From a virus (Duplodnaviria > Caudoviricetes): a stretch of DNA of 54,391 nucleotides. Within the stretch, counting starts at the first letter, position 1. Each line of letters begins with the position of its first letter. Below the pieces are notes generated by a model. That model was not told the origin of the DNA. It searched no databases and was given only the letters and a program-made list of their open reading frames with translations. Location: positions 1 to 54,391 of the IMG/VR virus record IMGVR_UViG_3300009168_000014; one strand, written 5' to 3'. Below, piece by piece: positions 1 to 54,391 of the stretch. The translations under genes and the position numbers were made by a program.

Positions 1-123
1 AGATGGTTGCTATTGTTCTAATGCATAAATCTACTGGGTATCTCTGGATAGTAAAATATGATGAGGATGGCACATTCATAGCAGAAATTAATACTAATAA
101 GACTGGCGGCTCTGTTGGTGATA
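1..123. repeat. Terminal overlap, identical to 54269-54391 (circular contig)
   Basis: AGATGGTTGCTATTG...TGTTGGTGATA occurs at both ends; the ORF from 53758 continues in frame across the join. Confidence 0.95.
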
Positions 124-665
124 TGCATCTCGATGCATCAGGAAATATTTATTTTGCCTATAAGGAACCAACTATATATTCGTATACTTATACATTAGGA
201 TACCGATGGTATTTCAGCCCTACTGTCGGCTATCCTTATTGGATTCTTACACCTAATGGAGGCCTGGCTATTAGTTATGACGGTACTTATCTTATTACAG
301 CCTCTGGAGGGGTTGTGTACTCCGGTGGGGAGAAGTATATAGTAAGAATCTGCAAGGTGAATTCAGCATCAAGGGCTATCATATGGGCAAAGGACATTGT
401 TGGGTCTCTTCTTACGGCAGGGGGATACTACCCTACGGCTGTTGTTTACGGGGTAGGGGTTGGGGAAGAGGGTCAAAGTTATATATTATTTTCTGACCCA
501 AACTATTCATTTATATCTATTGACCCTAATGGAAATGAGCTCTATAAAGGGAAACTTACTCTCCCAGGATTGAACTACTTCGATGACGCAATACCTTTTT
601 ATATTGGAGATGGGCAAAGAACAGCTACAAATATGATTCAACTTCCCCTCAGAACTTGGAGTTAA
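3..665 (+). CDS. 3' part of the 53758..665 gene; beta-propeller-like putative tail protein
   Basis: Propeller-like blades (IVKYDEDG, HLDASGNIY, ISYDGTYL, SIDPNGNELY); lies in the tail module. Confidence 0.55.
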   Translation: MVAIVLMHKSTGYLWIVKYDEDGTFIAEINTNKTGGSVGDMHLDASGNIYFAYKEPTIYSYTYTLGYRWYFSPTVGYPYWILTPNGGLAISYDGTYLITASGGVVYSGGEKYIVRICKVNSASRAIIWAKDIVGSLLTAGGYYPTAVVYGVGVGEEGQSYILFSDPNYSFISIDPNGNELYKGKLTLPGLNYFDDAIPFYIGDGQRTATNMIQLPLRTWS

Positions 666-668
666 TTT

Positions 669-2999
669 ATGGCAATAGATACACAAAAATACATATCATA
701 CCCACTGGCCACACCAGGGATGGACAGGAGCCAGCCAGAGAACCAGGTGAAGGTAGGAGTATTATCGAAGGTGGTGGGAGCTGATGGACGGTTCACCGGA
801 GGGATACGGAAATTCTACGGAATGAAACTCCTGTATGACCTCGCAACCGTGACGGGGATGACTGCTTTGGATGATTATGGTGGTCCCAGCTTTTTCAGAT
901 ACGTCGAGTTCCAGAAGCGGGGAACCTCCATACTAACGAAGGGCTTTGTGATTAGATGGGATTCCATCAACAGTACCAGTGACCAGAGGATAGACTTGGT
1001 TTACACCGAAGACTCTGGAACCACTTGGACGAAACTGGAGATTTGGAATTCTGGTAACAGTATTACCAGCACTACAAAAATTGACTGCTGTACAGACAGT
1101 TATTTCTTATATGTTTTCGTCGAGGGAAAAGCAGCAAAGACGGTTTATTTTAATTCTACTTATCACGTGGTGGATATGGGTCCAGGCTCCTCCGCCTCTC
1201 CTTATTCAGTCATCGACTTCTCTTCTTCAACGTCTATCGGAGAATTTTCCAGTACAACAGCAGCCTCCTCCGCTTCACACTATTTAGACGGCAGTAGTAA
1301 ATATCAATTTGCTTTTCGTTTTTATAGTACTGTCCGTAAGATATATTCAGCTATGAGTACTGTTAGTACAGTAGTAACCTCAACAGCCTCATCCTATAAG
1401 GTTACGGCGATTGTCCCACTAGCAAAGATTGGGGCTGCGTGGAGTCTCGGATATGACCAATGCCACTTCTATCGGTCTATTACACTGGCGGGGAGTGCTA
1501 CGGCTATTCTCTATAAGGAAGGGTCATCGGCCACGTATAATTCTCTTCTAGATGGGGTATATCCCTTAACGTATGTCTATGGGACAATATTAGATGATGC
1601 TCTGCCATTCTTTACATCCTATAGCGGCCAGACGGATTCCATCCTTTCGGCTATACCACAATCCGGTGTTTGTGCAAGATATGAAGGATTGACACTAGCG
1701 GCTCAGTCTCCTTCCGTTGATGGGGGATTTGGCACCTACTACAGCAGTATACTACAGGAATCAGCGGAGTATTTCTCTACCTACAATCTATATAAAGGAG
1801 AGGCAATGCTGGGACGTCCTGTACGCTACATTCCAGCGGGAGATTGTCTATTTCTCTTTACACAGAAGGGAATTGTACATATAAAGAAAATAGCGGCGGC
1901 AAAACCCCTGCAATTTACGGTTCTACATAGGGACCATAGCTTAGTGAGTCCAAGTGCGGTACACCCGATGGGTAATAGTGTTTTCTATCTCTCCTCGGCT
2001 GGACTGATGATTCTTAGCTCGGCAGACGGGACACTGACACAATTAACGGCAGTTGACAGGACACTGCTGGAGGATTGGGCTGGAGATTTGTCAACAATCC
2101 AGAGTGCCTATGATGGGAAAGCCAGTGCGTCATACTTCCTTAACTCGTCTGATGGGACAGTGCTTACGATTTACCATTCAACACAGACTTGCAGCATGTG
2201 GGAGGCCGCACCGTTTACCCAATTGACATCTGGCACGGATATTCTGACGGGGCAGGAAACACAGGCCTACTTCATAACGGCACAGGGAAGAGTTGTCTAT
2301 CCAGACTTAGCGGCCACAGGTAGCGGGACTATGACGGATTTGAGTGCAACAACCCACACCTTGAATGGAACCTTTACGGAGAGCTCGTTTTTGTATGACC
2401 ATCCGACGTTAGGGGAAGTATCGGGTGTCAAAAGCACTATAGCAAAGGGCACGAACTCTCTGATTGGCAGTTATATCGGCATCACATCGGGAGCGATGGC
2501 TGGAGAATTACGCAAAATCCTTGGTGTAGGTATAGGTAGTGGAGATGTCGATACGACCTACTATGTATCACCGTATCCAGGTGATAGGGCTAGCAGTGGT
2601 GTTGTTGTTGGTGGAGATACTTTCGCCATCAGTCCCGTCGTATTCAAGATACGGGGGTGGAGAATAACTGACCCAGACCCACGAAGGGCGGCGGATTCCT
2701 TTATCCGGTGGGTGTTGCGGGGAATCACCTTGAAGCTTCGGCAGTTGTCAGGGTTCACCACTCCTAATCCAAACCTCTATTTCAGGTGTGGAGCCTACCG
2801 GAATAATGCAACTACGGTAACTGGAACATGTTATGTACCAGTCAGTACTACGCCTACTACAGCGACTCAGCAAATCACCGGCGGACTCGACGGTATTGAC
2901 ATAGAACCATATGTGGAACAAATCTCATCTGGAACGAAATTTGAATTGACAAACATAGAGTTAGATGTTAGAATGAGTGAAAGCAGGAAAACTAGTTAG
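669..2999 (+). CDS. Putative tail tubular/nozzle protein (T7 gp12 / P22 gp10-like)
   Basis: 776 aa, beta-rich; placed before the internal proteins; SVFYLSSAGLM segment and C-terminal FELTNIELDVR are typical of this class. Confidence 0.55.
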   Translation: MAIDTQKYISYPLATPGMDRSQPENQVKVGVLSKVVGADGRFTGGIRKFYGMKLLYDLATVTGMTALDDYGGPSFFRYVEFQKRGTSILTKGFVIRWDSINSTSDQRIDLVYTEDSGTTWTKLEIWNSGNSITSTTKIDCCTDSYFLYVFVEGKAAKTVYFNSTYHVVDMGPGSSASPYSVIDFSSSTSIGEFSSTTAASSASHYLDGSSKYQFAFRFYSTVRKIYSAMSTVSTVVTSTASSYKVTAIVPLAKIGAAWSLGYDQCHFYRSITLAGSATAILYKEGSSATYNSLLDGVYPLTYVYGTILDDALPFFTSYSGQTDSILSAIPQSGVCARYEGLTLAAQSPSVDGGFGTYYSSILQESAEYFSTYNLYKGEAMLGRPVRYIPAGDCLFLFTQKGIVHIKKIAAAKPLQFTVLHRDHSLVSPSAVHPMGNSVFYLSSAGLMILSSADGTLTQLTAVDRTLLEDWAGDLSTIQSAYDGKASASYFLNSSDGTVLTIYHSTQTCSMWEAAPFTQLTSGTDILTGQETQAYFITAQGRVVYPDLAATGSGTMTDLSATTHTLNGTFTESSFLYDHPTLGEVSGVKSTIAKGTNSLIGSYIGITSGAMAGELRKILGVGIGSGDVDTTYYVSPYPGDRASSGVVVGGDTFAISPVVFKIRGWRITDPDPRRAADSFIRWVLRGITLKLRQLSGFTTPNPNLYFRCGAYRNNATTVTGTCYVPVSTTPTTATQQITGGLDGIDIEPYVEQISSGTKFELTNIELDVRMSESRKTS

Positions 3000-3009
3000 G
3001 AGATAGTCT

Positions 3010-4890
3010 ATGGCAACAACCCTCCAGGATTTATATAAAAGTATGCTTATTGGTGATGGAAGCATGGTGTCGGGGTATGACCCAACCTCTATGGTGAAGG
3101 CGGCGGCGAACAATCCCAATAAGAAGCTGGATTTTGGGGCCGTTAGTGGAAATACCTCTACTCCAACCTCGTCTGCTGTTAGAACCGCAGTGACTGGGCT
3201 TAATAATAAAACACCTACGGGAGCCGTTACACCTGGGACCACCACACCAAAGATATCCGCTGAGATTATAAAGGGTATGCAGACACCGACTATGCCTAAT
3301 ACCAAGACGTATGACCCGACCCAGATAACCCAGCAATTTAAGGACGCCGAGACGAGGAAGATGTATAATGTGACGGGTACACAGTCTGGTATGGCCGCCT
3401 TAAATGAGCGGTTTAAGGGTAATATAACGGAAAGAGGAAAAGGTAACTATGCAGTGGGTGGGGTGGCCCCAGGCGTTGGTGGCAGTGGAATTGTGACAAC
3501 AGTTGACCCTAACTCCAAGTTCTATCAGACGTTAGATACGTTGACACAGATGGGATTGGAATTAAAAATCCCGAATATTGAAGGTCTTTTGAGTCAGATA
3601 GAACCAGGTGATAATGCTGCACTCGGTAGGATACAGGCTGGGATGATGGACTATGCAACCAAAATCGACGCCACAGGAAAAACAGCAGCACGGCTACAGG
3701 GTGCTTTTGATATGATTAATCAGTCGAATATCAACTATCAATCACAGTTGGATGAATCCCTGAAGAATGCCGATAAAGGTAGTGTACAACTCCAGAATAT
3801 ATGGAAGATGAATATAGACAAAGCCGACGAGTATGTGGCAAATGCTAACAACCGAATGGCTGATGTAATGGCAAAGATTGAAGCTATCCATGCCGATACA
3901 ATGAAGGCAATGGGTGATTTCAGCGTTAAGATAGACCCATTTAAGTGGGACCCTCCAAAGGTAGAGGAGTCCTCTAATTTAGCTAAGATGTCTGCCCATG
4001 CTATGCAGGCTTCTGTGCAGGCAACGATGGGAGCTTTTGATAGCGTTAAGCAGGAAATAGCTGGCCGATACGGTGCAGATAGTCCGGAGATGCGGGAGTT
4101 GAATGCGAAGTATAATGCCTCCCTTACCGGAATACAAAGTACCATACAGGTGGAGTTTGCGAAGTTGCAGGAAACCTCCAGAATGCAGAAGGAACAACTG
4201 GCATATATGGAGAGTATCGAAGCGAACAAGAACTTCAATTCCTACTCACAACATGCTCAGGATATTAGTTTAGCTGCCCAGACTGCGTTGCTACAGGCTA
4301 GAACCAATGTAGCGACATCTGGTGAGGCTAGTATGATAAAAGCTATGACTGATATGTCGATGTACATCAACTATCACGAGCAGATGGCTATGCAGACGAG
4401 AGCCCAGTATGCAACAGCAACGGCAGAGGATAACCTCAAACGAACCCAGCTGGATTTGCAGGTGGCACAGTTGAAGAATCTTGGCTATACTGATACAGCG
4501 AACTGGTTGGCCTCTATGCCAGAATACACCATAGAGCTTGGTGGTCTTATGGAAATTATCGTGAATAGTCTGCCGCAGAATGATGCTATGCAACAGTCGA
4601 TTAACGGTGGCAATAGGGGATATGTCCCATCAGGGAATGCCTATCAGCCTGCACCAGCTACGACGTTCCCACAATTGAATACACAGGCGGGAGTGAAGAC
4701 TCCTACACCTGCTGTGAAGACTCCTACGTCAAATCCTAATCAAGTTCGACAGGATGGAACAACGAGACTCCAGGTAAATCAGGCGAAGAAAACCCAGCAG
4801 ACAGCTGCTAAGACTCTTAATAATACCGGTATGAGTTCTTCTCAGGTATTTAATAATAATAATTTACTATCCTCAAAACTATATGGCTAA
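3010..4890 (+). CDS. Putative internal virion/ejection protein
   Basis: 626 aa, A/Q/M-rich and helical; follows the tubular-like gene. Confidence 0.45.
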   Translation: MATTLQDLYKSMLIGDGSMVSGYDPTSMVKAAANNPNKKLDFGAVSGNTSTPTSSAVRTAVTGLNNKTPTGAVTPGTTTPKISAEIIKGMQTPTMPNTKTYDPTQITQQFKDAETRKMYNVTGTQSGMAALNERFKGNITERGKGNYAVGGVAPGVGGSGIVTTVDPNSKFYQTLDTLTQMGLELKIPNIEGLLSQIEPGDNAALGRIQAGMMDYATKIDATGKTAARLQGAFDMINQSNINYQSQLDESLKNADKGSVQLQNIWKMNIDKADEYVANANNRMADVMAKIEAIHADTMKAMGDFSVKIDPFKWDPPKVEESSNLAKMSAHAMQASVQATMGAFDSVKQEIAGRYGADSPEMRELNAKYNASLTGIQSTIQVEFAKLQETSRMQKEQLAYMESIEANKNFNSYSQHAQDISLAAQTALLQARTNVATSGEASMIKAMTDMSMYINYHEQMAMQTRAQYATATAEDNLKRTQLDLQVAQLKNLGYTDTANWLASMPEYTIELGGLMEIIVNSLPQNDAMQQSINGGNRGYVPSGNAYQPAPATTFPQLNTQAGVKTPTPAVKTPTSNPNQVRQDGTTRLQVNQAKKTQQTAAKTLNNTGMSSSQVFNNNNLLSSKLYG

Positions 4891-4910
4891 AGGCCGATTA
4901 GGAGAGAAAT

Positions 4911-6041
4911 ATGGTAGCAGGTAATATACCGAATATGGGTCCCATCATACCGATGGGGAATGACCCTAACGTATTGCAGAGTATTCACGCTGGGAACCAA
5001 TTGCAAACCCAGAGGGATACAGCTGTCTATAATGCACAGCAACAGAAAGAGATAGTGTCGATGGAGCAACAGGGAGCTATGGAACGCCAGCTCCAACAGC
5101 AACGAGAGCAGGAACTTGAGAGGAACTTTCAGAGGAGCCTAGCTGAATTTAATATGCAGGCATCTGAGAGGATGTTGAATCTAAAACGTAGCTACGATGT
5201 ATCTGATAGAGATATGTGGATAGAGAAGCAAGACGCCTATCAAAAAGATAAGATGTCCTATGACCAGGAGCTCCTAACCAATCAGAAGTGGATGAATATG
5301 TTGACACTGAAGATGCAACTCGCCAACCTAAAGCAGACTGGAATGGGTCAGGAGAAGATGCAGAAAATTATGCAGACACTTATCCAGAAAGGTGAGGAGT
5401 CTACGAATCTTCGTCGGGATTTTGAAACGACCCTGAGTAGGGCTGGAACGGCTGCCGATACGTTGGATTTCGACCCTCTGGTGGTCCCAGTTGATTCAAT
5501 GGGCAAGGTGTTGCCGAATTTAGTAGATGGATTATTTGGTGGTATAACAAAAAATGCAACATTAGAGACACTGGAAGGAGACTCAAAAGCCCTAGAAGCT
5601 TTAGTGGCTCAATCCCGTGGAACTGATAAGGAACTGGGAGCCGCACATTTAGCCCATCTTGGAACTGTCTTAGAAGGTATTCAATCTACGATAACACAGA
5701 AAATAACAGATAAATCTGGAGACGCTTCCCCAACAGGGAAAGTGACATTGGCGAGATTACGTGATGCTAGGGCACGGATAAATAAAGCGGCCCTCAACCT
5801 TGACAGCCTCATCAGTAGTTCTGACCCTTATGTGGCTCAACTGAGTAAACGAGCCCAAAGTATGCGTCGAGGTGGCTCTGTCGGAGACGTACTTCGAGAA
5901 TTAGTCGATAAGTCCCCAGCTAAGACGTGGGATTTTGACAGTGTATTTAATTCATTGAATAAAGAGATGGGCAATATAGAGAATATCCCATCGGAATTTA
6001 GAGATGTTTTTGGGATTATACAATCTTTTGGAGGTAGATAA
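4911..6041 (+). CDS. Putative internal virion protein
   Basis: Coiled-coil, Q/E-rich, 376 aa; AGGAG RBS. Confidence 0.45.
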   Translation: MVAGNIPNMGPIIPMGNDPNVLQSIHAGNQLQTQRDTAVYNAQQQKEIVSMEQQGAMERQLQQQREQELERNFQRSLAEFNMQASERMLNLKRSYDVSDRDMWIEKQDAYQKDKMSYDQELLTNQKWMNMLTLKMQLANLKQTGMGQEKMQKIMQTLIQKGEESTNLRRDFETTLSRAGTAADTLDFDPLVVPVDSMGKVLPNLVDGLFGGITKNATLETLEGDSKALEALVAQSRGTDKELGAAHLAHLGTVLEGIQSTITQKITDKSGDASPTGKVTLARLRDARARINKAALNLDSLISSSDPYVAQLSKRAQSMRRGGSVGDVLRELVDKSPAKTWDFDSVFNSLNKEMGNIENIPSEFRDVFGIIQSFGGR

Positions 6042-6043
6042 CG

Positions 6044-6475
6044 ATGCATATTGCAATTCTATTAGCACTCCTCGGAGCTGGATTTGCACTAAAAGACCTC
6101 TTACCATTTAGTGCAGCACAGAAGGGTATTAAGCTCCAAGAGGGAATGCTGGGACTAGAACGTGACAAGATGAAGACCTCTAATGATGCCCAGAAGAAGA
6201 TGATGGAAGTCCTGATGGGTATGCGGACTGCTGAACGAGAATCCGAGAGAGCCACTAAAAGAGAAGAACGCCTGTTAGTTACTGGTGAGAAGGCTGCTGA
6301 TAGGGAATCAGAATTATTGCAACAGGCTCTTCAGATGATGCAGATGGGTGAGACACAGCGGATGGCTCTTAACACACAGGGAATGGGAGCTATAGCAGGT
6401 GCAATGGGTAATACGCCTCCAAGAAGACCAGAACCCATAAATCCATTATCAATGATTAACGCTCTACGTATGTAA
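6044..6475 (+). CDS. Putative ejection protein with hydrophobic N-terminus
   Basis: N-terminal hydrophobic helix followed by coiled coil; GGAGG RBS. Confidence 0.4.
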   Translation: MHIAILLALLGAGFALKDLLPFSAAQKGIKLQEGMLGLERDKMKTSNDAQKKMMEVLMGMRTAERESERATKREERLLVTGEKAADRESELLQQALQMMQMGETQRMALNTQGMGAIAGAMGNTPPRRPEPINPLSMINALRM

Positions 6476-6491
6476 TTATAGGAGATAGACA

Positions 6492-7475
6492 ATGCCTACT
6501 GTTCCGGAACTTATGAAGCTATTAGGTACTAATAGTATCAGCAGTGACCCTGCTATTATGAACGCTATTAATACAGCCAGCAGTGTATCTGGGAGTGACC
6601 CACAAACACTGTTGCAGATGATACAATCACGCAGTGTTCCAAGCTTGGCTCCTAAATCAGGACCAGGTGCGACTATAGGGAAACTGCGGGGACTCTCTAA
6701 GGCGAAACAACTGGAACTAAAGAATCTATTCCGAAAACTTCTGGGAACCACAAAACAAGCAAAAGGTTCTCCGACAAAGGTGAATGACCTTCTGACCCAG
6801 ATAGGTAATTTGGTCGGAGCCCCTCCTGAAGGTGCATTCGTTGGACCTGAGCTTGGCTTATGGCAAAAATCGCCAGCCGGTCTTATTAATAAACCTCCAC
6901 AACCAGAAGTAGGAATGACGGACGACCTCGCCTCAATTATGGCAGAGGGGATGGGCGGAAGAACTCCTAAGTTTAATCGAACTGCTAGGACTGCGACTTC
7001 TGCTGGAACCACAACGGGTGGGGGGTCGTGGGTAGATGACTTACTGGGAATGCTGGGAATGGGAAAGAAAGCAAGAGGAGGCGGGAAGCTGAAGGTTGCA
7101 GTAGCCAAAACAGTTGCTCCTGAAGTAGCGGCTGGCAGTATGGGTAAATTCCTGAAATTTCTTAAGGCTAATCCTACGATGGCTGGATTGCTGATGGGCG
7201 TAGCAGGCACGGCTGCGGGCACTGGAGCAGGTGAACTAGCGATGTCACTGGCTCCTGGAAGCCCAGAGAACCGGATGTTCACAGCTCAACAGAAACACAT
7301 AGAAGGCCTCAGAGGTCTACAGGACCCAGATGCACTGGTAGCACAACAGATGATACCTCTACTGATGGCTCAATTGCAAGGGGGTGGTGGACTCCCGCCA
7401 GGGATGCTGATGCCTGGGATGACGCCTGGGACCACCAACGTACCTGGGGAAGAAATGATTGGAGGACCTCAATAA
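6492..7475 (+). CDS. Putative internal virion/ejection protein, G/A-rich
   Basis: AGGAG RBS; G/A-rich hydrophobic stretch near the C-terminus. Confidence 0.4.
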   Translation: MPTVPELMKLLGTNSISSDPAIMNAINTASSVSGSDPQTLLQMIQSRSVPSLAPKSGPGATIGKLRGLSKAKQLELKNLFRKLLGTTKQAKGSPTKVNDLLTQIGNLVGAPPEGAFVGPELGLWQKSPAGLINKPPQPEVGMTDDLASIMAEGMGGRTPKFNRTARTATSAGTTTGGGSWVDDLLGMLGMGKKARGGGKLKVAVAKTVAPEVAAGSMGKFLKFLKANPTMAGLLMGVAGTAAGTGAGELAMSLAPGSPENRMFTAQQKHIEGLRGLQDPDALVAQQMIPLLMAQLQGGGGLPPGMLMPGMTPGTTNVPGEEMIGGPQ

Positions 7476-7494
7476 GCAGTAGGAGTTGATAACT

Positions 7495-10400
7495 ATGCCA
7501 GTCCCAACAAAGCCAAAGGAGTTTGCAGACTTTCCACTGTCTATCTATGATAGGCCTTCTATCGCCGCCAGCAACCTAATGGTGGGGAATGTAGGTGGAG
7601 CTTTCGATGCTCTGTTCAAACCTGACGATATGTCCCCCGATGAGATTAAGACAATTCAAAACCGCTTCCTATCTGGAATCAAACGGGAGAACATCCTTGT
7701 AAAAACCGCTATTGATATGGCAACGAATCCCTTAGTGATTATCGGGCTGGTTATGGGGATGGGGCCTTGGGGTAAAGTAGCGGGTCTGCGTAGTATGGAA
7801 GCTTTAGGTAAGATGGGCAAGAAGATTATCGGTCCACCTAACGCCAGTATTATGAGATATATGAGCTCTGGAACGGTCTTCCGTAATATAAAAGGCTTCG
7901 TGGATAAGATGATTGATGTATCCAAGAGAACCGCAGACTTCTACGAAACCAGCATAAAAGCAAAACAGTTAATCTTCGAGGGGGCAGGTCGTGCCCTGAC
8001 GAAGGAAGAACGAATGCTGGTATTTATGTATAACAAGAAATTCAACACCGTAGATAATGAACTACAGACATATTGGAAAGCATTCATAAGAACAGATAAA
8101 CCACTGACTCCAGACCTCCAACGGCATATGAAACCTGAAGTACTAAAGGTTGCCAGACAGTTGCAGGAACTCACAACCAAGCTGGGTAAGGATGTAATGC
8201 TGGATAAGGATGGCAATGTTATCCGTGACTTAGCCGCTAAGGGAACCATCTGGGATGAGGATTATGGAGCCCCCAATGTTATTCGACAGAATAAGTTTCG
8301 TGAGTATATCTATGAGTCCGCTGGAGATAACGCTACTCGTCGCAGATATCTACAGAGGGAACACGGCTTAACTAGTGGGGCATCTGGACATACAAAGGCA
8401 AGGAATCACTTCACACTTCCAACTATAGAGGATATGCAACTGATGAAGAAATATTGGGACCCAGAACAGTGGGATGCAGTAATGAGATTAGAGGAAAAGA
8501 CTATCGGAAATGTCCGACGTGTACTACAGGAAACAGTAGACGAGACCCGTAGTTATTATGCAGCAAATAAATCTGTATGGGGAGAGGATGAGGTAGCTGA
8601 GAAGCTTGCCCCTAAATTAAAGAAGGCATCCGAAGTGATAGTGCACCATCTATCAACTCTGGGGGCCGATGAGCCGGCTGTCCTGAAGAGAATATCCAAA
8701 GAGGTACTGAATATCTCTATGCGGAACCCTGAAGAAGGCAGTGTATTTATCGACCTGATGGCTCGGAAACTGGGAGCCCCAGCCCGCTACATAATGGATA
8801 TGGATGATGTAATGAACCACTACATCCGGAGTATGGCTCCGACATATGCCTGGTTTACTCCCACAAGTGCGAACAAAACTGTCGGATTAGGACGGGAACT
8901 GGAAGATATGATACAGGGTGCTGGTTTTACTCCTGAAGCAGATATGCAGAGAACCATCTATGGGGATAGTGTAAGACCACTACTCAGAGGATTTATGCAT
9001 CCAAATGAATTCCTGCGGTCATTAGCCCATACTTCACGTGTTGCCAAAATGCGGGAAGTACTTTCAACAGACTGGGCTCGGAAGTGGATACCTAATAATG
9101 GGAGACAATGGATGATGGACTCTCTGGCGAAGAGTACCAGTATGGATGTCGGAAATCAACTGGCTAGTATGTACTACCTGTCTACACTTGGAATGAATAT
9201 CGCCAATGCTACGAATAATGCTTTCCAGCCGTTCATCACGACTGTTAATATGGTTGGCCCAAATGCAATGGGAAAGGGAATGTGGAGAGTCATGTCCGGT
9301 CTTAAGACAGTTATGAAGGAAGGGCCGACGGTTGGATGGGGCAAAGCCTTCTCAGAGACCTTCAAGGAGTATACGGAGCATTTTGGACATGAGAATATAT
9401 TGGCAGCTATGACCCGTGGTGATATTCTACGGGAAGATATAATGCAGTCGCCGCTGAAGGGAGCATGGGAAAAATTCAAGGGGGCTATCCAGTTGCCGTT
9501 TGGAGCCACTGAAAAGTGGGATAGGCTGATTACCTTCTATGCTGGACACGCCAAAGCTGTCTCAGAAGGTGCGGAGGCCATCGAAGCAGGCACTCTGGCT
9601 AGGAACCTAGTACAGATGACGCAGTTTACAGGTGGTGTGGTTGGACAGCCAATCGCCCTACAAGGAATGTGGCAACCTCTACGGCAGTACCTACATTTCC
9701 CTATGAGATATATGGAGTATATGTATAATACTCTAAGTATGGGTCCCGAACCCGCAAAGCTATCTTTGGGAGTAATGGGACGAACACTGGCTGGGAGTGC
9801 CGCTGCTTACACGGCTGCGAAGAACTTAGGTGGAGTAGATATTCATAGGGGTCTATTGTTTGGAGCCCTGCCTATTCCAGAATATGATAAAGCTCCATTC
9901 TATCCGTGGCCTCTAGTGCCTCCTGCTGTAGGTATGGTGGGAGATATAGCCCAGTCAGTATTGAAGGGTGACTATAAGGGCTTGGCGGGTCGGGTCGGAA
10001 GCATGGTGGTCCCAGGAGGTTTAGCGATACGTAGAGCATATCGAACTCTGGCTCCAAAGTATGCAAGATACGACCAACGCACTCCGGAAGGAAGAATCCC
10101 AATTTTCAATGACTCTGGGACCCTCGTAGGGACACGAACTCCGATGGAGCTGACCTTACAGTCGGTCGGAATTAAGCCGATGGGACCCCAACAAGAGCAG
10201 GCAATGATGAAATACCTGTTGAGACAGCGGGATAAGATACGTGAGTATAGAAGGCGATATGTTTCCTCTATCGTGGATAATGATTTGGAGACATCAAATA
10301 AAATACAGGCTGAGTTCCAGCAGGAATATCCTACACTCGGCGAGTTGACCTTCAGGAAGTCGGATTTAGGATATGAGAAACAGCGTAGGACGATGGACAG

Positions 10401-10626
10401 GGTACAGAAGACACTGAGGACTTTGCCGATGCAGTATAGGGGGGCGTTCCAAGATATAGTGGACCAAGCCGTGACTAACGACCTGGCCCACACAATCAAT
10501 CAGAAGGTAGCTACTTTCCAGAAGTCTGCGTATCCTCAGTTGTCTGAGTTACCACAGCGTTCTCCCCAAAGCGGTCCGTTGAAGTATGAAGACATTTTAG
10601 GTCTGCCAGATGAGGGGTTATTCTAA
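7495..10626 (+). CDS. Large internal virion/DNA ejection protein
   Basis: ~1043 aa from ATG 7495 behind AGGAG; helical; last gene of the structural arm, as in podoviruses. Confidence 0.5.
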   Translation: MPVPTKPKEFADFPLSIYDRPSIAASNLMVGNVGGAFDALFKPDDMSPDEIKTIQNRFLSGIKRENILVKTAIDMATNPLVIIGLVMGMGPWGKVAGLRSMEALGKMGKKIIGPPNASIMRYMSSGTVFRNIKGFVDKMIDVSKRTADFYETSIKAKQLIFEGAGRALTKEERMLVFMYNKKFNTVDNELQTYWKAFIRTDKPLTPDLQRHMKPEVLKVARQLQELTTKLGKDVMLDKDGNVIRDLAAKGTIWDEDYGAPNVIRQNKFREYIYESAGDNATRRRYLQREHGLTSGASGHTKARNHFTLPTIEDMQLMKKYWDPEQWDAVMRLEEKTIGNVRRVLQETVDETRSYYAANKSVWGEDEVAEKLAPKLKKASEVIVHHLSTLGADEPAVLKRISKEVLNISMRNPEEGSVFIDLMARKLGAPARYIMDMDDVMNHYIRSMAPTYAWFTPTSANKTVGLGRELEDMIQGAGFTPEADMQRTIYGDSVRPLLRGFMHPNEFLRSLAHTSRVAKMREVLSTDWARKWIPNNGRQWMMDSLAKSTSMDVGNQLASMYYLSTLGMNIANATNNAFQPFITTVNMVGPNAMGKGMWRVMSGLKTVMKEGPTVGWGKAFSETFKEYTEHFGHENILAAMTRGDILREDIMQSPLKGAWEKFKGAIQLPFGATEKWDRLITFYAGHAKAVSEGAEAIEAGTLARNLVQMTQFTGGVVGQPIALQGMWQPLRQYLHFPMRYMEYMYNTLSMGPEPAKLSLGVMGRTLAGSAAAYTAAKNLGGVDIHRGLLFGALPIPEYDKAPFYPWPLVPPAVGMVGDIAQSVLKGDYKGLAGRVGSMVVPGGLAIRRAYRTLAPKYARYDQRTPEGRIPIFNDSGTLVGTRTPMELTLQSVGIKPMGPQQEQAMMKYLLRQRDKIREYRRRYVSSIVDNDLETSNKIQAEFQQEYPTLGELTFRKSDLGYEKQRRTMDRVQKTLRTLPMQYRGAFQDIVDQAVTNDLAHTINQKVATFQKSAYPQLSELPQRSPQSGPLKYEDILGLPDEGLF

Positions 10627-11485
10627 AATACCCGTCTTCCCAGATGTCAATACTGACAACACCTACATCGACTCTATTAGAGCAGATTCGAGCTCCAAAC
10701 TTCGTACCATAACCCTGTAGAGCCGGTAGCACTACAACACTATAGTCACTACATTCTACCAGGGAGTACATATGTCGATGACCTCTAATCAGAATATCTG
10801 CTTCAGGTTGTCTATCACTGTCCGCCCAAATCTTATTCTGAATAGCCTCACGAGCCTGTGAGGTAAAGATACTCATAGGACTACTAATAGTACTAATGTG
10901 ATGTTTAATATCTAAGATACATCCATTTACTTCAACCCACTCGTGGGAGCCTATCTTTGCGTGAAGGTGGTCGGCTATCGGTGACTCGAAGTCTTCTGAG
11001 TTACCGGTGTGGTAGCCAGTCCCATAGACCATATGGTAACGGGTGGCGTGGGCTTCCTGTAGGGCACGAACAGCCATCAGTCCCTGCTCATGTCTATCTG
11101 TTGTCAGGAGTTCGGTGCCTCCACTCTTGTCGCCTTTGCCCTCAATAGCATCACCCACTACTACACATAAGTCGATGGGTGCCAACAACTTACAGGTTTT
11201 TGCATACCAGTCCCAGATAGCCCGTCTCTGTAGAACCCACTTGTTATGCTGTGTCACTCCGTCTGTCTCGACTATAGTATCAGGATTCCATTCCGGAGGA
11301 GTCAGACCGACACGATGTCCGCAATGTAGGTCGGCTACCAACAGAACCCTCTGATACTTCTGAGCATAACGTGAGATTGAGTACACAACAGATATAGGAA
11401 GATTGAATATCTCCGCTATCTTCTGTGGACTACAGCCTAATCGTATAGCACTTAAGACTTCGCTTTTGAGTGTTTTCGGGTACAT
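10511..11485 (-). CDS. Calcineurin-like metallophosphoesterase with N-terminal HTH
   Basis: Motifs ADLHCG, VGDAIEG, GTGYH, KHH, RGHRH; N-terminal SPQKIAEIFNLPISVVYSI is HTH-like. Confidence 0.8.
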   Translation of the reverse strand: MYPKTLKSEVLSAIRLGCSPQKIAEIFNLPISVVYSISRYAQKYQRVLLVADLHCGHRVGLTPPEWNPDTIVETDGVTQHNKWVLQRRAIWDWYAKTCKLLAPIDLCVVVGDAIEGKGDKSGGTELLTTDRHEQGLMAVRALQEAHATRYHMVYGTGYHTGNSEDFESPIADHLHAKIGSHEWVEVNGCILDIKHHISTISSPMSIFTSQAREAIQNKIWADSDRQPEADILIRGHRHMYSLVECSDYSVVVLPALQGYGTKFGARICSNRVDVGVVSIDIWEDGYFRITPHLADLKCLHTSTDRFGENAVVTQTTEDTQTSGK

Positions 11486-12141
11486 TTTTTCCCCTTTCTC
11501 TGTTTCGTAAATGCTTTCCGTAGTTCTCTATGTACATCAGAGCACAACTCCTCTACCCGTGGAAGAGCATCCATTACAGCAGTGGTATTCTCTATCCGTC
11601 GTCTACAGTAGTCTTCCTCACGTGTCCACTGCTTGTCAATGTAATCTGAGGTCGAGGTATAGATGTCGTCAGCGTGATAGCGAATCCACGGGTGCATCTC
11701 CTGTCCGCCAAGACAGATGACCTCTACTCGTTTACCGAGGGCTTTTGCGTAAACCATCTCCATCGCAACGCCAAAGGTGATAGGCTGTTGTCCGATGAGC
11801 CAGTTCCAAGTCCTGCTGACCCACGATTTGCCAAGTCGTCCACTGGATGGAAGGATGACCAGCATGAAGTCTGCATCCTTAATCTTCTGGAGGTCTGTGT
11901 GGACTATCATCTGTGGATGACAACGCAGGTGCTTCTTGTGGATACTAGGGACATCCTTCTGCCAATCCAGCCCAATCCTATCAAAAGGATTAGTAAACCT
12001 CAAGCGGTCCGGCAGTAGTCCACTTATAGTAGACATGAGCCACTGCTTAACCCACCAGCGTGCCTGATAGGGATGGGACACATATCCACGCAGGAGTGGA
12101 GAAGATAAATCTACTTCTGTTAATGCGGTAAGTGTACTCAT
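11452..12141 (-). CDS. Nucleoside 2-deoxyribosyltransferase / Rcl-like dNMP N-glycosidase
   Basis: YVSHPY...DLQKIKDADFMLV...GVAMEMVYAKALGKRV signature. Confidence 0.7.
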   Translation of the reverse strand: MSTLTALTEVDLSSPLLRGYVSHPYQARWWVKQWLMSTISGLLPDRLRFTNPFDRIGLDWQKDVPSIHKKHLRCHPQMIVHTDLQKIKDADFMLVILPSSGRLGKSWVSRTWNWLIGQQPITFGVAMEMVYAKALGKRVEVICLGGQEMHPWIRYHADDIYTSTSDYIDKQWTREEDYCRRRIENTTAVMDALPRVEELCSDVHRELRKAFTKQRKGKKCTRKHSKAKS

Positions 12142-12479
12142 TATATTGTTCCTCTAAGAAATTGTTCCAAGCCCATCATTGCACGAGCAGTGAAGTGACT
12201 CAGTTCATCTAATAAATATTCTGGTTTCTGGTCTACTGCTGGTAAGTTCTTATGGGCTAAGTAGTTACCAAGATGCAACATGGCGTGGTCTAAGTTAGAC
12301 TTACAGTCTATCTTGTACCAGTTGGGTGTGCCGTCAGCCTCACGTGGATAGCGTGTACTGCCGTAGCCCATCACCTTAGATACTTCAATCAATGCTAAAG
12401 GAGGGACTTCAGTCATCTTACTCAAGCCGATGTCCGACTGCTTCCCGCCTTTCTCATTCGTGATAATTTCTGGTTCCAT
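12141..12479 (-). CDS. dATP/dGTP diphosphohydrolase N-terminal domain (DUF5664-like) protein
   Basis: GGKQSD...VPPLALIEVSKVMGYGSTRY...NW...HAMLHL...LSH pattern. Confidence 0.7.
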   Translation of the reverse strand: MEPEIITNEKGGKQSDIGLSKMTEVPPLALIEVSKVMGYGSTRYPREADGTPNWYKIDCKSNLDHAMLHLGNYLAHKNLPAVDQKPEYLLDELSHFTARAMMGLEQFLRGTI

Positions 12480-12480
12480 A

Positions 12481-12645
12481 TTATGCCCTTTCTTTCATAA
12501 GTTCCTCTAACATTTCCGCACACTCTGTCGCCTCCTTCTCACTATCGAAGCTCAGGTGGAACTGAAAGTTAGAGACCACACCTACAGCTCTTGCTAACAA
12601 GCCATCATTCTCTGTTGCATAGGTCTCGATAATACGTATAGACAT
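12481..12645 (-). CDS. Small hypothetical protein (54 aa)
   Basis: Fills the gap between same-strand genes; ATG preceded by GGGAG; too short for the ORF track. Confidence 0.5.
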   Translation of the reverse strand: MSIRIIETYATENDGLLARAVGVVSNFQFHLSFDSEKEATECAEMLEELMKERA

Positions 12646-12647
12646 AG

Positions 12648-13856
12648 TTATACTCCCTTCACTGGGTTAATAAGTAGTGTTGGCAGATGGATTCCTGGGG
12701 CCATTAATCCTGCCTTATCAATCAAGGCCCTGATGTTTGCATTCAACTTATAGGATACCTCTTGTTGATTGTTAATCTCCTGCACCAACTGTAGGTAGTG
12801 ATACTGATGCATAGTTGGAAGAACAGACGATGTAGCTCTGGATATTTTCTCTATGGTTTTAGTGGATAGCACAGGGGATTCTGTTCCCTTACCGTAGAGA
12901 GACATTAGTATTCGTCGACGCACAATCGGTAGTGTGTCTATCACTATTCGTCGGACTATCGCAATGTCTGATTCATCGACTACCATTCGATTATCACAAA
13001 CACATCTGGACATTGCTTCATCCATTAACTGTTGTAATACTCTGGTTCCTACCTCTGCATCTACTGGTACTCCGTGAATCGGAGTAGTCCTGAACTGACT
13101 CAGGATGTAAGCCATAATCTTAACCTGTTCCAGCAGGGGACCTGGGACCACCGGAAGTTGGGGATTGGCGATTAACTTGTTGTATACCTCATTGATAGCC
13201 GTATGGATTGTCTCTTGAAACTTTGCCCTCCATATATCCTTTGTCTTCGATTTCTCGAACACATGGTCATAGAATAAAAATACTGCCTCTGGTGCATGGT
13301 ACTGTCTGTAGTGACGGAAGGATAGAAAGCGTTCTCCTAGCTGTTGGTTCTCTTCATTGAAGACATCTATAGCGTTGGTGGTGGCTGCGATAACCCCGAA
13401 GCGAGCCTTGTACGACCGTAGTCCTGCCTGTCCTGAACTCTTGGAACACTCACCATCGAAGGCATCCCGCAAGTCACCCTGTATCTTAATCTGTTTATTC
13501 TTGTTATCACACATGATGCCACTCATATCTTTTATCATCAGAACTTTTCCGTCGAGGTCACGTATCAGTGATGGGTCGTCATTTGCATCTCCAGAGTAGC
13601 CGCTGAGTAGGCCATTCTCGGTGATACTGCTGACGCCCTTCGTCTTAGGATAACTATAGAAAGGCCGTAGCCCCTCTGTTTTAGAGGTTCCAGGGGCTCC
13701 TATATCGTAAAGCCACTGTCTCTCTGGAAAGATGGGGACTATATTGGAGATATAAGTACTCAGTAGGACATCAGCTATTGGTATATCATCAGCACTTAAG
13801 GCAAGGTATTCCGTGTAAGCCTGTCTAACTCTTTGTAGTGGTGATAGGTTCTGCAT
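12648..13856 (-). CDS. AAA+ ATPase, MCM-like putative replicative helicase
   Basis: Walker A GAPGTSKT, degenerate Walker B VLMIKD, RFGVIAATT sensor-like, GERF arginine-finger-like; start set at the ATG behind GAGGAG. Confidence 0.6.
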   Translation of the reverse strand: MQNLSPLQRVRQAYTEYLALSADDIPIADVLLSTYISNIVPIFPERQWLYDIGAPGTSKTEGLRPFYSYPKTKGVSSITENGLLSGYSGDANDDPSLIRDLDGKVLMIKDMSGIMCDNKNKQIKIQGDLRDAFDGECSKSSGQAGLRSYKARFGVIAATTNAIDVFNEENQQLGERFLSFRHYRQYHAPEAVFLFYDHVFEKSKTKDIWRAKFQETIHTAINEVYNKLIANPQLPVVPGPLLEQVKIMAYILSQFRTTPIHGVPVDAEVGTRVLQQLMDEAMSRCVCDNRMVVDESDIAIVRRIVIDTLPIVRRRILMSLYGKGTESPVLSTKTIEKISRATSSVLPTMHQYHYLQLVQEINNQQEVSYKLNANIRALIDKAGLMAPGIHLPTLLINPVKGV

Positions 13857-13875
13857 AGGAAGCTCCTCATCAACT

Positions 13876-13949
13876 AAAAAACCCAGGAAGCTGGAGACCA
13901 CAGTAGAAGGAGGAGAGTAGTATAATTCCAGCCTCCAGCACCTGAGTTC
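13876..13949 (-). terminator. Long hairpin plus U-tract after the SSB gene
   Basis: Minus strand GAACTCAGG-T-GCTGGAGGCTG...TGGTCTCCAGC-TT-CCTGGGTTTTTT. Confidence 0.65.
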
Positions 13950-13967
13950 ATTTAGCGATAGTTGATA

Positions 13968-14438
13968 CTATGCCGTCGCTGTCGGGGTTGCCTGTTGTCT
14001 TTCGAGGACTTCCACGATGTCAGCATTGGTGTAGGTGTTTCCATTCTTCTTGCTCTTAGATTGTGTCACCTTCAAGCGAGCCATACTGCCGATGTTCTGT
14101 GTGATGATACCATCGACCTGCTGTATGTCATTGATGGGGGAACCAGCCAAGACTGACACAGCTGACTTCAGTGTGCCCAGAGCCTTCGTGCTGAGGAACA
14201 AGCTGAACTCTTTGCCGTCAATCTCAGGACTGCTTTCCGACATAACCCTGCCGGTTACACTCCAATAAGCATAGGAGCTGTTGTTGTCGGTCTTAATACC
14301 TCTGTCAACACTGACGAGGATAAAGTCCCACAGTCCTACTGGGGGAAGCCAGTTGTTAAACGTCTTGGCTTCGGTAAACTCTTTGGCTGTCTGACTCAGG
14401 ATGGCTTGCATTTGGACTTCACTCATTTGTTCTGTCAT
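13968..14438 (-). CDS. Putative single-stranded DNA-binding protein (DUF669-like)
   Basis: Follows the Sak4-like gene; F...LPPVG.W pattern and C-terminal K.NG.TY.N OB-fold-like strand. Confidence 0.55.
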   Translation of the reverse strand: MTEQMSEVQMQAILSQTAKEFTEAKTFNNWLPPVGLWDFILVSVDRGIKTDNNSSYAYWSVTGRVMSESSPEIDGKEFSLFLSTKALGTLKSAVSVLAGSPINDIQQVDGIITQNIGSMARLKVTQSKSKKNGNTYTNADIVEVLERQQATPTATA

Positions 14439-14487
14439 GTTAATTCTCCTTTCGAGAATAAATAAAAGTTATTAGTATAGTTACATC

Positions 14488-15444
14488 TTAGGAAACCAGT
14501 TTAGCCCTGACACGCTCCACTGCTTCACTATAGATTTTCTCAAATGTATCCCAGCCACTAGTGACTGAATCACTGTATGGGTCTGGTAACAGTATCTTAC
14601 CCTGCAACGGGGGAATGCCTCTGGCCTTTCCACCATTCATAGATGAGAAGTTCTCCGTGTTCTGGAAGACCATAAAGTATTTGATGAGCTCCTTGAATTC
14701 ACAGGGGACTTGCTTTCCGCCAACCAGTCGAGTCTGCTGTTCACGTACTATCATAGGATAGATGTTCGCCACTATGTGACAGCTTCTACCTATCTGCTGA
14801 TGGATAGAGGCAGAGAGTACTGGTCGGATAACCGTCTTCTCTTTATAGTTTTCTGTGATGGTCTTCTCTGTCAGATGACTGACACATGTCCAGCCGTAGC
14901 CAGCATGTTCCACTCTTAGAACATAATTCCATGCGGCTATCCGCAGTATAGACCAGCCAGCTCCTTTTGAGCCGTAGTCCGTGATGTCCTCTAGAATGAT
15001 ACCTTTAGCTGCATCTGAATGCTTAACCGCAAGGTAGGGATTCAGCAGGTCTAAGTACCAGTCGAAGGTATCCCAGACAACTCTATCATATTGGGGCTTA
15101 CCGGCTTTGGCGTCTGCCTCCAGCTTGGTAATGACTACCTCAAGCTTGTCAATCGAGTTGATATGTATCCTATGAGCTAGTCCGTTTGGTACACTGTTGG
15201 CTCCATCATCGAAGTCCAGTATGAGTGTACGAGCCTGTCCTGCTATGAAGGATGACTTGCCACCGCCTGATGGACCTAACAAGTACAATCTGACCTTCTT
15301 GGCTGATGGCGGACAGTAGCCAGAAGTTACACCAAGGGCCGCATAGTCTGCTGATATTGGTGCAGAGTTCGGTCTAATCTGCTGTACTGCGTTGGTGGTC
15401 CCAGGTGGACTAGGCTGTTGGTTTGGGGTTACGGTGGATTCCAT
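14488..15444 (-). CDS. Sak4-like AAA_24 ATPase (ssDNA annealing recombinase)
   Basis: LLGPSGGGKSS, LILDFDDG, VVWDTFD, CVSH; sits between the exonuclease and SSB. Confidence 0.75.
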   Translation of the reverse strand: MESTVTPNQQPSPPGTTNAVQQIRPNSAPISADYAALGVTSGYCPPSAKKVRLYLLGPSGGGKSSFIAGQARTLILDFDDGANSVPNGLAHRIHINSIDKLEVVITKLEADAKAGKPQYDRVVWDTFDWYLDLLNPYLAVKHSDAAKGIILEDITDYGSKGAGWSILRIAAWNYVLRVEHAGYGWTCVSHLTEKTITENYKEKTVIRPVLSASIHQQIGRSCHIVANIYPMIVREQQTRLVGGKQVPCEFKELIKYFMVFQNTENFSSMNGGKARGIPPLQGKILLPDPYSDSVTSGWDTFEKIYSEAVERVRAKLVS

Positions 15445-16666
15445 TTTCTGCTCCTTCTAAAAATATAGGTTTATACTTTGCTACTGCTCCTGTTTCTGCG
15501 TACTCCACTTCTATTGGTGCAAAGGCGGGATTATCTACTGTCGGTTGCTCCATCTTGTATTGTGATTCAATCACGGCTGGCCAAGCACTGGGGTCACAGG
15601 AACACAATGGGTAGTACTCACAGACACGCTCCCACTCTTTGCAGAATGATGCACTGGGGTCTCTGGGGAATAACTCTGGAACCGGTACTAACCCTGCATA
15701 GGGGGCTACGTCGTTGAGGGTAGTCATCAGTTCGGCGTTCATCGGGTCTTCATTGAACCTGATAGCGAATGACGATGCGGCCTCTAAGCCCTTCTCTGCA
15801 TACCACAACTTACAGCGTTCCAGATAGTTGATGGGGTCTGGGTCTCCGAAGTATTCTTTCTCTTCAATGACCTGTCCCTTACGTGGACCACTCTTAAGCT
15901 CTTTCTTCTTGATGGTGAAGTCCCTGTCGGCACCAGACATCTCTATACTCGGCACCTGTAGGATGTCAAGAATGAAGCCGTCTGCCACACGGTCGACGAG
16001 GTCTTCCCGTCCAACCTGAGCGAGGGCGGCTCCCACCAGAATACGGTAGATACGTGGTTGTAGGGTCCACTGATAACCAGTCAGAGTAAAAGAGATAGGG
16101 CGGGTTGTGTTCTTGTAGTCCCTGACAAACAGCAGGTCTCCATCCTTCATATAGTCTAACTCGTCGAGTATGCCGGTTACTGGGACAGCCAGTGGCGGCT
16201 GGTCCTTACCCATCGCCGCATTGAATACTACACCAGCTTTGATTTCCCGTCCCAGTACCTCTAAGCCTGCTGGTCTTGGGAACTTCTCATTGAAGATAGC
16301 GACCATCATTTTGGCTTTGTTGAAGTTCTGCTCAAGGGTCTTAATATCACGGTCATAGTCTCCGAGGAGGTCGGCTCCACTATCCCGTATCTTTCGCAGT
16401 TCCTGTATCTTTTCTCCTACTTCCTTCTCTACCTGTTTCACTCCATCAGGTATCTGAGAGAGTTCAAACAGACGGTGAACTATTGAACCTAACGATGAAC
16501 CTTTGGATACTCTGGTATAGTTAGGCACTAGGCACCAGCGATACCTGAACATATAGCACCGCTTACATCTCAGACAGTCTTTGATTGATGACTGCCTCCA
16601 CGACTGGATGAACGTCGACCGATTCTGGAGAATGGCAAACGTCTTATTAGGATTCTTACTTTCCAT
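15410..16666 (-). CDS. PD-(D/E)xK exonuclease, Cas4/AddB-like
   Basis: SSIKDCLRC, GSIVH, GILD, RDYK, QPRIY and C-terminal C-x6-C-x5-C. Confidence 0.75.
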   Translation of the reverse strand: MESKNPNKTFAILQNRSTFIQSWRQSSIKDCLRCKRCYMFRYRWCLVPNYTRVSKGSSLGSIVHRLFELSQIPDGVKQVEKEVGEKIQELRKIRDSGADLLGDYDRDIKTLEQNFNKAKMMVAIFNEKFPRPAGLEVLGREIKAGVVFNAAMGKDQPPLAVPVTGILDELDYMKDGDLLFVRDYKNTTRPISFTLTGYQWTLQPRIYRILVGAALAQVGREDLVDRVADGFILDILQVPSIEMSGADRDFTIKKKELKSGPRKGQVIEEKEYFGDPDPINYLERCKLWYAEKGLEAASSFAIRFNEDPMNAELMTTLNDVAPYAGLVPVPELFPRDPSASFCKEWERVCEYYPLCSCDPSAWPAVIESQYKMEQPTVDNPAFAPIEVEYAETGAVAKYKPIFLEGAENGIHRNPKPTA

Positions 16667-17213
16667 TTTCTGCTCCTTCTACCACTACGGGTAATACTAT
16701 GTCACTTTCTACTTCGTTGCCCCACACATCCCATCCTTCAGTCTTCTGACGGGCAAACAATTCTATGCGAGGAGTACCGAATACCTCTATCGCTTTCCGT
16801 ATCTCATCCGGCTTTTGGGAGTGGAGAAGATTTTTTGAGCTGATAGAGAAGATAGTCGGGACGGCTGGGCGACGAGGATACATATCTATCTTTCCTCTAT
16901 ACCCTACTAAGAGAAACTCTGTTCGATAGTGAAAGCCAAACAAGCATAATCCATTCTTCTTATCCCACGTAATTGTCCGTTGATACTTAAATCCCCATGC
17001 ATCCATAACAGTAAACGCCTTTGGAAGAAACGCCTGAGTAGTCCATAGAAATAATAGACAGTTGTCCTCTGCGAGGGCTTCAATGGGAAGTGCCTGTATT
17101 TGCTCAAGAGTCATTGTCGGATAGTCGAATGTGGTTTGATTAGGTCTGCACTCCCGACGTATTTTTGCTACGGGCCAAGGCGGGTCTGCGTATATAATCT
17201 GATACTTACTCAT
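16656..17213 (-). CDS. MT-A70 family N6-adenine methyltransferase
   Basis: IIYADPPW, YPTM, LFLWTT, WGF, TWDK, HSQKP, IELFAR, GWDVWGNE; start set behind AAGGAG. Confidence 0.9.
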   Translation of the reverse strand: MSKYQIIYADPPWPVAKIRRECRPNQTTFDYPTMTLEQIQALPIEALAEDNCLLFLWTTQAFLPKAFTVMDAWGFKYQRTITWDKKNGLCLFGFHYRTEFLLVGYRGKIDMYPRRPAVPTIFSISSKNLLHSQKPDEIRKAIEVFGTPRIELFARQKTEGWDVWGNEVESDIVLPVVVEGAENGK

Positions 17214-17244
17214 GGTCTGCTCCTTACTACTATTGTTAATAGAA

Positions 17245-17469
17245 TTATCCTGCATTATATGAACACAATATGACGCCACGATATAGGTCTGGCTTAGCCA
17301 CTCCTATTAGTTCTACTTGGACATCCTCTAGTTTGCACCAAGACCGGAGCTCACCTACATCACTCCTCCGAGCCTCTTCCTCGGTGGCAGCACAGACAAC
17401 AGCGGAGTCATAAGTATCATAGTTATTATTGACTGTCTGCCAGATTCGGTAAATAAATAATTCTTCCAT
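17245..17469 (-). CDS. Hypothetical protein
   Basis: AAGGAG RBS; YDTYDSAVVCAATEEEAR is a small phage protein pattern. Confidence 0.6.
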   Translation of the reverse strand: MEELFIYRIWQTVNNNYDTYDSAVVCAATEEEARRSDVGELRSWCKLEDVQVELIGVAKPDLYRGVILCSYNAG

Positions 17470-17498
17470 TTGTTTCTCCTTATTAAATAGTATAAAAT

Positions 17499-17807
17499 TT
17501 AGTTTAGTGACGGATTGTTGGGGTCAGTGAAGTCTATACGACGGGGTGGCATATCAAAGAGAGTAGGTTCCTCTTCTTCATCTATCTCTTTTATACCTGC
17601 TTCAGTCAGAGGCGGAGGTTGCTGGGGGAGCTCTCTACCCATCTGTAATCGCAGGATATGGTCTCTCAGTGGGATGTAGATTAACGGGTCTGCCATATAG
17701 ACTACTTCCATATTGGCTGCATCTTTGGGGAAGACTACCTGTAAGCCTTCGATGGGTACTGGAGCCAATACGAAGATAGGTATTGGTGCTCCTGTTTTCT
17801 TTACCAT
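17499..17807 (-). CDS. Hypothetical protein
   Basis: GAAGGAG RBS before ATG 17807. Confidence 0.55.
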   Translation of the reverse strand: MVKKTGAPIPIFVLAPVPIEGLQVVFPKDAANMEVVYMADPLIYIPLRDHILRLQMGRELPQQPPPLTEAGIKEIDEEEEPTLFDMPPRRIDFTDPNNPSLN

Positions 17808-17844
17808 ATTCACTCCTTCTACCATAGGACTGCTCCTATCCTGA

Positions 17845-18354
17845 TTACGGGGTTTTTAGTTTCTCAGCCAGTAGTCTGGCTGATACTGCATCACGCTCTT
17901 TATGATACTCTATGGCTTTCCAGACAACTAAGGCCGCACATCCTGCCACTAGGATGCCAATTATCCACGGGGCATAGATAGCCAGTTGTGGAGCCACGGT
18001 ATTAGCTACAATAAGTACTACAATACCGATGCCACCAGCCGTTGGGATTAGCCATCCCCAGCTACTCTTGGTAGCACCCCAAAAGATTATTCCTATGATG
18101 ATGGTCAGTGTACATACCACAAATAATTTATCACTATACTTCAGCATATTACTGACAGCACCCTGTGCAGTGACGGCATTATTCAGTATGCCTTGAGTCA
18201 AGGTCTCTGCCGCTTTACCGTATGCCTCTATTGGAGCATTAGTATCAGTACTCAGTCCATAGGCCTTTGGATTCTGAATGGTAACGTGTGACACTGGTTG
18301 GCAACTTGCAAAGATTAATACGCAGAACAATACTGTCACGATTAATTTTTTCAT
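17845..18354 (-). CDS. Lipoprotein with three C-terminal transmembrane helices
   Basis: MKK + hydrophobic core + lipobox FASC; three hydrophobic segments. Confidence 0.6.
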   Translation of the reverse strand: MKKLIVTVLFCVLIFASCQPVSHVTIQNPKAYGLSTDTNAPIEAYGKAAETLTQGILNNAVTAQGAVSNMLKYSDKLFVVCTLTIIIGIIFWGATKSSWGWLIPTAGGIGIVVLIVANTVAPQLAIYAPWIIGILVAGCAALVVWKAIEYHKERDAVSARLLAEKLKTP

Positions 18355-18364
18355 ATCGGTTCCT

Positions 18365-18393
18365 ACTTTATCAAAGAGTTATATTTATGTCAA
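18365..18393 (-). promoter_or_regulatory. Sigma70-like promoter
   Basis: TTGACA-17-TAAAGT with upstream AT tract. Confidence 0.6.
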
Positions 18394-18411
18394 GAGAAAA
18401 ATAATTTTAAT

Positions 18412-18762
18412 TTATGATACGTCGTCACGTCCGAATATTAAGACGGTAACGGCATCACTCGCAGAACCAAGCGTCAAAAGCCCCGCACCCTTTGTGCTAC
18501 GTATTGAGTGTGGAAACTGTATGAATGTTGGTATACTGGCAGTAACGGCAATCGGACCTATTAAAGTCGAAGCCTCGGCTGAACCGACTTTCTGTTGAAT
18601 GGTTACGGTTTGTGTAGCTGCACTAGATATCCATATCCCTACGATATGCATGTAGGAGTTGGAGTCTCTTGCAGCCAGCAATGCTATAGCGGGGTTTGAA
18701 TCTCCAGCACTCTGGGCTGGCCATCTGGTACTGTCAGTTGTTCTACCTACATGAACTTCCAT
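18412..18762 (-). CDS. Small beta-sandwich-like hypothetical protein
   Basis: AGGAG RBS before ATG 18762; alternating hydrophobic strands. Confidence 0.55.
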   Translation of the reverse strand: MEVHVGRTTDSTRWPAQSAGDSNPAIALLAARDSNSYMHIVGIWISSAATQTVTIQQKVGSAEASTLIGPIAVTASIPTFIQFPHSIRSTKGAGLLTLGSASDAVTVLIFGRDDVS

Positions 18763-18799
18763 AATAATCTCCTGTAAAAACAGATAGGGGCCGAATGCA

Positions 18800-19369
18800 C
18801 TACGCAGACGACCCCACACCTGGGACCACCCTAACTTCATTTGTACTTCCAATTAACTGTTGGACTGCACAGCCCAGCAGTATGTGTACTACCGCAGTTC
18901 CAAGATTACGTCTGGCAGTCGGAGTAGAGGGTTTCGTTACCCATATAACATTCAAGTTATACTTGGGGATAACCATACTCAGTCTATGCATTAGACTCTC
19001 AGGCTGACTCGACATGATTCTTGGATTGGTCGTCAGATAATTAGCTGGTGTACCTTCTATCATCAGATAGGGGTACTGTACAGCAGACAACCGTTGTAGA
19101 GAAGCCCCCTGCCTCTTAGTATCAGCAGAGAACAGGTTCTTATACAGCTCCTCTGGTGAGCCCTTTCGCTCTATAACACAGCACTCAGGATATTCCTTCA
19201 AGCGGTAATCACCAGTGTCCAGCTTTATATTCTCAACTGTAACGGCGACCAGCTTACGCTTCCGCATATCAGAAGGGTCGTCAAGATAGACATGTTTTGG
19301 AAACAGCAGGGGATATTGTTCCCTTGTGTCTACTTGTACAGTTATCTTTGATGGTATCGTTGTCGACAT
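18800..19369 (-). CDS. ERCC4/XPF-family nuclease (putative resolvase)
   Basis: VDTREQ, GDY, VIERKG, LMIEG motifs. Confidence 0.8.
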   Translation of the reverse strand: MSTTIPSKITVQVDTREQYPLLFPKHVYLDDPSDMRKRKLVAVTVENIKLDTGDYRLKEYPECCVIERKGSPEELYKNLFSADTKRQGASLQRLSAVQYPYLMIEGTPANYLTTNPRIMSSQPESLMHRLSMVIPKYNLNVIWVTKPSTPTARRNLGTAVVHILLGCAVQQLIGSTNEVRVVPGVGSSA

Positions 19370-22011
19370 TACTCTGTAATTACTTCCTTCGCATATGTAA
19401 TTGGAATAGTCCTCATTAACTGTTCTATCAGTATACCCAATAATGGAGGACTTGTCAAGTGCTTATCAACAATTTTATCAATTATTTTTTCCTCATTCGG
19501 AGCACAATCTATATAGATTGAGTCGTGAATTTGAAGGCACAATACGGATTTCAGGCACAAGTCTATCATATCCCCGTAGATGGCCGCCTGTGCCGACTGC
19601 ATTAACTGTGCGGCAATAGTCTGTATGGGGAAGTCACAAATCTCACTAACAGAATGCGACATAGATTCCCCAGTGCCCCACGTTCTGCTCCACCCTGTCG
19701 GCAGTTCCAGATAGCCCTTCCGCCTAACGGTCTCGATGAGGGTATCCTGCCACTGACGACTCTGGGCATAACGGGCATTGGTACGGTCTATAGCTGCCTG
19801 ACATACCTCAAGCTCCAGATGGATACCGAAGTCCTTCATCAGAGTCTCTTGGAACTTCAGGGCTCCTCCACGATAGGCCATTAGGAAGTTCAGGGTCTTT
19901 CCGCCCTGTCGCTCCCTCTTCCTGAATGTAGGACCCTTCGGGTCAGCATCTGGGAATATCAATAAGGCTGTTTCTGTGTGCCTATCTATATCGTTCTGGT
20001 ACTCCCTCAGCATAATAGGGTCACCACTCATAAAGGCTAATACCTTCAGCTCTATCTGGCTCAAGTCGTAGCCTATCAGCTTGCCTCCTACGAATCTGGT
20101 AGTCATACAACTCTTAATTTCAGATGGGTCTGTCTGGGTTGGTGGTTGTTTACAACTAAACCTACCCTGTATGGTTCCCCCACTGTTATCAGTACTGCTC
20201 TTATTCTCATACAGTGGGATAGGATACCACATCGGATACATAATTCCAATATTAGGTCTATCGTGTACCGTATGGATTAAGCCTTTCTTCGATGGATGCA
20301 GTAGGTTATTCGTATAAGTATCCACCATCTTACTGCTATCCTGATAGGTCTGATAGGCTTCTAGGACGGCTATGTCCTCTGGGTCTATGGCAACACCCAT
20401 CAGCAGGTTTACATTATCCTTACTGGTAGAGACCTCCTTCTTCTTCTCAGTTAGCTTTAATCGGTTATCATTCTCTAACCCATACTTCTCCAGTAGGGTC
20501 TTGATAAGACGAAGCGTAGACTTATCTGAGCCAGTACCTTTGAACAACAAGGGGAATCCGAAGTGATTATCCAGTGAACTGGCTGTAGCCATTGCAGTAG
20601 TGATATGGTCTTTATGTATCTTATCTATCTTACGCAGTTTATCCAAGTTGAAGGCCACTCCTGATTGCTCTAAGCCTATGCTAGCCCACAGTACATCATT
20701 CCTCATACGTGCACAGACTGGTCCCAGCTTGGCTGAGTTAGCACCATATATCTTTTTGATTTGAGTCAGACAATACTCTCTAAGCTTCAAGGTAACTGCC
20801 ACATCCAACGCATTATAGTAGATTAGATGCGGGTCGTATGACCCTTTGGCCGTACCAGTTGCTCCTGTTACCAGCAGTTGTGAATAGTCGGCGAGACCAA
20901 AGAGCGTAGCCAATTCTTTCAGACCACGCTCTGGTCTCTGCTCGTAGAGTAAAAAGGAGAGTAGTAATGTATCGTCCAGTTTAATGCGAGTCGGTGACAG
21001 CATCCAGTTTAGTCTGGAGTCATTCGCCTTTAGGAATCCCACATCAAACTTTATATTCTGTCCTATTAGGGTGGTCCCAGAGTTAGCTATCTGTCGCACC
21101 CACTGACGTATCAACGGCTGATGGTCTGCCCACGAATAGTAGTATGTCTTGACGCCTGTTGGAGAGGACTCGTCGTAGTGTCCAAAAGACACGGAGACAA
21201 TCTGTTTATCTATTGGCACCTTGTCTATATACAGACTCTTCTTAGGATGAAAGACTGTCTGGTCTTGTCCATCCAAGATACCATACGTCTCTATGTCTAA
21301 GCCCACTATGTCTGGTAACTCACTGGGAACAGGTACCCCCACGATTGGCGTTACCGTTACACCGGCAGGAGTAAATTCACCAGTCAGATAGCGTCGCAGA
21401 AGGGTGAAGTGTGCGTGCATCGCCGGAAGCTTCCCCGTCTGCTTTCTGCTGGGGGATAAGATAGCGGTATGATAGGTATAGAATACAGGGATAGGCTTAT
21501 GCTCCTCCGGTGTTGTGAGTCCTGTAGCCTTCTTACCTGTACCTAATGAATCTAATGTGTGTCCCTGTAGGGAAAACATATGGGTTAAACTTGAGTGGCG
21601 GGTTACAGCGGTCACTCCCCATCGTCCAGTGCAGAGGATAACTACATCTGGATATTCACTACATAATGTATTCAAATCATTCTGTAGATTGGTTCGGCAG
21701 ATGTTGACCTGACCGGCGGTGGGGTCTGCGTTCTGCGGTGGATGACAACGGACTGCATTGGAGAGATAGACATCACTGAGGTCATTGAGTTTGAATAGGT
21801 CAATAAACTGAGTCAGTAGTTTTCCAGCAAAGCCGACCCACGATGTGCCTTCCTTGTCCTCAGAATATCCAGGAGCCTCCCCGACTACAAGCACAGCCGT
21901 CCTCTTCTGCGTGTGGGACTCGCCAGTGTGCAGTCGGGTAGGTATCCCTGGGTTCTTTGCGGTCGTATGCAGGTCACAGAGCTTACACTGGTTGTTGGGC
22001 AAGAAGTTCAC
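19369..22011 (-). CDS. polA: Family A DNA polymerase with N-terminal family-4 UDG-like domain and 3'-5' exonuclease
   Basis: UDG: CKLC, GEAPG, NAVRCHP. Exonuclease: LDIETYG, QNIKFD, YNALD. Polymerase: DLSQIELK, RQGGKTLNFLMAY, QIHDS. Confidence 0.92.
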   Translation of the reverse strand: MNFLPNNQCKLCDLHTTAKNPGIPTRLHTGESHTQKRTAVLVVGEAPGYSEDKEGTSWVGFAGKLLTQFIDLFKLNDLSDVYLSNAVRCHPPQNADPTAGQVNICRTNLQNDLNTLCSEYPDVVILCTGRWGVTAVTRHSSLTHMFSLQGHTLDSLGTGKKATGLTTPEEHKPIPVFYTYHTAILSPSRKQTGKLPAMHAHFTLLRRYLTGEFTPAGVTVTPIVGVPVPSELPDIVGLDIETYGILDGQDQTVFHPKKSLYIDKVPIDKQIVSVSFGHYDESSPTGVKTYYYSWADHQPLIRQWVRQIANSGTTLIGQNIKFDVGFLKANDSRLNWMLSPTRIKLDDTLLLSFLLYEQRPERGLKELATLFGLADYSQLLVTGATGTAKGSYDPHLIYYNALDVAVTLKLREYCLTQIKKIYGANSAKLGPVCARMRNDVLWASIGLEQSGVAFNLDKLRKIDKIHKDHITTAMATASSLDNHFGFPLLFKGTGSDKSTLRLIKTLLEKYGLENDNRLKLTEKKKEVSTSKDNVNLLMGVAIDPEDIAVLEAYQTYQDSSKMVDTYTNNLLHPSKKGLIHTVHDRPNIGIMYPMWYPIPLYENKSSTDNSGGTIQGRFSCKQPPTQTDPSEIKSCMTTRFVGGKLIGYDLSQIELKVLAFMSGDPIMLREYQNDIDRHTETALLIFPDADPKGPTFRKRERQGGKTLNFLMAYRGGALKFQETLMKDFGIHLELEVCQAAIDRTNARYAQSRQWQDTLIETVRRKGYLELPTGWSRTWGTGESMSHSVSEICDFPIQTIAAQLMQSAQAAIYGDMIDLCLKSVLCLQIHDSIYIDCAPNEEKIIDKIVDKHLTSPPLLGILIEQLMRTIPITYAKEVITE

Positions 22012-22165
22012 GGGCTTGCATCTCCTTATTTATGCACTCTAATACATTCAATCTCCACATTGCAATCAGCAGTAGACGTGCATCATCGGATGTTATCTCG
22101 ATTACATTCTTCCCTATCTGTAGGGAGTTCCACAACTGTGACCCAATACTATCTAGACTGTTCAT
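21983..22165 (-). CDS. Hypothetical protein
   Basis: Coupled to its neighbours on the same strand. Confidence 0.4.
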   Translation of the reverse strand: MNSLDSIGSQLWNSLQIGKNVIEITSDDARLLLIAMWRLNVLECINKEMQARELLAQQPV

Positions 22166-22497
22166 TTTCTTTCTCCTTCCACCAGTACACGTAAACTGGC
22201 AATAATAATTTCAAAGGGGGTGGGGTAAAAATCAATCCAAACTTGCCAATTTTCGTAGTCAGCAGTTTTAGTATCGATATGATATGTAGCGTAAATAGAT
22301 TGCAATGAAGATAAGTAATGCCTCCTAGCCTTCTTCACCGCCAAGTCACGCACAATAAAAGCAATATCAGCTTGTGAAGCATTGCCAATCTCATAAGCGT
22401 CCATCAACTCTGGGCATAGTTTTTTTAGTGTTTCATTCTTACACAACCACCAGTATCGCTGGTCGTCATCCAGTTTTAGCACTTCTAATAGATTCAT
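22162..22497 (-). CDS. Hypothetical protein
   Basis: AAGGAG RBS before ATG 22497. Confidence 0.55.
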   Translation of the reverse strand: MNLLEVLKLDDDQRYWWLCKNETLKKLCPELMDAYEIGNASQADIAFIVRDLAVKKARRHYLSSLQSIYATYHIDTKTADYENWQVWIDFYPTPFEIIIASLRVLVEGERK

Positions 22498-22670
22498 TTT
22501 TGGGTCTCCTTCTCCTCGCATAATGTTAGTAAGTACTCTACGACTTCCAATGATTTCTGAGTATGCTTCAGGAGGTCTGGATTATCTTTATACATCTCCA
22601 GACTCTGCCGACGCATCTCAATAACTTCTATCAAATCCTCGATGGCTCTTTGGTTAATAGATTTTTTCAT
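22494..22670 (-). CDS. Small hypothetical protein (58 aa)
   Basis: AAGGAG RBS; ATGA overlap with the next gene; not in the ORF track. Confidence 0.5.
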   Translation of the reverse strand: MKKSINQRAIEDLIEVIEMRRQSLEMYKDNPDLLKHTQKSLEVVEYLLTLCEEKETQK

Positions 22671-22683
22671 CTCTTGCTCCTTA

Positions 22684-22986
22684 TTAATGGAATGATACCG
22701 TGTCTGTAGAGGCGGATGCTATCACGGCTATGGTTGCTAGGACTTCGAGTTGTGTAGCCAGAGCCTCTATCGCTTCGTTACAGCAGGCGTACTGGAAATC
22801 ATTGAAGGACATGCCGACTCTACCATAGACTTCTGCTTTTGATACAAGGGCTCCACCATCTACTCTGTTAATCCGCTTGACTATCTCGATGCGTACTCTG
22901 GCGAGGACGGCGTCGATGTCGGCGGTGGTTAGTTTAGGTCTGCTGACGATTGTGTTAGCTGGCGTTTTGGGTGTTGGCTGTTCCAT
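22684..22986 (-). CDS. Hypothetical protein
   Basis: ATG 22986 behind GGAG; helical. Confidence 0.5.
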   Translation of the reverse strand: MEQPTPKTPANTIVSRPKLTTADIDAVLARVRIEIVKRINRVDGGALVSKAEVYGRVGMSFNDFQYACCNEAIEALATQLEVLATIAVIASASTDTVSFH

Positions 22987-23161
22987 TTTCTTTCTCCGAT
23001 ATAAGGGGTTCAATCTTCCAATAGTGATTACACTCACCATTCTCGTCTTCGTTAAACATTGCGTAGGACTGCCACTCAGCATTAGGACTAGCGGTGTATC
23101 TGTAGCACGAATGCTTCCGTAGACATTCCGTATTCTTACATAATGTTATGTCGCTATTCAT
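22955..23161 (-). CDS. Small Cys-rich hypothetical protein
   Basis: DITLC...C...SCYRY...C pattern seen in small phage proteins. Confidence 0.55.
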   Translation of the reverse strand: MNSDITLCKNTECLRKHSCYRYTASPNAEWQSYAMFNEDENGECNHYWKIEPLISEKENGTANTQNAS

Positions 23162-23286
23162 AAAAAACCTTCTTTCTATTATACCATACTAAAAGGAAAA
23201 GAGGAGGAAATCGTTTTAACTTATATTGTATGCCGTAGGGGATTCAGCACGCACGATAAAGTTAATATTATTTTTCCGTTTCCTCC

Positions 23287-23493
23287 TCATATTCGTTGTG
23301 ATACTTTTCGTTCTATTGCCTGATACGGGCAATCAATATTATTTTGTTCCAAGCACGTGTCATACTTACTCTTGGATACAGGCCAGAGCCGTTCTTGTTT
23401 CAGCACCAGTGTCCCCTGTAGACACTTCGGACAATGCTTGCCGAGTTCGGCAGTGTCGTCTGTCTCAAACTCACAGTATGGACAGGTAATCAT
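23287..23493 (-). CDS. Zinc-ribbon protein
   Basis: CPYC...HCPKC; AAGGAG RBS before ATG 23493. Confidence 0.5.
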   Translation of the reverse strand: MITCPYCEFETDDTAELGKHCPKCLQGTLVLKQERLWPVSKSKYDTCLEQNNIDCPYQAIERKVSQRI

Positions 23494-23708
23494 TTCTTCT
23501 CCTTGTCCAAATTGAATTGATATGTGAGTGCCAGAATAACTATCCCAGTGATTGCCACTATTGCTATCCAAGAAGACTGAGCTGAAGCTATGCCTGCTAT
23601 TCCAGCAATCGCAATATTTGTCTTTCTGCTAAAACCATAAGTGCTTCCAACATCTTTGGTTTCTGGCGGTAAAGCCTCATCAATAACTTCGTTTGTTTTC
23701 TTTGCCAT
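23490..23708 (-). CDS. Small membrane protein (holin-like?)
   Basis: Two hydrophobic segments and a charged C-terminus; AAGGAG RBS. Confidence 0.45.
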   Translation of the reverse strand: MAKKTNEVIDEALPPETKDVGSTYGFSRKTNIAIAGIAGIASAQSSWIAIVAITGIVILALTYQFNLDKEKK

Positions 23709-23828
23709 ATTTTATCTCCTTATAATTACAGGCAGGGAACGGCTGACACAAGCCAGCCGATAGCGAATATAAATATGAGCGGAATCTATATAGGAATAAA
23801 CTATACTCATTTTACTCCCCTGCCTTAT

Positions 23829-24146
23829 TTACTTACTAATTCCATTTATGGGAAACTTTTTCCAATCGCGCTGTTTAGTTTTAGCCCAAGTATCTTCAAT
23901 AACTTGTTGCATATCAATTCCTTCAGCCTGACAAAAATCAGCTAAGTAAATAACAGTATCAGCAACAGCATCTTTGATGTTTTCTGTATGTGGCTCACTA
24001 ATGCGAATACCTTGTTCTCGTTTAAGAAATGCGTGAGCCAATTCGCCCAACTCTTCAACTGCACCAAGTAAAGGCCACCAAGACGGCCTATCTCCGAAGT
24101 TACGTTTCACCCATTCAACTTGCTCTTTTTGTATTTTACGTATCAT
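23829..24146 (-). CDS. MazG-like NTP pyrophosphohydrolase
   Basis: LGAVEELGELA...DAVADTVIYL...RDW. Confidence 0.85.
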   Translation of the reverse strand: MIRKIQKEQVEWVKRNFGDRPSWWPLLGAVEELGELAHAFLKREQGIRISEPHTENIKDAVADTVIYLADFCQAEGIDMQQVIEDTWAKTKQRDWKKFPINGISK

Positions 24147-24158
24147 TGTTATTCTCCT

Positions 24159-24740
24159 TTATTTAATTACCGTTATTTTAACTACTTTTTTTACCGCAAC
24201 TTTGCTTGGGTCTTTAACTGTGAACGTAACCGAATATGTATGAAATAACCAGTTTGTTGATTTTGGTGTCCAACTAAAAACACCCTGATAGAACGTTGCC
24301 CCGCTTGGCATACCGCTTGCTGAATATTTTAAGACATCGCCATCAGCGTCATTGGCAATTACCGCAAATTGCAACAGTTGCCCCTTCTTGACGGTCTGGG
24401 CAGGAATAGATACGAACACCGGTAGTCTGTTTACATTGACTACTGTGATGTTTACAACCTGATTAGCCTCGATAGTTTCACCCCTCATAATCTTGAGCGG
24501 AACCGCCCTGTTGCCAGCTTGATTGAAGTCAGGCGTCCAGCTAAATCTGCCACTTTCAAACTTACCACCGAAATCATAAACCTTATCTTGATACAGGAAC
24601 ACCTCATTCGAGTCAGAGCTATGCGGCTTCACAACAAACGATAACGACTGTCCTTCCTTAACAGTCTGGTTCGGGATTGGCTCAAGCCAGTATGCAGTAA
24701 AACTTGTAGCTGCTAAAAGTATTACTGTTAAGTATTTCAT
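24159..24740 (-). CDS. Secreted protein with two Ig/cadherin-like (He_PIG-type) repeats
   Basis: Signal peptide; repeats IP.QTVK.GQ.L.F.V, DADGD.LKYS...PSGA, FSWTP. Confidence 0.75.
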   Translation of the reverse strand: MKYLTVILLAATSFTAYWLEPIPNQTVKEGQSLSFVVKPHSSDSNEVFLYQDKVYDFGGKFESGRFSWTPDFNQAGNRAVPLKIMRGETIEANQVVNITVVNVNRLPVFVSIPAQTVKKGQLLQFAVIANDADGDVLKYSASGMPSGATFYQGVFSWTPKSTNWLFHTYSVTFTVKDPSKVAVKKVVKITVIK

Positions 24741-24782
24741 AGTATTTCCTCAATCACCAATAAATTTTTATCTTCGACGGGT

Positions 24783-24811
24783 ATGATAGCAGGGGTGACG
24801 GGTGATGTCAA
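24783..24811 (-). promoter_or_regulatory. Sigma70-like promoter of the replication arm
   Basis: TTGACA-17-TATCAT with upstream A-tract. Confidence 0.7.
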
Positions 24812-24950
24812 GAAAAATCCGAAATTTTTTTTGTAAGTATGTAAAAATAATTCTGGATACTGTATATAGATGTCATAGTGATATATCTACGAACAGTTTC
24901 GTAACGCTGGGACCACCCAAAAGCGATGAGTGGATATTCGTGTAGTAGGC

Positions 24951-25071
24951 TATTACGCTAATACGCTATTACACTATTACGCTAACAGGAATCCGATAGA
25001 GGGTAGAGATAGAGGGTAGAGATAGAGGGAGACCAGGAAATGGACCAGAGGAATACTGTAGGAATACTGTA
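24951..25071. repeat. Short tandem repeats in the divergent intergenic region
   Basis: TATTACGCTA-like units x3-4, GATAGAGGGTAGA x2-3, GGAATACTGTA x2. Confidence 0.7.
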
Positions 25072-25182
25072 GAGTTTGGGGGGACTCTATCGCTGTTTTT
25101 TACTCTCTAAAAGAATATTTTTAGATGTTCATAAGTGCTTATTTTATCGGTAGTTACAGCAGAAAATAAAATAAAGTTTTTC

Positions 25183-25211
25183 TTGCGTATATCCGAATTA
25201 TATAATATACT
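25183..25211 (+). promoter_or_regulatory. Sigma70-like promoter of the early arm
   Basis: TTGCGT-17-TATACT with upstream A-tracts. Confidence 0.55.
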
Positions 25212-25277
25212 TTTCGCAATAACGGCCAAAGTTGCCGACAGTGGTAGTGATAGTGACAAGAGTAAAGGAGATATAGT

Positions 25278-25658
25278 ATGAGTATACATAAGATTAACCA
25301 GATACGTTATCAGATACAGCAGGAGGTAGAGGGGTGTAAGTCACCACAGTGTCCTAAATATATGAGAGGAGATGTAGTGTATATTGCTAAGAATCTGGGG
25401 GCTTCCATGAGTCACTTCCCAAAGGCACAGATTGCCATAGTAATGGGGGCAGATGATGATGGAGATGGGGAAGAGAGTTATGAGCATGAGGTGAAACTTC
25501 TGAGAGACGGGAATGAGGTATGCTGGTATAGGGAGAAACAGTTGACTTTCCTATATAGAGGGTCAGCCAGACTTATCTCCCTGCTAAATAAACTGGCAAG
25601 TGCCCTCTCTTCAGAGAGACAGAAGAAGGAGAAAGAAGTAGGCGTGTGCCATGTATAG
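25278..25658 (+). CDS. Hypothetical protein (SH3-like fold?)
   Basis: AAAGGAG RBS; GDVVYI...Y...WY.E.QL pattern. Confidence 0.6.
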   Translation: MSIHKINQIRYQIQQEVEGCKSPQCPKYMRGDVVYIAKNLGASMSHFPKAQIAIVMGADDDGDGEESYEHEVKLLRDGNEVCWYREKQLTFLYRGSARLISLLNKLASALSSERQKKEKEVGVCHV

Positions 25659-25963
25659 TGCGTAGAGATGGGAGAGTATAGAGTAAAGGAGACAGACAAT
25701 GATACAGAAGGACAATCCAGTGAGATTCATAGTGGGCTTCGGAGTGATGGTGATGGGAGGTGCAGTAGTCTACATAGCTGGAGTGTGTGCCATAGGATGT
25801 GGCGTAGTGTGGATACTTAGTCAGATAGTAGGAAGGATAATTGGTAGATAGTATGAGATACGGACTCAGAAATAATGATGGCGGTAGTGAGTATACCAGA
25901 TGGTCTGGTAGAGCTACGGCTGTCAGTAGTTGCAGCAGTTCTCTGGAGGCAGAGAGGAGTACT

Positions 25964-26233
25964 ATGAGCAACTATGCAGTGGTCGCAGCGTTCCTAAAGG
26001 GACTCCCTGAGAGTAGTGGACACCTGACCAGTACTGGTAAGACACTACTAAGTTATGGGCGACCGATAGCCGAAAGAGTGAGTCCAAGCGAAGGTAGAGG
26101 TGAAGAAGTGCAGATACTAACAGAGCCGAGTCCAGTGGGGACACGGACTGTCAGTAGGCACAGAACTCTGGTAGCCGAAATAGCGAGAGACAGAGGCATC
26201 AGAGTAGCAGTAATAGTCTCTCAAGGAGAATAG
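25964..26233 (+). CDS. Hypothetical phage protein
   Basis: AGGAG RBS before ATG 25964; LLSYG..IA...TVSRH pattern. Confidence 0.55.
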   Translation: MSNYAVVAAFLKGLPESSGHLTSTGKTLLSYGRPIAERVSPSEGRGEEVQILTEPSPVGTRTVSRHRTLVAEIARDRGIRVAVIVSQGE

Positions 26234-26237
26234 TATA

Positions 26238-26447
26238 ATGTCAAGTTTCAATATCAAAGTTACAGACGTCAGTGGTGCAGAGAATACAGTCGTGGTGAAC
26301 AGCGGTGACACACTCGAAGACATCAACGGAGTCGACTGGAGTGACCAGTTGGTCTACCTGAATGGCGCAAGACAAGAGTCAAACACAGACCTCAGAGCCA
26401 ACGACCACGTAGTGTTGACTCCTAAGTCTGGGAAAGCAGCGGCTTAA
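26238..26447 (+). CDS. Ubiquitin-like (beta-grasp, ThiS/MoaD-like) protein
   Basis: 69 aa: IKV...V.V.SGDTLED...VYLNG...L..NDHVVL..KSG; directly upstream of E1 and JAB; AAGGAG RBS. Confidence 0.7.
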   Translation: MSSFNIKVTDVSGAENTVVVNSGDTLEDINGVDWSDQLVYLNGARQESNTDLRANDHVVLTPKSGKAAA

Positions 26448-26456
26448 CTAATGTCC

Positions 26457-26520
26457 GAGAGGGAAGACAAAGTGCTGGCTGGTGTCTCCATAGAGAGGGG
26501 TTCGACTCCCCTTTCCTCTC
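26457..26520 (+). ncRNA. Truncated tRNA-like element (acceptor-like stem plus T-arm)
   Basis: GAGAGGGA pairs with TTCCTCTC; T-arm AGGGG-TTCGACT-CCCCT; one internal hairpin AGACA/TGTCT. Confidence 0.55.
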
Positions 26521-26731
26521 TTACTGTTTTCATGATAGTAGTTACTCGTAGGGTGACTACACTCCTAAATGCACTTCTTGTTGTAGTAGCAGTGTGGTAT
26601 CTGGCAGAGTATACTGTTAGTACCATACTGCTATTTTTATTTGGACTCCCTCTCAGTAGAGTCCTATTTAGGAATAGAATATACACGAAAAGTAGTAGTG
26701 TATAGAGATTAGATAGAAAGGAGACGATAGT

Positions 26732-27697
26732 ATGAAACAAGTACGTACTGTACTCCGCAGGACACGCAGACCAGATGGTGTTAGAGTCGCCAAGAAGTCT
26801 GAAGATGTTCTGGGGAGTCCAAAGACCCTGACTGTAATCGGGTGCGGAGGTGTACTGTGGGCAGGTATACCCCAGATGACTACCTGGTTGCACAGACGGG
26901 GGGACATCCGAGTCCACCTGATAGATGGTGACACGGTGTCCAACACCAATCTCAGCAGGCAGTGGTGTCCCAAAGTACTGGGATACAATAAAGCTACAGC
27001 CGCTGCCCAGTTACTGGCTACTCTGACATCCAAAGAGATACCTATCTATGACCACCCAGAGATGGTCAATGTGTCACTGTTGGCTAACTATGGACTGCGG
27101 AGAGTAGATGAGTATGCAGTAGTCGTGAGTATTCCAGACAGCCACTATGTCAGGTGTGAAATACACAAGACACTGTGTCAGCTGTCAGAGGAACTCAAGT
27201 TCCCAGTGTTCGAGGTGACTGCTGGAAATACAGCCAAAGACGGGTATGCCTACCTCTGTATGCACTACAAAGGTGAGACCTACCTGGACTATCTGTTCTG
27301 GCATCCAGACATGCAGGAGAGTGCAGACGCAGAAGCAGCCGGTATGGAAAAGACGTACTCCTGCGGCAGAGCCAAAGCCACAGAAGAACAAGTCATACAG
27401 ACAGTGGCGGGAAATCAGTTGACTGCCCACTGCCTATGGTCACTCCTTGATACACTGGTAGAGGATATGAACACCTGGTCACATATCGCAGAAGAGATGA
27501 ATCCCACTCCACTGATGGTCAAGACGGAGTTTAAGTGGATACAGCCAATAAATAGACATACTGAGATTTCCTGGCGGGCTGAGAGTATAGCAGGACGAGC
27601 GACAGATGAGGAGAATAGGAAGAATGCAGAGGAACTGATGGCTCGCAGGAAGACAGAGTCACAGAAGGAGGTGGCTAATGACAAAGTGGAAGTATGA
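26732..27697 (+). CDS. ThiF/E1-like adenylyltransferase (Ubl-activating enzyme)
   Basis: VIGCGG, IDGDTVSNTNLSRQ, NKA, PDS...R, AGN, and SCG...Q...GN with a candidate catalytic Cys (27362-27364). Confidence 0.85.
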   Translation: MKQVRTVLRRTRRPDGVRVAKKSEDVLGSPKTLTVIGCGGVLWAGIPQMTTWLHRRGDIRVHLIDGDTVSNTNLSRQWCPKVLGYNKATAAAQLLATLTSKEIPIYDHPEMVNVSLLANYGLRRVDEYAVVVSIPDSHYVRCEIHKTLCQLSEELKFPVFEVTAGNTAKDGYAYLCMHYKGETYLDYLFWHPDMQESADAEAAGMEKTYSCGRAKATEEQVIQTVAGNQLTAHCLWSLLDTLVEDMNTWSHIAEEMNPTPLMVKTEFKWIQPINRHTEISWRAESIAGRATDEENRKNAEELMARRKTESQKEVANDKVEV

Positions 27698-29786
27698 TGC
27701 CGTAAAGGGCATTAAACTCTTAGAGGCCAAACCAGAGGCACAAACACAGGCACAGGCGAAGGCGATTCAACAGACCGAGTCGCCTTCCGCTACAACTGTG
27801 ACTCCCCCAGTTACTTCCCCGATGACTCCTCCAACGACTCCCCCAGCTACTGTGAAGATAGAGAGGAAGCCTAAGCATACTGCTGTACTGGTGAAGCTGG
27901 ACGGAGTGACTACTCCCCACTTCGTCACCTTTGAGGGAAAGTGGATGGAGCAGACAGAGCTGTTCGGCAGTAAGACTATCGTGTATACGACTGAAGAGAG
28001 ACTCCAAAGAGCGATAGGTGTGGATAAGTTCCAAGAGGTAGCCCCGACTATGCTGAAAGAACCAGACGTAGTATGGCAACTGCCAGCAGACCTCATACAG
28101 GGCTGGGGACAGTATCTGTTAGATGCATTCCCAACCACAGAGGTAGCTATACTGTACGGCAGGAAAGTACTGGCTGATGGTAGTGTCCAGTGGCTCGGCG
28201 TAGTACCAGAACAAGAGGTGAGTTCTGCATCCGTAGATATAGATGACTATGCAAAGGCAATGGATAGACTTATTGGCGGAGGCTACAGAGTGATTGGCAC
28301 TCTGCACACACATCCTGGTGGACTACTGACTCCCTCTTGTACTGATACAGATGACCTGTGGCAACTTGGCGGAGTACACCTGATAGTATCCAGAAGCAGA
28401 GGCATCAGCTGGTGGTTCTCCCAGCACGAAGCCTACTGGAGAATATGGGAGGACGTCTCCCCGACTACAGTAGCAGTAGCAATGGCACAGACGACTGGCA
28501 CTTCCACACGGCCAGTCACTCTCCATAAGAAACAATTGACGGAGAAGGACTGTCCAGTCTGGTTTACGAGGAAAGAGAGAAAGGCTTGGAAGAAGCAACT
28601 ACGAGAGTCCACATTCAAGACGAAGACGACTACTACTATTACGACTGCTGCGACAGAGCCGGAGACCGGTACTGGTTTGGTGGTCCCAGAGTTCCTGGTA
28701 GACGAAGACGGAGACGTGAAGTTCGGTGAGATGGTGAGTGAGAAGACCTTCGGATTCAATAGTGGTGGTCACAAGAACTACAACTACAACTACAGTGGAA
28801 TGCAGGAAGGCTTCGACTGGACAAAGGAAGTAGGCAGTCAAGTGATAGTAGGTGCATCCGGCTGTGGATACCCAGCGTACTGTGTACACAAGATATACGA
28901 CCGGACAAATACCTGTAAACTCAGTGGGTACTGTAAACACCAGACAAAGTTAGCAACAGAGGCAGGGGCAGTAAACGAGACAGCCAGACTGGGACAGTCT
29001 ATAGGCATACCTACTGTGTTTCCCGCCTGTACTTTTGAGGGCTGGTGTAAGGACCAGAGACTTCTGGGTACAGAGAAAGACTGGTGTATCTATACTGGAA
29101 CTTGTGCCAATCAGAACCATACACACATCTACAGGAAGTGGGACACTACAGTGATTGGAGAGCCAAAGCCCCGCAAGAATGAGGAATACAAAGCACCATA
29201 CACTATCGAAGGCAGTAAGGTGTATGGCAGGACAGTATCCGCAGAAGAGTGGAACACCTATGGTGCCTGGAGACAGGTGATGGCGGAGAAGATGAAGAGT
29301 GGGGAGATAAAGAGTTCTCCAGACCACCCCGTAGACCTGAGCTTCGATGGGTGGAAGGCGATAGTAGCGAAGAAAGAGGCAGAGAAGAAGATTATACTGG
29401 CGGATAGTGGTCCTACTCCGACCAAAGCCGAGATTAAGAAGGCAGAGAAAGACTCTGTCTGGCAGACTCTAGGTAAGGGCGAGTATAAGCTGGTAGACCT
29501 AATAGACCTCTTTGATACTACAGACATCAGGACAAAGTACTTTGAGGAGTATAACACCATACACTACAGGCTGATAGCTATGCTGAAAGGCATCAGGGAC
29601 CACCTACAGATGACACAGAAGGAGTTTCGTGACTTCGCACCAGAGAAAGTAGTAGACTGGGGTACAAGAGTCGAGAAGCTAATAACAAGAATGCTGTTTG
29701 TGATAGACCCCAGTATCACTGCTACAGCTGCAAAGAAGGATAATACAAAGACAGATACAGAGAAAGGAGATGCCCCATGCCGTTAG
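27678..29786 (+). CDS. JAB/JAMM metalloprotease with a Cys-rich C-terminal extension
   Basis: E...VPEQEVSSASV...GTLHTH-PGGLLTP-S-CT-D is an exact HxH-x7-S-x2-D motif. Confidence 0.85.
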   Translation: MTKWKYDAVKGIKLLEAKPEAQTQAQAKAIQQTESPSATTVTPPVTSPMTPPTTPPATVKIERKPKHTAVLVKLDGVTTPHFVTFEGKWMEQTELFGSKTIVYTTEERLQRAIGVDKFQEVAPTMLKEPDVVWQLPADLIQGWGQYLLDAFPTTEVAILYGRKVLADGSVQWLGVVPEQEVSSASVDIDDYAKAMDRLIGGGYRVIGTLHTHPGGLLTPSCTDTDDLWQLGGVHLIVSRSRGISWWFSQHEAYWRIWEDVSPTTVAVAMAQTTGTSTRPVTLHKKQLTEKDCPVWFTRKERKAWKKQLRESTFKTKTTTTITTAATEPETGTGLVVPEFLVDEDGDVKFGEMVSEKTFGFNSGGHKNYNYNYSGMQEGFDWTKEVGSQVIVGASGCGYPAYCVHKIYDRTNTCKLSGYCKHQTKLATEAGAVNETARLGQSIGIPTVFPACTFEGWCKDQRLLGTEKDWCIYTGTCANQNHTHIYRKWDTTVIGEPKPRKNEEYKAPYTIEGSKVYGRTVSAEEWNTYGAWRQVMAEKMKSGEIKSSPDHPVDLSFDGWKAIVAKKEAEKKIILADSGPTPTKAEIKKAEKDSVWQTLGKGEYKLVDLIDLFDTTDIRTKYFEEYNTIHYRLIAMLKGIRDHLQMTQKEFRDFAPEKVVDWGTRVEKLITRMLFVIDPSITATAAKKDNTKTDTEKGDAPCR

Positions 29787-32700
29787 ACCCAAGAGTAGTA
29801 GATGATGAGACTCTCCAACGGCAGATAGCTGTTGACGCAGCCAGAGAAGCAACACAGCCAAGAGAGGCGAGACAGCCAACGACACCACTACCACCACTGA
29901 TAGAGAGGCTAGTAACATGGGCAATCCAGACGGATGGAGGCTACAGGGGGATAGGTGGCAGTGTGTGGAGTGGACGGTCCTTAGAAGACCTAAGAGTAGT
30001 TCCAGAGTCTAAAGAAGTAAAGGAGATAGAACCAGATATGAAAAAGAATGCGAGTAAAATCACCACTCCGCTGCCCGTTAGTAAGATAGAGTTGCAGAGG
30101 CAGGCGGCCGAGAGAATAGGAAAGCCTCTGCCAACAGGGAGGGTGGGACACTACTATGAGATGTGGGACACTGCTGACCCTGCCAAGAGTATTGTAATCT
30201 TTGAGAAGGAGAGCCCAGATGATGTGAACTACACCAGTATATTTGCTTTGGGAAGTCACGCAGACTGTAGTCCCCTGGGTCTAACTACCAGAGATAAGAA
30301 TGTAGTATCAGTACAAAGACTTATGGGCGGCAACCACTGGGATGCAGCAGTATCCAGACGCATAACAAAATCGCAACCCAGAGACAGTAGGAACTGGTAT
30401 CGTAGACACCTCACCGACTATCTGAATGAGTGTCGACCAGAGTATGTCAGAAGTCCTGGGAGAGATGGTCTCTCCCACCGCATAGAGTTTGAGAGGGCGG
30501 TACCCTACTCCTACTGGGCAAACGCCTACGATAGTAAGACGGGACAGGTGAACAATATCCCACTGCATAGCCTAAGTGTGACGGAGATGAATGCGGTGGT
30601 TGACCTGCTGGTGACACTACAGCGAGACCTGATAATCCCTGTACTTAGTAACTGTAATGGAGCCACCGGAGCAACTGAGGCAGTAGACAGGGTTCTGACA
30701 ACTACGACAGAGATACTACTGTATAGCTGGATAGTACGCAGCAGAGCGTTCTACGCAGTAAACAGACGCTCAAAGACCACTCCAGAGGGAGTGCCTTCTT
30801 CTGCACCGACACCACAGACAGCGGTATATCCACTGGGGAATGACTTCCAGTACTTGCAGAGTGTAATCGAACAGATGAGATACACTACGAAACCACTGTA
30901 TACCACCTTTACTATGACTCCAGAAACAGAAGACCCACAACAGCCAAAGAACCTGACTACAGCAGCACAAAGGATACAGTCTGTACTGTCTGAGATGTCA
31001 TCACTGACAAGAGAGAGACTGCGTCAGGATATAGCGGTGCAGTATCTAAAGACCTTCGAGCCTATACTATTGCCAGGTACGGAGAAGGGTATTGCGTGGG
31101 TAGAGACAACAGGATACATCAGTCAGTGCCTTGATACTATAGCAGACCAGAAGAGTAATGGAGACCTTTGTCTGGATAAGACTCATACGATTGGGGCAGT
31201 GGGTGTCCTTAGCCGTAGTGGGAATGTACTACAGGAAAGAGGAGGATACAGTGCACTGCCAGTAATAGATAATACTATAGCAGTACGTCTTAGTGGTGGA
31301 CGCTCACATATACAGAAGGACTTCCGTTCTATGGTGACAGACGAGACACCAGTTGACTTGACGGGACTCCAGACCACACTGGCAAAGGCAATGAAGGGAA
31401 TCGAACAGATTGATGAGTGGAGACAGGACAGGATGAAGAAGCGTCCAGAGGAGTTAAACTCTGTGATGCCACAGCAGATTATCACACTGAAGACTACACA
31501 GGGAATTCCACTGTATATCAATGCAGAACAGCGGGTGGCAGTGTTTGCTGCCGGACTTGGACTGCACTCCTATTTCTACAATAGAGCCGGTGCCCACTAT
31601 AACTATGACTATTATGTTCCTAATCGCAGTCGTGATGGACAGATAGAACTGGAGACCCCACAGATAGTCGTTACTACTGGACCCACACTGGGTATCGGTG
31701 ATGTCTGGGGCTGGACTGTCTATAGTACGACTAACAAAGGTGGAAGTCTGATAGTGGTAATACCAGAGGAACAGTGGGACGCCTTTCTGATGAGTGGTCT
31801 GTGGCAGAAGGGTGCTGTACTCATACCAGCCATAACATACTGGCAGGGATGGGGAAGTGGACCAGTAGTACCTACTCCCAGTCAGACATTCGGGTCCCTA
31901 CTGTGGTGGACTAATCAGGGGCCAAACAACAGATGTCTGGGGGCACTGGGTGATGCCCTGCTGGAGGCCAGAGGTATGTGGAGTGTCGCTACACAGGACT
32001 TACGCTCGAAGGGCAAGATGTCTGTTATACAGAGGTATGCTATGGCAGACCAGATAGCCAGTCCTAACACAGATGCCCACGTTACTGGGATGACAGAGAC
32101 GTATATTCCTACAATACCACTGTTACTGGCACTGCCGAAGATAGGTAAGGTGGTGGAGAAGATGGCGGTCAGTGACTTTGAGGACATACAGCCTGCTGTG
32201 GCTGGTGCTGTCCACAGGGAGCTGGGAAACCTACTGGTGTATACGTGGCTGGGAGCTATGAGAACAACAACAGACCAGACACCACTGTCAGTAGTGCGGT
32301 TTGGAGTACCAGTGAAAGAGCCGAAGGAACACACCTGGTGGTGGTCATTCCCCACAGATACAGCTGTGTATGACAGGTATGTGCCGTTGCCCAGAGTATA
32401 CTTTCCCTCGATGGGAGATATACATATAGCACTACGGCAGTCTAATCTCACACATCAGACTGGCGGGTTTGTATCAGTTATAGACCTGCCGGTAATCGTA
32501 GACCCGCCAAAAGAAGGTGCTGCTAAAGGTGAGAGGCGGAGGCTGGAGTGGTCTGTTGGGTCAGAGTTCTTCCAAGAGAAGGCCGATGAGAAGGCTGAGT
32601 CTATGGATAACTGGAGGGACACCTATGGCAGTATAGCAATGATTGCCTATCTATTGAGACTACAGAGGCTATTGCCAGAGCTCAGACTAACGAGGACGGA

Positions 32701-33397
32701 CAGGACATACTTCTGGCAACTCGGCAGAAGGGAGAGTTCCGACCACGAGAAGACTGGTGCAACCGTGCTGGTAGACTATCAGGGACGACTACTACCGGCT
32801 GATGCACGCAAGATTATGCTGGCAAAGGCAGCACAACTGGAGAAACAGACTTATAGGATGGACACAGAGCTGCCTACTCCACTACTGAAGAAGGATAGCA
32901 GCAGACTATTCTGGGAGTTAGGTATGTCAATGCACCCTATTGGACTCTCACTGGTTAATGTATACAGTAGCACATACTCCGCACTGTATTTGGAATACCT
33001 GCGGGCAGGAGTCACTCCACAGAATGTAAGGTATGCCAGATATCCCAGAGATATGGGGACCGAGTCTGACGTTATAGGTAACATCCAGGGTGTACAGGTG
33101 GGAGGCTATGGCGACATGAGCCCAGTAGTCGCAGTGGACAAGTACGATATACGGCATACAGTGAGTCATATAAACAGTATATACCTAGAGCAGATACGAT
33201 GTGACTACATACAGGATTCAGTGGTAAAGGTTATTGCAGAGATAGAACTACGGCTGTCTGATAGATATCCAGATGTGAGGCAGAGGTTGCTAAAGAGTCT
33301 GGAGAGTATCTCATATGTAACACCCAAAGCATTACAGAAACAGATGGTGGAAGTCATAGACGCATATATAAAGGTAAAAGGAAAGGAGTCGGTATAG
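29777..33397 (+). CDS. Large hypothetical protein (1206 aa), possible E2-like domain
   Basis: Coupled to JAB; Cys contexts SNGDLCLD and TNQGPNNRCLG resemble E2 active sites; function inferred only. Confidence 0.45.
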   Translation: MPLDPRVVDDETLQRQIAVDAAREATQPREARQPTTPLPPLIERLVTWAIQTDGGYRGIGGSVWSGRSLEDLRVVPESKEVKEIEPDMKKNASKITTPLPVSKIELQRQAAERIGKPLPTGRVGHYYEMWDTADPAKSIVIFEKESPDDVNYTSIFALGSHADCSPLGLTTRDKNVVSVQRLMGGNHWDAAVSRRITKSQPRDSRNWYRRHLTDYLNECRPEYVRSPGRDGLSHRIEFERAVPYSYWANAYDSKTGQVNNIPLHSLSVTEMNAVVDLLVTLQRDLIIPVLSNCNGATGATEAVDRVLTTTTEILLYSWIVRSRAFYAVNRRSKTTPEGVPSSAPTPQTAVYPLGNDFQYLQSVIEQMRYTTKPLYTTFTMTPETEDPQQPKNLTTAAQRIQSVLSEMSSLTRERLRQDIAVQYLKTFEPILLPGTEKGIAWVETTGYISQCLDTIADQKSNGDLCLDKTHTIGAVGVLSRSGNVLQERGGYSALPVIDNTIAVRLSGGRSHIQKDFRSMVTDETPVDLTGLQTTLAKAMKGIEQIDEWRQDRMKKRPEELNSVMPQQIITLKTTQGIPLYINAEQRVAVFAAGLGLHSYFYNRAGAHYNYDYYVPNRSRDGQIELETPQIVVTTGPTLGIGDVWGWTVYSTTNKGGSLIVVIPEEQWDAFLMSGLWQKGAVLIPAITYWQGWGSGPVVPTPSQTFGSLLWWTNQGPNNRCLGALGDALLEARGMWSVATQDLRSKGKMSVIQRYAMADQIASPNTDAHVTGMTETYIPTIPLLLALPKIGKVVEKMAVSDFEDIQPAVAGAVHRELGNLLVYTWLGAMRTTTDQTPLSVVRFGVPVKEPKEHTWWWSFPTDTAVYDRYVPLPRVYFPSMGDIHIALRQSNLTHQTGGFVSVIDLPVIVDPPKEGAAKGERRRLEWSVGSEFFQEKADEKAESMDNWRDTYGSIAMIAYLLRLQRLLPELRLTRTDRTYFWQLGRRESSDHEKTGATVLVDYQGRLLPADARKIMLAKAAQLEKQTYRMDTELPTPLLKKDSSRLFWELGMSMHPIGLSLVNVYSSTYSALYLEYLRAGVTPQNVRYARYPRDMGTESDVIGNIQGVQVGGYGDMSPVVAVDKYDIRHTVSHINSIYLEQIRCDYIQDSVVKVIAEIELRLSDRYPDVRQRLLKSLESISYVTPKALQKQMVEVIDAYIKVKGKESV

Positions 33398-33398
33398 T

Positions 33399-33743
33399 AT
33401 GAAAATATATAATGTAACATTCCAGACAGAGCCCATAGTGGTGGAGGTTGAGCAGGATGGACTCAATGAGACGGGAGAGGAGATGGCAGCCGCAGATAAA
33501 GCATACACAGAACTGGCACAGTCATTGATAGAGCAACTGGCTATTGTAGATGCAGATGGAGTCCTGATAAGCAGAGTATCTGATGCTCTGCGGGAAGTCT
33601 TACAAGCAACTGTAGTGGATACAACCAGGGATGCTGGGATAGAAGAGATGGTAGAGGCACTGGATGCCGATGAGTTATTGGGTACGGATGCAGATACAGA
33701 CAATATTAACACTATAAAGGAGATTGAAAATGAACTGGAATAG
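33399..33743 (+). CDS. Highly acidic small protein
   Basis: AAAGGAG RBS; strongly D/E-rich with very few K/R. Confidence 0.6.
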   Translation: MKIYNVTFQTEPIVVEVEQDGLNETGEEMAAADKAYTELAQSLIEQLAIVDADGVLISRVSDALREVLQATVVDTTRDAGIEEMVEALDADELLGTDADTDNINTIKEIENELE

Positions 33744-34047
33744 TCTGACAAAAGATGACTGGATAAGTATAGGACTGACAGCAGCATTCATCATATGGAT
33801 AGCTGCCGCAGTCTGGGAGATGGTACTGAAGACCAGACAGCATAAGAGGCAGATGAGGAAGTATGAGGAACAGAATAAGTATATAGACGAAGCGTATAAG
33901 ATACTGAAAGAACATATATGGAGTATTGATATACACTATAGACAGCATCTGAGAACTCTGCACGCTAAGGACAGCTGGCAGAAGATAGAGGATGTTATCA
34001 GAGGTAAAACTGTGAATAGACAAAGAGATAGACAGGGCCATAGATAG
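33724..34047 (+). CDS. Single-pass membrane protein
   Basis: N-terminal TM WISIGLTAAFIIWIAAAVW; basic C-terminus. Confidence 0.55.
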   Translation: MKMNWNSLTKDDWISIGLTAAFIIWIAAAVWEMVLKTRQHKRQMRKYEEQNKYIDEAYKILKEHIWSIDIHYRQHLRTLHAKDSWQKIEDVIRGKTVNRQRDRQGHR

Positions 34048-34055
34048 TAATGGTA

Positions 34056-34107
34056 GTGTCCAGCCCAGAGGTTGGTGGAGAGTTTGGGTTCGAGTCCCAC
34101 TGGACAC
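34056..34107 (+). ncRNA. Truncated tRNA-like element (acceptor-like stem plus T-arm)
   Basis: GTGTCCAG pairs with CTGGACAC; T-arm TGGG-TTCGAGT-CCCA. Confidence 0.55.
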
Positions 34108-34160
34108 ATTGGCTATATGAAATAGAGTATATTGTAGAGTGTATAGTAAAGGAGATTAGT

Positions 34161-34442
34161 ATGAGTAAGAGTAAGAATAAGAGTAAGAGTAAAGCGAAGA
34201 AGGTTAGTATTATGGAGAAGGTAGAGAGGCATCTGAATACTGGAAAGACTCTGACTACATTAGAGGCTTGCAGGAAACCCTTTTGTACACACAGACTGGG
34301 GGCTGTTATACATCAGCTGAAGTGGAGACTTATTAGACGAGAGAGTCCGAGGGCTATTGTCATGGAGAGAGTCAGACGAGTGAATGCCATGGGACGCAGA
34401 GTTAGTATAGCAAAGTATAGTCTAAAGTATAGTCTAAGGTAA
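34161..34442 (+). CDS. Winged helix-turn-helix protein (HTH_39-like)
   Basis: AAAGGAG RBS before ATG 34161; HLNTGKTLTTLEA...RLGAVIHQLK...AKYSL. Confidence 0.65.
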   Translation: MSKSKNKSKSKAKKVSIMEKVERHLNTGKTLTTLEACRKPFCTHRLGAVIHQLKWRLIRRESPRAIVMERVRRVNAMGRRVSIAKYSLKYSLR

Positions 34443-34460
34443 ATCGCCTCCTTTTAGTAC

Positions 34461-34501
34461 ACCCACTACTGACTTTATACTGGTTGGTAGTGGGTTCTTT
34501 T
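34461..34501 (+). terminator. Rho-independent terminator
   Basis: ACCCACTACTGAC...GTTGGTAGTGGGT-TCTTTT. Confidence 0.75.
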
Positions 34502-34827
34502 ATGACTATTAGTGGATAGACTACTGGAGGGACCTGACTGTTTGGTGGTCCCAGGTGTTTGGGATAGACGGGCAGCGAGTGGATAGTCGGGTGGGGGGGT
34601 GAGTAGATGGACTATATGAGGAGGAATTCGTGTAGGAGGGGGGAGAGGGTGTTAGTGGGTGTTAATCTGGGAAAGATAGAGTGCCGGGATAAGATAGAGG
34701 ATTTGGATAGACTGGGCCTGATGTAGAGATTATAGGTCGGGAATATACAGGCGGAGGATAGAAACAAGATACAGATTAGAGGGAATATATAGACTAAAAA
34801 TATTTTTATTTTTATTAAAGATTACTG

Positions 34828-34856
34828 TTGACACGTGCCGAATAGTATATTATAAG
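34828..34856 (+). promoter_or_regulatory. Sigma70-like promoter
   Basis: TTGACA-17-TATAAG with an AT-rich UP-like tract. Confidence 0.55.
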
Positions 34857-34913
34857 TATGACAAGGTTAATCAATGTGATTAATCGAATAGAGTATAGTA
34901 AAAACAGTAAGGA

Positions 34914-35426
34914 GTGATTATCATGACAACAGCACAAAACACAACTACACAAAACGCAGCACCAATGACACAAGCACAGATTGAAGCAAAAAGCAAGGCA
35001 GACAGACAATATATACTTAACGCTTTGATTAGAGGGGCAAAACACCTCGCTAAAAATCCCTACGTACAATCGGAGAATGTAAAGACAAACCGGCTGCCGA
35101 TTGGAGTTTGGCTGTTTGGTGATTCGGAGAATGGAGAGTTCTGCATTGCTCTCGAATTACTCCAAGACCATACTGCCGAACAGATAGCGGAAGTGATAGC
35201 TGAGATAAAACCGATTGACGGGATTAAAGTAGTCACTGAGAATATCGACCATAAAGACACAAAGGCAGTGACGGGATTCCTCATGGAGGTACAGAGTAAA
35301 CGCAGTGATGGAAATAGGGCGCTCGATAAACCATACGACAAAGCCAAAATTTGGGTGATGGATATACTGGCGAAAACCAGTAAAAAAGGAAAGACAAGAG
35401 TAGCGCCAAGCTGGCTTAAGCAGTAA
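34914..35426 (+). CDS. Hypothetical protein, monocistronic
   Basis: TAAGGAG RBS (likely ATG 34923); own promoter and terminator. Confidence 0.65.
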   Translation: MIIMTTAQNTTTQNAAPMTQAQIEAKSKADRQYILNALIRGAKHLAKNPYVQSENVKTNRLPIGVWLFGDSENGEFCIALELLQDHTAEQIAEVIAEIKPIDGIKVVTENIDHKDTKAVTGFLMEVQSKRSDGNRALDKPYDKAKIWVMDILAKTSKKGKTRVAPSWLKQ

Positions 35427-35515
35427 GGAGTATATACTATGTGTAGTGGGTAGTGGTAGTATAAGCAGGGCTTATAGTAGTATAAGAGATACTTATAGAC
35501 GGTAGAGATAGAAGG

Positions 35516-35550
35516 AAACAGGGCTGGAATGAGAATCCAGCCTTGTTTGT
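35516..35550 (+). terminator. Rho-independent terminator
   Basis: AAACAGGGCTGGA-ATGAGAA-TCCAGCCTTGTTT. Confidence 0.7.
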
Positions 35551-35669
35551 TATATAGTTACATAACACACCTTGTCTATCCACAATATCCGAATGGGAGG
35601 ACAATTATCTGGCTTCGGAGGAGGGTTTCTGTAATTTTGTAGCGGGAAGCCGTTTCCCGTTTCCTTTAT

Positions 35670-35783
35670 GCCGTTGGTCGTTAGTCGTTGCCGTTATCCG
35701 TTAGTCGTTAATCTTTATCCATAAAACGAAGTTTTATACCTTTTATGTCGTTAGCCGTTAAAGCCGTTGGTCGTTAGTCGTTG
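35670..35783. repeat. Degenerate CGTT-core heptamer arrays containing a 21-bp direct repeat
   Basis: GCCGTTGGTCGTTAGTCGTTG at 35670-35690 and 35763-35783, plus further CGTTA/CGTTG units. Confidence 0.8.
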
Positions 35784-36150
35784 GGAATATAGGGGAAATA
35801 GATAAGATAGCAAATACTTTTATATGTATGTCTTATGCGTCAGCGTCAGCGTCAACTTCATCAACGCAGTTGATTCCGCTGTAACACCGACAGTCTTTCT
35901 TAGAATGTGTGTAGCAGAAGGCGTCGGCCCCCTGGGTGAGTGAGTCGTATACTCGAAAGCCCTTTCTCACCCGCCACAACTTTTCAAATTCACCTTTCTT
36001 ACCAAACAGTACTGGTAAGACTCCCATTTTCAGTTAACCCTTTTCCCAGAGGATGTATAGGGTTACCCCCTCCTACACCTATAATAATGAGGATTTCTTA
36101 CCAGGAATCGTAAAACCCATTCTTACTCGTAAAAAATATTTATTTTCTTC

Positions 36151-36179
36151 TTGACAAGAAGTAAGGAATGTCTTAATAT
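36151..36179 (+). promoter_or_regulatory. Sigma70-like promoter
   Basis: TTGACA-17-TAATAT with upstream AAAAAATATTTATTTTCTTC. Confidence 0.65.
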
Positions 36180-36230
36180 AGGGAAAGTAGCGTTTTTGAG
36201 AACATAACGAATCTTTTAAGGAGTAAACAA

Positions 36231-36830
36231 ATGCCGTCTTCCGAAGCCCCTATCACCGCAAAAATCTGCGAATCCTGTACAAAAGCCGTCGGGAACCCCG
36301 TTGTCCTGCCAATATCCGAATTCTATGCAGATTCCTCAACTACGTCTGGATACAGCAGTCGTTGTAAAAACTGCCTGCGACGGGCAAATCGTGAGGTTTA
36401 TGCCCGTAAGCACAGCCTTTACCGCCTCGCCCTAGTTCACGAATGTACCGACATCCCGCCCGACCAGCTGGCCGCAGCCCTCAACATCCTGCCAAAAGAG
36501 CTATCCCGCCTTCAGGCAACGACCAATGACTCTTCCATCCTAGGCAAAGTTCGTCTGAAACAGTGTGCCAATCCCTTCTGTGCCCGTATCCGTCCGGCGA
36601 ACACCGACCATTTCTATCCTGACGTAACCCGTCGACACGGGCTGGATAATTGGTGTATCCGTTGTCGCAAGGTAACTAGGATACTACAGAGAGTACGTGA
36701 GTCTGAAGTTACCGAGATTGCCACAACCATAATCGACAAGGGTCCCCTGTCTGCCGAGGAACTCAAAGCTCTGGAGCCCGTAAAGGGAGCCGCCGAACTG
36801 GGCTTCGACGAAAACGGAATGCCGTTCTAG
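36231..36830 (+). CDS. Double zinc-finger protein (possible regulator)
   Basis: CESC...EFY...SRCKNC and CANPFC...HFY...NWCIRC; AAGGAG RBS. Confidence 0.65.
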   Translation: MPSSEAPITAKICESCTKAVGNPVVLPISEFYADSSTTSGYSSRCKNCLRRANREVYARKHSLYRLALVHECTDIPPDQLAAALNILPKELSRLQATTNDSSILGKVRLKQCANPFCARIRPANTDHFYPDVTRRHGLDNWCIRCRKVTRILQRVRESEVTEIATTIIDKGPLSAEELKALEPVKGAAELGFDENGMPF

Positions 36831-36881
36831 TGCTATGGATAGTAATATAACCAAATATTAAAATTTGAAAGGAGTAATTGT

Positions 36882-37025
36882 ATGTTCTTTTATTTACGCA
36901 CATTTGGACTGAAGGCCGCTATCGGCATCCATCTGGTAAACCTGACGAAGTGGTATCTGGGTGCCAGACGGATAAAGATATACTACAAGATTAAAGGTGG
37001 CCGTAACAAAAAGAAAATATTTTAA
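36882..37025 (+). CDS. Small basic protein (47 aa)
   Basis: GAAAGGAG RBS; K/R-rich; not in the ORF track. Confidence 0.45.
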   Translation: MFFYLRTFGLKAAIGIHLVNLTKWYLGARRIKIYYKIKGGRNKKKIF

Positions 37026-37033
37026 TTTTCTTC

Positions 37034-37062
37034 TTGACTCAACTAACTGTACCCGCTATATT
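37034..37062 (+). promoter_or_regulatory. Sigma70-like promoter
   Basis: TTGACT-17-TATATT with an AT tract; no ORF immediately downstream. Confidence 0.55.
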
Positions 37063-37437
37063 ATATGAATAACTCGTACCTGAACCAGGTAGCGAGGTGG
37101 TGGAGGTATGTTCAGTTTGTGTAGGGGGTACTAAAACAGTGATTACCCATCTTAACACCCCCATACCCCCTTTTCAAAAAGGGTTAACTGGAATCTGTGG
37201 GACGAAAAGTGCTTACCCAAACCCCCAAATCCCCAGTATTAGCGTAATAATGAGGTTTTTTACAGTGGAATAATTCATTCTGGTAAGACACGAAAAAAAA
37301 ATAGTTCTTACCTTAAGAATTACAAATCACTTTCCTGGTAAGAATCACCTCTTTTGAACTCCAAATAGAAGACCAATAATATCCTGAATCCTTTGAACCC
37401 TGGGACCACCCCTCAGAAAATAATTTTAATATTCCTG

Positions 37438-37466
37438 TTGACACGATATATCGTTTCTGATATAGT
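37438..37466 (+). promoter_or_regulatory. Sigma70-like promoter of the morphogenesis arm
   Basis: TTGACA-17-TATAGT. Confidence 0.7.
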
Positions 37467-37497
37467 GGAGACATCAAAAGAAAGATGAGGTGAAAGA

Positions 37498-37785
37498 ATG
37501 GAAGCCCTAAAAGCATTGTGGACGTTTTGGAATGTGGTAGGCATCGTTGGACTTATTACTCTTGGTGTTATCGAAGGTTATCTGATTAGCAAAGATAAGC
37601 CGACAATAACGAATATGTATCAGGCATTTATCGCAAAGGTTGTGCCGGAAGCTGCACTGAAGACTGTCTATTTAATCCTAACCGTTGTTGGAACGATTAT
37701 TATGTTACCTTTCCCGTTGGATGGTAACGTGAAAATCTTCCTTGGCGGTATCTGGTGGCATTTGAATTTACCCAGCAAACTGTAA
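37498..37785 (+). CDS. Small multi-pass membrane protein (holin-like?)
   Basis: Two to three hydrophobic helices; GAGGTG RBS. Confidence 0.5.
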   Translation: MEALKALWTFWNVVGIVGLITLGVIEGYLISKDKPTITNMYQAFIAKVVPEAALKTVYLILTVVGTIIMLPFPLDGNVKIFLGGIWWHLNLPSKL

Positions 37786-37805
37786 CAATCTAATAAGGAG
37801 CCAAT

Positions 37806-38519
37806 ATGTTCGATGAAATCCTACAGGGGAGGAAGCCCGCCGTCTCTCCGACGAATGCTGCTTTAATTAATCCTCTACTCTCGGACACAAGACCCCTATC
37901 TCCGCATCCAAAGCCCATACGCATCGGTGACACAGTTCTGCTGGTTCCCGTTGTCGTGGCCAATCGTTATTTTCCAGGTCATAATGCCAGAGGAATTGTC
38001 TGGATATTGGATGCACTATGTGTTCCAATCGTCACAATGAGAGATGGCCAGTACTTCAACCTCTACAGTTTGGAAAAGGTTCTCCACTATCTGACGATGC
38101 CAGGCGGACGGGGCGTAGTATTCCCTGGAACCTACCTCAAGAAACAGAAGAATTATGCCAGAATCCACCGGAAAGAACCAACATACCGGATGGATGTCTT
38201 CGATGTAGAACAGCTGGAGAACCCTGTTATCGTTGGGGACCGCTTAACTACAGGAACTCCATCCAAAGCGAATGCGGCTGCCTATCTTAAGATACTGATG
38301 GGTCAGATTAAACGCAGATATACACAGGGTGCTGATACCAAAAAAGCAAAGAAGCGTCCAATGATTCCGGAAGCCCCAGTCGTTATCCCTCCGATAGAGG
38401 ATGACAAGTTAATCGAGATGGATAACTCAGCGGAGAATATGAAGGATGTTGAACAAATGTTAAAGGACATAGCGAATGAGCCAATCACCCCCGCCGACAA
38501 CGCCGATAGCCGAGAATAA
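37806..38519 (+). CDS. Hypothetical protein
   Basis: TAAGGAG RBS; 237 aa. Confidence 0.6.
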   Translation: MFDEILQGRKPAVSPTNAALINPLLSDTRPLSPHPKPIRIGDTVLLVPVVVANRYFPGHNARGIVWILDALCVPIVTMRDGQYFNLYSLEKVLHYLTMPGGRGVVFPGTYLKKQKNYARIHRKEPTYRMDVFDVEQLENPVIVGDRLTTGTPSKANAAAYLKILMGQIKRRYTQGADTKKAKKRPMIPEAPVVIPPIEDDKLIEMDNSAENMKDVEQMLKDIANEPITPADNADSRE

Positions 38520-39324
38520 AGCACTGGCGACTATCCCGCCAAACGGCTTATTAAGTCCGGCTAATAAACTGCCGGATTCCATCAAGAAGTTCTTATACTT
38601 CGTCGATGTGGATATGATTCAGGCCGTCCTGGAGGAAGAAGGATGGGAGCCAACAGATGAACTTCGCTACATTCTACAGGTGATTAAGGACCCCGACATA
38701 TCTCCAACCCTGAAGTTACGGGCAATTAAACAGCTGATAGATATAAAGCGGTATGCTATGGAACGCAGCGGGCTGGTTATCACGGCCTTACGAAAAGCAG
38801 TTAATCAGGAAAGCGGAGATACCGCTGTCCTATCAACAAAGAAAGTAGCCTCTTTACTGACTGGTACTGAGGATTCGTTTGAAGCAAAGAAATTAATGCT
38901 AAAACCAAAAACTTTTAATTTAGGAAAAGGAGTAAAATCCAATGACAGCACAAAAGAGACCGACACAGGTTCCGAAGGTGGGACCGACTTATCAGGAAGT
39001 AATGGAGAATGCCAACAAAACCCCGCTGATGACACACGACGAAGCCAAGAAGCTGGTGGCTCAGGTAATGAACGAGATGGGAAACTCCCCGATAGCGGAG
39101 GAAGCCCCGACGCCAGTATCACCGCCGACCCTACCGCACCAAACCCCCTTGCAGCAACCGTTGGAGCAACCAGCAGCAGTGGAACAAGAACAAACAACGC
39201 AGGCAGTGCCTGTAGTAGTGGACGAGAGCCAGACGGCTCAACCCATAAGCCTCCAGTCTCAACCTTCCAGCTCCCAGGACTCGCCAGACCAACTCCTAAT
39301 CCAAAGGATTCGGCAGGAGATTAA
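38476..39324 (+). CDS. Putative terminase small subunit
   Basis: Upstream of TerL; helical core ELRYILQVIKD...KLRAIKQL; disordered C-terminus. Confidence 0.4.
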   Translation: MSQSPPPTTPIAENKALATIPPNGLLSPANKLPDSIKKFLYFVDVDMIQAVLEEEGWEPTDELRYILQVIKDPDISPTLKLRAIKQLIDIKRYAMERSGLVITALRKAVNQESGDTAVLSTKKVASLLTGTEDSFEAKKLMLKPKTFNLGKGVKSNDSTKETDTGSEGGTDLSGSNGECQQNPADDTRRSQEAGGSGNERDGKLPDSGGSPDASITADPTAPNPLAATVGATSSSGTRTNNAGSACSSGREPDGSTHKPPVSTFQLPGLARPTPNPKDSAGD

Positions 39325-39622
39325 CACATCACTGGTAGATTATGTCCTGAAACTGTTGAGTGAGAATGCCCATGCGATATTCCCAATCTCCTATGGTTGG
39401 ATGCCGAAGAACTTCTCCGGCCAGGTGGTATCCCTTATCACTATCCCCTCCGTCTTTGGAGACTATATTGTCAGCAACCTGCCAGCCCTGAAGCTGATGA
39501 TGAAGGATAACATACACAATTACCGATGGGATGCTATGGTTTTAATGCATTGGGCAGTTATTGATGCACTGCGATTGCTGGCAATAGCTCCACTGGTAGA
39601 GGCGGAAATTGGAAGAGAATAG
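38942..39622 (+). CDS. Hypothetical protein, P/Q-rich N-terminal half
   Basis: AAAGGAG RBS; overlaps the previous gene by 383 bp; abuts TerL. Confidence 0.55.
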   Translation: MTAQKRPTQVPKVGPTYQEVMENANKTPLMTHDEAKKLVAQVMNEMGNSPIAEEAPTPVSPPTLPHQTPLQQPLEQPAAVEQEQTTQAVPVVVDESQTAQPISLQSQPSSSQDSPDQLLIQRIRQEINTSLVDYVLKLLSENAHAIFPISYGWMPKNFSGQVVSLITIPSVFGDYIVSNLPALKLMMKDNIHNYRWDAMVLMHWAVIDALRLLAIAPLVEAEIGRE

Positions 39623-41711
39623 AATCATTACAGATTCCAGTTATCCAGAGGGAGTGCATCCAATTAATTATCGGATGTTGCACCCCGACAACCCGTGGTA
39701 TCCACTGCCTGCCGATTATGCCGATTTAACGGAAGACGGACAGAAGGAAGCTCGTCTGGCCGCCCTTAAACGGCAGAATACTCCGATGGAGTTAGTGGCT
39801 GCGTGGGACCTCTTCCGACGGCTATACCTTCAACCGACAGAGCCTGGATTCTTCTATCATAGCTTTACACCATCGCCAAAGTTTCATTACGAATTAATTT
39901 ATGATGCTGGGAATTATGCCAGAAATATTGTGGCAGCCCCTAGGGGTTTCGCTAAATCCGTAGTTATGGGTACAGAACTGCCGTTGTTGTTAGCTCTTAC
40001 CCGTTCATATCTGCGGATACTAGTATCCCTCTCTACGGAGACGATGCTGGACGAGCGATTCAGCACCTTTATGATTCAGTTGACTGAGAACCCCTATATT
40101 ATTAATGACTTCGGCCACCTCAAACCTCCGAGAGCCGCTTCCAGAATATGGAACCACGAACTCCTACAACTGGCAAATGGCTCCCAGATAAAAGGCTATA
40201 GTGTTCGCAGTAGGAAAAGAGGAGCCCGTGCCGATGTCTTTCTTCTGGATGACCCAGAGTACGACAGTACATCAGGCTCCAGCCTCAGTAACGACGTAAT
40301 CCTGCGGGAACAGTTTCAGCAGTTCCTCTTTAAGCAGGTTATCCCGATGCTAGAGAAGGGCTCCGTAGCTTTTTGGATAGGCACTATGATTTCCAGACAG
40401 TCATCTCTATATCATGCCTGTTATGAGGATGATGAGAGGTTCACCTACTGGAATCGCAGGGTGTACTCGGCCCTCTATCCATCTGAGAAAGACCCCAGTA
40501 AGGTAAGCCTGCTGTGGAGTAACCATTGGGATGCTGATTTCCTGAAGGTTCGTGAAAAAGAAATCGGCAGAAGCCACTTCTTGTCGGAGTATATGAATGC
40601 TCCAGGCAACCCAGAGGACAGAATCCTGCGGGTTGACCCAATCCTAAACGAATACGTCATAGATGGACAGGATGAGATGTTTGCCCAACACCCGTTATCT
40701 ATGGTAGCCCCCCTTAACTACTATCGGTATGATAGAGCTAAGGATAAATGGGAAAATATAACGGTAGCCTCCGGTGTATTCTTCAAAAAACTCTACCGGA
40801 TGATTACCTTTGACCCCTCAGAAGGGCTGGGCTCCCAACACGATTACAGCTGTCTGGTGGTATCAGGATTAGACCGTGAAAACTGCCTGTGGGTACTGGA
40901 CATGTGGATGGGCAGGGCCCCAAACGCAGCACTTTTGAATATAATATACAAGTATGGGCTGAAATGGAGACCCAAAGTAATAGGAGTAGAGTCAAACTCC
41001 ATTCAGATTCAGCTGGCAGATGCTATGGGAACCATAGTCAAAGACCGAGGGCAGACTACCAACTGGATGCCTGCGGTGGTCCCAGTTGACTATACGAAAA
41101 CAGCCAGCCGGAAGTCTAAATCAGACAGGATTTCCACTTTAGAGTGGAGATTTGATGCTGGAAAAATAAAATACCCGAAGCACCTCTCCGGAACCTGGCC
41201 GTTCAATGCCTTATATACACAGACGAAGGATTACACCTACGACCTGGCTCTCCTATCACATGATGATGCCATAGATACGGTAGCGATGGTCCATTTTATG
41301 ATTCATGGACAAGGTTCCAAGGATGTCTACCAAAGACCTGGGACCACCATGATAGAAAAGATACAGGCGGGGGATGTGTGTCCTGGCGGTCTGCCGATTA
41401 TCAGCGGGTACTCCAGTCAAACATTACCACAAGAAATAATTGATGCACTACTTGACAGAGGAATGTCATTAGTGTATAATGAAAAAACGAGAGATAAGCA
41501 TAATCGGTATGCTTTCCAGAATCAGAAACCAAGATTTGATGGTAAAAGGAGCATGGGACCTTATGAACGATACAGTCATCTTATGCGTAGTCAATCTGGC
41601 GATGATGGCACTGGTTTACTATTGCCTGCGTCAGCATTCAGAGCAGCAGAAACAGTACGAGAAGATGATGGGACTCATATTCCAGACTCTTCAGCAAACC
41701 CTGGCGAATAA
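39609..41711 (+). CDS. terL: Terminase large subunit
   Basis: APRGFAKS Walker A, FLLDDPE Walker B, IGT, EYMN.P, TFDPS..HDYS, HDDAID. Confidence 0.9.
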   Translation: MEENRIITDSSYPEGVHPINYRMLHPDNPWYPLPADYADLTEDGQKEARLAALKRQNTPMELVAAWDLFRRLYLQPTEPGFFYHSFTPSPKFHYELIYDAGNYARNIVAAPRGFAKSVVMGTELPLLLALTRSYLRILVSLSTETMLDERFSTFMIQLTENPYIINDFGHLKPPRAASRIWNHELLQLANGSQIKGYSVRSRKRGARADVFLLDDPEYDSTSGSSLSNDVILREQFQQFLFKQVIPMLEKGSVAFWIGTMISRQSSLYHACYEDDERFTYWNRRVYSALYPSEKDPSKVSLLWSNHWDADFLKVREKEIGRSHFLSEYMNAPGNPEDRILRVDPILNEYVIDGQDEMFAQHPLSMVAPLNYYRYDRAKDKWENITVASGVFFKKLYRMITFDPSEGLGSQHDYSCLVVSGLDRENCLWVLDMWMGRAPNAALLNIIYKYGLKWRPKVIGVESNSIQIQLADAMGTIVKDRGQTTNWMPAVVPVDYTKTASRKSKSDRISTLEWRFDAGKIKYPKHLSGTWPFNALYTQTKDYTYDLALLSHDDAIDTVAMVHFMIHGQGSKDVYQRPGTTMIEKIQAGDVCPGGLPIISGYSSQTLPQEIIDALLDRGMSLVYNEKTRDKHNRYAFQNQKPRFDGKRSMGPYERYSHLMRSQSGDDGTGLLLPASAFRAAETVREDDGTHIPDSSANPGE
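41452..41480 (+). promoter_or_regulatory. Perfect-consensus sigma70 promoter inside terL
   Basis: TTGACA-17-TATAAT with TG preceding the -10. Confidence 0.75.
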
Positions 41712-41889
41712 TATCAGCAGGGATGTGAACCCGACGACTGGTCCAGCTGTTCTGGATAGACTTTCTAGGTTAAATGCGTTGTCACGGGAAGCTCCATCAG
41801 CACAGCCTCAGCCGCCTGCGGAGATTCCGATGTACCATAGTAGATTAACCGTGACGAAACAGGGTGCTGTTGATAGAGAAATGAAATAA
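41563..41889 (+). CDS. Small membrane-anchored protein
   Basis: AAAAGGAG RBS; N-terminal TM followed by coiled coil; between terL and portal. Confidence 0.5.
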   Translation: MNDTVILCVVNLAMMALVYYCLRQHSEQQKQYEKMMGLIFQTLQQTLANNISRDVNPTTGPAVLDRLSRLNALSREAPSAQPQPPAEIPMYHSRLTVTKQGAVDREMK

Positions 41890-41917
41890 TAGTTATTGTA
41901 GTTATCGGAGATAGATA

Positions 41918-43984
41918 ATGTCTTACGCATTGAATCTTCCAAAGGATAAGGAGCAACGAGAAGAAGCGTTGACTTATTTGGTTAATCTCAGCGAGCAGGG
42001 GCGACGGGTACAGGAGATTAACTGGTGGTATGTCCACTACTATATGCAGGGAGCCAGAAATTTCACGAATGTCAACTATGAACTGGGCTCACTGGATGTA
42101 CAATATACAGATAATGATGGTATCCTGCGGTTTAAGCTGGATGACATACTCAGTAAATTCCAATCACAACTGGGTCGTCTTTATGCGATTGATTTGGCTC
42201 CACGGGCTACACGGAAAAGCACGGGATTGGACGACCTGCGAAAAGCTTCAATTGCACAGGTCTGTCTGGATGCAGCTTTCTCCCAGGAAAAGGTAGAACT
42301 GCTAAAATCCCGCTTGTGGCCCCCACTCCTTAAGTTTGGACTCGTAGGATTGTTAGTTTGGGGCGAAGGCGATGAGGTCGGCATAGATGTTGTGATGCCG
42401 TGGGAGTTGGTTCCACTGCCTCCGAATCCTATGGAGAAAGAGAATGTCAGAGGCCTCGCACGAGTGCGATATGTACCACTGGATTGGGTAAAAAGTCTGG
42501 AGATACTGCATGATACAAAGATAAAATGGGAGGAAGTAGATACACTGGAACTACCGGCTGGGGTTATTCCACAGGGGTCGAAAGACCAGTTCTCTGTGGC
42601 AGGACAATCTGCCGCAACCCTGTCGAATCCCCCACGAGAAGCCGCTAGCCAGCATCGCAAGAGAAAGGGAAGTACGAAAGCCGAAGACCAGACGAAAGTA
42701 AAAGTTGTCCGGCTTACGGAAGTTTGGACTGAATCGACTACAGGTCACCTACAGTCTTATGACATCCTGGTCGGACAACTTCTTGCATATACAAAAGAGG
42801 ATTATGCGGGGTCGAAGCTCACAATACCTCTGCAAGTTTGTACTGACATACCGACAGGGAACTTCTGGGGAAGAAGCTTTTGTAGTACTTTAATCCCATT
42901 AAACTCTGAAATGGAATATACCATTGGCAGGCTTCTACAGAATATACAGGATATTGACATGTACGGCTTATTATGTCTCCCGTCGACCTTGGGTATTAAT
43001 CCAAGCGTGATGAGGGGAGCAGACGGACTCAAACGGGTCGTTTACGAACCTGATTATACTGCCCCAGAGCAGAAGCCATTTAACATCCAACCTGCTAACG
43101 CAGGGTTATTGCCGGTTAAAGTGGCTGAGTTTGGAATGGGCTTAATGAGCCAGATTGCGAACCAGCCGAATGAAATGATGTCCGGACAGGCCCCAGGCCG
43201 TGTGGACTCCAGTGCGGGACTTGGATTCCTGTACGAGGTATCTAATACTCCGTTGACCCCATCAGCCGCTAGTGTAGCTACGGCCATATCGAATTGCTAT
43301 AAGGCAATGCTGGGGATACTTCAGACGAAGTGGGGAAATGATAAGGTTGTTGAGTTAAATCTATTAGATGATTCTTTAGCTGGAATTATCTTAGACGCCA
43401 GTGCTGGTGTAATTCAGTTGTCACAGAATACGATTCCCAGTCCGAATGAGGTGAATATCAGTGTAAGGTCGCTGTCTCCCAGAAGTCCTGAGAAAGAAAA
43501 ACAGGAATTGGCGGAAGCCCTGAAACTGGGAATTATAGATATGTTTGAGTATCGGGTCGAAGTCCGCAAGCGTGGTCTGGAGATTCCAGTCGGCAGTGAG
43601 ACCGAATGGCAGAACTACAGGCGAGCAATGCTGGAAAATCTAGTGTTGTTCAAAGACGGCCAGACACCTGGACAGGTGACAGTTGATGAGGTAGATATGC
43701 ATCAAATACACCTGAGAATCCTACAGGCATTTATGGCAAGACCTGAATATTTCCAGGCGGGAGAGGCCGTGCGTACTGCATTCAAGCAACATTATCAGGC
43801 ACATCAGGCCGGACTTGGGATTATGCCGGAAGGTGCCCCGATGCCGGAAGAAGCAGCAACTGAGGCGGAAATGATGATGAAACAAGGCGGTATGGGCGGC
43901 GGAATGCCTCCTATGGGAATGGAAGGAATGGGTGGCGGGATGCCACAACAGCAAGGAATGATGCCTCCAGAAGGCATGATGTAA
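41918..43984 (+). CDS. Portal protein
   Basis: 688 aa after terL; FWGRS.., DSSAGL, HQIH..H motifs and an M/G/P-rich tail typical of podovirus-like portals. Confidence 0.75.
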   Translation: MSYALNLPKDKEQREEALTYLVNLSEQGRRVQEINWWYVHYYMQGARNFTNVNYELGSLDVQYTDNDGILRFKLDDILSKFQSQLGRLYAIDLAPRATRKSTGLDDLRKASIAQVCLDAAFSQEKVELLKSRLWPPLLKFGLVGLLVWGEGDEVGIDVVMPWELVPLPPNPMEKENVRGLARVRYVPLDWVKSLEILHDTKIKWEEVDTLELPAGVIPQGSKDQFSVAGQSAATLSNPPREAASQHRKRKGSTKAEDQTKVKVVRLTEVWTESTTGHLQSYDILVGQLLAYTKEDYAGSKLTIPLQVCTDIPTGNFWGRSFCSTLIPLNSEMEYTIGRLLQNIQDIDMYGLLCLPSTLGINPSVMRGADGLKRVVYEPDYTAPEQKPFNIQPANAGLLPVKVAEFGMGLMSQIANQPNEMMSGQAPGRVDSSAGLGFLYEVSNTPLTPSAASVATAISNCYKAMLGILQTKWGNDKVVELNLLDDSLAGIILDASAGVIQLSQNTIPSPNEVNISVRSLSPRSPEKEKQELAEALKLGIIDMFEYRVEVRKRGLEIPVGSETEWQNYRRAMLENLVLFKDGQTPGQVTVDEVDMHQIHLRILQAFMARPEYFQAGEAVRTAFKQHYQAHQAGLGIMPEGAPMPEEAATEAEMMMKQGGMGGGMPPMGMEGMGGGMPQQQGMMPPEGMM

Positions 43985-44011
43985 TATAACTATTTTTGAA
44001 AGGAGCAGGAA

Positions 44012-44299
44012 ATGGCAGGCGTAGACCAATTAGGACGTTGCACACTTTTAGGAAAAAAGGTACTGATTCGACCGGAAGAGGCGAAGAAACAATCGGAAGG
44101 TGGTATCTACTTGCCACAGTCGGCATCAGCGGAATCCATGCCGTCCAGAGGGACTGTAGTGAAAGTCGGTATCGACTATGGCACACAAACACCAATGGGA
44201 AAAAAAGTAGTATTTGAAGCGTATGCTGGAATACCTATCCAGTTGGATGGGCAGAATTACATTATCGTTGACCGTGAAGATTTATTAATTATTATATAG
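44012..44299 (+). CDS. groES: Co-chaperonin GroES (Cpn10)-like protein
   Basis: LGKKVLIRPEE...SEGGIYLP...GTVVKVG...VVF..YAG..I.LDG.NYIIV...DLL. Confidence 0.9.
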   Translation: MAGVDQLGRCTLLGKKVLIRPEEAKKQSEGGIYLPQSASAESMPSRGTVVKVGIDYGTQTPMGKKVVFEAYAGIPIQLDGQNYIIVDREDLLIII

Positions 44300-44315
44300 T
44301 GAAAGGAGCATAACT

Positions 44316-45242
44316 ATGCCGGAACCAATTGTAACACCTACCACCCCAGAAGGGACTCCCACCATACCTCCTGTTACAGGGGCACCTGGGACCACCCCTC
44401 AACCCCAGCAACAGATATTTACCATCAAGGTGAATGACCAGCAGAGGTCGCTGACGATTGATGAGCTCAAAGAGGCTGCATCAAAGGCTATGGGGGCCGA
44501 TGCAAGATTTGAGGAGGCGGCGAAGGTACGTAAGGAGAATGAGAAGGCTACTCGGCTGTATCAGTTGATGCAGGATTTGAAGAATAATCCAGACCCTGCG
44601 AAGGCGACGGAAGTTTTAGGTTTAATTGGCGTTACGCCAGAGGAGATACAGGCGATGGAAACTACACCAACTGTGGCACCCCAGAATGCTATCCAACCTG
44701 GAGCTAATGTCGGAGTGCAGACGACGCCGAGAAAGGTGTCGCTACAGGACTTAGACCCGCAACTGCAACAGCATATCCAGACGGTATCGGATGTGGAAGT
44801 GGCGAATGCAAGAAAAAATATTGAAGAATCTGTAAATAATTCTCTTGACACTGATGCAGTTCTTGGTAAAATAGTATTAAGTAGACCTGAAGGCTCTCCT
44901 GAAAGGGAAACCATTAGGTCTGTGCTCTATGACATGACAATAGATGAGGTCCAGCGTAGGATTTTATGCGGTGGAGAATTTGGACCCCTTATGGTCAAAG
45001 ACGCTTTGCAAAAAGTTAGAGCGAATGTTGACCGTATCGGTATTCCAGCTAGAGCTGTTGGGTATCCAGGACTTGGCGGTCTTGGGCCTAATCCGTCTTT
45101 AGGATACCAGCCCATAACTACGTCAACCGAGCCTATCCAGCGGGTAGGTATTAATGACCCGAAGTATCATGCCACTGCCAACAATAGGCTACAACAGATG
45201 TTGAATATGGCGGCAATGGGATTGAGAAAGAAGGGACGATAA
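44316..45242 (+). CDS. Putative capsid scaffolding protein
   Basis: Between portal and MCP; FTIKVND....LT.DEL......GAD.RF pattern. Confidence 0.6.
   Translation: MPEPIVTPTTPEGTPTIPPVTGAPGTTPQPQQQIFTIKVNDQQRSLTIDELKEAASKAMGADARFEEAAKVRKENEKATRLYQLMQDLKNNPDPAKATEVLGLIGVTPEEIQAMETTPTVAPQNAIQPGANVGVQTTPRKVSLQDLDPQLQQHIQTVSDVEVANARKNIEESVNNSLDTDAVLGKIVLSRPEGSPERETIRSVLYDMTIDEVQRRILCGGEFGPLMVKDALQKVRANVDRIGIPARAVGYPGLGGLGPNPSLGYQPITTSTEPIQRVGINDPKYHATANNRLQQMLNMAAMGLRKKGR
44845..44872 (+). promoter_or_regulatory. Internal sigma70-like promoter upstream of the major capsid gene
   Basis: TTGACA-16-TAAAAT with TGG before the -10. Confidence 0.5.
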
Positions 45243-45374
45243 TACTAGCGACTGGTAGCTGCGAAAGCAGAGCTAGTCTCCTTAAGGGTAACAGGTAAGC
45301 GGGTGGCTAATTGATGCTATGTCACAATAGTGTTATTAACCAAATTGATTATCTTTTACTATAGGAGACATATT

Positions 45375-46895
45375 ATGGCTGCTGAATATGCAATAGAAGT
45401 TCTTAGTGATTATATCCGTGAGGAATTACCGACTGTCGTGGACGAGTGTCTGCCAGCGATTTCCCCCGTATATAAGTATATTGAAACCACTTCGATGGGT
45501 GTTGTCAGAGACCGCATAGGTCGTAACTGGCAGATTGAACACACCTACGCAACTGGTCTGGCTGGTTTAATCCAGTCTGCTGATGTTAGAGGTCCGGCAT
45601 TTCTTGATGCGGCAGATTATACACAGAATAGAGTTCTGGACTCATCCAGTGCTAATTTGACGCCGTTCCCAAATGCGATTCATGCTCCGCATTCGGCCAG
45701 CATTCAGAGGATACTGACCCTCCATAAATCAACTGGAAACTTCAGTATTCCCGTAGCTTGGATACAGGCAGACTCACTGGGTGCATCGGTTCATAGCAAG
45801 GTTACGCAGGATATTAAGGCAGTTGGACAGCTCAGAGCTTTGACAGAAGCACAGAGCTTCTTCATGGGTTCTAGCAATGCCCTTGGTCAGTTGTTAACCT
45901 ACACAGGTACTGGTGAAGCCAGCGGTTACTTCACCTGCACGCTTGACCAGACGACTGGCAGGACAGCTTTCTTGCGTCCTGGTATGTTGGTCGATGTTTA
46001 TGCCAATAATTCCGGTACTCCAAACTGGGGCTCGACTGGTGGCACACACCACAAGAATGATACTTCGACTGGTGCCCCGTGGGGTACAACCTATGTTCCC
46101 CTGATTATCTCTGATATTGATTACACGAATGGCACAATCAAAGTCGCTGCTGTCAGGAATACATCTTTGGCATCTGGCTCCATCACACAGATTGCCATAG
46201 GCGACTGGCTCGTGCTGGCAAACTGTGGAACTACCTCTGGTCGTGAGATGAAGACATGGGGTCTCGAAGACTGGATTAAGAGTAGTGGAACGATTATGGG
46301 TGGCTCTGGCGGGACAGAAGTTCTTGACCTCGATACCTACAGTCAGTTTAAGTCGATAGTGGCTGCTGTAAATGGCCCACTCACCGATAGTGTCCTCAAC
46401 AAGTATGTTGGTGGATTCCTTGATGCCTATACTGGTACGGAATTGGACACCTTTATCACAACTACTGGTGTTACCATGAAGTATCTGGAACAGCCCACGT
46501 TGTCAAACAACAGGATGTTCTACGATAGAACCGGCAAGGCTCTCTCCGTGATGGGTGGTTGGGACGATGTCGGTTACAGCTTCAACGGCAAGAAGTTCAA
46601 CTGGATTACCTCCTCGATGTGTCTGGCCGGTAGGCTGTATGCCATCAAACTTGGTGGCGGTAATTTGAAGAAATACGTACCTCCGAGGATTGGCGGAACT
46701 GACGGAAGAGTAGGGACAGACCTTGAGTTCCTTGCTCCGTTGGGTGGCTCCAGTGGCATATTCATGGTAGCACGGTCAAGTACCGGTGCGGCTATGGAAG
46801 TGCTGGAAGCACCGTTCTGGCAGTATTGCCTGATTGCTCCAGAGGAAGTTAAAGGAGTCAAGTTGACTGGTCTTACTGAGTCAACCTTGTACTAA
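45375..46895 (+). CDS. Major capsid protein
   Basis: AGGAG RBS before ATG 45375; follows the scaffold gene; GLEDWI and C-terminal GVKLTGL are typical. Confidence 0.7.
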   Translation: MAAEYAIEVLSDYIREELPTVVDECLPAISPVYKYIETTSMGVVRDRIGRNWQIEHTYATGLAGLIQSADVRGPAFLDAADYTQNRVLDSSSANLTPFPNAIHAPHSASIQRILTLHKSTGNFSIPVAWIQADSLGASVHSKVTQDIKAVGQLRALTEAQSFFMGSSNALGQLLTYTGTGEASGYFTCTLDQTTGRTAFLRPGMLVDVYANNSGTPNWGSTGGTHHKNDTSTGAPWGTTYVPLIISDIDYTNGTIKVAAVRNTSLASGSITQIAIGDWLVLANCGTTSGREMKTWGLEDWIKSSGTIMGGSGGTEVLDLDTYSQFKSIVAAVNGPLTDSVLNKYVGGFLDAYTGTELDTFITTTGVTMKYLEQPTLSNNRMFYDRTGKALSVMGGWDDVGYSFNGKKFNWITSSMCLAGRLYAIKLGGGNLKKYVPPRIGGTDGRVGTDLEFLAPLGGSSGIFMVARSSTGAAMEVLEAPFWQYCLIAPEEVKGVKLTGLTESTLY

Positions 46896-46902
46896 ACGAA
46901 TG

Positions 46903-46958
46903 TTAGGGACCACCAAGGATGGGAGTTTCTGCTCCTTTCTCCTGTCCTTGGCCCCTAA
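46903..46958 (+). terminator. Hairpin after the major capsid gene
   Basis: CCAAGGATGGGAG pairs with CTCCTGTCCTTGG; flanked by TTAGGG/CCCTAA; no U-tract. Confidence 0.5.
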
Positions 46959-46987
46959 AATATTAGAAATAATTTGGAGGTTAAACA

Positions 46988-49348
46988 ATGTTAATAGTCG
47001 ATGCAATTAATAGGTATGGTTCTATCATGTTGCCATCCCTCTTAAATAGAGCCAACGGAAATATCTATTTTGTGGATTCCGGCAATACAGCCGGAGCCCT
47101 CAACGCCGATGATGGTGAGCATGGTCAAACGTGGGAAAAACCCTTTGCCACAATTGATTATGCCGTAGGTTTCTGTACGGCAAATAACGGGGATGTTATT
47201 CTGGTGGCCCCAGGTCATGCAGAATCAATGGGGCTGGCTGGAGCTGCTGCGGTTGTTTTGACGGTGGATGTGGCTGGTATAACCATCATAGGACTTGGCG
47301 AAGGTGCGGCTCGTCCCACCCTCACTAATGCTAGTAATGTTGAGGTAGTACTAGCGACGGTCTCCGCAGCGAATGTCACTATTAAGAATTTGCTGCTGTA
47401 TACGAATGTGGATGCTGTCGTCCAACAGATGACAGTGACCGGCAGTGATTGTACACTTGAGAATGTAGAATTCAGAGATGCCGCCTCGAATAAGGAAACC
47501 CTCAGTCAGTTGGTTGCTACTACGGTATCAAGACTGCACGTCAAGGATTGTTTCTTCAACGGCTCGGTTGCTGGAGACGCATGTCTAAGGCGTATTGGCC
47601 TGGCTGCCGTTACAGATGCACTCATTGAAGGATGTATCTTCAAAGGTGTTGCAAGTACATCAGAAATTGATTTGTCAGGAACTCTCAGTACAGGCGTTAA
47701 AGTCAAGGATTGTATATTCCAGAATACCGGTACGGCTCTGACGAAGAATGTTGTGGACACCATCACAGGCAGTACGTGGTCGGTCATTAACAGCTTCGAT
47801 GTGATTGGAAACTATACATTCTCCGGTGGAACAGGCGTGGCGGTAGCTTCAGACGATGCCGGAGCGATTGCGACTGCTGTTAGTGGTATTAATACTGACA
47901 CTTCTAAGATTGAAGATGCCGCACTGACTGGAACGCCCACTACAAGTTCTCTCTCGACGTTTATAGCAACTGGTGGCACTGCATTAGGTACTGCCCTCCC
48001 TGCAAGTACATCATTGTATGATGTTGTAAAAGCATTGTACAAGACAGCAGCGGGCACGGGAGTATACCCGACTGGCGTAACCGATGACAGCATTATAGCA
48101 ATGATGCTGAGCAAATCGGCCACGGCCTCGGCATCTAGTTATGATAACACGACAGACTCACAGGAAGCTATAGCTGATGCAGTTACTCTGACAGCTAAAA
48201 CGACGGAATTACTGAGTGCTGGAACAAATGATTTGAATGCTACATGTAAAGCATCTATTAATACAGAAGCCGATTCAGCACTGAGTGACATCAATGCAGA
48301 CCATCTGGCGAAGGTAGCTTGCGGCACGATTACAGACCCAATAGGAATGGCAGAAATAACTGACCACTCCATATTGGCCAATGTATTGACAGATGATGGT
48401 GACGCATCGGATTATGATAGGAGATACCACTCGATAGAATCACTGGCGAAAATCCTACAGATTCAGATGGGTTATCAAATGAGGTCGATTGCTGGTTCAG
48501 CTATGCCGATTGCCATATGGTATGTCGATGCAAATATTGCTGCGTCTGGTGATGGCAAGACTCCTGCAACAGCATTCAAGACTATGCAGGAAGCTATTAC
48601 TGCGTGTACGACTACGGCCGATGACTGGATTTTGGTCTACGACTACTCAGGTGGCGACACCGCAACCATTACTATAGATAAGCCGTTTGTGCATATCATA
48701 GGTAATGGCTGTAGAGGTATGGCTTATCCTCGTATTATGCCGACTGGTAACTTTGATGGCATCACTCTTACGGCGGCGGCCGATAGGGTAGAGATTGCCA
48801 ATATGGTTATTGGTGGCGGTACACAGGGCTATTCAGCTATCGCATTTGATTCCGCTGCTGGTGCTTATGGTGTTTACATCCATGATTGTGTCTTAGGCCG
48901 TGATGCCAATGCTCCTGCTCTCTACGGTATCTCTATACCGGCGGGTTCAGATGCTCCATATCTCGTTGTGGATAACAACAGATTCTATGGGTCTGATGGT
49001 GCTGGTATCGCAGCGGCTGGCAGTGCAATTCGTATAGCCGGTAACGCTACACACGGTGAGATTACCAACAACTTCATTCAGGATGTTGGTAGAACCGCAA
49101 CCCCAGCGATTTGGGTTGATGGTTCAGGTGTGAACCTCCGTATCGAAGGTAACAGGATTAAAACTGATACCGATACAGGAACTGGCAGTGCGATTACGCT
49201 AAGTGCTAATGTAGACGACAGCTGGATTGCAGGCAACTGGGCCAGTGATGGCAAAGATGCTCCTGCACAGAATCCGTTTGTCGATGGTGGCAGTACCAAT
49301 GGATGGGCTGAGAACTACTCAGGAATCGTAGCAGTATTACCTGCTTAA
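46988..49348 (+). CDS. Virion protein with two parallel beta-helix (pectin lyase-like) modules
   Basis: Two caps (IYFVDS...GQTWEKPFATIDYAV...DVILVAPG and IWYVDA...GKTPATAFKTMQEAI...DWILV), each followed by beta-helix repeats. Confidence 0.7.
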   Translation: MLIVDAINRYGSIMLPSLLNRANGNIYFVDSGNTAGALNADDGEHGQTWEKPFATIDYAVGFCTANNGDVILVAPGHAESMGLAGAAAVVLTVDVAGITIIGLGEGAARPTLTNASNVEVVLATVSAANVTIKNLLLYTNVDAVVQQMTVTGSDCTLENVEFRDAASNKETLSQLVATTVSRLHVKDCFFNGSVAGDACLRRIGLAAVTDALIEGCIFKGVASTSEIDLSGTLSTGVKVKDCIFQNTGTALTKNVVDTITGSTWSVINSFDVIGNYTFSGGTGVAVASDDAGAIATAVSGINTDTSKIEDAALTGTPTTSSLSTFIATGGTALGTALPASTSLYDVVKALYKTAAGTGVYPTGVTDDSIIAMMLSKSATASASSYDNTTDSQEAIADAVTLTAKTTELLSAGTNDLNATCKASINTEADSALSDINADHLAKVACGTITDPIGMAEITDHSILANVLTDDGDASDYDRRYHSIESLAKILQIQMGYQMRSIAGSAMPIAIWYVDANIAASGDGKTPATAFKTMQEAITACTTTADDWILVYDYSGGDTATITIDKPFVHIIGNGCRGMAYPRIMPTGNFDGITLTAAADRVEIANMVIGGGTQGYSAIAFDSAAGAYGVYIHDCVLGRDANAPALYGISIPAGSDAPYLVVDNNRFYGSDGAGIAAAGSAIRIAGNATHGEITNNFIQDVGRTATPAIWVDGSGVNLRIEGNRIKTDTDTGTGSAITLSANVDDSWIAGNWASDGKDAPAQNPFVDGGSTNGWAENYSGIVAVLPA

Positions 49349-49384
49349 TAGTGTTGGTTAGTTACGGAAAGGAGTATGTAAAAA

Positions 49385-49774
49385 ATGCTCGGTGCAATAT
49401 GCAGATTTCGCAAGGACCAACACCGTATTATCCATCCGAAGTTCGAGAATTGGATTAAGAGGCATGTCCCTGATGAAAGACTCAGGGACAGCCTTTTTGT
49501 TTACTACCATCGGATACATAAGACCTTTGTTGTAGCCCAGTGGAAATCATATAAGCGGGGATTTGTAGATGTATTGAATTTGGATACAGAACCACGATTA
49601 TATCCCGAACAGGCTAAACAACTTTTAGATTCACTTCGTCATCCCGTCAGCGGCCACGAGATTGCAGAAAACCTACGGCTGTCTGAGTGGGACCAAACAA
49701 CGAATCAATCACAACTACGACAACACGTTGGAGAGTTACAGACATGGAAACCCAAAATACAAATAACAGTGTAG
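49385..49774 (+). CDS. Hypothetical protein
   Basis: AAAGGAG RBS. Confidence 0.55.
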   Translation: MLGAICRFRKDQHRIIHPKFENWIKRHVPDERLRDSLFVYYHRIHKTFVVAQWKSYKRGFVDVLNLDTEPRLYPEQAKQLLDSLRHPVSGHEIAENLRLSEWDQTTNQSQLRQHVGELQTWKPKIQITV

Positions 49775-50067
49775 GTGGTCGTCCCAACAATGGCGGAGAT
49801 TGGTTTCGCTGGATTACACTACTTATCACTATTATAACATTAAATACTACGGCGATTCTATATGTTGCCGGAATGGGTACGGCGATTACAGTCTGCGAAG
49901 AGAAAATAGCAGCTATGGAACTGGCAGGCAGTCACATAGCACGGGATACACAGATAGCTGTTGCAGAGTTATCGGCGGAGTTCGCCATAACTAGAAAGAC
50001 AGTAGATAAGATAAGTGATAAGCTTGATGCTCATATGGCGATTGAAAACAGGACATATAAGAATTAA
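49744..50067 (+). CDS. Membrane-anchored coiled-coil protein (holin-like?)
   Basis: TM segment followed by coiled coil ending KISDKLDAH. Confidence 0.45.
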   Translation: METQNTNNSVGGRPNNGGDWFRWITLLITIITLNTTAILYVAGMGTAITVCEEKIAAMELAGSHIARDTQIAVAELSAEFAITRKTVDKISDKLDAHMAIENRTYKN

Positions 50068-50079
50068 TCTGGAACCACA

Positions 50080-50550
50080 ATGGCATATATAAGTCCTACA
50101 TCAACTAATACTCCATCTGGATGGACAGACCCATCTTATGCCATCGATGGCGATGTCGAAATTTACGCCGTTGATGGTTCTGTTCCAAACGAGACTGGTG
50201 TATACGGCAATCCGTTAACTTTTAACTTGGGCGGAACTTATAATATAAACTCAATTCAGTATTGGGGTGAACAAAACAATGAATCCGCACAGGGCGACTT
50301 GTATATCAAAATTGATGTTTATAACACATCAAATTCTACATGGGAAAATGTGTATCAGGGCCAAAAACTGACAAATCCGTCCATACCTCAAACCGTAGAT
50401 TTCACAACTAAACCAAGTGATAAGTACCGTATTTCGCACGCTTTAGAGCTTGGCGACCCTTACGGTGATGGTGTTATAATGTGGGAAACTAAGTACCAAA
50501 AAGCCTCTTCAGCAGTGCCCGCAATATTAAGATTAAGGAATGATATATGA
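50080..50550 (+). CDS. Discoidin/F5-8-like carbohydrate-binding virion protein
   Basis: PSYAIDGD...LTFNLG..Y.I.SI...W..V...KYRI...WE pattern. Confidence 0.55.
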   Translation: MAYISPTSTNTPSGWTDPSYAIDGDVEIYAVDGSVPNETGVYGNPLTFNLGGTYNINSIQYWGEQNNESAQGDLYIKIDVYNTSNSTWENVYQGQKLTNPSIPQTVDFTTKPSDKYRISHALELGDPYGDGVIMWETKYQKASSAVPAILRLRNDI

Positions 50551-52700
50551 GTCAGGAATTAAAAGTATCAACTGCAAGCCAGAAGGTTTTAGGGATTGGG
50601 TTCTATAGTCCCTCAGATGGCGTCACTCCCGTGACCCCCCCTGCCGACCTAACCGGATACAATGCCTCGAATAAACGGGCTAAGTTCGTGAAGGCGGATG
50701 GGTCGATGGTTGACCTGGCAAGCTACACGTTGAGCACTCTATCAAACTTTGAAGGGCAGGCAACCCTGACACTGGCCAATAATACAACTGATACCAATAC
50801 TCTGGGAGATGCAAAAATAATTATTGAGGACCACGCAACGCATTGCCCGATAGTAATATCACTACAAGTTGTCAGTGCACAATACTGGGATGCTAAGTAT
50901 GGAACGGGTAATTTCTCGGCGGATGCAAAAGTAGTTTCTGATAAGACGGGATATGCTTTAGTATCTACAGGTCTTGATGCTGTTACAGCATTTGGTACAG
51001 GCTCGGCTATGAAGGCAGTTAAAGATAAAACAGATAATCTTCCTGCATCTCCAGCAGCAGTGGGTAGCGCTATGACGCTGGCTGATGCTTCAATTAAAGC
51101 GGCGACCTTTGATGGGACAGGGGCATTTCCACTGGCGGCGGTGGATAGCGGTACCACACAGATAGCAAGAAGAGGCAGCACTGAAATAAACATAACAACC
51201 CTCAATACGAACCTGACTACACTGCTAAGCGATACTGCAAATATCCTGGTGGATACTGGATTGATTAAAGGGTATACAGATGGGGCGGAGGCTGCAATAA
51301 CTACGGTTGAGGGGAAAATAGATACAATAGATACTAATGTGGATACAATTAAGACACATAGTACGGCGATAAACGGGAAGCTTCCGACAGCGGCATATTT
51401 AACTGGAACGACTGAGGCAGACGGGACTATTAGTGCACACGATTTGAATGATATTGGTATGGAGATTATGTCCCATAGCGGAATCTTCGGGCCTGGGAAT
51501 AACCAGATAGTCTTGACTATTCGCACAACTACAGGAACGACTATTCCGGAGTGCGAAGTGTGGGTAGGGGTTTCCAACGACCCATCAACTTCGATTGTAC
51601 AACCAGCTTTTACCAGCTCCAGAGGCACGGTTGCCTTTATGTTGGAACACTTAACAGGCACGGATTACTACTACGTATTCTGCCGGAAGACAGGATATGG
51701 CTTTAATATGACATCTCCGGCTAATAGGTTCCAACCAACGGCACTTGTGGAAGCTTTCACGTTTGATATTGGTGCCGTAGCGACTCTTGGTTCCACTAGT
51801 TATACCTCGGATAGTTTTATCACAAGAGCCCTGGCGAAGATTAGGGAACAGGTGGATGAGCCAGCGTTGAATGCAAAGTATAGTGATACAACATTGATTG
51901 CCCTGATGGAACAGAAGTATCCAGAGATTCTTGGGGAGATTAACAGGAATAGCCAGACACCAGTTGTGGCGAGGACGACTGTTACCTATGATGGGACAAC
52001 GGAAGACTATATGTTGCCAAGTACTATTGGAACTATTGTGGCTATATATACCCTTGAATCAACGGGGTACAAAACCTTCTATGAGAGTATGGGACAGTAT
52101 AATACCGCTGGCCGTGGAATCTGGCTGGAAGGTAACAATCTACATGTCCAGTCTGGTATACTAAATACCAATACGGTTATCACAATAGAATCCCTGCCTA
52201 GCGGGATAGCCAGACTCTGCAACGGCACTTGTACAATAGCCTCCGATGGACTGTCAGCCACACTACCGGTTAGTGCACTAGTGGGTACACGAGACTTGCA
52301 CGAGGAGGCCTATAATGGTAGTGTATTTAGGCTACTGCGAAGTACAGAATCAGCATACGACACTATTCAAGATAGACTGATAACTAGTTATGATGCCCTG
52401 ACGAGGGTAGCCACATTCGATAAAGCTTTGTCCCCTATCCCATTATCTGGGACCACCTACTTTGAGATTGCACCGCATATGATGTATTCGCTGGATATGG
52501 TAATTGCAACATATGTTGCAGCAAGAATCTCTGCAACCGAAGGTAATATGGAACGGTCAAATGCTCTGATGGCTTCTTATCGGCAGACCCTTAGACATCT
52601 GAGGTTATCGGCCTTTTACTCAAATCTGATGGAAGCCGCAAAACAGAAAGGCGATAGTTTCGACCAAAGACGCTATAGGCAGAGGAGTCGTTATACTTAA
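50547..52700 (+). CDS. Virion protein with a C-terminal head-tail adaptor / tail tubular A-like domain
   Basis: IREQVDEP...YSD..L...Y.LPS adaptor-like region; N-terminal coiled-coil and beta domains. Confidence 0.5.
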   Translation: MSQELKVSTASQKVLGIGFYSPSDGVTPVTPPADLTGYNASNKRAKFVKADGSMVDLASYTLSTLSNFEGQATLTLANNTTDTNTLGDAKIIIEDHATHCPIVISLQVVSAQYWDAKYGTGNFSADAKVVSDKTGYALVSTGLDAVTAFGTGSAMKAVKDKTDNLPASPAAVGSAMTLADASIKAATFDGTGAFPLAAVDSGTTQIARRGSTEINITTLNTNLTTLLSDTANILVDTGLIKGYTDGAEAAITTVEGKIDTIDTNVDTIKTHSTAINGKLPTAAYLTGTTEADGTISAHDLNDIGMEIMSHSGIFGPGNNQIVLTIRTTTGTTIPECEVWVGVSNDPSTSIVQPAFTSSRGTVAFMLEHLTGTDYYYVFCRKTGYGFNMTSPANRFQPTALVEAFTFDIGAVATLGSTSYTSDSFITRALAKIREQVDEPALNAKYSDTTLIALMEQKYPEILGEINRNSQTPVVARTTVTYDGTTEDYMLPSTIGTIVAIYTLESTGYKTFYESMGQYNTAGRGIWLEGNNLHVQSGILNTNTVITIESLPSGIARLCNGTCTIASDGLSATLPVSALVGTRDLHEEAYNGSVFRLLRSTESAYDTIQDRLITSYDALTRVATFDKALSPIPLSGTTYFEIAPHMMYSLDMVIATYVAARISATEGNMERSNALMASYRQTLRHLRLSAFYSNLMEAAKQKGDSFDQRRYRQRSRYT

Positions 52701-53758
52701 TGAGTACAACAATCTCCATAGATGGATTAGATGCCCCAGATGCCCCGTCCAGTCTTAGAGGACGGACACAGGTAGGTCTCGGCACAAAACTCGTTGGTGG
52801 TTTCCAGCCAAAGACCCCTTGGGGTTTCGGTTCACTCTCCACGGCGTTACTAGAACCTGCTTCCGCTGGAAATGCTATCTCCGCACAAGGTGCCGCTATC
52901 TCTCTTGGTGATATCTTTAATAATATCAGCTATAGAGCTGGGGATAATTACGCCGGTGATATTACCACTAATCTTGGAGATATTATCAATAACTATTTCC
53001 AGGGAATTATTGGTCCCGAAGGCCCCCAGGGTCCAGAAGGACCCGCTGGAGCTGATGGTCAAATAGGCCAAGATGGTCGGATTGGAGCTGATGGACCAGC
53101 TGGGGCTGATGGAGCAACAGGTCTTGCCCCAGCTCACGAGTGGTCGGGGACATCGCTGAGGTTTGCAAATCCTGATGGGTCATGGGGTTCTTTTGTTAAT
53201 CTACAGGGACCGGCTGGAAGTGGGAGTGGAACAGTTTTACAAGTGGGATATGTATCTGCAATTTCTGGAGGGTATCTTCAGATAAAGGCTTTGGAGTTTG
53301 ACACAGGGCAGACAACCGTGACGGGAGATACTGTACTTGCACGAATGACTCCTATGACTTGTTCTGTACTGAATACGAATGGGACTTCCGGAGAACCTAT
53401 CTTGAAGAATGATTTTGTATTTGTATGGCAGGATGGGGGAGGTGATTGGGTTTGTGTCCCAATTTCTGGTATGATGGGATGTCGCCGTAAAGCAAAGATT
53501 AATTCTCCTCTTTATCCTTCTGCGGTAGGTGAAACTTATGAGTGTAATGCCTATGATATATTTGGTAATGAAATTTCTGCGAGTGCGGATTTTGGAATTG
53601 GCCAACGACTCTTAGTGCGATTTAAGATGTTTGGGGGAAGTTCGCTTGCAACTATCGCTCCTCGCCATCAGGCAGGGGATATTATTGCTATTAGTTATAA
53701 CCCTACAACACGAGAATGGGAGTCGGACTACACTTATTTTGGGGTCGTGAATCACTAA
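52700..53758 (+). CDS. Collagen-repeat tail fibre protein
   Basis: (G-X-Y)n GPEGPQGPEGPAGADG...; HEWSGTSLRF.NPDG.WG..VNLQGP. Confidence 0.7.
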   Translation: MSTTISIDGLDAPDAPSSLRGRTQVGLGTKLVGGFQPKTPWGFGSLSTALLEPASAGNAISAQGAAISLGDIFNNISYRAGDNYAGDITTNLGDIINNYFQGIIGPEGPQGPEGPAGADGQIGQDGRIGADGPAGADGATGLAPAHEWSGTSLRFANPDGSWGSFVNLQGPAGSGSGTVLQVGYVSAISGGYLQIKALEFDTGQTTVTGDTVLARMTPMTCSVLNTNGTSGEPILKNDFVFVWQDGGGDWVCVPISGMMGCRRKAKINSPLYPSAVGETYECNAYDIFGNEISASADFGIGQRLLVRFKMFGGSSLATIAPRHQAGDIIAISYNPTTREWESDYTYFGVVNH

Positions 53759-54391
53759 TGATAGGAACATTAACACCACAACTCTTAATGGATACTGCCA
53801 CAGGAAATCTACTGTATGACGTGATAGGTAGTAGAATTCTTGCCCAGAATGCCTCTTGTATGTTTAGTATCGACTCAGAGGATGTTCCAGGGCCTCAATT
53901 CATTATTGGAGCACAAAAATCCTATTCGGCTTACTGGATAAAAGAGGCATATGGATATGATGAATATGATAATCCATCTATTACTACAGATGAGAATCTG
54001 ACTATTATTAGACAAAATGGTGGAGTTAATCTCAGTACTATCTATGGTCAAGACCGAGGCCATATTTCTTATCCGAGTGGGAGCTCTCTCTTCAATCTGA
54101 TTCAATATAGGGGAACTCATCCTACGACTGGAATTATCTATGAACTCAATGGGAATAATATACTCAAGCTTAATCCTACATTACTAACTGCGACAAGGAT
54201 TATAATCTCTTTTCCAGCGGGGTCCACACGCCTTAAGGTGCGGTGGTACTATGATTCTGCTCTTGCTAAGATGGTTGCTATTGTTCTAATGCATAAATCT
54301 ACTGGGTATCTCTGGATAGTAAAATATGATGAGGATGGCACATTCATAGCAGAAATTAATACTAATAAGACTGGCGGCTCTGTTGGTGATA
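53758..54391 (+). CDS. 5' part of a putative tail/receptor-binding protein (continues to 665 across the join; ~391 aa in total)
   Basis: ATG at 53758 overlaps the stop of the previous gene (TAATG); the frame is open to ATG 54271, which equals position 3; missed by the linear ORF track. Confidence 0.8.
   Translation, partial: MIGTLTPQLLMDTATGNLLYDVIGSRILAQNASCMFSIDSEDVPGPQFIIGAQKSYSAYWIKEAYGYDEYDNPSITTDENLTIIRQNGGVNLSTIYGQDRGHISYPSGSSLFNLIQYRGTHPTTGIIYELNGNNILKLNPTLLTATRIIISFPAGSTRLKVRWYYDSALAKMVAIVLMHKSTGYLWIVKYDEDGTFIAEINTNKTGGSVGD
54269..54391. repeat. Terminal overlap, identical to 1-123
   Basis: Exact match to the first 123 bases. Confidence 0.95.

Follow-up and report, generated by a model that had tools for sequence, protein, structure and literature searches.

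A dispersed, strand-alternating DNA word in a 54-kb tailed phage and its relatives: possible start signals for DNA synthesis

The genome of an uncultured tailed phage, analysed here over its full length of 54,391 nucleotides (the window), carries 17 exact copies of the word CTGGGACCACC, 9 on the + strand and 8 on the − strand. The copies are evenly spaced on each strand and tend to alternate between strands, related phages carry words of their own, and the composition of the surrounding DNA changes across the words in a polar manner. The best explanation, to which we assign a probability of about 0.38, is that each word marks, in a strand-specific way, where DNA synthesis starts, with the strand that bears the word as template.

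The record is complete, with a terminal repeat of 123 bp, so the circle measures 54,268 bp. The chance expectation for CTGGGACCACC is 0.04 copies, giving an enrichment of about 400-fold, and the highest count in any of 100 dinucleotide-preserving shuffles was 1. An earlier note had listed the 17 copies, and every position and strand in that list is correct. The two near copies that it gave, which share GGGACCACC, are present at 29594..29604 (+) (variant CAGGGACCACC, one mismatch) and 46904..46914 (+) (variant TAGGGACCACC, two mismatches, intergenic after the capsid gene). A k-mer count allowing up to one mismatch, which the note had proposed, gives 20 sites versus 1.04 expected. Copies with one mismatch are few, three versus 1.04 expected. 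Besides the site at 29594, these are two copies of CTGGGGCCACC absent from the earlier list: 3462..3472 (−), a possible minor site, and 47203..47213 (−), which lies inside a 14-kb stretch with no exact minus-strand copy. A further variant with two mismatches, CTGGAGCCACC, lies at 46743..46753 (−). CTGGAACCAC occurs three times on the + strand, as CTGGAACCACT at 1015..1025, the core of the word of relative G002, and as CTGGAACCACA at 7003..7013 and 50069..50079.

The orientation of the word is independent of transcription, with seven sense, seven antisense and three intergenic copies. All seven sense copies read (P/S)GTT. PGTT is found at 3233..3243 (+) in ORF 3010-4890, 7426..7436 (+) in ORF 6492-7475, 15394..15404 (−) in the Sak4-like gene 14488-15444, and 41338..41348 (+) in TerL; SGTT is found at 21070..21080 (−) in the PolA gene and 52447..52457 (+) in ORF 50547-52700. 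The seventh, 44386..44396 (+), lies near the N-terminus of ORF 44316-45242, and in relatives G009, L157 and G002 the N-terminal part of the homologous gene aligns poorly and likewise contains the relative's own word in sense orientation. Among the antisense copies, 879..889 (−) in ORF 669-2999 reads GGP. The other six read VVP and lie at 5480..5490 (−) in ORF 4911-6041, 10005..10015 (−) in ORF 7486-10626 (a conserved VPGG peptide), 13142..13152 (+) in ORF 12648-13901, 18820..18830 (+) where ORFs 18412-18852 and 18800-19369 overlap, 28679..28689 (−) in the JAB-domain gene 27678-29786, and 41075..41085 (−) in TerL (a conserved R/A-VVP-V peptide). The intergenic copies are 24907..24917 (+), between divergent gene blocks, 34544..34554 (−), and 37400..37410 (+), with a TTGACA promoter-like repeat about 27 nt downstream.

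These contexts agree with those described in the earlier note, and its proposal that selection acts on the DNA rather than the protein is supported by the mixed coding contexts and by synonymous-codon shuffling. The mean word count in 300 shuffles within genes is 3.11, which includes the three untouched intergenic copies; the coding expectation is thus 0.11, versus 14 copies seen. The proteins permit the word at 22 distinct places, and 14 of these carry it. At 8 of 11 inspected sites in conserved proteins, the word fills aligned columns without insertion, two of them being conserved peptides; the remaining three are in unaligned or gapped regions. The note had also proposed checking that related phages keep the motif. 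Relatives carry different words, which makes this the wrong test at their distance from the window. The suitable test is a pair that shares a word: relatives G006 and G007 are 86-93% identical, and between them all eight sites are unchanged despite variation in the flanks. A further word, CTGCGGAGG, is retained in 18 loci that have almost no 15-mers in common (median containment 0.003). A mobile miniature repeat was considered and rejected, the flanks being unrelated beyond about 3 nt and the eight aligned sites above showing no insertion.

Neighbouring exact copies in the window switch strand in 13 of 16 cases (binomial tail 0.011), in keeping with the alternation claimed in the earlier note, and adding the three one-mismatch copies, two of which that note had missed, leaves the pattern standing at 17 of 19. 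The same tendency is seen across the clade, in relatives outside the window (104 of 151, p=2e-6) and, more weakly at 60%, in a replication set of 30 further loci (159 of 266, p=9e-4). The exact copies are also spaced more evenly than random positions (CV 0.52 versus 0.92, p=0.004). On each strand separately, the CV is 0.44 and 0.43 versus 0.86 and 0.85 for random (p=0.012 and 0.015), and the smallest gaps are 3048 and 4525 bp (p=0.004 and 0.0007). Several exceptions count against the start-signal model: the weaker alternation in the replication set, the near lack of it in G005 (11 of 20) and L316 (9 of 19), a run of four consecutive + copies in the late region of the window, and even spacing on only one strand of the complete relative G001 (+ strand CV 0.83).

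The TerL and PolA proteins of the window are less than 27% identical to those of any isolate. Each of 13 relatives, whose TerL proteins are 30-52% identical, has its own word of 9-13 nt, present on both strands in every case, and each of the 30 further loci likewise has its own word. Most words, 13 in number, start with CTG; other starts are CTA, CTT, CTC, TTG or CCG. The base preceding the words is a pyrimidine, and flanking preferences are seen. Word orientation was set by the CTG rule, and the words of the 30-locus set were assigned by eye; the independent composition step described below agrees with this orientation in 25 of the 30 loci. The earlier note had known of no phage system like this, and a search of the available literature listed no description of such a word system in phages.

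The composition of the DNA differs between the two sides of the word. At 160 sites, GC skew measured 3 to 100 nt from the word on its own strand is negative 5' of it (−0.108) and close to zero 3' of it (+0.003; p=6e-7). The step is present at sense, antisense and unclassified sites alike, and at third codon positions as well as positions 1 and 2. It was replicated in the 30 further loci (−0.078 versus +0.032, p=8e-13), with the same direction in 25. Across intervals bounded by a − and then a + word, top-strand skew drops by 0.145 (p=0.002), whereas (+,−) intervals are flat; in this interval test, GC skew shifts on the 5' side and AT skew mainly on the 3' side. An A+C-rich 5' flank on the word's strand extends for at least 600 nt (438 sites), and the 3' flank is neutral. 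In replication strand asymmetry, an A+C-rich flank indicates that its complement is more often single-stranded. Close pairs of words, 150-500 bp apart, are oriented head to head in 15 cases versus 2, an excess that recurs in the 30 further loci (31 versus 10), and pair spacings of 114-118 bp recur in different genomes. In the window, the copies at 41075 and 41338 form the left and right members of a 263-bp head-to-head pair.

In the mechanism that we propose, the composition step is taken to mirror the direction of synthesis, and priming is taken to be the event at the word. Each word would be read on its own strand during phage replication. Synthesis would start at the conserved 5' end, mostly CTG, and copy the word strand toward the word's 5' side, while the variable 3' part (6-9 nt) would serve as a lineage-specific address for a putative reader. 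This could be a phage factor, perhaps acting by recruitment of the host primase. Because forks or displacement tracts would travel in both directions, each strand would need a signal about every 5 kb, and even spacing per strand would in turn give alternation. A close head-to-head pair would serve as a two-way start point. Specific priming signals (ssi) are known from plasmids such as RSF1010. The sites at which bacterial DnaG primases initiate are d(CTG), d(CTA) and d(TTA); synthesis begins from the middle base and leaves the 3' base uncopied, and the T7 gp4 primase site d(GTC) likewise has an uncopied 3' base (PMC2978363). With a DnaG-type start at the word, the side copied would be the one that shows the composition step. 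Like primase sites as described there, the words are strand-specific, with a CTG/CTA-type trinucleotide at the copying end and an uncopied 3' part, and they would be needed on whichever strand turns single-stranded. However, known primases read 3-5 nt, and known sites are of that length or are hairpins, whereas the words are linear, lineage-specific addresses of 9-13 nt. The composition step could also be the result of selection rather than mutation, and simple deamination would not yield a split with the GC shift on the 5' side and the AT shift on the 3' side.

The polymerase extending from these sites would be the family A DNA polymerase (PolA, 19369..22011 (−)), which has an N-terminal UDG-like domain and an exonuclease. 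The clade gene set comprises PolA, an SSB-like protein, a Sak4-like annealase, an exonuclease and an ERCC4-type nuclease, which makes replication by displacement and annealing plausible. The nuclease (18800..19369 (−)) is found in every related record that spans the replication module, six in all, and is a candidate, as yet unproven, nicking or flap enzyme. Toprim_2 and Prim-Pol primase profiles found no match in five clade records, two of them complete, and the start-signal model therefore needs a host primase or an unrecognised enzyme.

Two proteins encoded just upstream of TerL are candidate, unproven readers. The gene at 36231..36830 (+) encodes 199 aa with two Cys4 zinc-ribbon modules of a type seen N-terminally in HNH and endonuclease VII proteins, here with no nuclease domain. 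The gene at 37806..38519 (+), two genes upstream of TerL, encodes 237 aa whose core (residues 44-98) resembles a MerR/Xis/BldC-type winged helix, at a Z score of only 4.5. The earlier note had suggested a zinc finger at 36231 and a winged helix at 34161; by fold or motif, the plausible DNA binders are the former and the winged-helix protein at 37806-38519, not the 34161 gene. Neither candidate co-varies convincingly with the word.

The words might instead be sites at which a phage nickase cuts, on the strand opposite the CTG-first strand if the step is a guide. The nicks would either provide 3'-OH ends that prime strand displacement by PolA or, like those of T5, phiKMV-like phages and tf, do no more than mark the packaged DNA; taken together, we regard these two variants as unlikely, though worth weighing. 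In the tf study, nick motifs are short, asymmetric and nearly letter-perfect, number about 5-20 per genome, lie inside and between genes, and have altered spellings in related phages, with a role that is unknown even in model phages (PMC3517423). The words match the tf/LUZ24 motif TACT/RTGMC (14 sites in 46 kb) in length (9-13 nt), asymmetry, exactness, copy number and respelling (PMC3517423). The clade-wide presence of PolA and the ERCC4-type nuclease, whereas primase profiles find no match, would suit nicking. Close head-to-head pairs would be arranged as staggered nicks are, allowing two-way starts or duplicated ends, and the polar step would be equally expected if the complementary strand were displaced. 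However, the nick motifs described in that source are confined to one strand (PMC3517423), whereas the words lie on both strands of the window, 9+ and 8−, where they alternate and keep an even spacing on each strand. No composition step is seen at the 14 tf sites (−0.046 versus −0.036, p=0.7, at low power), and HNH and endonuclease VII profiles match neither complete genome. A polar signal resembling Chi, at which a tracking recombination nuclease of the host (RecBCD/AddAB-type) or the phage is switched off or modified, seems improbable to us. If the nuclease were switched off at the word, each strand would need protective words in both directions, and an alternating polar word that is even on each strand is what protection against breaks anywhere would select. 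Lineage-specific words would be expected after host switches, and the word of one relative, CTGGTGGTAC, holds seven of the eight letters of the E. coli Chi sequence. However, known Chi sites are 5-8 nt, host-defined and partly active as variants, whereas the words are 9-13 nt and lineage-private, with the few one-mismatch copies noted above. A Chi-bearing 3' tail would expose the word strand on the 5' side, predicting a step of the opposite sign. The 14-mer ACCTGGGACCACCA also occurs in 87 other viral stretches, in none of which is the word repeated. A Chi word would be over-represented and strand-biased in the chromosome of the host, and DNA uptake sequences (USS/DUS) saturate the host genome with the same word; of at least 120 bacterial or archaeal stretches listed with ACCTGGGACCACCA, nearly all have a single word copy and, among the matches listed, one has two.

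It is similarly doubtful that the words form a lattice of binding sites at which the zinc-ribbon protein, the winged-helix protein or the small terminase organises, packages, condenses or regulates the genome. The two conserved putative DNA binders upstream of TerL are consistent with such a lattice, and a bound complex could account for the recurrent 114-118 bp spacings. Among the winged-helix proteins, that of the window is closest to that of L155, whose word is nearly the same (34% identity versus 19-25% for others), but the two differ in their predicted recognition helix and wing. A static array predicts neither the polar step nor orientation effects on a kilobase scale; the loop anchors (for condensation, packaging or stepwise ejection) and paired protective sites suggested in the earlier note likewise do not predict the step. 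Cluster A mycobacteriophage stoperators are 13-bp asymmetric repressor sites, 20-35 of them dispersed, whose spelling co-evolves with a phage protein; they are mostly intergenic and oriented with transcription. The words are also dispersed and asymmetric, but genes contain 14 of the 17 copies, with only three intergenic, their orientation ignores transcription, and Pfam scans found no repressor or integrase. Least likely of all, and very improbable in our judgement, the words would be targets or by-products of modification or defence, such as methylation sites of an MT-A70 enzyme or sites of a restriction-like enzyme that needs them inverted. The phage has an MT-A70 methyltransferase gene, and inverted pairs resemble the substrates of type III-like enzymes, which act on inverted site pairs. 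However, nuclease targets are usually avoided, not enriched about 400-fold, and methylation explains neither even spacing nor the composition step. Such a methyltransferase was found in only 1 of 14 related records or loci (BLASTP E 1e-5 and iterated profile search), many of them lacking coverage of that region.

If the start-signal reading is correct, the words would constitute a class of signal, without a phage description in the literature found, beside which the composition of the DNA suggests that DNA copying starts.

The 11-nt word CTGGGACCACC occurs in 17 exact copies in the window, nine on the plus strand and eight on the minus strand, as compared with 0.04 copies in dinucleotide-preserving shuffles. 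The coordinates and strands that an earlier note had assigned to all 17 copies are exactly right. A search allowing up to one mismatch affords three additional sites, where 1.04 are expected: the variant CTGGGGCCACC at 3462 and 47203, both on the minus strand, and a third site at 29594 on the plus strand. The 9-mer GGGACCACC is present 19 times, in the 17 exact copies and in the near copies at 29594 and 46904, both on the plus strand as the same note had claimed. Weaker variants are CTGGAACCAC (three copies) and CTGGAGCCACC (one copy). The window is a complete virus record, and its 123-bp terminal overlap closes it into a circle of 54,268 bp.

Fourteen of the 17 copies lie inside ORFs and three are intergenic. 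The peptide readings proposed before (PGTT/SGTT, VVP, and GGP) are borne out, as are the intergenic copies: each of the seven sense copies encodes (P/S)GTT, and the seven antisense copies are read as VVP in six cases and as GGP in one. The enrichment, which had been ascribed to selection on the DNA itself, survives a synonymous-codon shuffle within genes, which leaves a mean of 0.11 coding copies as compared with the 14 observed. Moreover, the proteome offers 22 distinct places at which the word is protein-neutral, and 14 of them are occupied. Within conserved proteins, the word fills aligned columns without insertion at 8 of 11 inspected sites and is therefore not a mobile insert; the remaining three sites fall in unaligned or gapped regions. 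At two of the eight aligned sites the peptide itself is conserved: VVP in TerL and VPGG in a 1046-aa protein.

No closer relatives of the window were found in the collections searched. A megablast of the window against INPHARED gives no match, tblastn of TerL and PolA against isolates stays below 27% identity, and in a set of 5.8 billion proteins the top TerL reaches 54% identity. Relatives identified through TerL and PolA (30-52% identity) all lack the window's word, and every one has an over-represented word of its own. Among these related genomes and loci, the words are CTGCGGGGC in G001 (29 copies), CTGGAACCACG in G002 (9), CTGCAGAGG in G003 and L159 (14 and 13), CTGTCCAAC in G004 (8), CCGGGAGAG in G005 (21), CTGCGGAGG in G006 and G007 (31 and 16), CTACAGGGGAC in G009 and L157 (3 and 6), CTGGGACCACG in L155 (6), which differs from the window's word by one letter, and CTTCAGGGGG in L011 (4). 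A cross-table of words and genomes shows that any word has 0-2 copies in genomes other than its own. Word similarity agrees only partially with the TerL tree: G001, G003, and L159 cluster in both, as do G009 and L157, and the genomes with CTGGRACCACS words (the window, L155, and G002) are not one another's closest relatives. At 1405-1431 in L155, one full word is followed by three overlapping tandem copies of GGGACCACG, upstream of the homologue of the zinc-ribbon gene.

A replication set was drawn from a TerL alignment that yielded 80 viral loci, with 47 new ones of at least 8 kb. Words, chosen by visual inspection and with their orientation set by the CTG rule, were assigned in 35 of these 47, and removal of five near-duplicates (L293, L305, L307, L332, and L356) left 30 loci. 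Twelve loci with weak or ambiguous top 9-mers were omitted (L284, L309, L330, L333, L335, L338, L341, L342, L349, L350, L351, and L352). For the 15-mer and replication interval analyses, L285, L345, and L346 were removed for doubtful words and L352 was added. G008, a 99.6% duplicate of G004, was kept out of pooled counts, and G007 was left out in one variant. Eighteen of the 30 new loci all use CTGCGGAGG, yet they have almost no 15-mers in common (median containment 0.003). Words in the other new loci include CTGCAGGGG, CTGTCGGGG, CTGCCGGGA, CTGATCCGG, and CTGGTGGTAC; the last, from L352 (six copies), contains seven of the eight letters of E. coli Chi. Once oriented alike, 13 words start with CTG and others with CTA, CTT, CTC, TTG, or CCG. 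A pyrimidine usually precedes the word start, and a variable part of 6-9 nt follows it.

Because no closer relative of the window was found, the synonymous-divergence test was moved to G006 and G007, which are 86-93% identical in aligned parts. All eight G007 sites within alignments are intact in G006 (72/72 bases), the flanks carrying substitutions, with a chance of about 3e-4 by our arithmetic. Free synonymous divergence at the sites, which the earlier note had named as evidence against selection, is not what these two genomes display. Site positions are mostly unconserved among distant genomes; homologues of gene 44316-45242 may be an exception in their N-terminal part. The capsid gene and the next two genes (45330-49774 in the window) are word-free in all 9, 5, and 6 genomes having them, and the genes flanking these three do carry words.

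The copies are ordered along the genome. Neighboring exact copies in the window have opposite orientations in 13 of 16 cases, and their overall spacing is more even than random (CV 0.52 vs 0.92, p=0.004). Spacing is also even on each strand taken alone (CV 0.44 and 0.43), where the smallest same-strand gaps are 3048 and 4525 bp (p=0.004 and 0.0007). Outside the window, 104 of 151 neighbors face opposite ways (p=2e-6), or 92 of 136 leaving out G007, and the 30 new loci give 159 of 266 (p=9e-4). The alternation described from the window alone is thus real there and in relatives, as a statistical tendency and never a strict rule; G005 (11/20) and L316 (9/19) show little of it. Close pairs have a preferred arrangement as well. 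Among pairs 150-500 bp apart, the CTG ends face each other in 15 and point the opposite way in 2, and the corresponding counts in the new loci are 31 and 10. The window's head-to-head pair (41075 minus, 41338 plus) lies inside TerL, and a pair spacing of 114-118 bp is repeated in G005, G006, and G007. Three gaps in the window running from a plus to a minus copy are nearly equal: 3233-5480 (2247 bp), 13142-15394 (2252 bp), and 18820-21070 (2250 bp). Agreement within 5 bp has a chance of about 0.002-0.004, calculated post hoc, and these gaps have no counterpart in the relatives.

The words also mark a polar step in base composition. Measured on the word's strand at 3-100 nt, GC skew is -0.108 on the 5' side and +0.003 on the 3' side (160 sites, Wilcoxon p=6e-7), as compared with 0.007 and 0.003 around random positions. 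The step is seen at sense sites (0.037 vs 0.173), antisense sites (-0.148 vs -0.079), and unclassified sites (-0.134 vs -0.027), and it is therefore tied to the word rather than to the gene strand. Third codon positions show it (-0.133, p=4e-4), as do positions 1 and 2 (-0.098, p=9e-5), and its direction is the same in seven of eight genomes taken singly. A test over the intervals between sites, in which the background is cancelled, assigns the GC effect to the word's 5' flank: between a minus and a plus site, top-strand skew passes from +0.040 to -0.104 (p=0.002), and between a plus and a minus site it is flat (p=0.8). In the 30 new loci, the step is -0.078 vs +0.032 at 3-100 nt (291 sites, p=8e-13) and -0.068 vs +0.029 at 3-200 nt (p=3e-16). 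Related loci share ancestry, and the p-values throughout therefore overstate independence. Twenty-five of the 30 show the same direction, and the interval test gives the same direction more weakly. Over 438 sites, A and C are enriched on the 5' flank to at least 600 nt, most of all over the nearest 100 nt, while the 3' side is neutral. Fourteen mapped nick sites of phage tf, a comparison of low power, lack such a step. The word pattern is real, selected, clade-wide, and polar.

A G+T-rich strand is the textbook mark of the strand that stays single-stranded longer in replication or transcription, and where the word's strand is A+C-rich, its partner is G+T-rich. We infer that the composition step records the direction of synthesis. 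The words most likely mark starts of DNA synthesis, and to the form in which they act by priming we give a probability of roughly 0.38. Template-directed synthesis would begin at the word and copy the word-bearing strand toward its 5' side, with the partner strand left or displaced on that side. This direction of copying would be that of a DnaG-type primase. According to PMC2978363, DnaG-type primases begin at the middle base of d(CTG), d(CTA), or d(TTA) and leave the 3' base uncopied. The even per-strand spacing would reflect a maximum distance between starts; given such a maximum on each strand, alternation follows. Head-to-head pairs would serve as start points in both directions.

The same facts would be accounted for by a nick on the strand opposite the word, from which PolA extends the 3'-OH. 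This first rival, which we consider doubtful, gains because no primase gene was found. No primase, HNH nuclease, integrase, or repressor is detected when 48 ORFs of the window and 10 relatives' ORFs are scanned with Pfam and PHROG, and profile searches in six frames through five clade records (two complete) detect no Toprim_2, Prim-Pol, or endonuclease VII. The latter searches give one weak HNH match, in G006, and a DnaB-like match in G001 with a weak one in G006. However, the nick motifs that PMC3517423 describes for phage tf are confined to one strand, whereas the words occupy both (nine plus, eight minus in the window). A literature search that surfaced this paper found no description of the present pattern. 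A Chi-like signal would fit the logic of the spacing but not the length of the word, and on simple reasoning the sign of the composition step is wrong for it. In a search for a host-wide word, 14-mer scans of viral and genome contigs give single copies per stretch among the matches listed. A static protein lattice, the idea first put forward for these sites, explains neither the composition step nor orientation effects over kilobases.

Three other candidates were rejected. The relatives' words do not fit a mimic of a tRNA 3' end or primer-binding site, and the window has no tRNA gene. Promoters for mRNA do not fit, since word orientation is independent of the genes and every late-region copy would fire antisense. 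As a sigma-54 -24 box, the word lacks a -12 element downstream.

Two proteins encoded upstream of TerL are possible DNA binders, neither tied to the word. The 237-aa protein (37806-38519, plus) is a predicted MerR/Xis-type winged helix, with a model pLDDT of 61 and a Z of only 4.5, and its model has no Foldseek match at E<=0.001. Among the winged-helix proteins, those of the window and L155 resemble each other most (34%), but their predicted DNA-reading parts differ. The 199-aa protein (36231-36830, plus) contains a pair of Cys4 zinc-ribbon modules like those joined to HNH and endonuclease VII enzymes; searches with its model (pLDDT 69) return only helical noise, and Atlas scores for the protein are below 0.9. 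PDB sequence searches with three large orphans return nothing. A phage specificity factor, such as the tandem zinc-ribbon protein acting as a detached primase zinc-binding domain, might confine priming or nicking to a CTG-anchored word that is particular to the lineage and placed about every 5 kb per strand. The phage would then need no primase of its own, its genome being copied by strand displacement and annealing from dozens of starting points fixed in advance. We consider this elaboration improbable.

Genes are arranged in blocks on the plus (1-10.6 kb), minus (10.5-24.7 kb), and plus strands (25.2-54.4 kb). Recognized products are TerL, a family A polymerase with a UDG-like N-terminal domain, an ERCC4-type nuclease, MazG, a ThiF/JAB pair, a Sak4-like ATPase, a PD-(D/E)XK exonuclease, an MT-A70 methyltransferase, a MazZ-like domain, and an SSB-like protein. 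A 417-aa protein (12648-13901) may be an SF3-type ATPase/helicase, judging from a Walker-A-like GAPGTSKT and an ...AATTN motif spotted by eye. Its Atlas neighbors, the other basis for this reading, are phage hypotheticals, with PF00910 in 10% of the members of one cluster; it is present in G003, G004, and L157 and absent from the complete G001, which has a DnaB-like ORF instead. A MazZ-like dATP/dGTP diphosphohydrolase domain (PF18909) lies at 11452-12479 and MazG at 23829-24146, and a neighboring 229-aa ORF may, judged by eye, encode a nucleoside 2-deoxyribosyltransferase. Such genes might shift the nucleotide pool, which raises the possibility of a modified base in the DNA. At 26238-33397, ThiF (E1-like) and JAB-domain genes, with homologues in G004 only, adjoin a 69-aa ORF and a 1206-aa orphan. 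Some clade TerL genes encode about 1015-1025 aa (2056-5103 in G003 (L056); proteins P0077, P0083, and P0090), and intein or LAGLIDADG Pfam domains in these three proteins suggest an intein inserted in the terminase.

At 35647-35783, at least four copies of the iteron-like direct repeat GTCGTTAGTCGTT lie in an 800-bp stretch (35426 to 36231) in which no ORF reaches 80 aa, and may constitute a replication origin or binding array. Between 34.4 and 37.5 kb, an A/T-rich stretch with CTTGAC or TGTTGACACG after it recurs at 34795-34835, 36131-36155, 37014-37038, and 37418-37445 and marks putative sigma-70-like promoters, one of which the word at 37400 precedes by about 27 nt.

Seven sequencing runs are listed, of which six contain at least part of the window, none of these on record as RNA; all are stored as assembled contigs. 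Across 1200-21199, runs X2, X3, X5, and X6, which come from several studies and are labeled freshwater sediment and soil, contain the same phage (at least 99% identical) at low depth, and their contigs show no informative differences, read starts, or joints at word sites. In X5 and X6, a few contigs end within 17 nt of a site among the matches listed; their offsets are inconsistent and they were not counted. Polymorphism at 16728-16743 stems from MT-A70 genes of other organisms.

The words are a ready computational marker, being lineage-private, easily found, and polar, and the composition step orients them from sequence alone. Being short, they also lend themselves as testable targets to work on primer positions, nicks, and protein binding, and could help with the 60-year-old question of the purpose of T5-type nick motifs. 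If they are programmed starts, they would represent a new layout of virus replication, with many addressable starts on both strands in contrast to one origin plus random priming.
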